In this document: in pieces, positions 1-47,184 of the stretch
How positions within the stretch are numbered: the stretch's first letter is position 1
How the letters are laid out: each line of letters begins with the position of its first letter
Assembly: GCA_965649215.1 (NCBI GenBank)
Contig: CBFGJZ010000002.1
Span: 9,150 to 56,333 of the forward strand
Source: a candidate division WOR-3 bacterium
GTDB taxonomy: Bacteria > Hydrothermota > Tepidihabitantia > Tepidihabitantales > CAIPLT01
Length of the DNA stretch: 47,184 nt
Direction: 5' to 3'
Position numbers and translations under genes: made by a program
Notes under the pieces: model-generated
Database searches by the model: none
The model's input: the letters and a program-made list of their open reading frames with translations, nothing else
Told to the model about the DNA's origin: nothing

Positions 1-575
1 CGAATATTGCTTATATTCTTTTAATGTTAGGAATTTATGGATTATTTTTTGAATTACAATCACCGGGTACGATTTTTCCTGGCGCGGTTGGTTCAATTTG
101 TTTACTTTTAGGCTTATATTCATTGCGTTTACTGCCGACTAATTATACTGGTTTGGCACTAATTGGGTTAGCGGTAATATTTTTTATTTTAGAAGTTTAT
201 ATCACATCTTATGGATTGTTATCGATTGGTGGTATTGGTTCATTGATTTTAGGCTCATTGTTATTGTTTCAGTCTCCAGTGTCATACTTACGGTTGGCAT
301 TACCGGTTTTGATTGTTTTTATTATTTTAAGTATCATTTTCTTCGCGGTAGTAATTGGCCTAGCAATAAAAGCTCACCGTAAAAAAGTTACGACTGGGAA
401 AGAAGGATTGATTGATGAAATTGGTGTTGCGACTACGGATTTTGATAAGGAAGGAACAGTTATGATTCACGGGGAATTGTGGAATGCAGAATCAATTTCA
501 AATAAAATTAATAAAGGAGATAAAGTAAGAGTAATCCGAATAGAAGGTATGAAATTAATTGTGAAAAAGGAGTAA
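1..575 (+). CDS. nfeD: NfeD-family membrane protein, C-terminal part (5' end outside the window)
   Basis: Frame is open from the window start (NIAYILLMLGIYGLFFELQSPG). Several TM helices, then VTTGKEGLI and a C-terminal OB-fold (GTVMIHGELWNAES...KVRVIRIEGMKLIV). Confidence 0.85.
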   Translation, partial: NIAYILLMLGIYGLFFELQSPGTIFPGAVGSICLLLGLYSLRLLPTNYTGLALIGLAVIFFILEVYITSYGLLSIGGIGSLILGSLLLFQSPVSYLRLALPVLIVFIILSIIFFAVVIGLAIKAHRKKVTTGKEGLIDEIGVATTDFDKEGTVMIHGELWNAESISNKINKGDKVRVIRIEGMKLIVKKE

Positions 576-579
576 GGAA

Positions 580-1485
580 ATGATTGTTTTAGATGGCAAA
601 ATGCTCGCTGCCAAGATGCGAGCTGAGATGAAACAAGAGATTGAAACAATACACAAACAAGGAATATTCCCTAATTTAGGTGTAATCTTGGTAGGCGATT
701 TTGCCCCGTCAGTAATTTATGTCAGAAATAAAGAAAATGCTTGCCAAGAAGTTGGTATTAAAACTGAAACTTTGCGACTTAAAGACAATATCAGTGAAAA
801 TGATTTATTGGGAATAATAAAAGAATGGAATCATAAATCTGATATCTCTGGTATTTTAGTTCAGATGCCATTACCCAAACACATCAATCATCAAAGAGTT
901 CTAGATAGTATTATACCCCATAAAGACGTCGATGGGCTCTCGGTTTATAATTTGGGACGATTGATTGCAGGACAAATTCCTTATTTTTATCCTTGCACTC
1001 CCTTAGGTATAATCGAATTGTTAAATCGTTATCAGATTACAACTGCAGGTAAACATTGTGTTATCGTAGGACGTGGTGAATTGGTGGGGAAACCTTTGGC
1101 AAATATGTTATTATTAAAAGAAATCCATAGTCCACAGGAAAAGAGATATGCGGGTAATGCAACGGTGACGGTTTGTCATTCACAAACTAAAGATATTGAG
1201 TATCACACTCGCCAAGCTGATATTTTAATAGTAGCGATTGGCCAACCCAATTTTATAAATAAAAAAATGGTTAAAGAAAATTCAGTAGTTATTGATGTCG
1301 GCGTCAACCGTATCTCGATTGGAGAAAATAAAACAAAATTGGTTGGCGATGTTGATTTTGATGCGGTAAAGGATATTGTCTGGGCAATTACACCAGTTCC
1401 AGGCGGAGTAGGGCCGATGACAGTAACGATGCTTTTACAGAATACGATTAAGGCAGCAAAACAAATGCGAAATATTAAATCATGA
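580..1485 (+). CDS. folD: Bifunctional methylenetetrahydrofolate dehydrogenase/cyclohydrolase
   Basis: Motifs YVRNK, KDVDG, PCTPLG, VGRGELVGKP, ATVTVCHS, IDVG and ITPVPGGVGPMT. Confidence 0.97.
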   Translation: MIVLDGKMLAAKMRAEMKQEIETIHKQGIFPNLGVILVGDFAPSVIYVRNKENACQEVGIKTETLRLKDNISENDLLGIIKEWNHKSDISGILVQMPLPKHINHQRVLDSIIPHKDVDGLSVYNLGRLIAGQIPYFYPCTPLGIIELLNRYQITTAGKHCVIVGRGELVGKPLANMLLLKEIHSPQEKRYAGNATVTVCHSQTKDIEYHTRQADILIVAIGQPNFINKKMVKENSVVIDVGVNRISIGENKTKLVGDVDFDAVKDIVWAITPVPGGVGPMTVTMLLQNTIKAAKQMRNIKS

Positions 1486-1558
1486 AATTGCAATATCCAT
1501 CTTTAGATTACTTATATGTATAGAAGATTTAATAAAATTCTAGTATTATCAACGATAT

Positions 1559-2389
1559 ATGCTTGAGTTATTTAAATATAAAGGTCTAATTGAGAGTGCT
1601 TTACACCGAGAAATGGAAAAAATAAAAAAAGGTGGTATATCCAAAGTTTTGTTTCAAGCAATGAACTATTCGTTGTTTAATGGCGGAAAACGCATTCGAC
1701 CAATTTTATGTCTTGCGTGTTTTGATGCTATAAAGGATAGAAATTTTCAACTTAATTTAAGACTTTATCAAGAAATTCTACCATTTGCTTGTGGTTTAGA
1801 ATTTATTCATACTTTTTCACTAATTCAAGATGATCTGCCAAGTATGGATAATGATGATTTAAGGCGGGGAAAACCGACGCTACACAAAAAATATGGAGAA
1901 GCAGTTGCTTTATTGGCCGCAGATGCTCTTTTTGCACAAGCATATAAATTATTTGCCCAAGCTTCAATTGATTCCGAAATAAAGGTTATGGCAATTAATG
2001 AATTAGCAGATATCTGCGGGGTTGAAGGTTTAGCCAATGGTCAATTTTTAGATATTACAAAAAGAGATAAACAGATATCAAGTATTTTGCAAAATTTAAT
2101 AAATGAACAAAAGACTGCCAAGATGATAAGCGGTTCGATGAAAATTGGGGCGATAGTTGCTTTAGGTAGCGATAAGATTATCAAACAAATTGAAAAAGCT
2201 GGTAAATATTTAGGTTTATTATTTCAGATAACCGATGACTTACTCGATAAAGAAAGTCTAAAATATAAAAACTATCGCCAAATGATTAACAAATATGTCG
2301 AAATCACACATACTATCTTTACAAAATTAGGCAAAAGGTTTAATCCGTTTATTGAATTTACAAATTATTTAATATCTCGCCAAAAATGA
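1559..2389 (+). CDS. ispA: Polyprenyl (farnesyl/geranylgeranyl) diphosphate synthase, IspA-like
   Basis: GGKRIRP, first Asp-rich motif DDLPSMDNDDLRRGKPT, GQFLD, second motif FQITDDLLD. Adjacent to dxs, the usual synteny. Confidence 0.88.
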   Translation: MLELFKYKGLIESALHREMEKIKKGGISKVLFQAMNYSLFNGGKRIRPILCLACFDAIKDRNFQLNLRLYQEILPFACGLEFIHTFSLIQDDLPSMDNDDLRRGKPTLHKKYGEAVALLAADALFAQAYKLFAQASIDSEIKVMAINELADICGVEGLANGQFLDITKRDKQISSILQNLINEQKTAKMISGSMKIGAIVALGSDKIIKQIEKAGKYLGLLFQITDDLLDKESLKYKNYRQMINKYVEITHTIFTKLGKRFNPFIEFTNYLISRQK

Positions 2390-2413
2390 AAAAAGTGAGG
2401 ATTTAGATAAAGA

Positions 2414-4327
2414 ATGAACATCACACCTGATCAAATCCGTAAAATGAATATTGGAGAACTTAGCCAATTAGCAAAGCAGATCCGACAAAGGATTATTGAA
2501 GTCGTAACAAAACGAGGAGGTCATTTAGCGCCCAGTTTAGGGGTTGTTGAATTGACTTTAGCACTTCATTATGTGTTTGATACACCTAAAGATAAGATTA
2601 TTTGGGATGTTGGCCATCAAGCCTACGCTCATAAATTAATAACTGGTCGTTGGCATCAATTTGAGACTTTAAGAACAGATCAGGGTATTTCGGGTTTTCC
2701 AAAGCGTTCAGAAAGCCCGTATGATGTTTTTGATAGTGGCCATTCAGGTAATTCTATCTCGGTCGCATTAGGTATTACTTCAGCAGCAAAACTAAAAGGT
2801 GAAGAATTAAAAAGTATTGCGGTGATCGGTGACGGTTCTATTGTCAGTGGTATGGCATTTGAAGCACTTAATTACGCTGGTGATAGTCATCAAAATTTAA
2901 TTGTTGTGTTAAATGACAACGAAATGTCAATCGCGAAAAGTACCGGCGCAATGGCCAAATATTTTAGTCGAATGATTACGGGTCGGATGTATAATAGATT
3001 AAAAGCTGATACTTGGAAATTGCTCGGTATCTTACCAAAGAAACTGAGTTATAAGACCCGTCGTGCTGCTCGTAAACTTGAAGAGGGATTAAAAAATTTA
3101 ATTGCACCATCTATAATTTTTGAAGAGCTTGGCTTTCGTTATTTTGGTCCTTTTGATGGCCACGATTTAGGATTGTTAATAGAGACTTTTAAACGTATTA
3201 AAAATATTAAAGGACCTATTTTAGTGCATGTCGTAACCAAAAAAGGTAAAGGATACCTACCCGCAGAAGAAAATCCTGAATTATATCATGGTATATCGCC
3301 AATAGTGAAGCCCAATAACGGTGTAAATAGTCTCAATGGGATTTCTTGTCAAAACAACCGCAATTGCAGCGATATTTTTGGTGAGACATTGATTGCTTTG
3401 GCTGAAAAAGATCAACGGGTCTGCGCAATATCTGCAGGAATGTGTTTAGGAACAGGCCTTGCCGTTTTTAAGAAAAAATTTCCTGATCGATTTTTTGATG
3501 TTGGTATTTGCGAGCAACACGCGGTGACATTTGCCGCAGGTTTAGCAATGAGTGGCTTAAGACCATTTGTCGCAATCTACTCAACTTTTTTAGCACGGGC
3601 ATATGATCAAATCATTCAGGATGTTGCCTTACAAAATCTACCCGTCGTTTTTGCGATCGATCGAGCAGGGATTGTTGGCGAAGATGGACCGACTCATCAT
3701 GGTAACTTTGATATTTCTTACTTACGAATAATTCCGAATATGATAATTGCGGCACCAAAAGATAATGACGAACTAACCAATATGCTCAAATTAAGCATTC
3801 ATAGCAACGCTCCATTTGCGATTCGCTATCCCCGGGGTTCGCTTACAAATATTAATTATCCCAATCAAGATAATTCGTTGCAAATTGGATGTAGCGAGAT
3901 ATTATTAGAACATCACAATCCCAATAATAAAAAAAGAGGAAAATTGATTGTTTTGGCAGTCGGTTCAATGGTTGCCAATAGTTATCAAGCAGTACGAGAC
4001 ATTATAAGTAATGCAAACTACCCGAATCAATCAATTGTTTTGGTTAATATACGATTTATAAAACCATTAGATGAAAATTTATTACATAATTTAATAGCCA
4101 ATGACGATATTGTTATTACGGTTGAAGAAAATGCAATTAAAGGTGGTTTTGGTTCATCTGTTATGGAGTTTTTAGCAGATAAGGCGATTACTCCGAAAAA
4201 ACATATTATGATTGGTTTAGTTGATAAGTTCATTGAACAGGGTAGTCGGGAAATTTTACTTGACCGATATGGACTTTCAAAGGTAAAATTACAGCAAACA
4301 ATATGGGCTGCATTAAGTCAAGAATAA
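2414..4327 (+). CDS. dxs: 1-deoxy-D-xylulose-5-phosphate synthase
   Basis: GGHLAPSLG, WDVGHQAYAHK, TPP motif IGDGS...LNDNEMSI, DVGICEQHAV, DRAGIVGEDGPTHHG. Confidence 0.97.
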   Translation: MNITPDQIRKMNIGELSQLAKQIRQRIIEVVTKRGGHLAPSLGVVELTLALHYVFDTPKDKIIWDVGHQAYAHKLITGRWHQFETLRTDQGISGFPKRSESPYDVFDSGHSGNSISVALGITSAAKLKGEELKSIAVIGDGSIVSGMAFEALNYAGDSHQNLIVVLNDNEMSIAKSTGAMAKYFSRMITGRMYNRLKADTWKLLGILPKKLSYKTRRAARKLEEGLKNLIAPSIIFEELGFRYFGPFDGHDLGLLIETFKRIKNIKGPILVHVVTKKGKGYLPAEENPELYHGISPIVKPNNGVNSLNGISCQNNRNCSDIFGETLIALAEKDQRVCAISAGMCLGTGLAVFKKKFPDRFFDVGICEQHAVTFAAGLAMSGLRPFVAIYSTFLARAYDQIIQDVALQNLPVVFAIDRAGIVGEDGPTHHGNFDISYLRIIPNMIIAAPKDNDELTNMLKLSIHSNAPFAIRYPRGSLTNINYPNQDNSLQIGCSEILLEHHNPNNKKRGKLIVLAVGSMVANSYQAVRDIISNANYPNQSIVLVNIRFIKPLDENLLHNLIANDDIVITVEENAIKGGFGSSVMEFLADKAITPKKHIMIGLVDKFIEQGSREILLDRYGLSKVKLQQTIWAALSQE

Positions 4328-7300
4328 TGAAGGGTATTTATAAATTAATTTTTTGTTTTATTAGCATATCATCTTTTACAATACCTGTTTTTGCTCAAAA
4401 CAGTTTCTTGTCATATAATGATTCATTATTTCTGGATTCTTTAGATATAAATTCATCTAACGAAGTCGACAGTATCCTTCCTTTATTATACTTAAGACAA
4501 AACCAATATCCATTCTTTATTGATCGTTTACAAATCAAGGAGCGGATTGACTATGAAAACGGGTTTGTTTTTTATGAAATCTATCAAAATGGTGTTTATA
4601 GTGGTATATTGGAAATCGTTCCCTTAAGTGATTACTTCAAGCGGACAATATACAAAGAACTATTAACAAAAAGTAAAGAACAAAGCCAAAGAAAAGCAGT
4701 TACCTCATCCCAACCGTTTGACCGGATGGGGTTAATTCCTGATATCGAATTACCAAGAGTACCTCTTTTAGGAGAAGGTAGTCGGATTAATATTTCAGGG
4801 CAAGATAAAATTACTTTTGGTGGTCGTCAAACTTTTACCGAAGGATTTACTCAAACAACCACTCCACCGAGAATGTTTCCTGAATTAAAAATGGATCAAC
4901 AATTGAAAGTGAAATTGGATGGTACAATTGGAGAACGTACTAAAGTCCTAATTGATCATGATTCAGAAAGGGATTTAGCAGGTCGTAACACAGTTAAACT
5001 TTCATACACAGGTACTGAAGATGATATATTACAAAATTTAGAATTTGGAGATACTCGTTTAATAATTCCTAGTACCGCTTATACAGGTGATTTACCTTCT
5101 CGTAAAGGTCTCTTCGGTGTTTCCAGTAAAGCAAAGATAGGAGGTGTTGATTTATATGCAATTGCTTCTCGTGAAGAATCGCAGGGTGAGACTAAAGAGT
5201 TCCGTGGTCAGACCCGCTTAATTTATGATACGATATACGATGTTGAATTTTTAAGAAGGATCTTTTTTTCAATTGGCGAACCGCCTTCGGCGCGAGTGAC
5301 CGATTTAAAGGTATATGTTAAAGATGGAAGTGTAATGGGTGAGTCAGCGATTGCCACTGTATTATTAAATGCTCCTAATGATACACCTCCATATCGTTAT
5401 GACCGAGAAATCGGTTTCTTTTCTTTACGAACCCGTAATCAAGATTATGTTTTTCACGAAGATGGCAATGTAATTGAATTTATTAGAAATATTCCTGCTA
5501 ATACGCATGCAGTTGCAGTCAGTTATGTTGTTGGAAATGACACGGTAGGGGGTCTTAAAGTACTTCAAGGTGATACTAACTTAGTATTAAAGTTAATCAA
5601 ACCAAGTCGTGAGGATACACTTTCCGCATGTTGGCAATATGAATTAAAAAATGTCTATTCACTTGGTAATCGGGATGTACGGATTGAAGACATTAAAATT
5701 TTAAGATATGAGCAAGGTATCGATCCCACCAATTATAAAGAATATGAAACTGATGGTCCAACGGCAGGAAGAACATTCTTAAAATTGCTTGGATTAGATC
5801 CTGATAATAACGGAAAAGTTGAATGGCCCCAATTTGATGCTTCTCGCGGTTATTTAATCTTTCCCTTTGCAAGGCCTTTTGCAATTGAATCACTATCCAT
5901 CCAAAATCGTATTATCTATTATAAAAATTATCCATCCGTCATTGAAGATAAAAAATATTTAATTGTATTGAGCTATATTACATCACGCGGAACTTTTAAT
6001 TTAGGGCAATTTGATATTGAAGAAGGTTCAGAAAAGGTTTATGTCAATAATCAACTCCAGAGTAGCGACGATTACGAAATTAATTATTTAACAGGAGAGT
6101 TGAAATTTAAGAAACCATTGCCACCCAATGCGGATGTAAGAGTTTCTTATGAATATCGTCCTTTATTTTCTATCTCTCAAAAATCCCTGATGGGAACACG
6201 AGGTGAATGGAAATTTGGTAATAACGGTAAAATCGGTTCAAGTATTTTTTATCGTCAAGAAGCAACGCCTGAAGCAAGCTCAAAGGCGACTTTAGGTTCA
6301 GAGCCATTCCAACGACTTATTGCCGAGACGGATATTTCCTATAGTGAACGGCCTGAATTTTTAACCGATTGGTTAAATCAAATTCCACTCCTTAATACAC
6401 AAGGTCAAGCATCGATATCATTTTCTACCGAAGGGGCATTATCTTTACCAAATCCTAATACACGAGGTATTATTTATTTAGATGATTTTGAAAAAACGAC
6501 TATTACGCAGGATGTTTTATTAAGAGGTTTGGTATGGCAGTTTGGTTCAAAACCTGCAAATCGAGACATAGCAACTTTTGCTCGTGAGCGCATTTTTTGG
6601 TATAATCCAACAACCCGCATCAGAAAAGATTCAATATTTGGTAGTGGTATTGGTGAAGAGGGGAAGGATTTAGTTGATTATCTGAGAATTCAGTATATCC
6701 CTGACAGTGAAACTTCCTGGGCTGGGATTATGACTTGTGTTTCTCAGTCGGGCTGGAATCTTAAAGATATAGAAAATTTAGAAGTGGTATTTAGGCATAG
6801 TCAAAATAATAATCCCCAGAAGAATGGTAAAATTCATTTCACATTAGCAACCAGTATTGATGAAGATATTCCTCGACGAACTAAATCAGGTGAATTAGTG
6901 GGTTATAACAATCAACATGACACTGAAGATAAAAATGGTAATGGTATTTTGGATGATGGTCTTGGTGAAGATGTCGGTTTAGATGGTGTTGGAGGGCGTG
7001 ATGCAGATAATGTTTTGGGTGACGATGGTAATGATGATTATGATGCTTATATAAATCCAATTGGCACTGAAGGAAATCGTCGATTGGATGACGAAGATAT
7101 CGATGGTAACGGTTTCGCTCGTAACAATGATTATTTTGAATATACCATCAATCTAACAGATAGTGTATATTTTACAACTTTAGCAAATAATTGGAAAATG
7201 CTTCGTCTGCCTTTAAATGATTCACTATTAAAAAACGATAGCTCAAAGTATCGCTTTGAAGGTCTTCCCAGTTGGGAGAACATTCGTATTGTGAGAATTT

Positions 7301-9927
7301 GGTTTTCTGATTTTACTTTCAGTGATACTTTTGATATTTATTCACTTAGTTTTGTTGGTTCAAGGTGGCGGAGTGCAAAGGTTATTAAAGCGGATTCTCT
7401 AAGTATACCTTCCGATAGTGTGGAAAGGTTTGAAAAGGTGAGAGTTACTTTAATAAGTCAAAAGACCGATCCAAATTATTATTCTCCATTTGAATTAAAA
7501 AGAGATGCAAGCGGTCGTTTAGAATATGAAGCAGCATTAGCATTTAGTTATGATAGCATTAAGAGTGGACATCGAGGGATTGCGGTGAAAACTAATTTTC
7601 AGAAAGAAGACTATCGGGATTATAGCACCATTAAAATTTATTTGCATAATGATAATAACGATCCTTATTTCTTTTTTAGATTTGGTGGTGATTCCTTAAA
7701 TTATTATGAGTATTGTAATCAAATATCAAAAGGAACCGCGGTGGCAGGATATAATGATTGGTATGAGTTTGAGATAATTCTTGATACAATAATAAAAATT
7801 AAGACCCAAAAAGTTGGCAGAGAAACTGTCGTTGGAAATTATCGAGTTTATGGTAATCCTTCAATTGCCGATATTCGTTATCAAGCATTGGGCATTGAGA
7901 ATCGAAGTGGAGATTTAATTTCGGGTAGTGTTTGGTTTAATGATATCCGTTTGAGCGATGTGCGCGCTGAAATGGGTTATGGGTGGACATCGAATGTTGC
8001 TTTGAGTTTAGCAGATTTCGCTTCAATTGGTATAAATCTGAATTTCTCAGATCCTAATTTTCGCCGTTTCAGTGAAGGTCGTGGCGTTAAAACGGGTGGG
8101 TTTGGTCGTAATATGGGTGTTAATGCACGAGTTGCGTTGGATAAATTTTTGCCACCTTCATGGGGTGTTTCGATTCCGATTTCTTATCGTCGTACTAATA
8201 ATCGTACCTTACCCAAATATGCTGCCAATTTTTCCGATTATCGATTGAATCCCACTGAAGCGGAAGAGCAATCACAGAGTTCTTATGATGAACAATGGTC
8301 TTTAAATAATTTATCGAAACGGAAAAGTAATAATAAGATTTTTAATTACACGATTGAAGCTTTTACTTATTCCATGGGAGAACGCAAATCTCAAAATCTT
8401 ACTTATACAAATGTGGATACTTCTTTTTCATCTTTTAAGAGTCTTGACTATGCGATTGATCCGGACATAAAAATTAGTATTTTTGATAATGATGTTTATT
8501 TATTTCCTAATAACATTCGAGCAGGTATTGATATTTCTAATAGTCGTAATGCTCGTTATAGTAGATATCGTGATACCTTAAGTAATCGTGATACAACACG
8601 GTTAATTCGGATTGATTCATTGAGAAATATCGATATGAGCCTTGATTTAGAATATTCCCCTCTTGATGACTTTACAATTACCTATGGTCGTCAAGCAACT
8701 CGTGACCTAATTTTTTCTGCGCCAGGTGTAACACGGGATACATTATTATTAGGATTTCGGGCCGGGGTTGAGACAGATTGCGATGAGAACTTTGGGGCTG
8801 AATATGAATTTGAAATCAGCGACTATTTAAGACCACGGATTAGTTTTGATGAGTCATATAACGAAATTAGGCCGAAACGACAAGGTGTTTATGATGAATA
8901 TCGCAATTTTGATAATAATACAACTATTGATTTTTCAACTGACTTTGATTTACCCGCCGTATTATCTTCTTTGAGTGAATTAGGCAATGGTAATAATAAG
9001 GTTATGAATAGTCTTGCTAATATCTTGCAAGAAGTGAGTTTTTCTTATACCCGTGATTACTCTCGCCAATACCAGACGGTCTCAAAGCGGCCACCATTTT
9101 TATTCCGACTTGGGTTAAATGATGCATTTATTTTAGATACGATAAATTATCCTGAACGTCCACAGATTAATCGTAATAGATCCGACGATTTATCAATATC
9201 AAGTGGAGCCCGTCTCAAAGATATTTCTATAAATGGTCGGTTTGCCAAGAGTTGGGATAGGCAGTTCTTTACTTATGATGTGAATGGTCTTTATGCGACT
9301 ACCTGGCCAGATATCAATGTCAGTATTGGTCGCATTGAAAAATTATTGTTAGGTTTAGCCACAAGTTCTGATATTTCATTTGGATATAAGCAAGAAAACC
9401 GCCAATCTGGTACAATCATCCACGATACTTTTCGTCTTGATGGTTTGAGAAGAACTACTAATATCAATTATTCGCCGTTAGTTTCTTGGCGGACAACTTG
9501 GAAGAAAAGACTTTCTACTAATTTATCAACAAACTTCTCTAAGTCTAAAGAAGAGATACGATTAAGTCAAGGGTCGAACATTATCGAAACCAATCAACAA
9601 GGTGCAAACCTGTCAGTATCCTATGCTTTTTCAGCACCCCAAGGGATACCACTGCCATTCTTAAAAGGTATCAAATTATCATCGGATTTAAATCTCTCGT
9701 TAAATCTGCGATATAATAAAAACTACACCTTGAATATTCCTTATCTTGCTGATACGACCTATTTACGAAATGATCAAAATTTGGGTACGGATTTAGCAGC
9801 TTCTTATCGGATTTCAAATAGCATTGAATCAGGTGTCACAACTGGTTATTCTAATTATACTGATTTACAACGGGGGCGGAAGACAAGAAATGTTGATTTA
9901 AATTTCTGGGTTCTATTTAAATTTTAA
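4327..9927 (+). CDS. sprA: SprA/Sov-like very large outer-membrane beta-barrel protein (T9SS translocon-like)
   Basis: ~1866 aa if started at ATG 4327, which overlaps the dxs stop (TAATG) and gives a signal-peptide-like N-terminus; the ORF track starts at 4303. Recalled SprA-like segments: KLSYTGTEDDILQNLEFG, IEEGSEKVYVN, DYEINYLTGEL, YLDDFE, EDKNGNG, VWFNDIRL. C-terminal Phe. Confidence 0.75.
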   Translation: MKGIYKLIFCFISISSFTIPVFAQNSFLSYNDSLFLDSLDINSSNEVDSILPLLYLRQNQYPFFIDRLQIKERIDYENGFVFYEIYQNGVYSGILEIVPLSDYFKRTIYKELLTKSKEQSQRKAVTSSQPFDRMGLIPDIELPRVPLLGEGSRINISGQDKITFGGRQTFTEGFTQTTTPPRMFPELKMDQQLKVKLDGTIGERTKVLIDHDSERDLAGRNTVKLSYTGTEDDILQNLEFGDTRLIIPSTAYTGDLPSRKGLFGVSSKAKIGGVDLYAIASREESQGETKEFRGQTRLIYDTIYDVEFLRRIFFSIGEPPSARVTDLKVYVKDGSVMGESAIATVLLNAPNDTPPYRYDREIGFFSLRTRNQDYVFHEDGNVIEFIRNIPANTHAVAVSYVVGNDTVGGLKVLQGDTNLVLKLIKPSREDTLSACWQYELKNVYSLGNRDVRIEDIKILRYEQGIDPTNYKEYETDGPTAGRTFLKLLGLDPDNNGKVEWPQFDASRGYLIFPFARPFAIESLSIQNRIIYYKNYPSVIEDKKYLIVLSYITSRGTFNLGQFDIEEGSEKVYVNNQLQSSDDYEINYLTGELKFKKPLPPNADVRVSYEYRPLFSISQKSLMGTRGEWKFGNNGKIGSSIFYRQEATPEASSKATLGSEPFQRLIAETDISYSERPEFLTDWLNQIPLLNTQGQASISFSTEGALSLPNPNTRGIIYLDDFEKTTITQDVLLRGLVWQFGSKPANRDIATFARERIFWYNPTTRIRKDSIFGSGIGEEGKDLVDYLRIQYIPDSETSWAGIMTCVSQSGWNLKDIENLEVVFRHSQNNNPQKNGKIHFTLATSIDEDIPRRTKSGELVGYNNQHDTEDKNGNGILDDGLGEDVGLDGVGGRDADNVLGDDGNDDYDAYINPIGTEGNRRLDDEDIDGNGFARNNDYFEYTINLTDSVYFTTLANNWKMLRLPLNDSLLKNDSSKYRFEGLPSWENIRIVRIWFSDFTFSDTFDIYSLSFVGSRWRSAKVIKADSLSIPSDSVERFEKVRVTLISQKTDPNYYSPFELKRDASGRLEYEAALAFSYDSIKSGHRGIAVKTNFQKEDYRDYSTIKIYLHNDNNDPYFFFRFGGDSLNYYEYCNQISKGTAVAGYNDWYEFEIILDTIIKIKTQKVGRETVVGNYRVYGNPSIADIRYQALGIENRSGDLISGSVWFNDIRLSDVRAEMGYGWTSNVALSLADFASIGINLNFSDPNFRRFSEGRGVKTGGFGRNMGVNARVALDKFLPPSWGVSIPISYRRTNNRTLPKYAANFSDYRLNPTEAEEQSQSSYDEQWSLNNLSKRKSNNKIFNYTIEAFTYSMGERKSQNLTYTNVDTSFSSFKSLDYAIDPDIKISIFDNDVYLFPNNIRAGIDISNSRNARYSRYRDTLSNRDTTRLIRIDSLRNIDMSLDLEYSPLDDFTITYGRQATRDLIFSAPGVTRDTLLLGFRAGVETDCDENFGAEYEFEISDYLRPRISFDESYNEIRPKRQGVYDEYRNFDNNTTIDFSTDFDLPAVLSSLSELGNGNNKVMNSLANILQEVSFSYTRDYSRQYQTVSKRPPFLFRLGLNDAFILDTINYPERPQINRNRSDDLSISSGARLKDISINGRFAKSWDRQFFTYDVNGLYATTWPDINVSIGRIEKLLLGLATSSDISFGYKQENRQSGTIIHDTFRLDGLRRTTNINYSPLVSWRTTWKKRLSTNLSTNFSKSKEEIRLSQGSNIIETNQQGANLSVSYAFSAPQGIPLPFLKGIKLSSDLNLSLNLRYNKNYTLNIPYLADTTYLRNDQNLGTDLAASYRISNSIESGVTTGYSNYTDLQRGRKTRNVDLNFWVLFKF

Positions 9928-9951
9928 GAGTTTGAATTGTAGTAACAGCTT

Positions 9952-10341
9952 ATGAATGCTAAAGAAAAAACAGTAGTAATTTTTTTAATTGTGAGTTTAC
10001 TGATTGGCAGTTGTATTTCGTTATGGAAAAATTATCAACTTAAAAAAGATTATCAAAAATTAAGCGTGTCAGCGGTATATGAAGCAAAAGAAGAAGCAAT
10101 AAGCTCTGAGACGACATTACCAAAATCAAACAATTTAACTCTAACCGACTTAATTAATATTAACACCGCATCAAAATCAGAATTAGAACAATTAGTTGGC
10201 ATTGGACCAGTGTTAGCCCAGCGCATTATTGACTATCGTAATGAACATAATGGTTTTAAAACTAAAGAAGAGATAATGAAAGTTTCGGGTATTGGTGTAA
10301 AGAAATTTGCCGCCATTAAAGATAAAATTATTATTCATTAA
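9952..10341 (+). CDS. comEA: ComEA-family helix-hairpin-helix DNA-binding protein
   Basis: N-terminal TM helix, then ININTASKSELEQLVGIGPVLAQRIIDYR...VSGIG (HhH pair). Confidence 0.88.
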   Translation: MNAKEKTVVIFLIVSLLIGSCISLWKNYQLKKDYQKLSVSAVYEAKEEAISSETTLPKSNNLTLTDLININTASKSELEQLVGIGPVLAQRIIDYRNEHNGFKTKEEIMKVSGIGVKKFAAIKDKIIIH

Positions 10342-10410
10342 TATATGAGTAAGTTAAGATTATTAACAAATCAAATTTAATGATAAATTGTTTTTAGAGA
10401 GTGATGCTTT

Positions 10411-11781
10411 ATGAATAAACATATTTTTAGAGAATATGATATTCGTGGTATTGCTGATGTTGATTTAACCAATGATGTTGTCGTGGCAATTGGTAAGGGT
10501 TATGGAACTTATGTCCAAAATCTGGGTATCAAAGAGTTGCTAATTGGTCGTGATGTGCGATTATCAGGCGAACGGATTCGACAGGCATTAATTGATGGTA
10601 TTTTAAGTACTGGTTGTGATGTGATTGATTTAGGTATTGTGCCAACACCGGTTTTTTATTTCTCGGCTTTTCATTACGATAAGAACGCAGGCATGATGAT
10701 TACGGGTAGTCACAATCCCAAAGAGTTCAATGGTTTTAAGATCGGACTTAATAAAACAACAATTTATGGACAAGAGATTCAGAAACTACGCGAGTTAATC
10801 GAAAGCGAAGATTTTAAGAGTGGGCATGGTAAATTGTCTTACTTAAATCCGATTCCCGCTTATATTGCCATGATTCTTGAAAAAGTTAAGATTAAAAGTG
10901 GTCTGAAAGTTGTTTTTGACCCTGGGAACGGCACGGCCGGCTTTGTGATTGAAGAATTGTTTAATAAAATGGGCATTGAGCCGGTCTTTATCAATTTAGA
11001 GCCCGACGGTAATTTTCCTAATCATCTACCTGACCCAACGATTCCTGAATATATGCAGGATTTAAAGAGTTTAGTTGTGGAATTACATGCTAATTTGGGT
11101 ATTGGTTATGATGGTGATGCTGATCGAATTGGAGCAATTGATGATGATGGCGAGATTGTTTGGGGTGATAAGCTTTTAGCGATATTTGCTCAAGATATTA
11201 TCAAACGTAAAGGCAATGCGAAAATTGTCTTTGAAGTGAAATGTTCGCAAGGACTGATTGAATATATCAAATCAATCGGTGGCACGCCAATAATGTGGAA
11301 AACGGGTCATTCTTTAATTAAGGCAAAGATGAAAGAAGAGAATGCTAGTCTTGCTGGTGAGATGTCCGGACATATGTTTTTTAGCGATGATTATTATGGT
11401 TTTGATGATGCGATTTATGCATCCGCACGTCTTTTGAAAATTGTCTCTGAAGCCGACCAGAGTCTTGCTCAAATGGTTGAGCAAATTCCGTTTTATTACT
11501 CAACTCCCGAGATTCGCATTGAGTGTCCGGATGAATTAAAATTTGAAGTCACGAAGGTAATTCGTGAGCATTTTCAAAAGAATTATGAAATTATTGATAT
11601 TGATGGGGTACGAGTGATTTTCAGTGATGGATGGGGGTTAGTGCGAGCATCAAACACACAGCCAGTTTTGGTCTTACGCTTTGAAGCCAAGAGTGAAACG
11701 AGATTACAAGAGATTCAACAGATGTTTTATGAGCAATTAGCAAAGTTTCCGAATGTAAAAATTGCTCAATGTAATTATTAA
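10411..11781 (+). CDS. Phosphomannomutase/phosphoglucomutase (AlgC-like)
   Basis: IFREYDIRG, phosphoserine loop TGSHNP, metal loop DGDADR, GEMSGH, RASNTQP. Confidence 0.95.
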   Translation: MNKHIFREYDIRGIADVDLTNDVVVAIGKGYGTYVQNLGIKELLIGRDVRLSGERIRQALIDGILSTGCDVIDLGIVPTPVFYFSAFHYDKNAGMMITGSHNPKEFNGFKIGLNKTTIYGQEIQKLRELIESEDFKSGHGKLSYLNPIPAYIAMILEKVKIKSGLKVVFDPGNGTAGFVIEELFNKMGIEPVFINLEPDGNFPNHLPDPTIPEYMQDLKSLVVELHANLGIGYDGDADRIGAIDDDGEIVWGDKLLAIFAQDIIKRKGNAKIVFEVKCSQGLIEYIKSIGGTPIMWKTGHSLIKAKMKEENASLAGEMSGHMFFSDDYYGFDDAIYASARLLKIVSEADQSLAQMVEQIPFYYSTPEIRIECPDELKFEVTKVIREHFQKNYEIIDIDGVRVIFSDGWGLVRASNTQPVLVLRFEAKSETRLQEIQQMFYEQLAKFPNVKIAQCNY

Positions 11782-11823
11782 TATGGGTAAGACAAGTTGT
11801 GAATTATTCATAAAGTATCTGAT

Positions 11824-12597
11824 GTGAAAAAGGCACCTCAATTACAATTACAGAAAGAAATTAATCCATCTTTGTCCCGCATAAGTAAAATTGCTCATCT
11901 TTTTTTACGCAAAGCCATTTCTAAACATCAACTTGTAGATGATAAAGAGAAAGTTTTAATTGCTGTTTCTGGCGGTATTGATAGTTTGGTGCTTACCCAT
12001 CTTATAGCTAATTATAATCAAAGAAGGGATAAACAATGGGATATTTTAGCAGTTCATATTAATCCTCAATTTCCCCAATGGCGAACCAAACCACTAGTAA
12101 AATTCTTTGAAAATTATCGTATAAATTATCTGATTTCAGAAATTGAGATATCAAAAATCATAAATGAGATAGGCGAGCATCGTAAATTAAGTCCCTGTTA
12201 TCTTTGTGCCCGAGAACGACGCAAACGACTTTTTGAAATTGCAGAAGAATATAAAATCAAAAAGATTGCTTATGCCCATCATTTAGAAGATGTCAATGAA
12301 ACTTATTTAATGAATTTACTGTTCAGTTCCAAAGCATCAACTTTTAGTCCAAAACAAAGTTTTTTTCAAGACCATTTTTTTGTGATTCGTCCCCTTTATT
12401 ACTTTGACAAAAATATGATTTTACAGTATAGTAATATCTATGGTATTAAAGCAGTTCAGAATCGATGCCCTTATGCTAAAAAGAATGAGCGTTATTTGGT
12501 CAGAAAGTTTCTTGAGAAACTTTACCGTAAAGATCCACGGATTAAAACCAATTTTTTCTGGGGTATCAAAAATCTTAAATTTGAATATTTGCCCTAA
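11824..12597 (+). CDS. TtcA/TtuA-family tRNA thiolation ATPase
   Basis: PP-loop AVSGGIDS, CYLC, AHHLED, IRPL, RCPY. GTG start. Confidence 0.8.
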   Translation: MKKAPQLQLQKEINPSLSRISKIAHLFLRKAISKHQLVDDKEKVLIAVSGGIDSLVLTHLIANYNQRRDKQWDILAVHINPQFPQWRTKPLVKFFENYRINYLISEIEISKIINEIGEHRKLSPCYLCARERRKRLFEIAEEYKIKKIAYAHHLEDVNETYLMNLLFSSKASTFSPKQSFFQDHFFVIRPLYYFDKNMILQYSNIYGIKAVQNRCPYAKKNERYLVRKFLEKLYRKDPRIKTNFFWGIKNLKFEYLP

Positions 12598-12619
12598 ACC
12601 AATAAACGAAAGGTAGCAT

Positions 12620-13054
12620 ATGAAAGAAAAAAATCGTTTACGATTATTGTTTGTATTATTATTTAGCAGTGTGATTATTGCGTTAGGATTAATTTCAGTT
12701 ATTGTTGCAATGTCAATGACTATTAAACAATTACGACAAGAAAATAAAATGCAGAACGATAAAATTTGGACTTTACAGCAAAAAGTTGATAGTTTAATTC
12801 CTGTCTATACTGAAAAACAAGAGAAGATAATTAAGACGATTGTCGGTAATCCTGATATTAAAAAACTAATTAAAAGTAAAGCAGTGTTAGGTGGCAATTG
12901 GGGTGTGTGGTCAGAAAAGAATATTAAGTTTATTACAGAAGACCGATTCTTGGCAATCTTTGACGACGGTCATTTAATGGGGGCAATGATTATTCGCGCC
13001 ATAAATCCTGACGATATTAAAACTTGGAAAGTGTTGTGGAGTACGGTCTTTTAA
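12620..13054 (+). CDS. Hypothetical membrane-anchored protein
   Basis: 144-aa ORF with SD-like AAAGGT, an N-terminal TM helix, a coiled-coil-like stretch and a C-terminal AVLGG...FDDGH segment. Confidence 0.75.
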   Translation: MKEKNRLRLLFVLLFSSVIIALGLISVIVAMSMTIKQLRQENKMQNDKIWTLQQKVDSLIPVYTEKQEKIIKTIVGNPDIKKLIKSKAVLGGNWGVWSEKNIKFITEDRFLAIFDDGHLMGAMIIRAINPDDIKTWKVLWSTVF

Positions 13055-13204
13055 GAATGTCAATACAAAATAATTTATCATAAAATAAATGTTTTGTGAA
13101 AATAATTATAATTCTCGTTGGTGGGATAAGAGTAAAATAAAGTTATTGGGTCAAACAAATCTTTAATTGTCAGACAGATTAATAGTTTTGAGCCAGGAGT
13201 CGGC

Positions 13205-13432
13205 GTAATCTAATTGGTTGTCTTCCTCATAATCATTTAGATTACTCTTGAGGCGGTGCTTTTAGCAGTCTTATGGGTTATCCTTTCGGTTGTCCTCTGG
13301 ATGACCCGTCGGATATCCCAGGGGATAGCCCCCAGGTTAACCTTTTCGACTACCGAATCGGCAAAACTCTCGGTTGCTAAATAGGTTGCCGAATATATAA
13401 CCTATTGAATTGGATAATAGACGACAGCCAAA
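13205..13432. repeat. 12-bp-period array, copy 1: 19 in-phase units of degenerate palindrome GRYNRYC plus variable 5-nt spacer
   Basis: Units from 13205: gtaatctaattg gttgtcttcctc ataatcatttag attactcttgag gcggtgctttta gcagtcttatgg gttatcctttcg gttgtcctctgg atgacccgtcgg atatcccagggg atagcccccagg ttaaccttttcg actaccgaatcg gcaaaactctcg gttgctaaatag gttgccgaatat ataacctattga attggataatag acgacagccaaa. Hand counts: pos1 purine 18/19, pos2 pyrimidine 19/19, pos4 purine 18/19, pos5 pyrimidine 17/19, pos6 C 13/19, pos12 G 14/19. Confidence 0.85.
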
Positions 13433-13531
13433 CAGGTCAGGTAAAGTTATGGTTTGAAAATTTAAGTGGATATCAAAAATATCATGTATTATTTGAGGGA
13501 TATTTTAATATAATTATTTTACTGACTTCAT

Positions 13532-14022
13532 TTATTCCCTTAGATGTTCTAATATTTGCAGTATTCTAAAAAAAGGATTACCTTCATCATTTGTTCTTTT
13601 ACTTGCTTCTTCTTTTAACTCATTAATGCAATTAGTATAATGTTTATTTATTATTAATTGTAGGTTACTAATTTTATTGAGGTTTGCGTAATATAACCTT
13701 CAGGAACTACTGGTGACCAAAACATAAAAATATGATTCTGGAAATAAGCGAGGTGTTTTCTTGCGTATTCAATTTGTTTTTTATGTTTTCTTTTTATCTT
13801 ATCTACTGTGGTTTTATTATTATTATAAAGTACACCTCTTATGTGAGTAGTAACCTCACAAAGATAAGCAATTTTATTTCTGAAATCTAATCCAATCACA
13901 TCTATTTCGTCTAGCCCTTTTACACCTCCTCCTGGAGGTCTTACATTGTAATCAACAAAATCACACTTTTTAATTATTTTTAGATATGCTCCAACAATAT
14001 ATTCTCCAATATCTGTTTTCAT
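13532..14022 (-). pseudogene. PD-(D/E)xK-like (restriction-endonuclease-fold) protein with a 1-nt frameshift
   Basis: ORF 14022-13654 carries E...EIDVIG...LCEVTT. Restoring one A at ~13683 (minus-strand CAAACC) continues the frame as NLNKISNLQLIINKHYTNCINELKEEASKRTNDEGNPFFRILQILEHLRE to a TAA ending at 13532 (163 aa in total). Confidence 0.7.
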
Positions 14023-14049
14023 TGAGTACCTCTTTCTTTTATAATACCT

Positions 14050-15582
14050 TTATTCCCACTCCATTGTTGCGGGTGGTTTATTTGAGATATCATAGACAAC
14101 CCGATTAACTTCGCTGATTTCATTGGTAATTCGGGTTGAGATTTTCTCTAAAATCTCATACGGAATTTTGACAAAGTTGGCAGTCATTGCATCTTTTGAT
14201 TCGATAATCCTTATCACAATCGGATATTTGTAACTCCTCGCATCACCCTGAATCCCGACGCTTTTAATCGGCAAGAGCACGGCAAATGCCATCCAAACTC
14301 TCTCATATAATCCGACTTTTTTTAATTCCTGTTCAATAATATAACTTGCTTTGCGCACAATCTCAGCTTTTTCTTTGGTTACTTCGCCAACGATTCTAAT
14401 CGCTAAACCAGGACCAGGAAAGACATGTCGTTTGATAATTTCGTCTGAAAGTCCGATTTGTCTGGCGATTTTTCTCACTTCATCTTTATACAGGTTTTTT
14501 AACGGCTCAAATACTTCTAAATACATATTTTTCGGTAGACCGCCAACATTATGATGGGATTTTATGATTGAGGAGTGTTGAGTAATCCCACTTTCAATTC
14601 GATCTGAATAAATTGTACCTTGAATCAAAACTTCTGCTTTTTCCTTTATTGCGACTTCATCAAATACATCAATAAACAATTTACCAATAATCTTGCGTTT
14701 CTTTTCTGGTTCAACAACTCCTTTTAATGCCTTAAAAAATTTATCTGACGCATCAACGATTTTTAAGTTAAGATTGAATTTGGTGAAAACCTTTTTTATA
14801 AACTCAGTTTCTTGATATCTCATTAGACCAGTATCAACATAGACTGCGACTAAATTTTTACCAATCACTTCTTTCACCAAAACTGCCGCAGTAGATGAAT
14901 CAACTCCACCTGATAAACCAATCACCGCTTTTCTATTACCGATGACATCTTTAATTTCTTGTTTAATATTATGAATAACCCGTGAAGTATCCCACTCTCT
15001 TTTTGCCCGGCAAATATCAAAGACAAAGTTTTTTAATACTTGGAGACCGTTTTCCGTATGTGTAACTTCAGGATGAAACTGCACACCGTAAATTTTATTC
15101 TTGTTATCTTCAAACGCGGCGATTGGCGAATTTTTAGTCTTAGCAACAACTGAATAGTTTGATGGTAATTTTTTCACAATATCTTTATGATTCATCCACA
15201 CTAATGCTTTGTTATTTTTGCTTAAACCTTTTAAAATCTTGCTTGATCTTTTTATTATTAGTTCAGTTATGCCATATTCACCAGCTGTACCCGATAAAAC
15301 TTTACCTTTATCAAGATATGCAATTAATTGATGACCATAGCAAATACCGAGAATGGGAACCTGTAATTTAAAAATTTCTTTGTCGCACTTAGGAGATGAT
15401 TTGTCATAAACCGAGGCTGCGCCACCTGAAAGAATAATACCTTTTAGGTTTGGGATGTTTAATAATTCGTCTTTTGTGATGGAGGCAGGTTTAACTTCAG
15501 AATATACGCTTAAATCTCTGATTCTTCTTGAAATCAGATGGCAATATTGACCGCCAAAATCAATTACGATTATTTTATCCAT
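14050..15582 (-). CDS. guaA: GMP synthase (glutamine-hydrolysing)
   Basis: IDFGGQY, ILGICYGHQ, QFHPEV, SGGVDS, IKSHHNVGG, FPGPGLAIR, KPPATMEWE. ATG at 15582 preferred over TTG at 15594. Confidence 0.97.
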   Translation of the reverse strand: MDKIIVIDFGGQYCHLISRRIRDLSVYSEVKPASITKDELLNIPNLKGIILSGGAASVYDKSSPKCDKEIFKLQVPILGICYGHQLIAYLDKGKVLSGTAGEYGITELIIKRSSKILKGLSKNNKALVWMNHKDIVKKLPSNYSVVAKTKNSPIAAFEDNKNKIYGVQFHPEVTHTENGLQVLKNFVFDICRAKREWDTSRVIHNIKQEIKDVIGNRKAVIGLSGGVDSSTAAVLVKEVIGKNLVAVYVDTGLMRYQETEFIKKVFTKFNLNLKIVDASDKFFKALKGVVEPEKKRKIIGKLFIDVFDEVAIKEKAEVLIQGTIYSDRIESGITQHSSIIKSHHNVGGLPKNMYLEVFEPLKNLYKDEVRKIARQIGLSDEIIKRHVFPGPGLAIRIVGEVTKEKAEIVRKASYIIEQELKKVGLYERVWMAFAVLLPIKSVGIQGDARSYKYPIVIRIIESKDAMTANFVKIPYEILEKISTRITNEISEVNRVVYDISNKPPATMEWE

Positions 15583-15612
15583 GATTAGTGACAAACGGTC
15601 ATTACTTAAATA

Positions 15613-16722
15613 TTAATAATATATTTCTTTTATCTTGATATTTCGTTTTGCTATTTCTTCCTTTATATGCTTACAAATCTGCTCATCCATTCCTAATTTT
15701 TCTGGTGCAATAACTCCATACTCAGGATAATTTTTTATTAGTTGAGTGAAAATTGAACCCGAATAAGCAGTCATTCGTGCCATTGAGGTTATCTTATTTT
15801 TTTCATCGTAATAATCAATGCAAAGATATCGTTTACCTTTTCTTTTGCTCTTTATATCAATCAATAGAATCGTTAGGTCTTTGCCATCACCTTGGCTTAA
15901 CTGATCTTTTAGAAAATCTAAAACAAAGTCTTTCGGTTGCACTTTACTATTTGTAAACGGATTGTCTTGGTCAGGTGTGAATCCATAATTAAGTATTTCT
16001 TTGATAAGCCCAGCATGTCCTCTATAGCGAATAGTTTTTTCTTCCATATTTTTTATGTCTTGAAAAGTATGAAGTAAAGTGCGTAAACCATCAGTATAAA
16101 AACATTCTAATTTGCCAATTTTAGGAACGGAGAAATTTTCAATCCCTGTTAGTGCTTCAACTTGGAGGAGTTTATAATTATTTACAATCCTGGCGGGTCG
16201 TGTATATTCTTGAACTAAATCATCAGGTGACCAAGTATATTGATAATTAAAAGGCGGGCGAGGATTCATTGGCAAGCCGCCAACCAGAATTCTTAAACTA
16301 TCAATTTTACCGAATTCACGATATGCTTCACCAACTAAAACATTAGAAAGTCCGGGTGCATAACCCGAATCTGGAATAACGCGGACCTTGTTTTTTTTCG
16401 CCCGTTTGTCAAGTTTGAATGGGTCTTGATTAGAATATGACATATCAGCAATATCAACACCCGCTTCGATCGCGCACTGTATCGTATAAAAGCCGAGATG
16501 AGCCGGCAAAGCACCAAGCACAACATCAAAATCTTTAATAAGTCTTATCAGTTCTTTTTTATTACTAACATCAAAGAGTTTGGTTTTTATGGGTAATAAT
16601 TTTATAACCTTTTTGAGACTATTTTTATTTTTGTCAAGCACTGTAACATCGTGATTATGCTTTGCTAAATCTTGTGCGGCAACTCGACCCTGTAATCCTG
16701 CTCCTAAAATACATATTTTCAT
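15613..16722 (-). CDS. Saccharopine dehydrogenase / lysine 6-dehydrogenase family oxidoreductase
   Basis: Rossmann GAGLQG, DSGYAPGLSN, VGGLP, WSPDDLVQEY, TDGLRTL, KTIRYRGH, SMARMTAY. Confidence 0.88.
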   Translation of the reverse strand: MKICILGAGLQGRVAAQDLAKHNHDVTVLDKNKNSLKKVIKLLPIKTKLFDVSNKKELIRLIKDFDVVLGALPAHLGFYTIQCAIEAGVDIADMSYSNQDPFKLDKRAKKNKVRVIPDSGYAPGLSNVLVGEAYREFGKIDSLRILVGGLPMNPRPPFNYQYTWSPDDLVQEYTRPARIVNNYKLLQVEALTGIENFSVPKIGKLECFYTDGLRTLLHTFQDIKNMEEKTIRYRGHAGLIKEILNYGFTPDQDNPFTNSKVQPKDFVLDFLKDQLSQGDGKDLTILLIDIKSKRKGKRYLCIDYYDEKNKITSMARMTAYSGSIFTQLIKNYPEYGVIAPEKLGMDEQICKHIKEEIAKRNIKIKEIYY

Positions 16723-16729
16723 TTTTAGA

Positions 16730-16757
16730 ATATTAACACAAATGGCCTAAAAATCAA
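16730..16757 (-). promoter_or_regulatory. Putative sigma70-type promoter; leaderless transcript likely
   Basis: Minus strand TTGATT-N16-TAATAT, then 7 nt, then the ATG at 16722. No SD. Confidence 0.5.
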
Positions 16758-16843
16758 GTAGCCTAATATTTTTGAGGTATTGATAAATTTTTTCTGCTAG
16801 CGGCAAAACAACCAGAAAGTTAGAATTTATTTTTAAATATATT

Positions 16844-18151
16844 TTATCCTTTGGTCGCTACGCTTACATTATCAAAGAGAATTGCCGGCATCACTCCGCC
16901 ATAACTGTAATACAAGGTATCACTCACATCAATCACATTTTTCAAAAGTTCATAGATATTGCAAGCAACCATAACGTCTTTGAGTTGTCCTAAGATTTCG
17001 CCATTTTCAACATATAAAGCGGGGTTAGCGCCAATTGAGAGGTCCCCATTTGGAATATTGCCGCTATGAGCACCTAAAGCACCTTCAATGATGATACCAC
17101 GGTCAATTGATCGGATTATCTGTGAGATTGATTTATTGCCTGTTTGATATCGCATATATGATAGAGAAGGACTCGGTTTGATGCTTATGGCATCACTTTC
17201 CCATTGAGCAGTACGATAGCCATGACCGGTTGGTTTAGTATTCATTTTCTGAGCATAATTTAAATCGTAATAAAAGTTTCTTAAAACACCATTTTCAATT
17301 ACATAAAACTTATCTGCCGCGACCCCTTCATCATCAAAACTTCGAGCACCGGGATATTTATCGTCACGTGGATCATCATAAATGGTTATTTTCTCAGAAA
17401 ATATTTGTTCACCCTTTTTATGTGCAATCGGTGAAATTTTTTCATAGACACTTTTACCACTGGTTCCACTGTTAATACGCCAGTTAATGGCATACATTAC
17501 ATTGGGCATAAAGAGCACCTTCATTTTACCACTTTTGGCACTTATTTCTTGGGAGGATAGTTTATAATAGTCTACAATTTCCTGAATTAAATGTGCTGGC
17601 ATCGGATTAAATTTTTTATCGCTAAAGACACGACCGATGCCAGAGGCAGTACCAGGATAAGAGATTGAAGCATAAACACCAAAATGACTTGAAGTATTGG
17701 AGACATCGGTTCCTTGATGATTTAAGATACGGATAGTTTCAGTATAAGTATAAGCAGTTGCTGATACTTCACCGTTAGTAGTTTTAAGTATTTCACAAAT
17801 TCGATTACACTCATCAACCATCTGTTTAGTAGTGATTGTTTCAATCGATGCATCATAAGTGTTGAGTTTGGGTAAATCTTTTGTAAGTGGGAATTCATAT
17901 TCGGCTTTAACACCACCCTGCAGGGAATTTAATGCATTCTTTAACAATTCTTCCCGATTGATTAAATTCCGAGTATACGCAAAGCCAAGTTTACCATCCT
18001 TAATTATTCGGATACTCACACCAGATTGAAATTTTGTGTCAATTTCGTGTAGTTTAGCGTTCTCGAAAGAAACGACATTTTGTTTATTATCTAAACTATA
18101 AATTTCAACTTGGTCGCAGACTTTTTTGGCAATTTCTAATAGTTTTTCCAT
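16844..18151 (-). CDS. tldE: TldE/PmbA family protein
   Basis: Start MEKLLEIAKK at 18151 overlaps the tldD stop (TAATG). SFDDEGV, IENGVL and TGHG present. No HExxH motif. Confidence 0.85.
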   Translation of the reverse strand: MEKLLEIAKKVCDQVEIYSLDNKQNVVSFENAKLHEIDTKFQSGVSIRIIKDGKLGFAYTRNLINREELLKNALNSLQGGVKAEYEFPLTKDLPKLNTYDASIETITTKQMVDECNRICEILKTTNGEVSATAYTYTETIRILNHQGTDVSNTSSHFGVYASISYPGTASGIGRVFSDKKFNPMPAHLIQEIVDYYKLSSQEISAKSGKMKVLFMPNVMYAINWRINSGTSGKSVYEKISPIAHKKGEQIFSEKITIYDDPRDDKYPGARSFDDEGVAADKFYVIENGVLRNFYYDLNYAQKMNTKPTGHGYRTAQWESDAISIKPSPSLSYMRYQTGNKSISQIIRSIDRGIIIEGALGAHSGNIPNGDLSIGANPALYVENGEILGQLKDVMVACNIYELLKNVIDVSDTLYYSYGGVMPAILFDNVSVATKG

Positions 18152-19515
18152 TAGATACCTCCTAAAACTAAACCTTGGGCAATAATATGGGGCGCACCGT
18201 GACAAGAACGAATATTGATTTGTCCCTTACCACAACCACCGCGTTTGGTTAAAACCAAATCATTACCAATCGCAGTGATACCCATTAGTGTTTTATAAAG
18301 ATTACCCGAGATATTGATATCTCTTATCATGTCGCTTTTTTTGCCATTTTTTACAAGATAGCCATACTGAGCACCAAAAGTAAAATTTTCACCCGCAGTT
18401 TGGCCACCTTTGGCATCAAGGATATACAAGCCGTCGCCAAGTAAAGCGAATAAGTCTTCTAAAGTTTTATCTGCTGGTTCAATAAAGATTGTTCCCATCC
18501 GAACAATCGGTGCAAATCGGTAATCTTCAGCTACACAATGGCCTGAAAGTGGTTCTGAAAATTCAGCTGCTGTCCGTCGAGAGTGGAGCCGGCCAACTAA
18601 AACTCCATTTTTCATAAGTTGTGTGCGGCGCGCTTTAACTCCTTCATCATCGTATTTATAAAAACCTAATTGATGAGGGATGGTTGGATCATCAACAATA
18701 TTTAAAATATCGCTACCTAATTTGCTGCCGAGTTTCATCTTTTCTCGCATAGCGGGTAAATTTTCAATGATATCGGCTTCTGAAAAATGACCAAAGGCTT
18801 CATGAGTGAAAACTCCAGCCATACTAGGATTTAAAATGCAATTATAAATACCAGCTTTAATTGGAATCGCTTTTAATAAATCAATGGCAATTTTAGTCCG
18901 TTCTTCAAACTGGGCTTCAGGATTGCGAATTGTATGAAATCCGTCACTACCACCAGTCGCGACTCGGACATTCTGAACCAAGGTTCCATCTTTGGCAATA
19001 ATTTCACCCGCCAATGAAATTGTTATTAAGTCTTCTTGAATTTCTGAACCTTCTGATGAAACAAAAGACTTTTCCCGAATAGTTTCTCGATAAGCAATAT
19101 TGGTGGTAGCAATTTTGTCAAATTTCAGACAAACATTATTAGCTTTACGAGTAATATCTAACTTCTCTTCAATTGAAATTTGCCGAGGGTCTTCTTTTAA
19201 TGGCGGGGTAAATTTATCTTTAATAATTTCTGTTTTTGCGAGCAGAACAGGTTTAGTTTTATTTTTACCAATTAATTTAGCGTTTTCAACAACAAGCTTG
19301 GTTATTCGTTCGGCATCAGACGGTTTAGTGAAGACCGCACTGGCAAAACCACCATCTTTTAATGCTCGAACTACATAACCATCTGTGGAATTAGAAGTGA
19401 TTTGTGATAATTCTCGACCATTAAAAGCAATGACCGTCTCTTTTTTTATTTCATACCGAACATCTGCATAATCCGCATCAATTTGCGATAAAATTGATTT
19501 AATTTTCTCTAGCAT
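18151..19515 (-). CDS. tldD: TldD family metalloprotease
   Basis: HEAFGHFSEAD, YDDEGV, PIVRM, GGCGKGQ. SD AAGGAG. Confidence 0.92.
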   Translation of the reverse strand: MLEKIKSILSQIDADYADVRYEIKKETVIAFNGRELSQITSNSTDGYVVRALKDGGFASAVFTKPSDAERITKLVVENAKLIGKNKTKPVLLAKTEIIKDKFTPPLKEDPRQISIEEKLDITRKANNVCLKFDKIATTNIAYRETIREKSFVSSEGSEIQEDLITISLAGEIIAKDGTLVQNVRVATGGSDGFHTIRNPEAQFEERTKIAIDLLKAIPIKAGIYNCILNPSMAGVFTHEAFGHFSEADIIENLPAMREKMKLGSKLGSDILNIVDDPTIPHQLGFYKYDDEGVKARRTQLMKNGVLVGRLHSRRTAAEFSEPLSGHCVAEDYRFAPIVRMGTIFIEPADKTLEDLFALLGDGLYILDAKGGQTAGENFTFGAQYGYLVKNGKKSDMIRDINISGNLYKTLMGITAIGNDLVLTKRGGCGKGQINIRSCHGAPHIIAQGLVLGGI

Positions 19516-19551
19516 ATTTTCTCCTTATGTAAATACATTTAAATACAATGA

Positions 19552-19580
19552 ATAATAATGATAATTTTATTATTAGTCAA
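19552..19580 (-). promoter_or_regulatory. Putative promoter of tldD-tldE
   Basis: Minus strand TTGACT-N17-TATTAT. Confidence 0.6.
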
Positions 19581-19651
19581 GGATAATGAGATAAAACATT
19601 TAATGTTTAACCCAAGTCATTAAAGAAGTTATGGTTTTAAATCATGACCAC

Positions 19652-19680
19652 TTGACTATTGATTAATAATAATTTAGTAT
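19652..19680 (+). promoter_or_regulatory. Putative promoter of the TPR gene, divergent from tldD
   Basis: TTGACT-N17-TAGTAT. Confidence 0.55.
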
Positions 19681-19707
19681 AGATCAGATCGAACTAGGAC
19701 AAGGATT

Positions 19708-20820
19708 ATGAAAATATTTTTAATGGTAATTAGTGTAATAGTTGTCATTGCTTTTGGGTTATGGCTTTATTTTAAGAAACGGCGCAAAATTCAACATGCT
19801 GAAGAGTTAATACATGAAGGTCGATTACTAGACAAGAAATGCTTTTATGAACAGGCACTTATAAAATATGAAGAGGCAATAAAAGTGAAACCAGATAATG
19901 CGGCAGCTTGGTACTATAAAGGATTAGATTTAGAATTACTGGGTAGGTATCCTGAAGCTTTGGTTGCTTTTGAAAAAGTTTTAGAAATAAACCCTAATTT
20001 TATGCTTGCTTGGTATAACAAGGGATTTATTTTAAGTATCTTAGGAAAACTTCCGGACGCATTAGAAGCATTTGAAAAATCATTAACTTATCAACCAGAT
20101 GATCTGCAAAGTTTATTTCAAAAAGGATTTGTATTAGAACGACTTGGTCAAACCAGTAATGCTTTGGCTTGTTATGAAAAAGTACTTGCCTTGAAACCCG
20201 ATTATTTGACTGCCTGGTTATTTAAAGGAATTGCGCTTTTTACTTTAGGTCAATATCAACAGGCATTAGCCGCATTTGATAAAGCATTACAAATAAATCC
20301 CGATGGAATTGAGATACTATACAATAAAACGTTGGCGTATTATGGACTAGAACAACTCCAAGATGCAAGATTAACATTAGAGCAAGCACTAAAAATTCGA
20401 CCCGATGACGCCAATGGTTGGTTAATTAAAGGTTTAATAATGAGCCACGTCCAAACCCTTCAGGAAACATTGAGTCAGTTTGAGAAAGCCAACGATTTAG
20501 CTCCTACTAACGCTAATACATGGTATACCAAAGGGTTGATTTATCTGTGTTTAGGTCTTTTTGAAGAAACGATTTTTTCATTAAACCGCGCTTTAGAAAT
20601 AAGTTCTCATAATGATGAACTTTGGCTTAAGAAAAAATATCTTGCCAAAAACGAAAATTATTTATTTAAAGCACTCGAATCATTTGAACACGCTATAAAA
20701 TACCGTCCAGATTTTACGTATGCGTTGATTAATAAAGCATTTATCTTAGAAAAATTAGGAAGAAATGAAGAAGCAGATATTACTTTAAAAGAAGCACGTC
20801 GTATAAATCATGTTAAATAA
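19708..20820 (+). CDS. Membrane-anchored tetratricopeptide repeat protein
   Basis: N-terminal TM helix, then about 9 34-aa repeats of the type AWYxKGxxLxxLGxYxEALxAFEKALxIxP. Confidence 0.9.
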   Translation: MKIFLMVISVIVVIAFGLWLYFKKRRKIQHAEELIHEGRLLDKKCFYEQALIKYEEAIKVKPDNAAAWYYKGLDLELLGRYPEALVAFEKVLEINPNFMLAWYNKGFILSILGKLPDALEAFEKSLTYQPDDLQSLFQKGFVLERLGQTSNALACYEKVLALKPDYLTAWLFKGIALFTLGQYQQALAAFDKALQINPDGIEILYNKTLAYYGLEQLQDARLTLEQALKIRPDDANGWLIKGLIMSHVQTLQETLSQFEKANDLAPTNANTWYTKGLIYLCLGLFEETIFSLNRALEISSHNDELWLKKKYLAKNENYLFKALESFEHAIKYRPDFTYALINKAFILEKLGRNEEADITLKEARRINHVK

Positions 20821-20846
20821 ATAATTTTATTAGTGCTTATACCAAA

Positions 20847-22793
20847 CTATATTGGATCTACATCAATATCAATAAGCAGTTTCTTTTGTGATATTGCTTT
20901 TAAGAGATCCTGGTCAGAAAGTAATTCTTGACGACTTATTAGATTAGCCAAATATTGATGTGGTTTTAGTTTTATTAACAATTGGCTACAATATAATTGC
21001 TTCTTATTTATTTTGGAAGTTAGAGTTGGACCCAAAATTGTTAGAGATGGTAAAGCGCTAAGATTTTGAATAAGTTTATTAAGAGTTTGTTGAATAAATT
21101 CAACACTATGACCAAAGACTTTTATTAACGCTAGTCGACTATAAGGTGGATAATTAAGTTTTTTTCTTTGTTTTAGTTCTTGATAGTAAAACTTCTCATA
21201 ATTTTGCTTAATTGCTGAATAGATAGCAAAATGATCAGGATGGTGGGTTTGAATAATTAATTGACATTTTTTATGTTGCGAGCATTTATTTATAATCTGA
21301 GTTAATTCTTGAAAAGTTTTTTCACTGGCACGAAAATTAAGACAATAGAGATTATTATCAGCTGAAATAAATGCAAACAATACAATTTTAGTGTAATCAA
21401 TATTATGAAGACCTAATTTAGTAGTAATAAGAATGTGATGAGAATCGAGATTCAAATTGAAGAGTGTTGATTTTTTTATATTATCCGAATCGACCCGTAA
21501 TATTTTAGCATGGGGGATTATCTTTTTTACTTCGCTAACAACTTTTTGAATGCCTAATCCTTTATAATTAAAATAATTACCTTTACATTTAGGACAAGAG
21601 TCAAATGCCCTGGTTTGGTAATTACACAAATTGCAACTTAGCGCTTTTCCTTCTCGATTGAGAATTAACGCAAGACCGCAGTGGGGGCAGACGGGAATAT
21701 AACCACATTCTTGGCAAATTATTTGAGAAGAAAATCCTAATTTATTGATATAAAGGACAATTGGTTGTTTTGCGCGATGTGCTTTTTGAAGTGAGTATTG
21801 TAGAGATGGAGAAATCATTGAAGATTTGTGTTTACGCATATCAATTAATTTTAAAAATTTATGTTGACTAGGATAATGCTTTCGAGTCGAAATGTTAATC
21901 ATCTCATATTTATTTATTTTCGCATTATAATAAGACTCGATTGAAGGGGTCGTACTGGAAAGAACAGTAACGGCATTGTTTAATTGGGAGCGTATAATTG
22001 CAACGTCTCGCGCATGATAATGAAAATGACGTTCTTGCTCCTTGTAAGAAGTGTCATGCTCATGGTCGACAATTATTAATCCTAAATTACAGACAGGTAC
22101 AAAACAAGCAGAACGCGTACCCAAAACGACCGAGAAGTCTCGATTTCTTAAATTATACCACATTTGATTGCGTAAGTTTGGTCGAAGTCCTGAATGGTAT
22201 ATAAAAAAATTATTCTCGAATCGAGATTGAAATATTTTAAGATAAGATGCGCTTAAAATTATTTCAGGGACTAAAATAATTACTGATTTTCTTAATTTTA
22301 TCGTTTCGTTGATTAAATAAAGGTATAAATCAATTAATACTTTTTGGTCTTTATTAAATAATAGGAAGGTACGATATTGATTTAATCGCAGATAATCAAT
22401 TATTTTATTCATCAAATTAAAATCTTTGTCAATAGCAATGTTGTTTGGTTCACATAAACAATTCTGATTTTGGTTACAATGATATCGATAAACAGATTGA
22501 GGAATTGCTAATCTTAAAAGGGAACCCCAATGTATAAAATAGTACTTTTTTACCCAATTTAAAAGAGCAAACAATTCAGAAGATAAAAAATCGGAATTAA
22601 GGACCCGCAAAATATTTTTTGTGTTGTTTATGTTAGACTTTTCGGATAAAGCAACTACAATTCCAGGAGTTAATTTTGATTTTAATTCTACTTCAACTAA
22701 AGAACCGACCTTAATTAAAGAAATATAGTTCTCGGGAATCGAATAGGTTAGAGTGTCAAAGGAAGGGAAAGGAAGAGCAATTTCAGCAAACAT
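20847..22793 (-). CDS. priA: Primosomal protein N' (PriA) with degenerate ATPase motifs
   Basis: 3' DNA-binding N-terminus (LTYSIP), LVPEI, YHSGL, LGTRSA, SYKEQE...YHARDVA, eight-Cys Zn region, LNYPPY, IDVDPI. Walker A is absent. Confidence 0.88.
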   Translation of the reverse strand: MFAEIALPFPSFDTLTYSIPENYISLIKVGSLVEVELKSKLTPGIVVALSEKSNINNTKNILRVLNSDFLSSELFALLNWVKKYYFIHWGSLLRLAIPQSVYRYHCNQNQNCLCEPNNIAIDKDFNLMNKIIDYLRLNQYRTFLLFNKDQKVLIDLYLYLINETIKLRKSVIILVPEIILSASYLKIFQSRFENNFFIYHSGLRPNLRNQMWYNLRNRDFSVVLGTRSACFVPVCNLGLIIVDHEHDTSYKEQERHFHYHARDVAIIRSQLNNAVTVLSSTTPSIESYYNAKINKYEMINISTRKHYPSQHKFLKLIDMRKHKSSMISPSLQYSLQKAHRAKQPIVLYINKLGFSSQIICQECGYIPVCPHCGLALILNREGKALSCNLCNYQTRAFDSCPKCKGNYFNYKGLGIQKVVSEVKKIIPHAKILRVDSDNIKKSTLFNLNLDSHHILITTKLGLHNIDYTKIVLFAFISADNNLYCLNFRASEKTFQELTQIINKCSQHKKCQLIIQTHHPDHFAIYSAIKQNYEKFYYQELKQRKKLNYPPYSRLALIKVFGHSVEFIQQTLNKLIQNLSALPSLTILGPTLTSKINKKQLYCSQLLIKLKPHQYLANLISRQELLSDQDLLKAISQKKLLIDIDVDPI

Positions 22794-22831
22794 TATTTGG
22801 TTGCCCTATATTTTATAAATTTTTTGTCATA

Positions 22832-25800
22832 TTAATATCTGATTTTATATTGATATTTCAATCGATAACGACCATCATTGTCGTGTTCACCAATTACTTC
22901 GTGAGATCGTGCAAAAAAATATTCAATCCGAAAAATATCATAGACATTTCCACTAATATCATACTCATAGGAAAAATAGAGATTAGAACTAATATATTTA
23001 CCAACTTTTACTCTAGCACCATTGCCATTAATTAATCCACTTTCAATCCACAAATAATCTAAGTATATAAGATTGCGAATTCGCTTCATTAATTCACGTT
23101 CGAAATAACCAATGAATTTAGTGGATAGTACGTTTGTCAATAATTCACGTGTTTCAAAGGCAGACATTTCTTGCCAAGTAACATTTAAGGTTAGGTAACT
23201 GAGAATATCATTTTCAGATAGATAGGGAGGATCCGAATAAAATTTAAAAGTTGGTTCATTCAAACGACCCGTTAAAGAAAGAATAATTTTTATTCGTTCT
23301 GTTTGATCTGGTTGAATTTGAATTTGACGCGTTGCGAGTTCAGCATTAATATCCAAGTGTGGATTTAATTCTGAAATGTTATCAAAAATTATTTCTCCTT
23401 TAGAGATTTTGAGCGTATGATCAAGATAATAAAAATTTCCTTGTAGAGCAGTTAAGGAACCCGAATAAATTTGATTATCATCTTGATTAAAAATATTCAA
23501 ATTAGCACTAAATTCAATATCGCACATTTGATTACGTAACCAAATATCACGTTCCCCAGTAATTTTTAAATTTAGATAGATATTTTGGGTGTTTTTTGAT
23601 GGGAGAGAAAGTGAACTCTCAAATTCTTTAGTTATAAGAGCTTCCTTTATAGTTATGTCGCCACTAATAACTATGAGATTTTCCCCTCGGAATGCGTTGG
23701 TAGTTTTCATGTCAATATTCAAACTACCATTTAGAATTGTAAAAATATCTTTATCGGGTTGTAGAGGGGCGTTATTAAGCAATATTGAAATTGACAGCGT
23801 ATCAACTTTGTTTAGTTCTAATAATTTTATAATTCCATAAGAGTATAGAGTACCACTGCTAACCGTTCCTTGTAGATTTTTGATATAAATATTAGTTTTT
23901 TCGAAATCCAATTGAGCACTAACATTATGACACGGAGTATTGGTATTGACTATTAAAAGATCGCTTTCAGAAATTAGAATTTGACCATCAAGAATGGGAT
24001 CTTTAATAGTTCCTTGAATACGACCTTGACCATATATTTTACCACTTTGAACATCAATAATATCTTTCAGAAAGAAAAATAACCAGGCACCGGGGTCATT
24101 AAATGTTATATTTAAATTTATTGGCATTTGATTTATTGATTCTCGGTTTATATTGAGTGTACCATATATTTGGGAGGTATCGTAGTTATGCACGATTTTT
24201 AGAGTATTTACAAATAAAATAGAATCAAGAAACAAAGCCTCACCGTTAATTGATTTAAGTTTTATGTTAGAGTGATGTTTAATTTCATTCTTGTTAAATA
24301 GATTAGTTGGGATTTCAAGTTCATATCCCGAAATATGTAATAATATATTATTTTGTTTTGATTGGTTTATAAATGAAAAATTAATTAAACCATTAATAGG
24401 ATATGGCATTTGTAAGAGATTAGCAATTTTAGATAAGTTAATATTATTTGCGATTATACTAAATTGGGGTTGATAATGTGATTCTTTAGTTATATTGATT
24501 GTTACAAGACCACTTCCGATTGCTAATAAAATGTCTTTTAAGTAAAATAATGAATCTTTTTTACCGACAGAAAAAGGATTGATACTGTTTATTGTTTCGT
24601 TAGCAGTAGTTATCTGTAATTTTCTAACATTACATACAATCTCATGATCATCTGTACTTAAAATGCCATCTATTTCAATTGAACTGTGTAAAATATTTTT
24701 GAGATATAACGATAGCTCTTCTTCTTTTAATTGACATTCAAAGTGCTCGCAATTTTTATCGTGCCAACTTACGCTATCGCCCTTAATTTCGATTAACCCT
24801 TTTATTTTTTTGATATCATTTAGTTGATATGCTAAATTAATCTTTTTGAAATTTAGATTGTAATAGCTTCCATTCTCAATATTTATCTTAGCTGAACTTG
24901 AGATATTGTCTTGATGTAGTTGGATTGTTAAATTTCCATTAGCAACACCACTTATATCATATTTAAGATTTAAGTATGGATTTAATAATTGTGATAGCAA
25001 CTCAAGAGAGAAATTATTAAATGTTATATCATAGTTATCAAAAAGTTTGTTTTGTTTTATCAATTTGGAGTTTCGGACATCTAATACGCTATAGTTATCC
25101 TTTAAAGATAGTCTCTCTACTTCAATGCGTCTATCGTATATTTTTATATTTATTATGATTGATTCAATTTTAGGTTGATGTGCCGATGCGAAAATACCAA
25201 TAAGAATTTTATTTGTTTCAATCCCCCTTATTGTCGCTTTCCCACTTATGTAATTATCTTGAAGGGGTTTAATTGAAAGCGGTAAATTATTGAATATTAG
25301 TTCTCCTTCGTACGTTAAAGGATTAAATTTTAAGTCAGCTATCAAGCTTAGGTTAGTTAATAAATTATTATTTAGATGAGATAAGTATTCTAAATTTAAT
25401 CTTTGGTTTTGTATTGTTATTGTTCCCCCACCATCTGGGAAATAATTGTTTTGAATTTTTAATTCTTTAGTTTTATAAAAAATATCTGCTGACATATTTT
25501 TTATTTGCCATTGAAATGGTACGATATCAATTAATATTTCACCATTGCAATCTAAGATTCCACTTAATTGTGAATTGGGATTATTTAATTTATAGTTAAA
25601 ATTATGTAATGATATTTGAAATTTGTTTTCAGTAAGCATATACCGAGCATCAAAGTTAATTGTTAAGCTATTATTAGTTGCTCGGATATCGGTCATAGAT
25701 AAAGTATTATTCTGCCAAATGATTTTTCCTTGAATATTATTAAATTGTGATTTTAGAGTTGTTAATTGAATTTTTGACTCAAAGATTTTAATTGTAATTG

Positions 25801-26311
25801 CTTGGGGTTTTAGACTAAGCTGACATAGTATGGATAAAGAATCATAGACAGTTTGGGTATCTTTTAATATTTTGCCATTAATAACTTGTAAGCGGTCTAT
25901 ATTCAATAAGGGAAGTAGATAATTGAAATTTAGATTATTTTTACTAATTGACGGTTGTGTTGTTAAATATAAAACTGGCTTTGTGATGACGAGTTTATTA
26001 ATTTTATTTTCTTGAGGAGTGATAAAAGATAGTAATCGATAAGATAAGTATATTTTTTGAGCAGTTATAGAATCGCCCGATGGAATAATAAAAGCAACAT
26101 CTGTTAATTCTATGCCATACAAGATATTCCCTTTGATGGTCTGCACTCTTATTTGACTTTTTATAGCTTTGCTTATCATTGAGAGTGCTTTTTGCTGGAG
26201 ATAGTTGTTGATAGTTTCTTTAAAAGATACATATATCAACAGGAGGGTGCTTATAATAATTAGTAAAATTAGCAGAGGTAATATTATTTTTAATTTGTAT
26301 TGTTTTTTCAT
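22832..26311 (-). CDS. tamB: TamB-like (AsmA/DUF490) translocation and assembly module protein
   Basis: N-terminal anchor and a long beta-rich body. C-terminal DUF490-like segment (LTGRLNEP...SDPPYLSENDILSYL...VGKYISSNLY). Coupled to an Omp85 gene. Confidence 0.8.
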   Translation of the reverse strand: MKKQYKLKIILPLLILLIIISTLLLIYVSFKETINNYLQQKALSMISKAIKSQIRVQTIKGNILYGIELTDVAFIIPSGDSITAQKIYLSYRLLSFITPQENKINKLVITKPVLYLTTQPSISKNNLNFNYLLPLLNIDRLQVINGKILKDTQTVYDSLSILCQLSLKPQAITIKIFESKIQLTTLKSQFNNIQGKIIWQNNTLSMTDIRATNNSLTINFDARYMLTENKFQISLHNFNYKLNNPNSQLSGILDCNGEILIDIVPFQWQIKNMSADIFYKTKELKIQNNYFPDGGGTITIQNQRLNLEYLSHLNNNLLTNLSLIADLKFNPLTYEGELIFNNLPLSIKPLQDNYISGKATIRGIETNKILIGIFASAHQPKIESIIINIKIYDRRIEVERLSLKDNYSVLDVRNSKLIKQNKLFDNYDITFNNFSLELLSQLLNPYLNLKYDISGVANGNLTIQLHQDNISSSAKINIENGSYYNLNFKKINLAYQLNDIKKIKGLIEIKGDSVSWHDKNCEHFECQLKEEELSLYLKNILHSSIEIDGILSTDDHEIVCNVRKLQITTANETINSINPFSVGKKDSLFYLKDILLAIGSGLVTINITKESHYQPQFSIIANNINLSKIANLLQMPYPINGLINFSFINQSKQNNILLHISGYELEIPTNLFNKNEIKHHSNIKLKSINGEALFLDSILFVNTLKIVHNYDTSQIYGTLNINRESINQMPINLNITFNDPGAWLFFFLKDIIDVQSGKIYGQGRIQGTIKDPILDGQILISESDLLIVNTNTPCHNVSAQLDFEKTNIYIKNLQGTVSSGTLYSYGIIKLLELNKVDTLSISILLNNAPLQPDKDIFTILNGSLNIDMKTTNAFRGENLIVISGDITIKEALITKEFESSLSLPSKNTQNIYLNLKITGERDIWLRNQMCDIEFSANLNIFNQDDNQIYSGSLTALQGNFYYLDHTLKISKGEIIFDNISELNPHLDINAELATRQIQIQPDQTERIKIILSLTGRLNEPTFKFYSDPPYLSENDILSYLTLNVTWQEMSAFETRELLTNVLSTKFIGYFERELMKRIRNLIYLDYLWIESGLINGNGARVKVGKYISSNLYFSYEYDISGNVYDIFRIEYFFARSHEVIGEHDNDGRYRLKYQYKIRY

Positions 26312-28050
26312 TAGAAAATATTAAGTAGTCCTAAATGTATTTTACCCCAATCACCACTTGCGGGATCTTTGAGTCTTTTTGCATAATCAATGCGCAGCGG
26401 TCCAAGAGGTGTATTAATTCGAATTCCGATGCCGCCACTATAATGCAGAAGTTCGCTATTAAAATTAAATAGTTCATCTTGATTTGTAACTTTACCACCG
26501 TCAAAAAAGATAACTAAGTCAATTATTTTGTCTGTTTTTGTTCTTAATTCAAAATTGGTATTAATAATTGCATCGCCATAATGATAATCAGAAATAGTAA
26601 GGGGGCCGATTGCTTTATCATCATATCCACGTAAGCCGTTATTACCGCCCAAACTAAATGCTTCATAGTAGGGAACAACATCACTACGGCCATAAGGAAT
26701 GACAAACCCGAATAGACTTCTAACACCAAATACCAATTGAGGCAAAATCTTCTTAAAGAGAATAAATTCAGTTTGATTTTTAAAAAAATCATTATCACCA
26801 CCTAATATTTTACCAGCCCATTGAAAATTTGTAGTTAGAAAAATTCCCGAAGTTGGTCTAAATAGGTTATCTCTGGTATCCAGACTAAGATAAATATTTT
26901 GTGAATTAGTAATACTCTGTTTGGGGTTTGACGAAGTGTCGGCAAGATTCGAAGTTGCGCGTAGATATTTAATAAAAGTTCCGAGTTCAAGTTTCGTTTC
27001 GATATAATGAGAAATACCGGCATCGATTCGAAGTTCATTTTGTTTTACGCTATCTTTTTTCTCGAAACGAAATGATGGTTGGAAAACGAAATTTATTGGT
27101 GTCGTAAGAAAATGATAGATACGATAAGTGCTTTTAAATTGGTTTTCAAAATTACCGCTAAAAGCAGGGGTAAAATTTAAAGAAACGAATAGATTATGAC
27201 GTTTTCGCCACAGATTGTGATGCTGCCATTCTGCTGATAACAAAAGTGCAGCGGGTGGTGTCTGAATACCCGCCCCAAAACCAACACTTCGCGGCGGCAA
27301 TTCTAAAACATCAAATCTAATAATGACACTGTCTTTGGTGTTGGTGTCAATGATATAATACAAAACTCGCTCGAACAATCGAGATGCGTATAAATTTTGG
27401 CGTGATTTTTCTAACTTTGTAAGCGAGAATTTTTCGCCTTTTTTTATCTCAATGATTTGTTGCATAAGATGGGTTGACAAGTTATGATTACCGCGAAATA
27501 ACAGCGATTTGATGAAAACGAGTTGACCTTCAATAATATGGAAATTTACTACCGCGAGATAATTGAGAGTTTCGATGTCAGTTTGGATATTAATAAAAGG
27601 ATACCCGTTGTTCTGATAGTGTTGAGTTATTTGTTTTTCGGTTTGTTTAATATTGTTACTGATTAAATAATCACCAACTTTTATTTTTACGATTGATTTA
27701 ATTTTTGAGAGTGTAAAGTTTTCAACGCCGCTAAAGTTGATAGCTGAGATTTTTATTCTTGGTCCTTCATTAATGAGAAAATAAACATTTTTTCCCTTTG
27801 TAGTTGAGATGATTTTTGTATCTAACTTAGTTTGCCAAAAGCCTTGATTGTGATAAAGGTTAATAATATTTTCAACATCATTTTGGAGAGTTATCGGATA
27901 GAAAGGTTCTTTGACTTTAGTTGTTAACAGACGAGTTAACACAGAACTTTTAACAGATCGGTTTCCTTGAAAATAAATTTTTCGGACATTCAGCGATTCT
28001 TGAGATGGTACTGCAACAAGAATAGTTATGATTGATAATATATTTAACAT
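26311..28050 (-). CDS. tamA: Omp85-family (TamA/BamA-like) outer-membrane protein with POTRA domains
   Basis: Three POTRA-like repeats, FSLGGNNGLRGY, TPLGPLRIDYA, C-terminal Phe. TAATG coupling to tamB. Confidence 0.82.
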   Translation of the reverse strand: MLNILSIITILVAVPSQESLNVRKIYFQGNRSVKSSVLTRLLTTKVKEPFYPITLQNDVENIINLYHNQGFWQTKLDTKIISTTKGKNVYFLINEGPRIKISAINFSGVENFTLSKIKSIVKIKVGDYLISNNIKQTEKQITQHYQNNGYPFINIQTDIETLNYLAVVNFHIIEGQLVFIKSLLFRGNHNLSTHLMQQIIEIKKGEKFSLTKLEKSRQNLYASRLFERVLYYIIDTNTKDSVIIRFDVLELPPRSVGFGAGIQTPPAALLLSAEWQHHNLWRKRHNLFVSLNFTPAFSGNFENQFKSTYRIYHFLTTPINFVFQPSFRFEKKDSVKQNELRIDAGISHYIETKLELGTFIKYLRATSNLADTSSNPKQSITNSQNIYLSLDTRDNLFRPTSGIFLTTNFQWAGKILGGDNDFFKNQTEFILFKKILPQLVFGVRSLFGFVIPYGRSDVVPYYEAFSLGGNNGLRGYDDKAIGPLTISDYHYGDAIINTNFELRTKTDKIIDLVIFFDGGKVTNQDELFNFNSELLHYSGGIGIRINTPLGPLRIDYAKRLKDPASGDWGKIHLGLLNIF

Positions 28051-28170
28051 TATCGATTAAAAATATTTTACTTGAATCCGACTAAAAGGCAATAGATTAG
28101 ATAATTCTAAAATAAAAGACCAAAATTTATTTCTAAAGAATTATCCCCAATTAAAATTATAAGATATCGG

Positions 28171-29520
28171 TTATTTTATTTCGATCATATGAACCGAGCA
28201 AGAAATACAGGGATCATAAGCACGAACGATCATTTCTAAAATCAATTTAATTTCGTTTTGTTTTTCTTCGCTTAATTCATTAAGTGATTTAGATTCAACA
28301 TTAGTTAAGAGATTTTGAGCAGCGACACGAATATGAGTTTCCATTGAGTCCAAATTCTGAGTTGTTGGAATAACCATATTAGCAGCACTAACTAAACCGC
28401 GATTCACTTCGTAATAATGATATAATGTACCTCGAGGTGCTTCAACTGCACCAACAGCTTTGCCCGTAAGTTTAGGTGGTTTTTGAATTTTCGTATCGAC
28501 ACTTAATGTTTTTTCTTTTTTCAAAATCAGATCAATTAATCGGGGGATTTGTTCTAAGCTAAACAATATTTCGATAGCTTGGGCTAAATTACCGTATAAA
28601 GGATTTCTTATCCAACTTAGACTGTAACATCGTTTGAATGCTTCACCAGCTTTGTCTCGTAATCTTTCTCCTAATAGATTCATACGTGCTAATGCACCGA
28701 CGACAAAAGGTCGATCATTATAACGACACCGTTTAGCAGTAGAATGTTCAACAACTCGTTCATTAGTTAATTCTTTATATTTCTCGATGGGATGCTCTTC
28801 GCCCGTTGAAATTAATACTCGATCACCAACAAACCCATATTGATCTGTCGGTGGTTTTAAACACATAAAGACCATGCCATCTTCCATGGAAGTTGGATAT
28901 TGTAAATTGCGTAATAATTCGACCATTTCTTCAGCATCTTTAATTAACTCTTGAGCCTGCCATTTTATATCAAATAATTGTTGACGAGTTGGTATTGTGC
29001 CGAATCCGCCCACAGTTGCATTTTCACCATGGGTCCAGCGAGCAGTTATTGTTGCCATAATATGATTACCAAATTTTTTGAGTTTAAGGGCTTTTAGAAT
29101 TTGTGGTGCGAATTTATCGACCATGCTCACTGCAGACGGATAACCAACAAAATCGGGGAGGGCCAAAGCAAAAGCATGTAATGCATGGCTTTCAATCATT
29201 TCACCATAGTGCATGAGTGTTCTTAAATAGTGGGTGGCTTTAGTTTCTTTATAATCTAAAGCACGTTCAAAAGCTCGTATAGCTGCATAACGATGCGATA
29301 CCGAGCAAATCGCACAAATTCGTGGTACGATACTGGTTGCTTCTTGAGGTGTTTTGCCGATAACCAATGATTCAAAAAGCCGAGGGCCTTCAGGGATATT
29401 TAATTTAACATCTTTTATTTTACCCTTTTGTACTTCAACCAATATATTACCATGCCCTTCAACGCGTGCTAAAGCTGGAATTCGGATTTTATTAAAGTTT
29501 ATTTTTGTAATTTTTTCCAT
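28171..29520 (-). CDS. Group 3b NiFe hydrogenase (sulfhydrogenase) large/alpha subunit
   Basis: ARVEGHG, L1 RICAICSVSH, VEAPRGTLYH, L2 DPCISCSVH with a short tail (MIEIK). Confidence 0.93.
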   Translation of the reverse strand: MEKITKINFNKIRIPALARVEGHGNILVEVQKGKIKDVKLNIPEGPRLFESLVIGKTPQEATSIVPRICAICSVSHRYAAIRAFERALDYKETKATHYLRTLMHYGEMIESHALHAFALALPDFVGYPSAVSMVDKFAPQILKALKLKKFGNHIMATITARWTHGENATVGGFGTIPTRQQLFDIKWQAQELIKDAEEMVELLRNLQYPTSMEDGMVFMCLKPPTDQYGFVGDRVLISTGEEHPIEKYKELTNERVVEHSTAKRCRYNDRPFVVGALARMNLLGERLRDKAGEAFKRCYSLSWIRNPLYGNLAQAIEILFSLEQIPRLIDLILKKEKTLSVDTKIQKPPKLTGKAVGAVEAPRGTLYHYYEVNRGLVSAANMVIPTTQNLDSMETHIRVAAQNLLTNVESKSLNELSEEKQNEIKLILEMIVRAYDPCISCSVHMIEIK

Positions 29521-30287
29521 AGTGATTTAAAATGCTTAATAAATTTTACTCCACCAAAAAGGCGTAGTTTTCGTTCAATTTCTGAAAAAGTATATCCTTT
29601 TTCTTTTAAAAGACTGAATTGAGATGTCAAGTTGGCTTCGTCAGCCGGTCCGAAACAACCGATACAAGGTAAATTATGAGAAGGACAACGCGCTTTACAG
29701 CCCGCAGCAGTTACTGGACCTAAACAAAGTCTGTTTTTTAAGAGTAAACATTCATTTTCGTTCCATTTACATTCCAGGCAGACCGGTGTTTTAGGAACAT
29801 CAACTGGTAAATCTTTGAGGAGACGTGCGTAATTATAAAGGAATAGTTCTGCATCAATCGGGCAACCGGGAATATAGTAGTCGACTTTAATAAAAGCATC
29901 AACCGGTTTTGATTCGAATGGTTTAACAACCTTGAAATACTTTTTACCATATACTTTATCAAATCGTCTTGCCCAAGTACCTTTTTCATTTTCCATTGCC
30001 TGAACGCCACCGTAACACGAACAATTGCCAAGACAGACAATCTTTTTAGTACGGGGTCTGAGTTCGTGGAGAAATTCTTCTTGTTCATCAGTTGTCACTG
30101 AGCCATCGAGAAAGGCAATATCTTGTTCTTTTTCGACATTATTACTTTGGGCCATCAGAAAGGAAACGACATCGGCAGCATTAAAAATATCAAGTAACGA
30201 ATCCTCACAGTTTAAAATTGTTAACAGACAACCGGAACAGCCCGATAAATTATAAAAAGCTACTTTTGATTTATTAAAATTTGCCAT
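29499..30287 (-). CDS. NiFe hydrogenase small/delta subunit
   Basis: CSGC, DGSV, GNCSCYGG, IPGCP, and a C-terminal Fe-S Cys cluster (CLECK, CLGPVT, CIGCFG). Confidence 0.92.
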   Translation of the reverse strand: MANFNKSKVAFYNLSGCSGCLLTILNCEDSLLDIFNAADVVSFLMAQSNNVEKEQDIAFLDGSVTTDEQEEFLHELRPRTKKIVCLGNCSCYGGVQAMENEKGTWARRFDKVYGKKYFKVVKPFESKPVDAFIKVDYYIPGCPIDAELFLYNYARLLKDLPVDVPKTPVCLECKWNENECLLLKNRLCLGPVTAAGCKARCPSHNLPCIGCFGPADEANLTSQFSLLKEKGYTFSEIERKLRLFGGVKFIKHFKSLWKKLQK

Positions 30288-30288
30288 A

Positions 30289-31125
30289 TTAAATTAAATC
30301 CTTCATATGCATAACATCCCAGTATGAAAATACGGGACCATCTAAACATGTATATATTGAACCGATTACGCAATGTCCACATTTACCAACACCACAATGC
30401 ATGCGTCGTTCCAAAGTCATTAAGATTTGATGTTTAGGAATACCTAATTTAATTATTTCATCAATGACAAATTTATACATAACCGGCGGACCGCATACGG
30501 TCGCATAAGTATTTTTAGGGTCAATGTCTTGGAGATATTTAAATAAAGTTGTAACAACCCCGGTTTGTTCGGTCCAACGGCCAGTATCATCTTTATCAAC
30601 CGTTAACAAACAATGGAGGTCGTCACGTAATTTTAATTCCATGAATTCACGTCGGAAGAGCATTTCCGCAGGACGACGAGCACCGTAGAGGAAATAGATT
30701 TTACCGAAACGATCTCGGTTATCCAAAGTGTATAATAATAAAGAACGAAGTGGCACTGCACCCAAACCACCAACCACGATAATTAAATCTTTATTCTCAA
30801 ATTTATCAATTGGGAAGCCATTGCCGAAAGGACCACGAACACCGATAATTTCGTTTTCTTTGAGTTTAAATAATTGCTCTGTAATTATACCAACTTTACG
30901 GATACCAAATTCTAACAAGCCAGGACGAGACGGTGTTGAAGAAATTGAAAACGGCGCTTCGCCAACCCCGGCTAGCGATATCATCATAAATTGACCAGGT
31001 AAGTAATTTAATTGCAAAGCTCGTTCCATTTCGATGGGGCGGACTTGGAAAAATCGAACATCTTCAATTAAATCATAACGGCGTACAATTCTCATCGGTT
31101 CTGGTAAGTATACATTATTTTCCAT
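30289..31125 (-). CDS. Hydrogenase gamma subunit (FAD/NAD(P)-binding, 2Fe-2S)
   Basis: PGQFMM, EAPFSISS, RGPFGNGF, CGPPVM, RMHCGVGKCGHC, CLDGPVF. Confidence 0.92.
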   Translation of the reverse strand: MENNVYLPEPMRIVRRYDLIEDVRFFQVRPIEMERALQLNYLPGQFMMISLAGVGEAPFSISSTPSRPGLLEFGIRKVGIITEQLFKLKENEIIGVRGPFGNGFPIDKFENKDLIIVVGGLGAVPLRSLLLYTLDNRDRFGKIYFLYGARRPAEMLFRREFMELKLRDDLHCLLTVDKDDTGRWTEQTGVVTTLFKYLQDIDPKNTYATVCGPPVMYKFVIDEIIKLGIPKHQILMTLERRMHCGVGKCGHCVIGSIYTCLDGPVFSYWDVMHMKDLI

Positions 31126-32141
31126 TATTCACCTCCCTTGAGATTTGATACGACCGTTTTAACATTAATATCAACAGGACACGTATCAATGCAGCGTCCA
31201 CATCCAATACAGGCGGCTTTACCAAATTCAGTGATAAACGCTTTAAGTTTATGGGTATACCATAATCTGACCCGTTGAGAACGGGCTTCTCGGAAGTTAT
31301 GTCCACCCGCCACCAGAGCAAATTGTTTAAACATACATGAGTCCCAAACGCGTTCTCGTTTACCAGTGTTCTGAGCTGGACGAATTTGATCACTCATATT
31401 GTAACAAGGACAAGTTGGACAGACCATCGAACAGGCACCGCAAGAAAGACATTTTTCACCTAATTCATCCCAGACGGGACTGGTGTAATTCAATTCCATA
31501 ATATCCGGCATTGCAGTTAAGTTAATATTTAATTTATACTGAGCATCTCGCCAGTTACGCCATTCCATATATTTTTTTAAATCACTTTCTTTGATATTTT
31601 CATCAAATAAGTCAAACCTTATTCGCACCAAATCATCTCCTAAAGAAGAACCAACCCACACTAAATAGAATTCATCAAGATCATTGAATGCTAAATCAAA
31701 ACCTGACTCAACATAGTGGGTATTAGTAGATTTAGCAAAGCATTTTTCATCCGGCACACATGAGAGACCTAAAATTGCGGTTTTACGACGGCGTTCTGCG
31801 TAATAAGGATCGGGGAATCGTTCTAAAAAGAACTTATCAAGTATTAATAAGCCATGGATTTCACAAGGATGCACACCAAAGACAATTCGATTCGGAATAT
31901 TTTGTAATTCGGGAACATACTTATTATCGCTAAAGGTAAAAGTATTAAATTTTGGAGGCACTAGAAATTTTTTCACAGGTAAAATGGTTCGGAGCATTTT
32001 CGTGTCGAGCTTATCTAAGTCATCTAAGCGACCATATATATATTTTTCATCTTGTTTAATGGGGCCAAAGACTTCACCCCAGGTTCTTAAAGCATCGAGA
32101 TAATCATTAAGATTTTGTTTTTTTAGTTTTAATACTTTCAT
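31125..32141 (-). CDS. Hydrogenase beta subunit (4Fe-4S dicluster, AsrA-like)
   Basis: GVHPCE, CLSCGACSMVCPTC, WDSC, CIGCGRCIDTCPV. Confidence 0.92.
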   Translation of the reverse strand: MKVLKLKKQNLNDYLDALRTWGEVFGPIKQDEKYIYGRLDDLDKLDTKMLRTILPVKKFLVPPKFNTFTFSDNKYVPELQNIPNRIVFGVHPCEIHGLLILDKFFLERFPDPYYAERRRKTAILGLSCVPDEKCFAKSTNTHYVESGFDLAFNDLDEFYLVWVGSSLGDDLVRIRFDLFDENIKESDLKKYMEWRNWRDAQYKLNINLTAMPDIMELNYTSPVWDELGEKCLSCGACSMVCPTCPCYNMSDQIRPAQNTGKRERVWDSCMFKQFALVAGGHNFREARSQRVRLWYTHKLKAFITEFGKAACIGCGRCIDTCPVDINVKTVVSNLKGGE

Positions 32142-32167
32142 TTTGTATCCTTTGTTTTAAACACTTA

Positions 32168-32196
32168 ATAATAATGAAAATACCGAATAAAGTCAA
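32168..32196 (-). promoter_or_regulatory. Putative promoter of the hydrogenase operon
   Basis: Minus strand TTGACT-N17-TATTAT. SD AAGGA before the ATG at 32141. Confidence 0.6.
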
Positions 32197-32212
32197 TGTT
32201 TTTAAGTTAAAC

Positions 32213-32241
32213 TTGACAACAAGATATTTTATGTTTAGGAT
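32213..32241 (+). promoter_or_regulatory. Putative promoter of apbE-amrS
   Basis: TTGACA-N17-TAGGAT, then 11 nt to the ATG at 32253. Confidence 0.55.
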
Positions 32242-32252
32242 AAAAAGACGAG

Positions 32253-33215
32253 ATGAAAATAAAGAGACATATTAATTTAATTTTTAATATTGTCTTGTTA
32301 GTATTGCTTTCTTGTCAAATTAAGAAAAACAAGAGTTATGAGTATGAATATAATGATGTTATTTTTGGAAGTTATCTGCGAATAAAAATTAGCGCTTCGG
32401 ATTCGATTTTGGTAAGAAATACAATTAACGAAATAATGTCAGTTTTGTATCGGATTGATACAATCGCCTCAATTTTTAATCCCACCAGTGAAATAAATAG
32501 AATTAATAAAGCAGGTTATGGTCATATGTCGCCAGATTTTAAGTCATTAATTCTAAAATCAATAGAAATTTCAGACAACACCAATGGTGCATTTGATATA
32601 ACGATTGGTTCGGTTATGAAGCGATTTGGATTTTATCATGATAGTTTAGCAACCGATTCATTATTGAACACTAAAAAGGATTGGTCGGTTGGTTATCGAA
32701 ATATCTTAATTAAGGGCGATTCAATATTTCTCAACCCAAATACGCTCATTGATTTGGGCGGTATTACCGTAGGATATGTTTTAGATAAGATAGCGGAAGA
32801 AATTTTGAAAACAAGAGCATTGGAAAATGTATTGATCGATATTGGTGGAGATATTATTTGTTATGGAAATAAAACTTTCTTAATTGGAATAAGAGATCCG
32901 CAGAATTTAGGAATAATTAGAACTATCAGAATAAAAAATCAAGCGATTTCTACATCTGGTAATTATGAAAAATACATTGAACGAAACGGACATAAATATA
33001 CGCATCTCATTGACCCCAAAATTCAAATGCCAATTTCAGATAGTTCAAATAACTTAAGTAGTGTAACGATTATTGCGGATAAAGCAACCGATGCCGATGC
33101 TTATGCAACCGCAGTGTTTGTCTTAGGATTAGAAGCAGGACAAAAACTGATGCGTCGATTGAATTTACACGGTGTACTTATTACCAATAAGGGAAATGTT
33201 ATTGAGATCCTATAG
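32253..33215 (+). CDS. apbE: FAD:protein FMN transferase (ApbE family lipoprotein)
   Basis: Lipobox LLSC, SEINRIN, GAFDITIG, IDLGGI, DIGGD, STSGNYE, HLIDP, ADAYATA. Confidence 0.92.
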   Translation: MKIKRHINLIFNIVLLVLLSCQIKKNKSYEYEYNDVIFGSYLRIKISASDSILVRNTINEIMSVLYRIDTIASIFNPTSEINRINKAGYGHMSPDFKSLILKSIEISDNTNGAFDITIGSVMKRFGFYHDSLATDSLLNTKKDWSVGYRNILIKGDSIFLNPNTLIDLGGITVGYVLDKIAEEILKTRALENVLIDIGGDIICYGNKTFLIGIRDPQNLGIIRTIRIKNQAISTSGNYEKYIERNGHKYTHLIDPKIQMPISDSSNNLSSVTIIADKATDADAYATAVFVLGLEAGQKLMRRLNLHGVLITNKGNVIEIL

Positions 33216-33230
33216 ATAATTCTTAACAGT

Positions 33231-34247
33231 ATGGAAAAAGTATTAGTTGAGGCAAAATATTATAAAAAAATCTATAAAAACAATAAGGAATTCATCCAAT
33301 GTGAATTATGTCCTAATTTTTGTGTGATTGATGATAACAAAGTTGGGTTGTGTTTAGGGCGAAAAAATATTAATGGTAAATTATACGCAATAAATTATGG
33401 CGAAGTTGTCGCGATCGCGATGGATCCGATTGAGAAAAAACCGTTATATCATTTTTTCCCTGGGGCACCAATTTTTTCAATCGCTACCTTTGGATGTAAT
33501 TTACGATGTCCCTTCTGTCAGAATTGGGAGATTTCTCAACAGCGAGCAGATAGCAAATTTTATAGTCCCGATGAATTGATTAAGACCGCAACGCATTATC
33601 CGACAATTGGTATTGCTTATACCTTTAATGAGCCGTTAATCTGGTTTGAGTATTTGCTTGATGTTATGCCGCTTGCTCATAAAGCAAGTTTGAAAAATGT
33701 TTTGGTAACCAATGGTATGATAAATCCGCAACCCCTTCAAGACCTGCTGCCTTATTTAGATGCTTTAAATATTGACTTAAAATCAATCCGAGCCGATTTT
33801 TATCGAGATTTTGTTAAAGGAGATTTGAAAACTGTCCTAAATACTATTGAAACTACTCGCAAAACTTGTCACATTGAACTGACTAATTTGTTAATTCCAA
33901 CCAAAAATGATTCCCGAGAAGATATTCAAGCGTTAGTTGATTACTGTGCCGGTCTCGGTCGAGACACTGTGCTTCATTTTACTCGTTATTTTCCTTATCA
34001 TAAAGTTAAACTTCCCTACACTTCAGAGGAGACATTGCTGATGGCTTTATCAATTGCAAAAGCAAAGTTAGATTATGTCTATTTAGGTAATATTGGTGGC
34101 TATGATAATAATACTTATTGTCCCAATTGTCATAATCTTTTAGTGAATCGTGGTTATTTTAATACCATTGCGACAGGATTAACCAATAATAATATTTGTA
34201 ATAAATGCGGTTATAAAATCTACGGTGTATTTGATGAAAACAAATAA
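33231..34247 (+). CDS. amrS: AmmeMemoRadiSam-system radical SAM enzyme
   Basis: CELCP..C, DPIEKKPLYHF, GCNLRCPFCQNWEISQ (CxxxCxxC), TFNEP, YLGN, C-terminal CPNC/CNKC. Confidence 0.9.
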   Translation: MEKVLVEAKYYKKIYKNNKEFIQCELCPNFCVIDDNKVGLCLGRKNINGKLYAINYGEVVAIAMDPIEKKPLYHFFPGAPIFSIATFGCNLRCPFCQNWEISQQRADSKFYSPDELIKTATHYPTIGIAYTFNEPLIWFEYLLDVMPLAHKASLKNVLVTNGMINPQPLQDLLPYLDALNIDLKSIRADFYRDFVKGDLKTVLNTIETTRKTCHIELTNLLIPTKNDSREDIQALVDYCAGLGRDTVLHFTRYFPYHKVKLPYTSEETLLMALSIAKAKLDYVYLGNIGGYDNNTYCPNCHNLLVNRGYFNTIATGLTNNNICNKCGYKIYGVFDENK

Positions 34248-34301
34248 CAGTATTATGGGACTAATAATTTTAACGATAAATAAAAAACAATAAAAAAACT
34301 T

Positions 34302-34559
34302 ATGAGAAGAAGTTTTTGGTTTGTATTCTTAGTAATTTTAGTAAGTGCTATTATTGGTTCAGTTTTTTCTCACATATTGGCGAAAATATTTCCACAAGGT
34401 CCAGCATATAACTTATTTTGTAATGTCTTTTCGGTCGGTATACCACAATTTGTGGTTAATTTAGGGTTTCTTTCTTTTTCATTTGGATTGACTCTATCAA
34501 TCAGCGGTTTGGTCGTCTTATTCATCATATTAGCATTGATAATTCTCTTAAAATTTTAA
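34302..34559 (+). CDS. Small membrane protein (DUF4321-like)
   Basis: 85 aa with two hydrophobic ends and NLGFLSFSFGLTLSI. Family assignment is from recall. Confidence 0.7.
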   Translation: MRRSFWFVFLVILVSAIIGSVFSHILAKIFPQGPAYNLFCNVFSVGIPQFVVNLGFLSFSFGLTLSISGLVVLFIILALIILLKF

Positions 34560-34681
34560 AACTACTCAAAAGGTAAGTTCATAAATACTAATTTTTAACA
34601 TTCCTAGTAAATAAATTTTACAGGATTTTTACGGATAGTTTTAGAATACAAAAGGGAGAGTTTTGCTAATTAATGCGGACG

Positions 34682-35497
34682 TTATTCGTTGAGAATTACA
34701 AAAACTTTACATTGCTTTAAGAGTTTAAGGTTATTCTGGGAACTATGGATGGTTTTCGCGGTGGCTCGGGAAATGATAATATCGGTTTTGTTATCGCCAC
34801 TACTTTGAATTGCAGAAATTCGTAAAGGATTCGTACCGACTAATTTTTCATCAAAAGCATCATTGATTGATTTCAAATAGGTTATCAAACCATGGTTGCG
34901 CAGAGCTTGTTGGTCCGTAAAATTGACAGTGTAAATTTCATGGTTATCTTCACTTATGATTTTCGGAAACAGAGCCGGTCTTAAGAAAATATCACGGGCG
35001 TCAATAATAATTGCGGTATAAATAATGTTGGGTTCTTGTTCTAAGGGAATAAGTTTAACATCGGGTGGTACTTCTTGATTTTCAGGCCAGACTCTTTTAC
35101 AAATGGGACAGGCAAGTTCACTCACCAAAGTCGGTTCTTTTAAGTCAGGTATAAGCAAATCAATCAAATTCCCACTTATGGGTAGTTCATACTGGATAAT
35201 TACTGAACCATCAGAAAGAAATTTAACATCGGTTTCATTTATTTTTAGTTGCAATCGGTCGAATTGACGAGCGATATTTCTATTTTCATTGAGATAATCT
35301 TCAACAGTTCGCTTACTATCATAAAACATAGTTCTAATCAATGATTTAGCAAGAGATTGTATTTTATAAGATGAAGTTTCACTATTAATCTCTTTTGTTT
35401 CGATTCGCACTAGCCAATTTGAATAATCAATATTGTCAGCTAATATACAATGAGTTAGGATGAGAAGTGATAGAATCAGTCTTATTTTATTTATCAT
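34682..35497 (-). CDS. Hypothetical exported protein (possibly LPP20-related)
   Basis: 271-aa ORF with a signal peptide, CPIC and YTAIIIDAR..LRPALFPKI. Confidence 0.7.
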   Translation of the reverse strand: MINKIRLILSLLILTHCILADNIDYSNWLVRIETKEINSETSSYKIQSLAKSLIRTMFYDSKRTVEDYLNENRNIARQFDRLQLKINETDVKFLSDGSVIIQYELPISGNLIDLLIPDLKEPTLVSELACPICKRVWPENQEVPPDVKLIPLEQEPNIIYTAIIIDARDIFLRPALFPKIISEDNHEIYTVNFTDQQALRNHGLITYLKSINDAFDEKLVGTNPLRISAIQSSGDNKTDIIISRATAKTIHSSQNNLKLLKQCKVFVILNE

Positions 35498-35517
35498 TTT
35501 AAAATTTTACTTAACAA

Positions 35518-35590
35518 AGCGGGTGACGGGAGTCGAACCCGCGGCCTCAAGCTTGGGAAGCTTGCGCTCTACCAGATGAGCTACACCCGC
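35518..35590 (-). tRNA. tRNA-Gly (anticodon CCC); CCA not encoded
   Basis: Minus strand GCGGGTGTAGCTCATCTGGTAGAGCGCAAGCTTCCCAAGCTTGAGGCCGCGGGTTCGACTCCCGTCACCCGCT: acceptor stem GCGGGTG/CACCCGC, anticodon loop TTCCCAA, T-loop TTCGACT. Confidence 0.97.
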
Positions 35591-35622
35591 ATAATACATT
35601 GTAAAGTTCAAATTCAATATAG

Positions 35623-35650
35623 AGTATAAGTCAACCTTATTATATGTCAA
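35623..35650 (-). promoter_or_regulatory. Putative promoter of tRNA-Gly
   Basis: Minus strand TTGACA-N16-TATACT. Confidence 0.7.
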
Positions 35651-35790
35651 GAGGTGGGATAAACTTTATTAAAATCAAAGAAATATAAATTTGCCCCACA
35701 GGTGCCCTATACTTCGAAACGCAGCAAAGTTAAGAAAACATCATTACTGATTTCGGCTAAATCGGTTTGTCTTGAAGACCACCTCGTGTT

Positions 35791-35994
35791 TTGACCTACA
35801 AAACAACTTAGCAGGTTATCCGTTACGTCACATAGTAGGTTGCCGATTAGGTAGCCCCCTGGCTCACCTAGAAAGTAAACTTTTATGTTACCTACTCCAT
35901 TATAAAATAACTAAGTTACCCCATTACTGATTATGTTACTAAGTGGATTATCTATTAAATTGTCTACTATATTACCAAGATAATCACCTCTTAG
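35791..35994. repeat. 12-bp-period array, copy 2: 17 in-phase units, same motif as 13205-13432
   Basis: Units from 35791: ttgacctacaaa acaacttagcag gttatccgttac gtcacatagtag gttgccgattag gtagccccctgg ctcacctagaaa gtaaacttttat gttacctactcc attataaaataa ctaagttacccc attactgattat gttactaagtgg attatctattaa attgtctactat attaccaagata atcacctcttag. Hand counts: pos1 purine 14/17, pos2 T 16/17, pos4 purine 17/17, pos5 pyrimidine 15/17, pos6 pyrimidine 15/17. Decayed units may extend left to ~35690. Confidence 0.82.
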
Positions 35995-36087
35995 GTCTAT
36001 CGCGCCCGTGAGTTGAAAATTTATTTGTAAACCAAATTAAAGAAATATACTTAACCTTAACAAATTTTCATAGATATTGATAATATC

Positions 36088-38931
36088 TCAAGTTTCACTG
36101 CGATTTTGCCCAGGAAGTAAATCTCGAAACTCTAAATATCCTTTTGCCCCTAACATATGAATTGTTTCAATTGCCAATTTCTTAGCGTCTTCATTATCGC
36201 TTTTTAATACAGCACTTATAATATTTCGTGTATTTTTATGCCACCCATAAAACTCAAAGTTATCTTTTGATTTTTTAACAACTATGTGTAAACATTCAAT
36301 AACATCTAAAGGCATTTTATTTGTGATTTTAAGGATATATTCAGAGACCTTATGACTTAAATTAATATCCCCGACATTATTAAGCACATCTTTAAGTTGT
36401 TTTATCGCCCATTCATCATCAAATTTACCTGAAGCAAACCAAAGTCCGAATTCTTTTCGTTCAGTATTTGAGATTGGTTTTTTTCTATCTTGATTGCGCC
36501 ATTTCCAAAATGCTTTAAGTCTTTCTAAAATATCAGAAGGTATTGTTTCCTTTTCGTTATAAAGAACATTGCCAATATACCAAATTATCCGGGCAAGTAG
36601 TTTTTCTGATACTTTTTCATAAAATAATTCAAGCAATCCGTTTGAATCATTTATATTCAGTTTTCCTCTCCAATGAAAAACTGCTAAATGTTCAGCAAGT
36701 CGTTCATCAATATCTCTAATTATACCTGGTGTTTTTTCTTTAGTGCCAATCCGTTCAATTGCAAGTTTGTATTCATCTTTTAATATATCAAAAACATTAT
36801 CATATGCAGGGCAGAAAATAATATATGTATTCCACGCTGCATTATAAAAATCACTCTTCTCCTGCTCTTTAGGGAAAATTCTATCTTTATTATTTTTTGC
36901 CCATTGTGAGTCAAGTAATACCAACCATGGAAACCATCTGCCATAAACAGACCTAACTGCTAATGATGGTTCTTGATTTATATCAAGATGTTTATCAAGG
37001 ATGCTTTGTACTTCCGGCATATCTTTAAAGCTGTAGATATTCTTTTGTGTATCTGAGAACTTTTTAGTATTCCGAATTACCCACAGCGCATATTCGATTG
37101 TTGCATTCATTGCTTCGCCTCGGACTGTATTTATTGCTAATGTATATGGTTCTAAAGTCGTTTCTTTATTTGGTTCTGGGTCAGGGTCATCTGTTAATGG
37201 TTTTAAAATTGTCCAAACACGGTCTTTATATTCGAAAGAAATTGCATTTGCATTAAGTGCGGTTGATAATAATGATGCAATAGTCTTTCGAGACCAGCCC
37301 CAATCAGGGTCGGCTTGTAAATGTCTGTATTTTATACGATTCGGTATTTCTCGTGGTTGGAATACTACCCAATTACAAAGTGCTAATATTTTATCCCATA
37401 CAAAACTCATTTTTTCGCGACACGCATCATTAAAACCTCGTATTATTCCACTTATATATGTCGGGTCTAGACCAATAAATTTATCTGCTATTATAGCGAA
37501 TCGGTCTGGTGCAGATTTTATAAGAGATGTTAATTCTCTGCTTAATCCTTCAGGTTCTGGTTCATCCCAATCGTCTTTTGGTTGCCAAGATTTAAGGAAA
37601 TCAATTAATTCATCATCTTTCATAGTTTGAAGCTCATCTTGGGATTTTATGCTTGTTGGACCTGTTCGCCATGCTCCTATACGAAATGGTTTATCTGGTT
37701 GTTCTATCTCGTCAAATTCAGATTTAAATTTTTCAAAATATTCTTTCCAAGAGTTTTTTAAATACTCTTGAATCGGTATTAATTTTTTATATTGCCATAA
37801 ACGAGAAAGTTTCTTTTTTTCATCGTCAGTATATTTACTTCCATCAAGTTTTACAATATCACTGAAATCTTTACCATCGCGAACTAATTTTAAATAATTC
37901 TCTTGTGTTTCGGGTGATAATTTGTTATAGTGCTCTTTTAAAAGATGAAAATACTCATAGTGTAATGTAACATTATCAAATACATCCGGGGCTATCACTA
38001 ATTTGTTAGTTCCTTCAGGGTCAATATTGAAATATTTTCTGCGTAAATATAATCCAATTCGTTTGAATATATAATAATGATAACTCTCAACAATATTTAG
38101 AACCTCTTTTCCTTCTGCTTCAATTAAAGATTCGCAAGCATTTCTAACCGCAGTTATAAGTAAGTCTCTTACTCCTTCGAATAGGTTGTAGTCGCTTTCA
38201 ATTGAAGGTCTCCAGATATAAGAACGGTCATCCGGGGTATTAATTTCTGACTTATGCGTTGAGAACTTTACTGCTTTCGCAAGTTTTTCGCAAAGTAATT
38301 TCAGCACTTCTAATTTACCATTTTCTACTAGTATTGGAATATCTTTAGTAAGTATTTGTTCGTAAATCCAATCATCGAACCAAGCATGTGGTTTAAAAGT
38401 TAAAACTGAACTTTCTGATTTTGATTTTTCTTCCCATTGCGGGTCAGGTAAAATATCTATGAGAATATCTGCTAATTCAATTGCTTGTTTTACTTTATTT
38501 CCTTTAGCAAGATGAACTATTAATTTCCCGGTTTTTTCGATTAACAACCAACTATATGGTGACTTTATCCAATTTTTGATTCGCGGTAGTAATTGTATTG
38601 ACAATTCGGTAGGGATTGCAAGGGCAATATCAACAATATCTTCGTGCACATGAACATTATTTGTATCTGGTATATTGTATGTAGTTTTAAATACCAATTC
38701 TGCTGCTTTTGATGCCATCCTCGCCAAATATCTTGATTCTGGCCAAACAGGAAATTGTATATACTTTCCATCTGTTGTGACTATGTTTGAAGGTGGCTTC
38801 TTAAACATCCCCTTTTGGGATAAGGGAATAATCCACTCAGGTGATTCTAATTTATTGAAAAAATATTCGTAGTTTACATATCTTTTACTTATTAGTACAA
38901 TTGCTTTTTCAATAATTTCTGGTTTAATCAT
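36088..38931 (-). CDS. Large hypothetical protein, Trp-rich and probably alpha-solenoid; putative defence-associated
   Basis: 947-aa ORF with no recognisable catalytic motif. Start overlaps the upstream gene by 8 nt (ATGATTAA). Confidence 0.8.
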   Translation of the reverse strand: MIKPEIIEKAIVLISKRYVNYEYFFNKLESPEWIIPLSQKGMFKKPPSNIVTTDGKYIQFPVWPESRYLARMASKAAELVFKTTYNIPDTNNVHVHEDIVDIALAIPTELSIQLLPRIKNWIKSPYSWLLIEKTGKLIVHLAKGNKVKQAIELADILIDILPDPQWEEKSKSESSVLTFKPHAWFDDWIYEQILTKDIPILVENGKLEVLKLLCEKLAKAVKFSTHKSEINTPDDRSYIWRPSIESDYNLFEGVRDLLITAVRNACESLIEAEGKEVLNIVESYHYYIFKRIGLYLRRKYFNIDPEGTNKLVIAPDVFDNVTLHYEYFHLLKEHYNKLSPETQENYLKLVRDGKDFSDIVKLDGSKYTDDEKKKLSRLWQYKKLIPIQEYLKNSWKEYFEKFKSEFDEIEQPDKPFRIGAWRTGPTSIKSQDELQTMKDDELIDFLKSWQPKDDWDEPEPEGLSRELTSLIKSAPDRFAIIADKFIGLDPTYISGIIRGFNDACREKMSFVWDKILALCNWVVFQPREIPNRIKYRHLQADPDWGWSRKTIASLLSTALNANAISFEYKDRVWTILKPLTDDPDPEPNKETTLEPYTLAINTVRGEAMNATIEYALWVIRNTKKFSDTQKNIYSFKDMPEVQSILDKHLDINQEPSLAVRSVYGRWFPWLVLLDSQWAKNNKDRIFPKEQEKSDFYNAAWNTYIIFCPAYDNVFDILKDEYKLAIERIGTKEKTPGIIRDIDERLAEHLAVFHWRGKLNINDSNGLLELFYEKVSEKLLARIIWYIGNVLYNEKETIPSDILERLKAFWKWRNQDRKKPISNTERKEFGLWFASGKFDDEWAIKQLKDVLNNVGDINLSHKVSEYILKITNKMPLDVIECLHIVVKKSKDNFEFYGWHKNTRNIISAVLKSDNEDAKKLAIETIHMLGAKGYLEFRDLLPGQNRSET

Positions 38932-39625
38932 TTCTTTCGCCTTCTTGTATTATTGTATCAATTTCATTGATATCAGTGATCGTTTCTGGCTTGAGACTAT
39001 CTAATAACATTTTTTCTAATTGATAAATTTGTTCATAAAATTGTTTTTCCGATGACTCAATATTATGATGTAATGTTTTGATAAAAAACCCTCTGATTTT
39101 TTTCCATTTATCAATATTAATTTGTTGAATATCTTCTGGTAATTTATAAATAGCGAGGTCTTGTTTTGAAAAGGCTTCTGCAAGTTCTTTTTTTATATGA
39201 GGAAAGTATTTTGTAAACCAATCAAAAAAACTTTGTGCTCTTTTTAGAAATTTTTTTAAATATTTATCAATATTTCCTTCCCATTTGTTATTACTATAAC
39301 ACTGAGTATTTCCAAGACAGTTATTCCACTCATCTCTGCAATTTTGTACTCTATTTACAACATCCAGATACGGAGTTTGGATTATCCCCATCGTATGTTT
39401 TAAAAAACCATCCATTAACTCTCTAATTGAATTTGCAGATTGAGCAAAACGTTCGGGATTATTTTGTTGTTTTAATACAATCAATGCCCCTATATAATAA
39501 TTAGCTAACTTAAAATCCAGTTTATTTAGTGAATCATAAAGTTCTCTTTGATGTTGTGATAATTCAGGTAGATTTTTAATAATATCAGGTTCAGTTTGGG
39601 ATTGTTGGTTTGATAACTTACTCAT
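38924..39625 (-). CDS. Hypothetical helical protein, possibly a HEPN-like / pPIWI-associating-type nuclease domain
   Basis: 233-aa ORF. NPERFAQSANSIRELMD and a C-terminal R...LHH resemble recalled HEPN-like predicted nucleases; the family call is tentative. Confidence 0.6.
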   Translation of the reverse strand: MSKLSNQQSQTEPDIIKNLPELSQHQRELYDSLNKLDFKLANYYIGALIVLKQQNNPERFAQSANSIRELMDGFLKHTMGIIQTPYLDVVNRVQNCRDEWNNCLGNTQCYSNNKWEGNIDKYLKKFLKRAQSFFDWFTKYFPHIKKELAEAFSKQDLAIYKLPEDIQQINIDKWKKIRGFFIKTLHHNIESSEKQFYEQIYQLEKMLLDSLKPETITDINEIDTIIQEGERND

Positions 39626-39657
39626 TATTACTAAACTAATTAAATAAGCTTTTCTTT

Positions 39658-39685
39658 AATATAATCTTAATATATTACTTGTCAA
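39658..39685 (-). promoter_or_regulatory. Putative promoter of the 233-aa/947-aa gene pair
   Basis: Minus strand TTGACA-N16-TATATT, ~32 nt upstream of the ATG at 39625. Confidence 0.55.
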
Positions 39686-39921
39686 GATAAAAAGAATCTG
39701 ACATTTTTTAGTAATCAAAGCAAACCTTAAAGTTTATACTACAATTTACTTTTTTATCTTCTTCTTGTATTTTCATGGTTAAATGTGTAAATTCACAATG
39801 TTAGTTAGCAAGTTAATGCTGAAATCTTGCTATACATTTTGAGACCACGAAGTAAACTTGTCCTGACAAAAATCAGGATTTATAATGACTGATAATCGTG
39901 TAATCTGTGACAGCAATATCT

Positions 39922-40170
39922 CTATTTATAAATATCTTTGCGATGACCGACTCTTAGTACAACAATAATCTCTTTATCAATATCAAAAATAACTCGATAA
40001 TCTCCGATTCTAAACCGATATGTGCCAATTTTGGGGTCACTTAGTTTACGGGCATATTTCATTGGCTCGGCTGCGTATTCTTTGAGTTTGCTAGCGAGTC
40101 TTGATTTCGTATCCGCGTCAATATTGGTTAAATCTTTAATGGCTCTTTGCGTGAATAGTATCTGAAACAT
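39922..40170 (-). CDS. RelE/ParE-family type II toxin
   Basis: 82 aa: FQILFTQRAIKDL...YRFRIGDYRVIFDI...VLRVGHRKDIYK. TAATG coupling to the upstream small gene. Confidence 0.92.
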   Translation of the reverse strand: MFQILFTQRAIKDLTNIDADTKSRLASKLKEYAAEPMKYARKLSDPKIGTYRFRIGDYRVIFDIDKEIIVVLRVGHRKDIYK

Positions 40171-40361
40171 TAAAACACTTCGTCAATTTTCTTACATCTG
40201 CCTTCTTGATAATCTTTTCTCGCTTCTTTAACCGAATTACAATAATCCTGACAAGAAAGCGCAACCATATCTTCAATTAAATCACTAAGCGTCTCTTTTA
40301 CTACCTCAGAAATTAATGCCCGTAGTTCTTCGATTGTTAAATCTTGCACTTTTGTCGGCAT
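40170..40361 (-). CDS. Putative cognate antitoxin
   Basis: 63-aa acidic protein directly upstream of the toxin. ATG at 40361 follows a strong SD (GAGGAGG). C-terminal SVKEARKDYQEGR is typical of RelE-partner antitoxins. Confidence 0.8.
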   Translation of the reverse strand: MPTKVQDLTIEELRALISEVVKETLSDLIEDMVALSCQDYCNSVKEARKDYQEGRCKKIDEVF

Positions 40362-40399
40362 AAAGTTCCTCCTCAATCGTATCTTTTTATTCTGAATTG

Positions 40400-40428
40400 A
40401 GTATAGATAGTTAAATTTAATCTGTCAA
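40400..40428 (-). promoter_or_regulatory. Putative promoter of the TA operon
   Basis: Minus strand TTGACA-N17-TATACT. Confidence 0.7.
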
Positions 40429-40541
40429 GAGTTTGACGAGTTAAACAACGCTAAATACCACGAAGCTAAAATTTGATGGTTAATTTCTAAATGAGCCAGA
40501 GATATGAAAGAAAAGGTTCTAGAGTGTAAAATTAAAAAGAA

Positions 40542-41234
40542 CTAAGTTAAATATTGTCTTCGCTTATTTTTGCTAAATCGTTCAATTGCATAGCGTAAAG
40601 TCATTCTCGGCATTGTTTTGTAATATTTGTGTAAAAACTCTTCTTCTTTCGCTTCGGATATTCTTTTGCCAACTTCTCGTAACATCCAACCAACTGCTTT
40701 ATGGATTAAGTCGTGTTCATCATTAAGTAAAAGTTTTGCGATTGTAAAACATTCTTTATATCTTTGATTCTTGATAAAATGAAAAGTCGCCAATATCGCG
40801 ATTCTCCGTGCCCATAAATTTTTAGATTTAGCCAGTTTCTTTAATATTGAAATATCGTTCTTTTCTATAAGATATCGCCCAATGATTTTTTCGGCTGATA
40901 AATCAACCAAGTCCCAATTATTAATATGCTTGGTATTTTTTAGATAGAACTTATATATTGCATCTTTTTGAGAAGGAAACTTTTCAACTAAAATTAATAA
41001 AGCAATTAATCGATGTTCGTGATATTTACTATTCAGTAATTCTTGAATTTCAGATAATTTGAGATGTTTATATCGCTTGGCAATTTTTCTCTGTTTGGGT
41101 ACGCTTATTCCCAGAAAAATATCGCCTTCGCCATATTCACCTTTTTCGGTCTTAAAGAAGCGCTGTAAGATTTTCGCTTTTTGGGGGTCACTAACCGACT
41201 TAATTTCGTGCTTAATTTTTTCAATATTATTCAT
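40542..41234 (-). CDS. AlkD-like DNA alkylation repair protein
   Basis: FFKTEKGEYGEGDIFLG, INNWDLVD, WARRIA, DLIHKAVGWMLREVGKR, PRMTLRYAIE. Confidence 0.9.
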   Translation of the reverse strand: MNNIEKIKHEIKSVSDPQKAKILQRFFKTEKGEYGEGDIFLGISVPKQRKIAKRYKHLKLSEIQELLNSKYHEHRLIALLILVEKFPSQKDAIYKFYLKNTKHINNWDLVDLSAEKIIGRYLIEKNDISILKKLAKSKNLWARRIAILATFHFIKNQRYKECFTIAKLLLNDEHDLIHKAVGWMLREVGKRISEAKEEEFLHKYYKTMPRMTLRYAIERFSKNKRRQYLT

Positions 41235-41242
41235 AAACTCAT

Positions 41243-41271
41243 AGCATAATTTGCAAATGATTTATTGTCAA
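41243..41271 (-). promoter_or_regulatory. Putative promoter of the alkD-like gene (near-leaderless)
   Basis: Minus strand TTGACA-N17-TATGCT, 8 nt before the ATG. Confidence 0.6.
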
Positions 41272-41388
41272 TTAGTATCTATATTGTTTTATAATAAATA
41301 TGTGTTAATAAGCAATTAGAACACTAAATTAATCAGCATAGTTCTTTTTTTGATTGCATTTATTGCTTTCCTGATAGTTTAAATATCA

Positions 41389-41416
41389 TTGACTTAAATT
41401 AATATCCTATTATTAT
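41389..41416 (+). promoter_or_regulatory. Putative promoter of xerC (leaderless)
   Basis: TTGACT-N16-TATTAT, 6 nt before the ATG at 41423. No SD. Confidence 0.55.
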
Positions 41417-41422
41417 ATTCTG

Positions 41423-42316
41423 ATGCCGATTTATCCTTCCGATGAACGCATTGAGCAGTTTCTTAATTACTTAAAGTCGGAAAAGAATTTTTCAGCGCAT
41501 ACCGCTCGTGCTTATCAAATTGATTTGTATCAGTTCTTAGAGTTTCTTTTTGACCGAAAAAACAAGAAAAATATTTTAGAGGTCAACCGCGAAGACATTC
41601 GAGATTTTATCGGTTATTTGTTAAGATATGGTTATGAACGGACTTCGGTAGCGCGAAAATTATCTAGTTTGAAATCGTTCTATAAATTTCTTACACGGCG
41701 AAAATTTATTTTAATTAATCCCGTACGAGCATTAAAAACTCCCAAAATAACGAAAAAACTACCTGGATTTTTAACTCAGTATCAAATTCAAAAAGTTTTA
41801 GAAATTAGCGGTAATGATGAACGGTCATTGCGAAATCGTGCAATTATGGAACTATTATACGGCGCTGGACTTAGAGCCTCAGAATTAGTTGGTCTTAATA
41901 TTGATGATATCGATTTTCATAATGAAGTTGTTTTAGTTAAAGGCAAAGGCAATAAAGAACGGATTGCACCACTGGGGAGTTATGCTCAAAAGGCAGTTAA
42001 AGAATATTTAGCGATAAGACAAGAAAAACAGAATCCAGCATTATTCTTAAATCTTCATGGCAAAAGGTTAACTACACGGTCAGTTCAGACAATTGTCAAA
42101 CGATTAATCACAAGGGCTGCAGAAGTAAGTCATACTAATCCTCATACTTTACGTCATTCTTTTGCAACTCATTTGTTAGAGCGTGGTGCGGATTTACGCG
42201 CAGTACAAGAATTGTTAGGTCATAGTTCACTCTCAGCAACTCAAATTTATACTCATCTGTCAGTGAAAAAACTTAAAGAAATATACGAGAAAGCACATCC
42301 CCGAGCTCAGGAATAA
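41423..42316 (+). CDS. xerC: Tyrosine recombinase, XerC/XerD type
   Basis: SAHTARAYQIDL, RKLSSLKSFY, LLYGAGLRASE, KGKGNKER, PHTLRHSFATHLL, VQELLGH, TQIYTH, AHPRA. 297 aa. Confidence 0.88.
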   Translation: MPIYPSDERIEQFLNYLKSEKNFSAHTARAYQIDLYQFLEFLFDRKNKKNILEVNREDIRDFIGYLLRYGYERTSVARKLSSLKSFYKFLTRRKFILINPVRALKTPKITKKLPGFLTQYQIQKVLEISGNDERSLRNRAIMELLYGAGLRASELVGLNIDDIDFHNEVVLVKGKGNKERIAPLGSYAQKAVKEYLAIRQEKQNPALFLNLHGKRLTTRSVQTIVKRLITRAAEVSHTNPHTLRHSFATHLLERGADLRAVQELLGHSSLSATQIYTHLSVKKLKEIYEKAHPRAQE

Positions 42317-42347
42317 AATAATAAAATCTTTTTTGATTGATCAATAC

Positions 42348-42375
42348 TTGACAATACCCGTTTTTCTAATAAAAT
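42348..42375 (+). promoter_or_regulatory. Putative promoter of the secreted-protein gene
   Basis: TTGACA-N16-TAAAAT. Confidence 0.6.
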
Positions 42376-42385
42376 TAAAATTAAC

Positions 42386-42476
42386 TTTCGCTGAAGGCGA
42401 TATAAAGTTATATCGCAAAATTATGCGTCTTGTTTAGTATAAAATTATGAAGGATAAGACGCAGGCGAAAAGGAGG
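42386..42476 (+). promoter_or_regulatory. Candidate structured 5' leader (three-way junction) abutting the SD
   Basis: P1 tttcgct/ggcgaaa, P2 gcgatata/tatatcgc, P3 tgcgtcttg/taagacgca. AGGAGG follows immediately at 42471-42476. Confidence 0.5.
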
Positions 42477-42484
42477 CACTATAT

Positions 42485-44350
42485 ATGTTACAAATTGTAT
42501 TAGTAATTTTTACTGCGCTTTCCTCACCACTGACATTACCTCAAAATATAACTAAAGGCGGTGGCGGACCAGATGCGTATGGTTATCGTTACATTGATAA
42601 TGATACTGTCGCACCTAATGTACCAGTCTATGATTGGAAAGATATTAGTACGGTCGGTACAAGGGTGTTGGGATTGATGGACGATAATGTCGTTGGACCA
42701 TTTCCAATCGGATTTAATTTTCCTTATTATTGGTATCGAGTGAATAGTTTTTATGTAAGTTCGAACGGATATATATCGTTTAGTGATAATTTTAATGGCT
42801 CTAGTCCATTTTCAAATGTTCCAAATCCAGCTCGTCCCAACGATGTGGTTGCGCCATTAATGTCGGATTTAGACTTTTCTTCAGTTAGTCCTAATGATAC
42901 TGCCCGTTGTTTTTATTGGACTAATGCCACACTGGATACTTGCATTATCTCTTATATTAATGTTCGTTGGTGGTATCCCAATCCATCCCAATCAGCAGCA
43001 ACGAGATGTACTTTCCAAATTATTTTATCAAAACCTGATAGTTCAATTACTTTTCAATACAAAAGAATTGTTGGAGCACCATATGGCGGATGGTCACCAA
43101 CTTATAACACAACCGGCATTGAAAATGTCACAGGAACAGTCGGTTTGAGTTATCTAAATGGTGTTTTACCGTCGCAGAATGCACTCCATGAGACCTTAGC
43201 AGTAAAGTTCTATCCGCCACAAACAACTTCATACCAAGTTAGCGATATTGGAATTCTAAATGCGATGAACGAGAATTCAGGCGGATTTTTTATTCTCAAC
43301 AATACGCCCAAGACACTATGGGCAAAAGTGAAAAATACGGGTAATCAGCCATTATCCAATTGTTCAGCATTTGTAAGAGTTCGGAATTCAGCCAATTCAA
43401 TTGTCTATTCTAATGCAGTAGCAATTGGTTCAATGACGCCGACCCAAATAGAATCAATAACGTTCGGAACTTGGACACCAACTGCAAATGGTGTATACCG
43501 AACTACTTTCCGAGCTAAAGTCAGTGGTGATATGTATGTTGGTAATGATTCGGTAATTTTAGAAACCCGGGTAATGACTTATCCTGGAGAATTGATGTTT
43601 GATGACGGTGTGTTAGATCAAGGTACTTCTTGGCAGGGAAATAATGGTGGTATGGGAATGAAATTTACACCTCCCCAATATCCGTGTCGAATTACAGGTG
43701 CTAAAGCATATTTATATTATCAAAACTCACCACTCACATGTACCCTTTGGGTGCTAAGAGATGATGGACCGGGTGGTTCCCCGGGAAGTGTTTTAGGACG
43801 GGGCAATATTACAGTCACCGCTACTTCAACTGCACCAGCTTGGTATCAAATTAACTTATCGCCAGCACCTGTTATCAGTTCAGGTTCATTCTTTGTTGGT
43901 GTTACATCAAATGGTACATCAGATCCAGTTTATTGTATTGATACTTCGTTCCCGGTTTCCCGTCAAAGCTGGGAATATACCGGTTCATGGGCACCGTATC
44001 GGAGTAACTATGAAGATGATATTATGATGAGGGCAATGGTTGAACTCGGACCATGGATTACGGAAACAGAACCGACTCAAATTGCTAACACCAATGCGTT
44101 TTTGTCAATCTATCCAAATCCAATTGTTAATAGTGCAAAAATTAAATTTCATAATACAAGTTCTTCCCAGATTAAAACCGTTGAGATCTACAATATCGCA
44201 GGTGAACAGGTTAATACTTTAAGTACAGATCAAGATTATATTATTTGGCAGGGTAATGATAGTCAAGGTCGAAAATTAAATCGCGGTATCTATTTTGTCA
44301 AACTTAACAATAAAGACGCTTCGGTAATAAAAGTGTTATTAGCTAAATAA
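42485..44350 (+). CDS. Secreted beta-rich protein with a C-terminal T9SS-type A / FlgD-Ig-like sorting domain
   Basis: Signal peptide, GGPDAYGY, and a CARDB-like VKNTG segment. C-terminus LSIYPNP...EIYNIAGEQV...WQGNDSQGRKLNRGIYFVKL...KVLLAK. Confidence 0.85.
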   Translation: MLQIVLVIFTALSSPLTLPQNITKGGGGPDAYGYRYIDNDTVAPNVPVYDWKDISTVGTRVLGLMDDNVVGPFPIGFNFPYYWYRVNSFYVSSNGYISFSDNFNGSSPFSNVPNPARPNDVVAPLMSDLDFSSVSPNDTARCFYWTNATLDTCIISYINVRWWYPNPSQSAATRCTFQIILSKPDSSITFQYKRIVGAPYGGWSPTYNTTGIENVTGTVGLSYLNGVLPSQNALHETLAVKFYPPQTTSYQVSDIGILNAMNENSGGFFILNNTPKTLWAKVKNTGNQPLSNCSAFVRVRNSANSIVYSNAVAIGSMTPTQIESITFGTWTPTANGVYRTTFRAKVSGDMYVGNDSVILETRVMTYPGELMFDDGVLDQGTSWQGNNGGMGMKFTPPQYPCRITGAKAYLYYQNSPLTCTLWVLRDDGPGGSPGSVLGRGNITVTATSTAPAWYQINLSPAPVISSGSFFVGVTSNGTSDPVYCIDTSFPVSRQSWEYTGSWAPYRSNYEDDIMMRAMVELGPWITETEPTQIANTNAFLSIYPNPIVNSAKIKFHNTSSSQIKTVEIYNIAGEQVNTLSTDQDYIIWQGNDSQGRKLNRGIYFVKLNNKDASVIKVLLAK

Positions 44351-44365
44351 TATAATTTAATCTAC

Positions 44366-44400
44366 ACAAAAAAGGGGGCTTGGAAAAGCCCCCTTTTTGT
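44366..44400. terminator. Bidirectional rho-independent terminator
   Basis: AAAAAGGGGGCTT-GGAA-AAGCCCCCTTTTT between two convergent genes. Confidence 0.9.
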
Positions 44401-45140
44401 TAAGACTGAAAATGATAATGTTGTGAATATAATTTTACATTTTCCAAATGATAAAATAAGTAATTTTGAATCAGTTCTAATGTTTGTCTACTAATATTAA
44501 AAGAAATACTTTTGGAAATTGGGTGGTTAAGTAAATAAGAGATTGATTTAATATGATTAAGTCCATTAATTGCCTGGCAATCTGGATGTTTTTTACAATT
44601 ACAAATCACACCCCCCAATTTAATGCTGAAAGCAGCAATTTTTTCACTGCTGCAGATAAGGCATTTGTTTAATTCAGGTTTATAGCCAAGCAAATTAGCT
44701 GTTTTTAGGTAAAAAGCACCAATAAACGCATTATAGTTGGTTTGTTTTCTTGCTGGAGATTGGTTAAGGATTCGCAAACTGCTAAGGAGCAAATCAAATA
44801 TTTTCGGATTAGGATCTTCAAGATCACTTGAGCGTAAAATCAGTTCACAAATTTCATTAGCATAATAAAATTTTTCTAAGTTGGTTAGCGATGTAAATGA
44901 TTCAAGTAAGGATGCAGTTGATAAAGTATAGATAGATTTTAATTCTTTTTTATAAAAGATAATTTCAGCGAGAGAAAATAATTCTAAAGCAGCACCAAAT
45001 TTACTTTTGGGATTACGGGCACCTTTGGCAAGGAGATTGATTTTGCCATGGTGTTGAGTGTAATAAGTAAGTAATTTACTTGTTTGTCGAATTGATTGGG
45101 AATTAAGGCAGATACCGATTGTTTTAATTATTTTCGGCAT
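44400..45140 (-). CDS. recO: DNA repair protein RecO
   Basis: OB-fold N-terminus (SKLLTYYT..GKINLLAKGARNPKSKF), LGYKPEL, Zn finger CLIC...CNCK. Confidence 0.9.
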   Translation of the reverse strand: MPKIIKTIGICLNSQSIRQTSKLLTYYTQHHGKINLLAKGARNPKSKFGAALELFSLAEIIFYKKELKSIYTLSTASLLESFTSLTNLEKFYYANEICELILRSSDLEDPNPKIFDLLLSSLRILNQSPARKQTNYNAFIGAFYLKTANLLGYKPELNKCLICSSEKIAAFSIKLGGVICNCKKHPDCQAINGLNHIKSISYLLNHPISKSISFNISRQTLELIQNYLFYHLENVKLYSQHYHFQS

Positions 45141-45150
45141 TGTTAAGACA

Positions 45151-46500
45151 TTAGTGATGACCGAAAATTCGCAGAGCTAAAGAAGCAAATCCCAACAAGG
45201 CAAATAATCCTAAAGCATCAGTAACCGCAGTGAGTAATAATCCAGATGCCAAAGCCGGGTCTTTTTTAAATCGTACTAATAGTAAAGGAATTAATAAGCC
45301 AGTAACTGCTCCAACAATCATGTTTACAACTAACGCACCAAAGACAACAAGACCTAAAATTGGTGAGCCACGAAAGACAATAGCAATGAGAGCAGTAATG
45401 ATGCCACAAGCAAGACCGGTTAAAAAACCAACTTTTATCTCTTTAAAGAGTAACCGCTTGGTATCGGCATAAGTAACTTCGCCTAAAGCAATCGAACGAA
45501 CAATGATTGCAATTACCTGACTGCCGGTGGCGCCGCCCATTTCGGAAATAACAGGCATAAAAGCAGCTACGGCAATCATCATTTTAAGAGTTTCTTCAAA
45601 AGAACTGATAACCATTGCCGCAATAAAAGCGCCTAATAAGTCAATATATAAATAAGGCAAGCGATGACTAACACTTTTACGAATTGGTGAAAAAGCCGAT
45701 TCTAATTCAAAGGCATGACCTAGTTTTGCGATATCTTCACTGGCTTCTTCTTCGATTACCTTAATAATATCTTCGCTAGATATAACACCTTTAAGTGTCC
45801 CGAGATCATCGACAACAGGGATTACGGTCATTTCAAAATTACGAGCCTGTCTAATAACTTCTTCCTGGTCATCTAACAACCGAGCTTGGTATGGAACTGG
45901 TTTGGTAATTCGTTTCAGAAGCATGCGGGGTGTATTAAAAATAATATCAACCAAATAAACATAACCCTTGAGACGAGAATATTCGTCAATCACAAAAAAA
46001 ATATTAGAGGGGGGGAGTAAATTGCGATTAATACGAATTTTTTTTAAGGCACTACCAATGGTGTCGGTTTCTAATAGCGGTAGGAAATCGAGACTCATCC
46101 GACCACCAGCTGAGTTTTCTGGATATTGTAAGAGTTCTGCAACTTCTTTTGAATCTTCTTCGGGCAAGGCTTGGAGAATACGGGTACGGTCAGGAGCAGC
46201 AATTGTTTTTACAATGTCAGTAGCTTCATCGGCTTCCATTTCCGAAACGAGTTCACTTAATTTTGGTTTATCAAGTTCGCTTAAAATTATTGCTAATGAA
46301 ATCTTATCAATATCAAGCATTACATCAGCAGCTTGGTCAACATCTAATAATTGAAATAATTTTTTCTTAAGTTCGGGTTCTAAACGACGGATTGCAATGC
46401 TAATCTCCTTAGCCGGGATTTGAGGCAATATTTGTTTTAGCGCATCAATCTGATTTGTGCGTAGCAATTGTTCGATATGATAATGATTTTTTTGATTCAT
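45151..46500 (-). CDS. mgtE: Magnesium transporter MgtE
   Basis: YPENSAGGRM, CBS pair, RLPYL, FMPVISEMGGATGSQ, DPALASG, TAVTD. Confidence 0.93.
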   Translation of the reverse strand: MNQKNHYHIEQLLRTNQIDALKQILPQIPAKEISIAIRRLEPELKKKLFQLLDVDQAADVMLDIDKISLAIILSELDKPKLSELVSEMEADEATDIVKTIAAPDRTRILQALPEEDSKEVAELLQYPENSAGGRMSLDFLPLLETDTIGSALKKIRINRNLLPPSNIFFVIDEYSRLKGYVYLVDIIFNTPRMLLKRITKPVPYQARLLDDQEEVIRQARNFEMTVIPVVDDLGTLKGVISSEDIIKVIEEEASEDIAKLGHAFELESAFSPIRKSVSHRLPYLYIDLLGAFIAAMVISSFEETLKMMIAVAAFMPVISEMGGATGSQVIAIIVRSIALGEVTYADTKRLLFKEIKVGFLTGLACGIITALIAIVFRGSPILGLVVFGALVVNMIVGAVTGLLIPLLLVRFKKDPALASGLLLTAVTDALGLFALLGFASLALRIFGHH

Positions 46501-46503
46501 TGT

Positions 46504-47184
46504 TTATGCTTCACTGCGGATTTCACCGACTAATTCTTCAAGTAAATCTTCTAAAGAAATAATACCGACTGTCTCGCCATTTTTATTTTCAACAATCGCA
46601 AGATGTTCACCTCGTTGTTGCATTGCTTTTAGGACCGACATTGCTTTAGTCTCAGTTAAAACAATGTATGGTTCTCGGAGGATCGTATTTATTTTAAACT
46701 CTCGATTTTGCATAATGCCTATTAAATCTTTGACATGAATAATACCAATAATTTTCTCACTATTTTTTTTAAATACAGGATAACGGGAAAAACGATATTT
46801 GGCAATAGTATTTTTTATAATGCGAAGAGTAGTATCTTCCTTAAAGCCGACGATTCGTTCTTTGGGAATCATAATTTCATGGACGGTCAGTCGAGCAAAA
46901 TCAAAAAGTGCCTTAGCGGTTTGGTGAGTTACCAAAGCAGTCGGTCCATTATGTTGTTTTAGTAGGTATAAAAAATCTTGGCGTGATAAAAAATGCGTAT
47001 TCTCACTTTTATAATGAGGCGAGAAGATTTTAAAAAAAAATGAGAATATTTCCATCAACGGACTGATACCGATTGCCCAATATTCAGGAAACGCTTGGGC
47101 TAATGTTTTAGGCAAGAAATCGCCGAAAATTAAAGATAAAACAGTTACAATTATAATTGCTAAAGTAGTGTAAGCAGGACCAAA
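46504..47184 (-). CDS. CNNM/HlyC-CorC family (DUF21 + CBS) protein; 5' end outside the window
   Basis: Frame is open to the window end (FGPAYTTLAIIIVTVLSLIFGDFLPK). CBS motifs FSRYPV, GIIHVKD and GIISLEDLLEELVGEI. Confidence 0.88.
   Translation of the reverse strand, partial: FGPAYTTLAIIIVTVLSLIFGDFLPKTLAQAFPEYWAIGISPLMEIFSFFFKIFSPHYKSENTHFLSRQDFLYLLKQHNGPTALVTHQTAKALFDFARLTVHEIMIPKERIVGFKEDTTLRIIKNTIAKYRFSRYPVFKKNSEKIIGIIHVKDLIGIMQNREFKINTILREPYIVLTETKAMSVLKAMQQRGEHLAIVENKNGETVGIISLEDLLEELVGEIRSEA

What the first reader, a model, noticed from the sequence alone, without database searches (positions are those of the whole stretch)
13120..36036. Two copies of an unrecognised ~350-370 bp non-coding element: conserved termini enclosing a 12-bp repeat-spacer array, each next to a nuclease/defence-like gene
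Seen in sequence: two ORF-free intergenic blocks 22.5 kb apart (13120-13477 and 35653-36036) share architecture and orientation. Each has a left motif GGTGGGATAA, then 19 or 17 in-phase 12-nt units (7-nt degenerate palindrome GRYNRYC plus a 5-nt spacer that nearly always differs), then a right motif AGGTC-N15-TTGAAAATTTA. Phase is kept without indels while unit sequences diverge, which is unlike ordinary slippage minisatellites. Both copies end ~65 bp from the stop of a minus-strand accessory gene: a PD-(D/E)xK-like nuclease in one case and a HEPN-like/947-aa pair in the other. Established knowledge: the period is too short for CRISPR arrays, is one third of the ~36-nt TIGR unit, and the layout differs from integron attC and REP elements. 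Inference: candidates are (i) a guide-like or structured ncRNA array, (ii) a lattice of dyad sites for a cooperatively polymerising DNA-binding dimer, (iii) a decoy or target-site array for a nuclease or methylase (the motif includes GGTNACC-type sites), or (iv) a recombination or capture platform that marks accessory-gene landing sites.
Basis: partly seen in the sequence, partly recalled or inferred. Interest (0 to 1): 0.92.

Follow-up and report, generated by a model that had tools for sequence, protein, structure and literature searches.

The report
Dispersed 12-bp lattice repeat family
The two blocks are ordinary members of a family of about two dozen 270-bp intergenic repeats per genome, each built from about 17 strictly in-phase 12-bp mirror-symmetric units, which looks like a docking track for a DNA-binding protein rather than a guide array or a defence-specific element.

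Summary
The 12-nt periodicity is real in both blocks (z 5.5-7.5 against shuffles). They are not a two-copy element. A lag-12 scan and a sequence model find 24 loci in this 1.64-Mb genome, and relatives of the same order carry tens more.

The family core is about 265-285 bp. It has imperfect inverted ends, 17-19 units with consensus N-T-A-G-G-T-T-A-C-C-T-A (a dyad every 6 bp), and one small conserved hairpin unit.
- The left motif GGTGGGATAA lies outside the core and is within chance.
- One 12-nt phase is kept in 21 of 23 copies here and 27 of 30 in relatives.
- Indels per substitution are more than 10-fold rarer in the array than in the element's own end segments.
- There is no conserved RNA fold, no copy-specific arm pairing and no Rfam match.
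- Stops occur in every frame.
- Copies are present or absent between related species.
- Neighbours are mostly housekeeping genes.

Best reading: a lineage-specific REP/MITE-class repeat whose lattice binds a symmetric DNA-binding dimer. The partner protein is unknown. The guide-array and decoy readings are not supported.

The parts
13186..13463 (+). Copy A, family core (left inverted end about 13186-13215, array, right inverted end about 13434-13463)
   Evidence: The sequence model R1 matches C2:22338-22614, which is window 13189-13465 (E 5e-26). nhmmer gives 101 bits. The ends were read.
13204..13431 (+). Copy A array, 19 in-phase 12-nt units; includes the hairpin-type unit at about 13324-13342
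   Evidence: Register print and lag-12 z 7.5. Single phase over all three thirds.
35772..36022 (+). Copy B, family core (left inverted end about 35772-35797, array, right inverted end about 35993-36022)
   Evidence: R1 matches C2:44919-45180, which is window 35770-36031 (E 2.5e-40). nhmmer gives 150 bits.
35796..35999 (+). Copy B array, 17 in-phase units
   Evidence: PWM chain C2:44945-45148. Lag-12 z 5.5, lag-36 z 6.8.
35848..35870 (+). Conserved small hairpin unit (a unit split by a 4-bp stem and 4-nt loop). It is the best-conserved part of the family
   Evidence: This is the only structure RNAalifold keeps in 16 copies. It also holds the nearly invariant columns of alignment A2.
13120..13129 (+).
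35653..35662 (+).
   Evidence: Sequence read. The promoter reading is inference from the sequence.
35518..35590 (-). tRNA-Gly(CCC), neighbour of copy B
36015..39922 (-). Strain-variable segment holding the 947-aa Dsr1-like gene (36088-38931) and the 233-aa gene (38924-39625). It is not part of the repeat
   Evidence: PADLOC Dsr1 4e-53. A contig of run X5 joins 36014 to 39923 with 393 other letters between. Runs X2 and X3 cover the segment at lower depth.
13654..14022 (-). 122-aa ORF beside copy A. No family assigned; not part of the repeat
   Evidence: The sister genome has other ORFs at this place.

Best explanation
Blocks A and B are two ordinary members of a lineage-specific family of non-coding, dispersed intergenic repeats in the REP/BIME/MITE class.

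Each element is about 270 bp. It has imperfect inverted ends (an A-run, then CAGG-type, then TAACCT-type sequence; mirrored at the other end as AGGTC, 12-16 nt, a short G-rich word such as TGGG, then GAAAATTT). Between the ends lie 17-19 head-to-tail 12-bp units that carry two-fold symmetry centres every 6 bp.

The conserved, indel-protected register and the reverse-complement symmetry of the unit are best explained by double-stranded DNA recognition. In this reading a symmetric (dimeric) DNA-binding protein occupies successive units and polymerises along the roughly 200-bp track. That protein would be either the element's own, unidentified, mobilising protein or a host nucleoid protein.

SHOWN: family membership, architecture, phase constraint, absence of coding or RNA-fold signal, gain and loss between species, and placement near gene 3' ends.
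INFERRED: that a protein binds the lattice, and which one.

Adjacency to a Dsr1-like defence pair (B) and a small unknown ORF (A) reflects shared residence in permissive, variable intergenic spots. It is not a functional link.
For: FAMILY AND ARCHITECTURE
- There are 24 loci in the genome by model R1, and 25 windows with lag-12 z above 6.
- The top PWM chains are 17-19 units long.
- Internal gaps among 16 copies are 12-nt blocks.
- The unit PWM is symmetric: 4/10 .60/.63, 5/9 .45/.45, 3/11 .56/.55, 2/12 .61/.60.

PHASE CONSTRAINT
- One phase is kept over all thirds in 21 of 23 copies here and in 27 of 30 in relatives; 9 of 39 relatives' copies were dropped as too short.
- In a young subfamily (22 comparisons to one reference), the array has 3 gap events per 806 substitutions. 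The two end segments have 29 per 390 and 27 per 541. The array is also the least diverged part, at .19 against .35-.43 substitutions per site.

NO RNA OR CODING SIGNAL
- RNAalifold gives -0.8 kcal/mol and keeps only a 6-pair hairpin.
- A copy's own left and right arms pair no better than arms of different copies: -21.8 against -22.3 kcal/mol at 70 nt.
- Stops occur in every frame. The best frame averages 1.9 stops per array, close to my hand estimate of about 2.3 from the PWM.
- There is no lag-3 signal.

TURNOVER AND DISTRIBUTION
- The C17 locus is filled here and in the sister genome, in opposite orientation, but empty in another genus.
- A locus filled in G009 is empty in two genomes of the same genus.
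- Distribution: 17 of 41 relatives. In the phylum sample, 6 of 151 genomes, all in the window's own order.
- Lattices of the same period but other unit words occur in other genera of the order.
Against: - No binding protein is identified, and no experiment or RNA data exist.
- No target-site duplication was seen at the ends I could inspect.
- No transposase of five common families was found in this 95%-complete assembly. Mobility by a known route is therefore unproven.
- The centre of the unit prefers T over A (.51 against .24) relative to element orientation. This is a polarity that a purely symmetric site does not need.
- In one genus, promoter-like modules (TTGGAA-17-TATAAT) face into the element from its ends, which fits transcription.
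- In G016 the units are not palindromic, so the dimer argument does not carry over to every lattice family.
- The comparisons share ancestry, and alignment of the end segments is less certain.
Confidence: 0.5

Rival explanations
1. The elements are genes for a non-coding RNA, for example a scaffold or sponge that presents about 17 repeated motifs to an RNA-binding protein. The RNA would be transcribed from promoters at the element ends.
For: - In the G007/G009 subfamily, a conserved, sometimes tandemly repeated 57-nt module with a near-consensus -35/17/-10 sits at both ends and points inward.
- T is preferred over A at the unit centre, which gives a polarity.
- The size and the motif count recall CsrB-type sponges. 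That comparison is recalled; Rfam CsrB itself gave only an 18.6-bit chance-level hit outside the element.
Against: - There is no consensus fold or covariation.
- The unit statistics are reverse-complement symmetric, which single-strand recognition does not need.
- Orientation relative to neighbouring genes is mixed.
- No clear promoter or terminator is present at the G000 copies.
- No Rfam family matches.
- No RNA run holds the locus; this is no evidence either way.
Confidence: 0.2
2. The element is a selfish, slippage-prone palindromic array with no sequence-specific partner. On this view the periodicity persists only because unit-sized slippage and unequal exchange dominate its mutation spectrum.
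For: - Unit-number changes come in 12-nt blocks.
- Elements come and go between species.
- Copies sit where insertions are tolerated, near 3' ends, in at least 22 of 24 loci.
- Earlier notes of this scan describe similar palindromic short-period arrays in other phyla.
Against: - Units within an array are diverged (about 4.9 bits per unit), unlike arrays that slipped recently.
- Array length is held at 17-19 units across genera.
- Small indels are rare in the array while frequent in the same element's end segments, and the array is the most conserved part.
Confidence: 0.15
3. The element is a recombination or landing platform. Its right end would serve as an attachment or exchange site next to which accessory (defence) genes are inserted.
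For: - A related strain lacks 36015-39922 (the Dsr1-like pair), and the break falls at the outer edge of B's right end.
- Between A's ortholog and guaA the sister genome carries different ORFs.
- The locus with a TdeIII-type restriction gene has no counterpart in five relatives.
Against: - At most 4 of 42 immediate neighbours look defence-related. The rest are mostly housekeeping genes, plus several large surface proteins and proteins of unknown family.
- The break is only where likeness drops below 85%.
- tRNA genes alone explain an island at B.
- No recombinase is consistently adjacent.
Confidence: 0.08
4. The element is a guide-RNA array (CRISPR- or TIGR-like), or a decayed gene for a 4-residue-repeat protein.
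For: - The layout is periodic.
- One frame reads L-x-G-x, and in GC-richer relatives several frames are open. In G016, a Shine-Dalgarno-like GGAGG and a GTG precede an approximately 80-codon hydrophobic frame in the one copy read in full; the second copy has GCAGG at that place.
Against: - There are no variable spacers.
- No Nop-domain protein is found.
- Stops occur in all six frames in 22 of 23 G000 copies, at about the rate I estimated by hand from the PWM.
- No start codon is seen in the two long reverse frames I read base by base, C22 and C17.
- There is no lag-3 periodicity.
Confidence: 0.04

Closest known systems
REP/BIME elements of enterobacteria and their RAYT transposases
   Same: Both are dispersed, intergenic and palindromic. 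Both occur as mosaics of units in alternating symmetry, are placed after genes, and are present in tens of copies. BIMEs are known protein-docking sites for gyrase and IHF (recalled, not from a call).
   Different: Here the unit is 12 bp, strictly phased and 17-19 units long, with distinct inverted ends. No Y1/RAYT gene was found in G000, G003, G004, G007 or G009, all of which carry many copies.
Bacterial MITEs (e.g. Correia, RUP, Nezha; recalled)
   Same: Both are short and non-coding, have inverted ends, occur in many copies, differ in presence between relatives, and include subfamilies with recent bursts.
   Different: No target duplication was seen and no autonomous partner was found. The interior lattice, not the ends, is the best-conserved part.
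Iteron-type protein lattices: tubC/TubR centromeres, and omega or ParG operator arrays
   Same: Both are rows of short direct or inverted sites on which a small dimer spreads into a filament or ring over 130-350 bp. For tubC I saw passages of PMC6009700. The 12-bp tubC period of pBtoxis and the heptad arrays of omega are recalled.
   Different: Those are single loci beside their own protein gene on plasmids or phages. Here there are 24 chromosomal copies with no adjacent cognate gene.
Dispersed short-period tandem repeats
   Same: Both are intergenic, dispersed, sometimes palindromic units that are lineage-specific (unchecked AI notes).
   Different: Those have near-identical units and variable length typical of slippage. 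Here the units are degenerate, the length is fixed, and the array is bounded by conserved ends.
Subterminal 12-bp TnpA-binding repeats of plant En/Spm (CACTA) transposons and Foldback elements (recalled)
   Same: Both have many short protein-binding motifs filling the region inside inverted ends.
   Different: Those are eukaryotic, their motifs are irregularly spaced, and a transposase is encoded by master copies.

Membership tests
CRISPR array | Identical direct repeats of 23-50 nt alternating with unique spacers of similar length | tested here: not met
   The period is 12 nt and units are degenerate. The 5-nt 'spacer' is itself a conserved palindrome.
TIGR-Tas | Units of about 36 nt with dual spacers, plus an adjacent Nop-domain Tas protein | tested here: not met
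   The period is 12. PF01798 finds nothing in the 95%-complete genome, while 4 archaeal controls are detected.
MITE | Terminal inverted repeats | tested here: met
   Imperfect inverted ends are shared by left ends and reverse-complemented right ends. An outer pair is seen in the G009/G007 subfamily.
MITE | Target-site duplication | tested here: inconclusive
   None was seen at the ends inspected. The empty sites available come from diverged species, so exact junctions are unclear.
MITE | Presence/absence at orthologous sites | tested here: met
   The C17 locus is empty in G004. The G009:C8 locus is empty in G003 and G007.
MITE | Autonomous partner with the same ends | tested here: inconclusive
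   Y1_Tnp, DDE_Tnp_1, rve, IS110 and DDE_3 are not found in G000. Other families were not tested, and MAGs often lose IS copies.
REP/REPIN with RAYT | A 20-40-nt palindromic REP and a single-copy Y1 (RAYT) gene in the genome | tested here: not met
   No PF01797 match in G000, G003, G004, G007 or G009, which all carry many copies.
Any Rfam RNA family | Match at or near the gathering score | tested here: not met
   In the window only the tRNA matches. Seven element loci scanned at E up to 1 gave two sub-threshold hits outside the arrays.
Slippage-type simple tandem repeat (LSSR/STRR) | Near-identical units and variable copy number | tested here: not met
   TRF finds only a 2-unit fragment in A and nothing in B. 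The unit PWM carries about 4.9 bits, and length is 17-19 units.
Integron attC / cassette array | attC imperfect palindromes flanking promoterless cassettes, next to an integron integrase | not tested
   Layout only: no cassette series is present. The tyrosine recombinase at 41423-42316 was not classified further.
Protein-coding 4-residue repeat gene | An open frame with a start codon, and codon periodicity | tested here: not met
   Stops in all frames. No start codon in the two long reverse frames read base by base. No lag-3 signal.

The most novel reading that the evidence does not exclude
The 12-bp lattices are assembly tracks for a lineage-specific filament-forming DNA-binding protein, comparable to an H-NS-like silencer or a centromere-type spreader. 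About two dozen such docking elements would be seeded along the chromosome. The unit word would co-evolve with the protein between genera: a GGTNACC type in this family and in g21, and CCTATTGG or CTAATT types in g12. If so, this hot-spring order would hold a previously undescribed system of dispersed, phase-locked protein-polymerisation sites that organise the chromosome or insulate or silence neighbouring genes.
Probability: 0.25. Interest if true: 0.8.

Novelty: new variant of a known kind. Interest (0 to 1): 0.55.

Why it matters
Dispersed bacterial repeats are usually either short hairpins (REP) or slippage arrays. This family is different. It has a fixed-length track of 17-19 units at a 12-bp period, with dyads every 6 bp. 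The register is protected against small indels while the letters drift. The same architecture recurs with different unit words across one order of uncultured hot-spring bacteria. That pattern is what a co-evolving protein and DNA lattice would leave, and it gives a concrete bait for finding the protein. It also corrects a tempting misreading: the arrays are neither guide arrays nor markers of defence genes. They also break MAG assemblies, since many copies lie at contig ends.

Tried and rejected
- RNA expression: no RNA holder was listed for the locus, so expression remains untested.
- Apex motif in public collections: the exact apex motif gave only single chance-like hits in unrelated genomes. 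It gave none in viral contigs and none in JGI metagenome contigs.
- Long hairpin or foldback model: rejected. The apex unit is off-centre and shifts by whole units. There is no consensus structure, own arms pair no better than foreign arms, and units keep one orientation across the element.
- Coding reading: rejected for this genome.
- RAYT partner: rejected.
- TIGR: rejected.
- Left motif as a true terminus: rejected.
- Recurrent neighbouring protein family: all-against-all BLAST of 91 flanking ORFs found only paralogous giant surface proteins beside 5 elements and one pair of 123-aa paralogs with inconsistent placement. No partner candidate emerged.
- Master copy: a profile of the terminal repeats alone, meant to hunt for a master copy with a gene inside, was not built. 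Whether an autonomous copy exists stays open.
- Literature: four searches listed no description of such bacterial 12-bp lattice repeats. Only listings and abstracts were seen, plus passages of PMC6009700. Subscription journals are not covered.
Full report
OBSERVATION
Both blocks lie between genes and have no long ORF. Identity at lags 12, 24 and 36 stands out against 500 shuffles. For the array cores, z is 7.5, 5.7 and 5.8 for A and 5.5, 6.5 and 6.8 for B. There is nothing at lags 3, 6 or 9. Tandem Repeats Finder sees only a two-unit fragment in A, because the units are degenerate. Rfam at gathering thresholds finds only tRNA-Gly(CCC) at 35518-35590 on the minus strand.

NOT TWO COPIES BUT A FAMILY
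The two terminal motifs together occur only at A and B. However, a genome-wide lag-12 scan that discounts codon periodicity gives 25 windows with z above 6. A unit-PWM chain search finds arrays of mostly 17-19 units. An nhmmer profile and a sequence-only covariance model (R1, built from 16 copies) recover 24 loci in the 1.64-Mb assembly.

The aligned copies share three features:
- a left end: an A-run, then CAGG-type, then TAACCT-type sequence;
- 17-19 units;
- a right end: AGGTC, then 12-16 nt, then a short G-rich word such as TGGG, then GAAAATTT.

Left ends resemble reverse-complemented right ends, so the ends are imperfect inverted repeats. It is also not statistically special: 28 of 231 pairs of element upstream flanks and 130 of 3000 random genome pairs share a word of 10 nt or more.

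UNIT ANATOMY
From 364 units of 22 copies the consensus is N-T-A-G-G-T-T-A-C-C-T-A. The strongest positions are T6 (.82), A8 (.73), C10 (.63) and G4 (.60). Mirrored positions have nearly equal frequencies.60/.63.45/.45.56/.55 and .61/.60. Only the centre is polar, with T at .51 and A at .24. The '5-nt spacer' is thus the second half of a continuous dyad lattice with symmetry centres every 6 bp. It is not a variable spacer. One unit per element is expanded into a small hairpin (a 4-bp stem with a 4-nt loop, inside a unit). Its position shifts between copies by whole units.

CONSTRAINT ON REGISTER
Internal gaps in the 16-copy alignment are 12-nt blocks. All three thirds of the array share one phase in 21 of 23 copies of this genome and in 27 of 30 copies from relatives. 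Nine of 39 relatives' copies were dropped because the core was under 140 nt. The chance of agreement is 1 in 144.

In a young subfamily (20 copies of G007 plus 3 of G009, compared with one reference):
- the array has 806 substitutions and 3 gap events;
- the element's own end segments have 29 gap events per 390 substitutions and 27 per 541;
- the array is the least diverged part, at .19 against .35-.43 substitutions per site.

These comparisons share ancestry, and the end segments align less surely. Even so, the contrast is more than ten-fold.

NOT RNA STRUCTURE, NOT CODING
RNAalifold on 16 copies gives -0.8 kcal/mol and keeps only the small hairpin. Single-sequence folds pair the ends, but a copy's own left and right arms pair no better than arms taken from different copies. 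Own against cross means are -10.9/-11.9, -21.8/-22.3, -32.1/-34.8 and -43.6/-48.0 kcal/mol at 45-130 nt. The complementarity therefore comes from the shared palindromic word, not from co-evolving pairs.

Every frame carries stops. The best frame averages 1.9 stops per array, close to my hand estimate of about 2.3 from the PWM, and only 1 of 23 copies is stop-free in it. The two long reverse frames I read base by base (C22, C17) show no start codon. Seven element loci scanned against Rfam at E up to 1 give only two sub-threshold hits outside the arrays.

PLACEMENT AND NEIGHBOURS
All copies are intergenic. In at least 22 of 24 loci a neighbouring gene's 3' end faces the element. Seven loci lie between convergent genes, and orientation relative to genes is mixed. 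At one locus the upstream gene keeps its own intrinsic terminator ahead of the element.

Of 42 immediate neighbours, most are housekeeping genes such as NadA, GlyS, EF-P, LeuRS, trigger factor, SurA, GuaA and AdoHcyase; several others are large surface proteins or have no family. At most four look defence-related: a TdeIII-type restriction enzyme, the Dsr1-like protein, a DEAD/Cas3-like helicase and a 23S-IVP protein. Five elements follow paralogous giant surface-protein genes.

The 947-aa protein next to B matches PADLOC Dsr1 over model positions 309-1217 (4e-53). The 233-aa protein has only faint nuclease hints. The 122-aa ORF next to A has no family and only weak PD-(D/E)xK-type leads.

TURNOVER
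- The C17 locus is filled here and in the sister genome G001, but with the hairpin unit at the opposite side, meaning opposite orientation. It is empty in G004, with 92 nt between the flanks instead of 319.
- A locus filled in G009 (about 800 nt, with other small repeats) has 46 nt in G007 and 142 nt in G003, both of the same genus.
- G009 and G007 carry a subfamily whose repeated unit is 450-490 nt or more. It has outer inverted modules that look like promoters facing inward and are sometimes tandemly repeated.
- In the sister genome, separate elements sit beside each of A's two flanking genes on different contigs. This suggests rearrangement at elements.
- Contigs of related strains cover B at about 87% identity. 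One strain lacks 36015-39922, with the break at the outer edge of B's right end and 393 other letters in its place. Two other runs carry the segment at lower depth than the flanks.

DISTRIBUTION
Model R1 matches 17 of 41 relatives: family f1 9 of 9, f3 2 of 2, f4 2 of 4, f2 3 of 19 and f5 0 of 6. In an even sample of the phylum it matches 6 of 151 genomes, all in the window's own order.

A five-unit G-N-T-N-A-N-C lattice pattern (up to 3 mismatches) was first checked on G000, where it hit 16 of 24 elements and nothing else. Across the phylum it is abundant only within the order. No genome among about 206 outside the order exceeded 3 matches.

Within the order the same 12-nt period carries other words:
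- a GC-rich GGTNACC-type unit in G038, with 165 matches;
- non-palindromic CTATT-type and CTAATT-type units in G016, which give 253 matches of the reversed pattern.

In those GC-richer genomes several frames are open, so openness there is not informative.

The runs that hold the locus are labelled hot-spring metagenomes. The genome encodes type IX secretion parts.

RESTRICTION-SITE ASPECT
GGTNACC is the second most depleted of 64 interrupted 7-mer palindromes outside the elements (124 observed, 268 expected, ratio .46). It is 44-fold denser inside them. Even so, there are only 22 exact sites in the 6.5 kb of element DNA. This fits restriction pressure eroding exact sites better than it fits a decoy function.

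INTERPRETATION
The secure part is that A and B belong to a lineage-specific, non-coding, dispersed repeat family with inverted ends and a phase-locked dyad lattice. The link to defence genes is incidental.

The mechanistic part is inference. Reverse-complement symmetry without pairing covariation, together with protection of the register, points to recognition of duplex DNA by a symmetric dimer that spreads along the track. Known lattices of this logic exist: tubC/TubR (passages seen in PMC6009700), and omega or ParG operators and En/Spm subterminal repeats (recalled).

Several facts keep rivals alive:
- no transposase of five common families is found here;
- no target duplication was seen;
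- the unit centre is polar;
- promoter-like modules occur in one genus.

These leave room for an RNA product, for a purely selfish slippage array, and, weakly, for a recombination platform.

Noticed in passing
G000:C31:16213-16340, C22:690-830, C2:137989-138080 and 138400-138440 (outside the window): A second repeat family of small GC-rich hairpins lies beside several lattice elements.
   Followed up: no
whole genome; G000:C30:8784-9560: GGTNACC (ratio .46) and GGGNCCC (.41) are the most depleted interrupted palindromes. A TdeIII-type restriction endonuclease gene (Pfam 1e-62) sits beside one element. The depletion suggests restriction-modification pressure.
   Followed up: partly
window 36088-39625 and 39922-40170: A Dsr1-like 947-aa protein lacks the N-terminal part of the PADLOC model. 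It overlaps an upstream 233-aa gene with faint nuclease hints, so this may be a split defence system. The segment is absent from one related strain, and a ParE-type toxin gene abuts it.
   Followed up: partly
L183 (G016:C3) 1060-1290; L182 (G016:C67) about 1440-1700: In G016 the 12-nt arrays have a non-palindromic CTATT-type unit with a 24-nt super-period. In the copy read in full, GGAGG plus GTG precedes an approximately 80-codon frame of hydrophobic 4-residue repeats ending at a stop shared with a second copy. Several other frames are also open, so whether it codes is unresolved.
   Followed up: partly
G007:C73:9539-10310; L154 40-165; L166 250-450: A 57-nt module with two TATAAT boxes and a TTGGAA-17-TATAAT arrangement forms the outer inverted ends of the G007/G009 subfamily. 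It also occurs as a tandem array of at least seven copies on its own.
   Followed up: partly
G000:C1:115190-115240; L002 1745-1815: A short cluster of AATTATCAA-type words follows the lattice element at two unrelated loci, one in this genome and one in the sister genome. Its function is unknown.
   Followed up: no
L113 about 4520-4700 and orthologs in G007:C100 and G003:C6: An approximately 170-nt intergenic stretch is almost identical in three species of genus g3, next to a variable spacer. It looks like a conserved structured RNA and was not scanned.
   Followed up: no
G000:C3:60878-75833, C15:10427-16791, C8:38369-40321, C5:68397-73298, C1:678-3284: Paralogous very large proteins (650-2397 aa; some with Ig-like, MAM or Kelch hits) lie immediately next to five lattice elements. 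In four cases the element follows the gene in the same relative orientation, which suggests that gene and element were duplicated together.
   Followed up: no

Follow-up and report, generated by a model that had tools for sequence, protein, structure and literature searches.

A lineage-restricted family of intergenic, exactly phased and dyad-symmetric 12-bp arrays, tentatively read as rows of protein-binding sites on duplex DNA

The stretch of 47,184 nucleotides analysed here (the window; C2:9150-56333) comes from a 1.64-Mb genome in 39 contigs (35% GC, 95.1% complete) and contains, at 13205-13432, a row of 19 units of 12 bp in exact phase. This row is one of about 27 in the genome, and together they make up a family of interspersed, strictly intergenic, exactly phased and dyad-symmetric 12-bp arrays that is restricted to one lineage; as a descriptive finding this is secure. 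The membership of the window array in a dispersed, lineage-restricted family was not visible to the first-pass annotation, which had picked out the array from the letters of the window. The family is without a described counterpart in the open-access literature: a search of the main texts of open-access papers and bioRxiv preprints brought up no account of prokaryotic intergenic arrays phased at 12 nt or 12 bp. Its architecture is crystal-like, with a 12-bp phase, two dyad axes per unit and a GC core grading to AT flanks, and it is kept while the sequence turns over. Judging from these patterns in the DNA, we tentatively read each array as a putative row of sites at which a symmetric protein would bind duplex DNA, a reading to which we would give somewhat less than an even chance.

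The array and the parts of it that are referred to below are the following.

13205..13432, no strand assigned: array copy 1, 19 units of 12 bp in exact phase, 17 of them conforming to the family (period-12 information, profile, dyad r)
13265..13360, no strand assigned: GC-rich array core, units 6-13, up to 53% GC with surroundings of about 30% (composition profile)
13287..13336, no strand assigned: central inverted repeat and potential hairpin, centre 13308-13311 (MFE and centroid folds of the + strand)

When 13205-13432 was cut into 12-mers, the total column information was 6.43 bits, compared with 1.31 +/- 0.33 bits in 500 dinucleotide-preserving shuffles (z=15.7), none of which reached the observed value. 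Periods 5-20 were scanned, and the runners-up, 6 (z=8.1) and 8 (z=6.7), were not close to 12. With a unit profile made from the 21 other arrays of the genome, the window array being left out, 17 of the 19 units passed the 95th percentile of the contig and 14 of them also the 99th; the two that failed the profile start at 13253 and 13421, and all five flanking units (two before and three after the array) stayed below the 95th percentile. The first-pass annotation was thus correct in its coordinates, its 19 units and its 12-nt phase, and the column conservation that it proposed is not matched by shuffled DNA. Its hand count of 99 G or C in 228 nt (43.4%) is exact, and the block is richer than its surroundings, as it had said, with 100-nt windows reaching 53% GC in the array and 21-30% in the flanks; all nine of the 7-mers that it listed were located at unit junctions. 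The best-scoring six-unit stretch is the 72 nt at 13265-13336. Tandem Repeats Finder (TRF) reported just two copies, at 13372-13395, and missed the array otherwise, because the units are mutually only about 42-46% identical, and no exact repeat of at least 40 nt was found within the window. Over 13149-13378 and 13349-13814 the sequence is reproduced, free of differences and indels, by independent contigs from a public DNA run. The only run listed for the locus is labelled as a hot-spring metagenome; no RNA run is listed for it, and an RNA run from the same study gave no contig there, which carries no information on expression.

A BLAST search with the window array turned up another locus in this genome, as well as loci in two relatives. 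The four loci have a period-12 peak in common, which reaches 0.37-0.57 bits per column, whereas periods 8-15 other than 12 stay at 0.07-0.22. Scanning the genome with a phased profile gave 22 loci with scores of 28.6-54.4 over six units (in an eight-unit version of the scan, the genome-wide 99.99th percentile was 26), and further searches added five, which brings the number of arrays to about 27. One of them lies in the window itself, next to a tRNA gene.

~35791..35996, no strand assigned: second phased array of the family, beside tRNA-Gly(CCC) (phased-profile scan and profile R1)
35518-35590, minus strand: tRNA-Gly(CCC), the sole Rfam match in the window

The phased-profile scan placed this second array at C2:44940-45059, and R1, a sequence-only profile built from 22 in-register segments, placed it at C2:44942-45011, 44982-45039 and 45091-45145 (a window coordinate is the C2 coordinate minus 9149). 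The arrays have 7-19 units each in the genome of the window (G000) and 7 to about 23 across the family. Most of them are AT-rich with one GC-rich core unit pair, the window copy representing a GC-richer variety, and family-wide the G+C per unit is 6-7.6 at the core and about 4-4.5 three units away.

In the pooled profile the unit has two dyad axes, one through a conserved core of 7 bp and one through a weaker linker of 5 bp, and these two axes give rise to a secondary period-6 signal. The profile of 254 pooled units correlates with its own reverse complement at r=0.989, with mirror frequencies of 0.72 for G at position 12 and 0.72 for C at position 6, and of 0.76 for T at position 2 and 0.75 for A at position 4. 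Since pooling both orientations could itself create such symmetry, the arrays were also tested singly; the mean r was 0.76, and for 22 of 22 arrays at most 1% of the column-permuted nulls reached the observed value. For the window array alone the correlation is r=0.80, a value attained by 0 of 500 column-permuted nulls, and the strand symmetry seen in the first pass is therefore real inside a single array. With a core of 7 bp and about 4 bits per unit, the specificity is weak, which counts against the binding-site reading. Units that stand next to each other agree at 5.53 of 12 positions and units of different arrays at 5.04, a difference that has disappeared at lag 4; the units appear to be old, each held to the profile individually, rather than fresh products of slippage. 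At their ends the arrays fade into the flanks and have no defined terminal repeats.

All 27 arrays are intergenic, in a genome of which about 89.5% is coding, and they prefer the 3' ends of genes. Among the 22 arrays that lie within called gaps, 8 are in convergent, 13 in tandem and 1 in divergent gaps, while all 225 gaps of at least 250 nt comprise 37 convergent, 138 tandem and 50 divergent ones (Fisher p=0.037 for convergent and p=0.054 for divergent gaps); these enrichments are modest, and the copies, being related by descent, are not independent data points. The gap that holds the window array is convergent, and the genes around it are as follows.

12620..13054, plus strand: upstream neighbour, 144-aa ORF with its 3' end toward the array (ORF list)
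13654..14022, minus strand: downstream neighbour, 122-aa ORF with its 3' end toward the array (ORF list)
14050..15594, minus strand: guaA (GMP synthase), synteny anchor for the array of the relative G001 (Pfam GATase and GMP_synt_C)

The 144-aa ORF has no Pfam match and a weak, sub-threshold FtsL-like match in NCBIfam, and the 122-aa ORF has no match in Pfam or NCBIfam. For 20 arrays of the genome the flanking ORFs, 39 in all, were identified; they are housekeeping genes with no relation to one another, or else large T9SS cargo genes, and no transposase, other mobility gene or partition-type domain was found among them. A match to the T9SS protein SprA places the organism in the FCB group. One paralogous family of Kelch/T9SS-cargo genes adjoins 8 of the 27 array loci, usually at the 3' end of the gene, so that some of the spread may be co-duplication; the copies at C22 and C3 have 96.6% identity over 465 nt, which likewise suggests co-duplication with neighbouring genes. 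A gene for a TdeIII-type restriction endonuclease adjoins one array. Moreover, 6 of 23 arrays lie beyond a strong intrinsic terminator of the upstream gene (dG -16 to -21.5 kcal/mol), which stands between the upstream stop codon and the array at C3, C9, C15, C17, C24 and C31; no terminator-like site was found in 12900-13800 of the window.

The window array has a syntenic counterpart at locus L009 of G001, where the C-terminus of GuaA lies at L009 1-87 and is 100% identical over 23 aa. Over about 17 units the two arrays can be aligned without gaps or a change of register, about half of their positions being identical, while a MAFFT alignment places several indels in the flanks, and part of the window array is also alignable by BLAST.

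13305..13418, no strand assigned: 3' part of the array, BLAST-alignable with the syntenic array of G001 (73% identity over 114 nt)

In each unit the outer G and C have stayed the same between G000 and G001, but in several central units the four bases that they enclose have been exchanged for others. In addition, the array upstream of glyS is found at the syntenic site in all three genomes that keep the gene order, which belong to two genera, and it is heavily diverged yet in phase, with one small register shift in G004. The array downstream of the AdoHcyase gene was found in G000 only, one of six genomes examined, and in an empty-site comparison the genomes without the glyS or AdoHcyase arrays lack synteny or reach a contig break there. 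Preserved phase between orthologs supports the view that the phase is probably under constraint while the sequence turns over, and the ungapped guaA-linked pair supports selection on the spacing.

In relatives, the arrays were searched for with a three-unit pattern allowing at most one mismatch, which recovers 18 of the 22 arrays and has 0 matches in a shuffled genome. It matched 57 times in G000, 55 times in G003, 38 times in G011 and 57 times in G053 (4, 1, 4 and 1 times, respectively, for the reversed-pattern control), 0-1 times in each of four congeners of G053, with 0 in three of them, and 0 times in six of six genomes of family f5. A match was found in 52 of the 66 genomes of the order, a figure that overstates the spread of the window type, as the survey mixes array types and the reversed-pattern control is nonzero in many genomes. 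In a named genome collection a three-unit pattern gave, among the matches listed, apparent single chance matches in high-GC genomes. Profile R1, at E up to 1e-6, matched in 8 of 132 genomes of the class, with matches in six of nine genomes of family f1, one of two of f3, none of 44 of f2 and none of 66 from other orders, and at phylum level it matched in 5 of 151 sampled genomes, all of f1. The window array type was found only in two families of one order. With full scoring and E up to 0.01, R1 gave 116 matches in G011, 33 in G003, 7 in G062, 4 in G053 and 0 in G038, the last of which has 64 pattern matches yet none to the G000-type profile. The arrays of G011 reach about 22 units. In G062 there are 23-unit arrays of 60% GC, covered by no ORF of at least 100 aa, whose direct-repeat unit is different and still fits the purine/pyrimidine consensus of the first pass (GRYNRYC); the 12-nt spacing thus recurs with different unit sequences. 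The copies in G003 are 82-87% identical over 320-1020 nt and lie in ORF-free gaps of 1-1.4 kb, often near contig ends; the idea that they mark the start of a multi-copy gene was rejected, since no ORF longer than 52 aa is present in the 831-nt loci.

From the letters alone, DNA shape, protein binding and base-pairing had been proposed side by side as the object of selection; binding or shape on the duplex fits better, and the pairing tests speak against specific base-pairing. That the arrays work as structured RNA we regard as unlikely. A read-through transcript, or one from a promoter of the array itself, would fold into GC-clamped 8-bp helices with 4-nt loops and linkers (2 x 12 nt) and might act as a REP-like mRNA stabiliser, a bidirectional terminator or a protein sponge. 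Such a role would suit a block rich in GC within the AT-rich genome of an organism sampled from a hot spring, and the window array does fold better than shuffles on both strands (z=-2.8 and -2.5), as do one array of G011 (z=-3.7) and a G062 array considered as a possible hairpin-free case (z=-2.6 and -3.3). At 3 of the 17 predicted pairs of the central hairpin, both sides have changed between G000 and G001 with complementarity kept. Furthermore, the arrays lie downstream of genes, and for 11 of the 13 arrays in tandem gaps it is the gene-sense strand that folds better, as against 56% of 160 control gaps (p=0.013). However, this folding asymmetry tracks the GC skew of the chromosome (rho=-0.59), the skew being 0.125 in arrays and 0.103 in other intergenic DNA (p=0.39), and a strand-specific RNA signal was rejected because ordinary GC skew accounts for the asymmetry. 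Nor is the pairing specific to a copy or to the order of units: arms match their own partners at 15.8 of 36 positions and the arms of other copies, set in a common register, at 15.6 of 36; adjacent units fold no better than GC-matched chimeras (p=0.32); and permutation of the unit order gives a mean z of -0.9, with 19 of 22 arrays below 0 and just two below -2 (-1.46 for the window array and -0.26 for the 'long hairpin' of G011). The folding signal is thus neither strand-specific nor order-specific. The six arrays beyond strong terminators, and the region around the window array with no terminator-like site, also speak against an RNA element, as does Rfam, where the whole window at the gathering score of release 15 returned tRNA-Gly alone, a search of 13000-13700 at E up to 10 gave best values of E=1.8-9.2, far under gathering, and four G003 loci gave 0 matches. 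An RNA would moreover leave unexplained the exact 12-nt phase far into AT-rich flanks that are incapable of stable helices. Specific base-pairing is accordingly disfavoured, with some contribution of hairpins, as RNA or single-stranded DNA, being possible. A coding or decayed coding tetrapeptide repeat (12 nt being four codons) is extremely improbable. Read on either strand, the unit consensus has one frame of four codons with no stop, so that stop-to-stop stretches of 37-95 codons overlap all 22 arrays, and six arrays have a similar repetitive peptide in common. Against this, the window copy has stops in six frames, and among the six shared frames four are without ATG, one is without any start codon and in two the first start comes at codon 34 or 52. 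The most conserved unit column of the window array (0.97 bits) is the would-be third position of the first codon, no third-position relaxation is seen, the changes between orthologs would be overwhelmingly non-synonymous, and the same frame is open on both strands of arrays that never lie inside a gene. The first-pass statement that the block holds no ORF of 60 aa or more stands for frames with a start codon (the largest has 42 aa) and not for stop-to-stop frames, one of which, of 62 codons, overlaps it; the more general view that the constraint is other than coding is upheld.

A TIGR-like or CRISPR-like guide-RNA array is hardly credible. What speaks for it is the short-period tandem form with conserved and variable positions, and in the part of the TIGR account drawn on here, TIGR repeats of 8-12 nt are pseudo-two-fold symmetric and bind a symmetric protein dimer (PMC12045711). 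Unlike the arrays, those described there have a 36-nt unit with two alternating repeats and two 9-12-nt spacers, stand adjacent to a Nop-domain tas gene and act as RNA (PMC12045711). The present arrays have a single 12-nt unit with about five loosely variable positions, no alternating repeats with 9-12-nt spacers and no long direct repeats, and they are dispersed over 27 loci with unrelated neighbours. No Nop-domain neighbour was found among the 39 flanking ORFs and no match to PF01798 in G000, where a divergent Tas could escape the Pfam model, and the window has no TRF row of the CRISPR type (repeats of 25-36 nt with spacers of similar size). It is also very improbable that the arrays are clustered targets of a DNA methyltransferase or restriction-modification system acting at the palindromic 7-bp core. 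As a short palindrome with an interruption, the core has a form typical of recognition sites, and one array has the TdeIII-type endonuclease gene beside it; recognition sites, however, require neither 12-bp phasing nor a symmetric linker, and the inner core bases have been replaced wholesale in the G001 ortholog with the phase kept. More serious, if still rather unlikely in our estimate, is a selfish or neutral interspersed repeat without host function, which would have spread by some mechanism and by co-duplication with neighbouring genes, would persist only where it is harmless, as in spacers at the 3' ends of genes, and would owe its phase and symmetry to slippage by unit length and to template switching at quasi-palindromes. 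The exclusively intergenic placement and the avoidance of divergent gaps look as if only harmless insertions persist, and the T9SS-cargo paralogs beside the arrays, the C22/C3 pair and the AdoHcyase-downstream array of a single genome point the same way. The patchy copy number among congeners and the recent proliferation in some genomes, with copies in G003 and G011 that are nearly identical or stand at contig ends, are the main arguments against a host function; they make a picture seen more typically in selfish repeats that proliferate than under a conserved function. However, the units within an array are barely more alike than those of different arrays, so that recent slippage is not maintaining them; the orthologs have lost about half of their bases and kept phase, profile and symmetry; and the arrays have no association with a transposase or RAYT and no terminal repeats at their fading ends. 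Host use and selfish spread are not mutually exclusive.

Binding sites on duplex DNA are the reading that best fits the strand symmetry, the phase kept without specific pairing, the constraint acting on each unit and the placement outside transcripts. A pattern of this kind is hard to maintain without something that measures 12 bp, for which a protein lattice on the DNA would be the obvious candidate. We infer from this a binding protein, its symmetric nature and a role for the complex. Each unit would be the site of a symmetric (dimeric) protein, which may nucleate on the GC-rich core and then extend cooperatively in 12-bp steps, so that successive dimers would spiral round the helix as in plasmid centromere-iteron complexes. 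The outcome would be a nucleoprotein block in the spacers between transcription units, which could serve as a roadblock, an insulator, or a topological or organising site. A wider form of the binding-site reading, which is possible though doubtful, is that the arrays are the DNA half of a new chromosomal system, in which a small symmetric protein would polymerise in 12-bp steps on dozens of dispersed arrays. Such filaments might insulate transcription units or organise the chromosome of these thermophilic bacteria of the FCB group, and the system would be a multi-locus chromosomal counterpart of the plasmid complexes. If the unit sequence and the specificity of the protein co-evolve between lineages, this could account for the wholesale change of units in G001 and for the different unit in family f2.

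Bacterial genomes commonly carry interspersed extragenic repeats, which are built of single hairpins and for the most part have no settled function. Rickettsia palindromic elements and MITEs are interspersed, palindromic, non-autonomous repeats, as are the arrays. The array unit has a length that is a multiple of three and is stop-free on both strands, and could in principle be tolerated within genes, whereas none of the 27 arrays is inside one. The arrays, whose boundaries are poorly resolved, showed neither terminal inverted repeats nor target duplications, and no cognate transposase came to light. Among plasmid centromeres, tubC of pBtoxis uses 12-bp repeats and parC of R1 uses 11-bp repeats. 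In the part of the account of ParR-parC and TubR-tubC centromeres drawn on here, the sites consist of short direct or inverted repeats at fixed spacing with high- and low-affinity parts, and the small dimeric centromere-iteron proteins bind cooperatively and spread into a filament or a ring (PMC6009700). The arrays are likewise tandem short units at fixed spacing; the parC and tubC iterons, however, form a single locus per replicon, on a plasmid or prophage, beside their own partition operon with its centromere-binding protein and NTPase, while the arrays occupy about 27 chromosomal loci with no adjacent par-type genes, and so appear not to be centromere iterons in spite of what seems a similar architecture.

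REP elements and BIMEs, as far as the cited account describes them, are imperfect stem-loop palindromes of 20-40 bp with an unpaired GTAG or CGTC end tag, their partners mostly separated by variable spacers of 20-100 bp, often with a linked RAYT, the CGTC class being without a dedicated transposase (PMC3733652). According to the same part of that source, REPs lie mainly between unidirectional or convergent genes, downstream of coding regions, and their abundance varies sharply among related genomes (PMC3733652). The arrays resemble the REPs described there as short, palindromic, extragenic, multicopy repeats in tandem and convergent gaps, with clustered units and uneven abundance, and differ in having a unit of 12 bp in up to 19-23 copies, in exact phase and with zero variation in spacers. 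The tetranucleotide CGTC stands at the centre of the inverted repeat in the window and is not an end tag. The RAYT family (Y1 transposase, PF01797) has 0 matches in the array-rich genomes G000, G003, G004, G011 and G053, and it occurs in 28 of the 66 genomes of the order, unrelated to the array counts. The arrays are therefore not REP/BIME elements, and the resemblance is in genomic behaviour only.

The arrays break short-read assemblies and escape the standard tandem-repeat and RNA-family tools. If they are selfish, they are an unusual repeat that keeps phase and symmetry without fresh duplication. If the binding-site reading is true, the existence of close relatives with and without arrays would make the protein findable by phylogenetic profiling or DNA-affinity capture, and the arrays would be a workable starting point for studying a new nucleoid-associated or boundary system in a thermophilic lineage on which little work has been done.

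In the window's own genome (G000), 8 of the 27 arrays have as a neighbour a member of one paralogous gene family, whose large protein products carry Kelch repeats and a T9SS C-terminal sorting domain; in most cases the 3' end of the gene points towards the array. One array has a restriction gene immediately upstream of it. These neighbours, by contig (C) of G000, are:

C15:10436-15564, Kelch/T9SS paralog
C3:66182-71297, Kelch/T9SS paralog
C1:681-3035, Kelch/T9SS paralog
C5:70962-73295, Kelch/T9SS paralog
C8:38372-40339, Kelch/T9SS paralog
C9:19332-21785, Kelch/T9SS paralog
C2:138842-140353, Kelch/T9SS paralog
C28:3-515, Kelch/T9SS paralog
C30:8769-9560 (2070-2861 of extracted locus L181), TdeIII-type type II restriction endonuclease gene

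The window itself holds a second array, in a gap of the tandem type that follows a long gene on the minus strand:

35791-35996, phased 12-mer array of an AT-rich variety
35518-35590, minus strand, tRNA-Gly(CCC), about 200 nt from this array

Genome-wide, G000 has a strong replication-type GC skew (about +/-0.1 in 30-kb neighbourhoods), the size of which is sufficient to bias strand-versus-strand comparisons of RNA folds.

In G003, another genome of the same order, a composite non-coding repeat, up to about 1 kb long, has the array as its core and contains tandem modules of about 110 nt each; these repeats frequently lie at contig ends. The copies, which are 82-87% identical to one another and have no ORF in any of the four loci, are:

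L036, 3146-4161
L037, 3507-4014
L038, 3506-4151
L039, 3030-4099

By far the most arrays are found in G011, of the same order, with 116 matches (E up to 0.01) to the sequence-only profile built from 22 in-register array segments. Many of them are no more than a few hundred bases away from the end of a contig (for example C112:270, C129:95, C27:143 and C75:346 of G011). Evidently the arrays break the short-read assembly, and the true copy numbers are therefore underestimated.

The arrays of G062, again of this order, share the 12-nt spacing with the window array but differ in the unit, which is a direct repeat and not palindromic. One frame is without stops in both members of this near-identical pair, and a 373-aa ORF follows immediately downstream:

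L206, 1400-1675, 23 units, 60% GC
L202, 200-520, 23 units, 60% GC

The window also encodes a homolog of a T9SS translocon component, followed by a second gene:

4303-9927, SprA/Sov T9SS translocon homolog, 1874 aa (TIGR04189, E=3.6e-131)
9952-10341, ComEA-like helix-hairpin-helix protein

Despite its T9SS genes, the lineage seems to make no use of the Bacteroidia-type promoter, because a canonical sigma-70-type -35/-10 promoter upstream of glyS is conserved in five genomes (extracted loci L179, L189, L190, L191 and L192).
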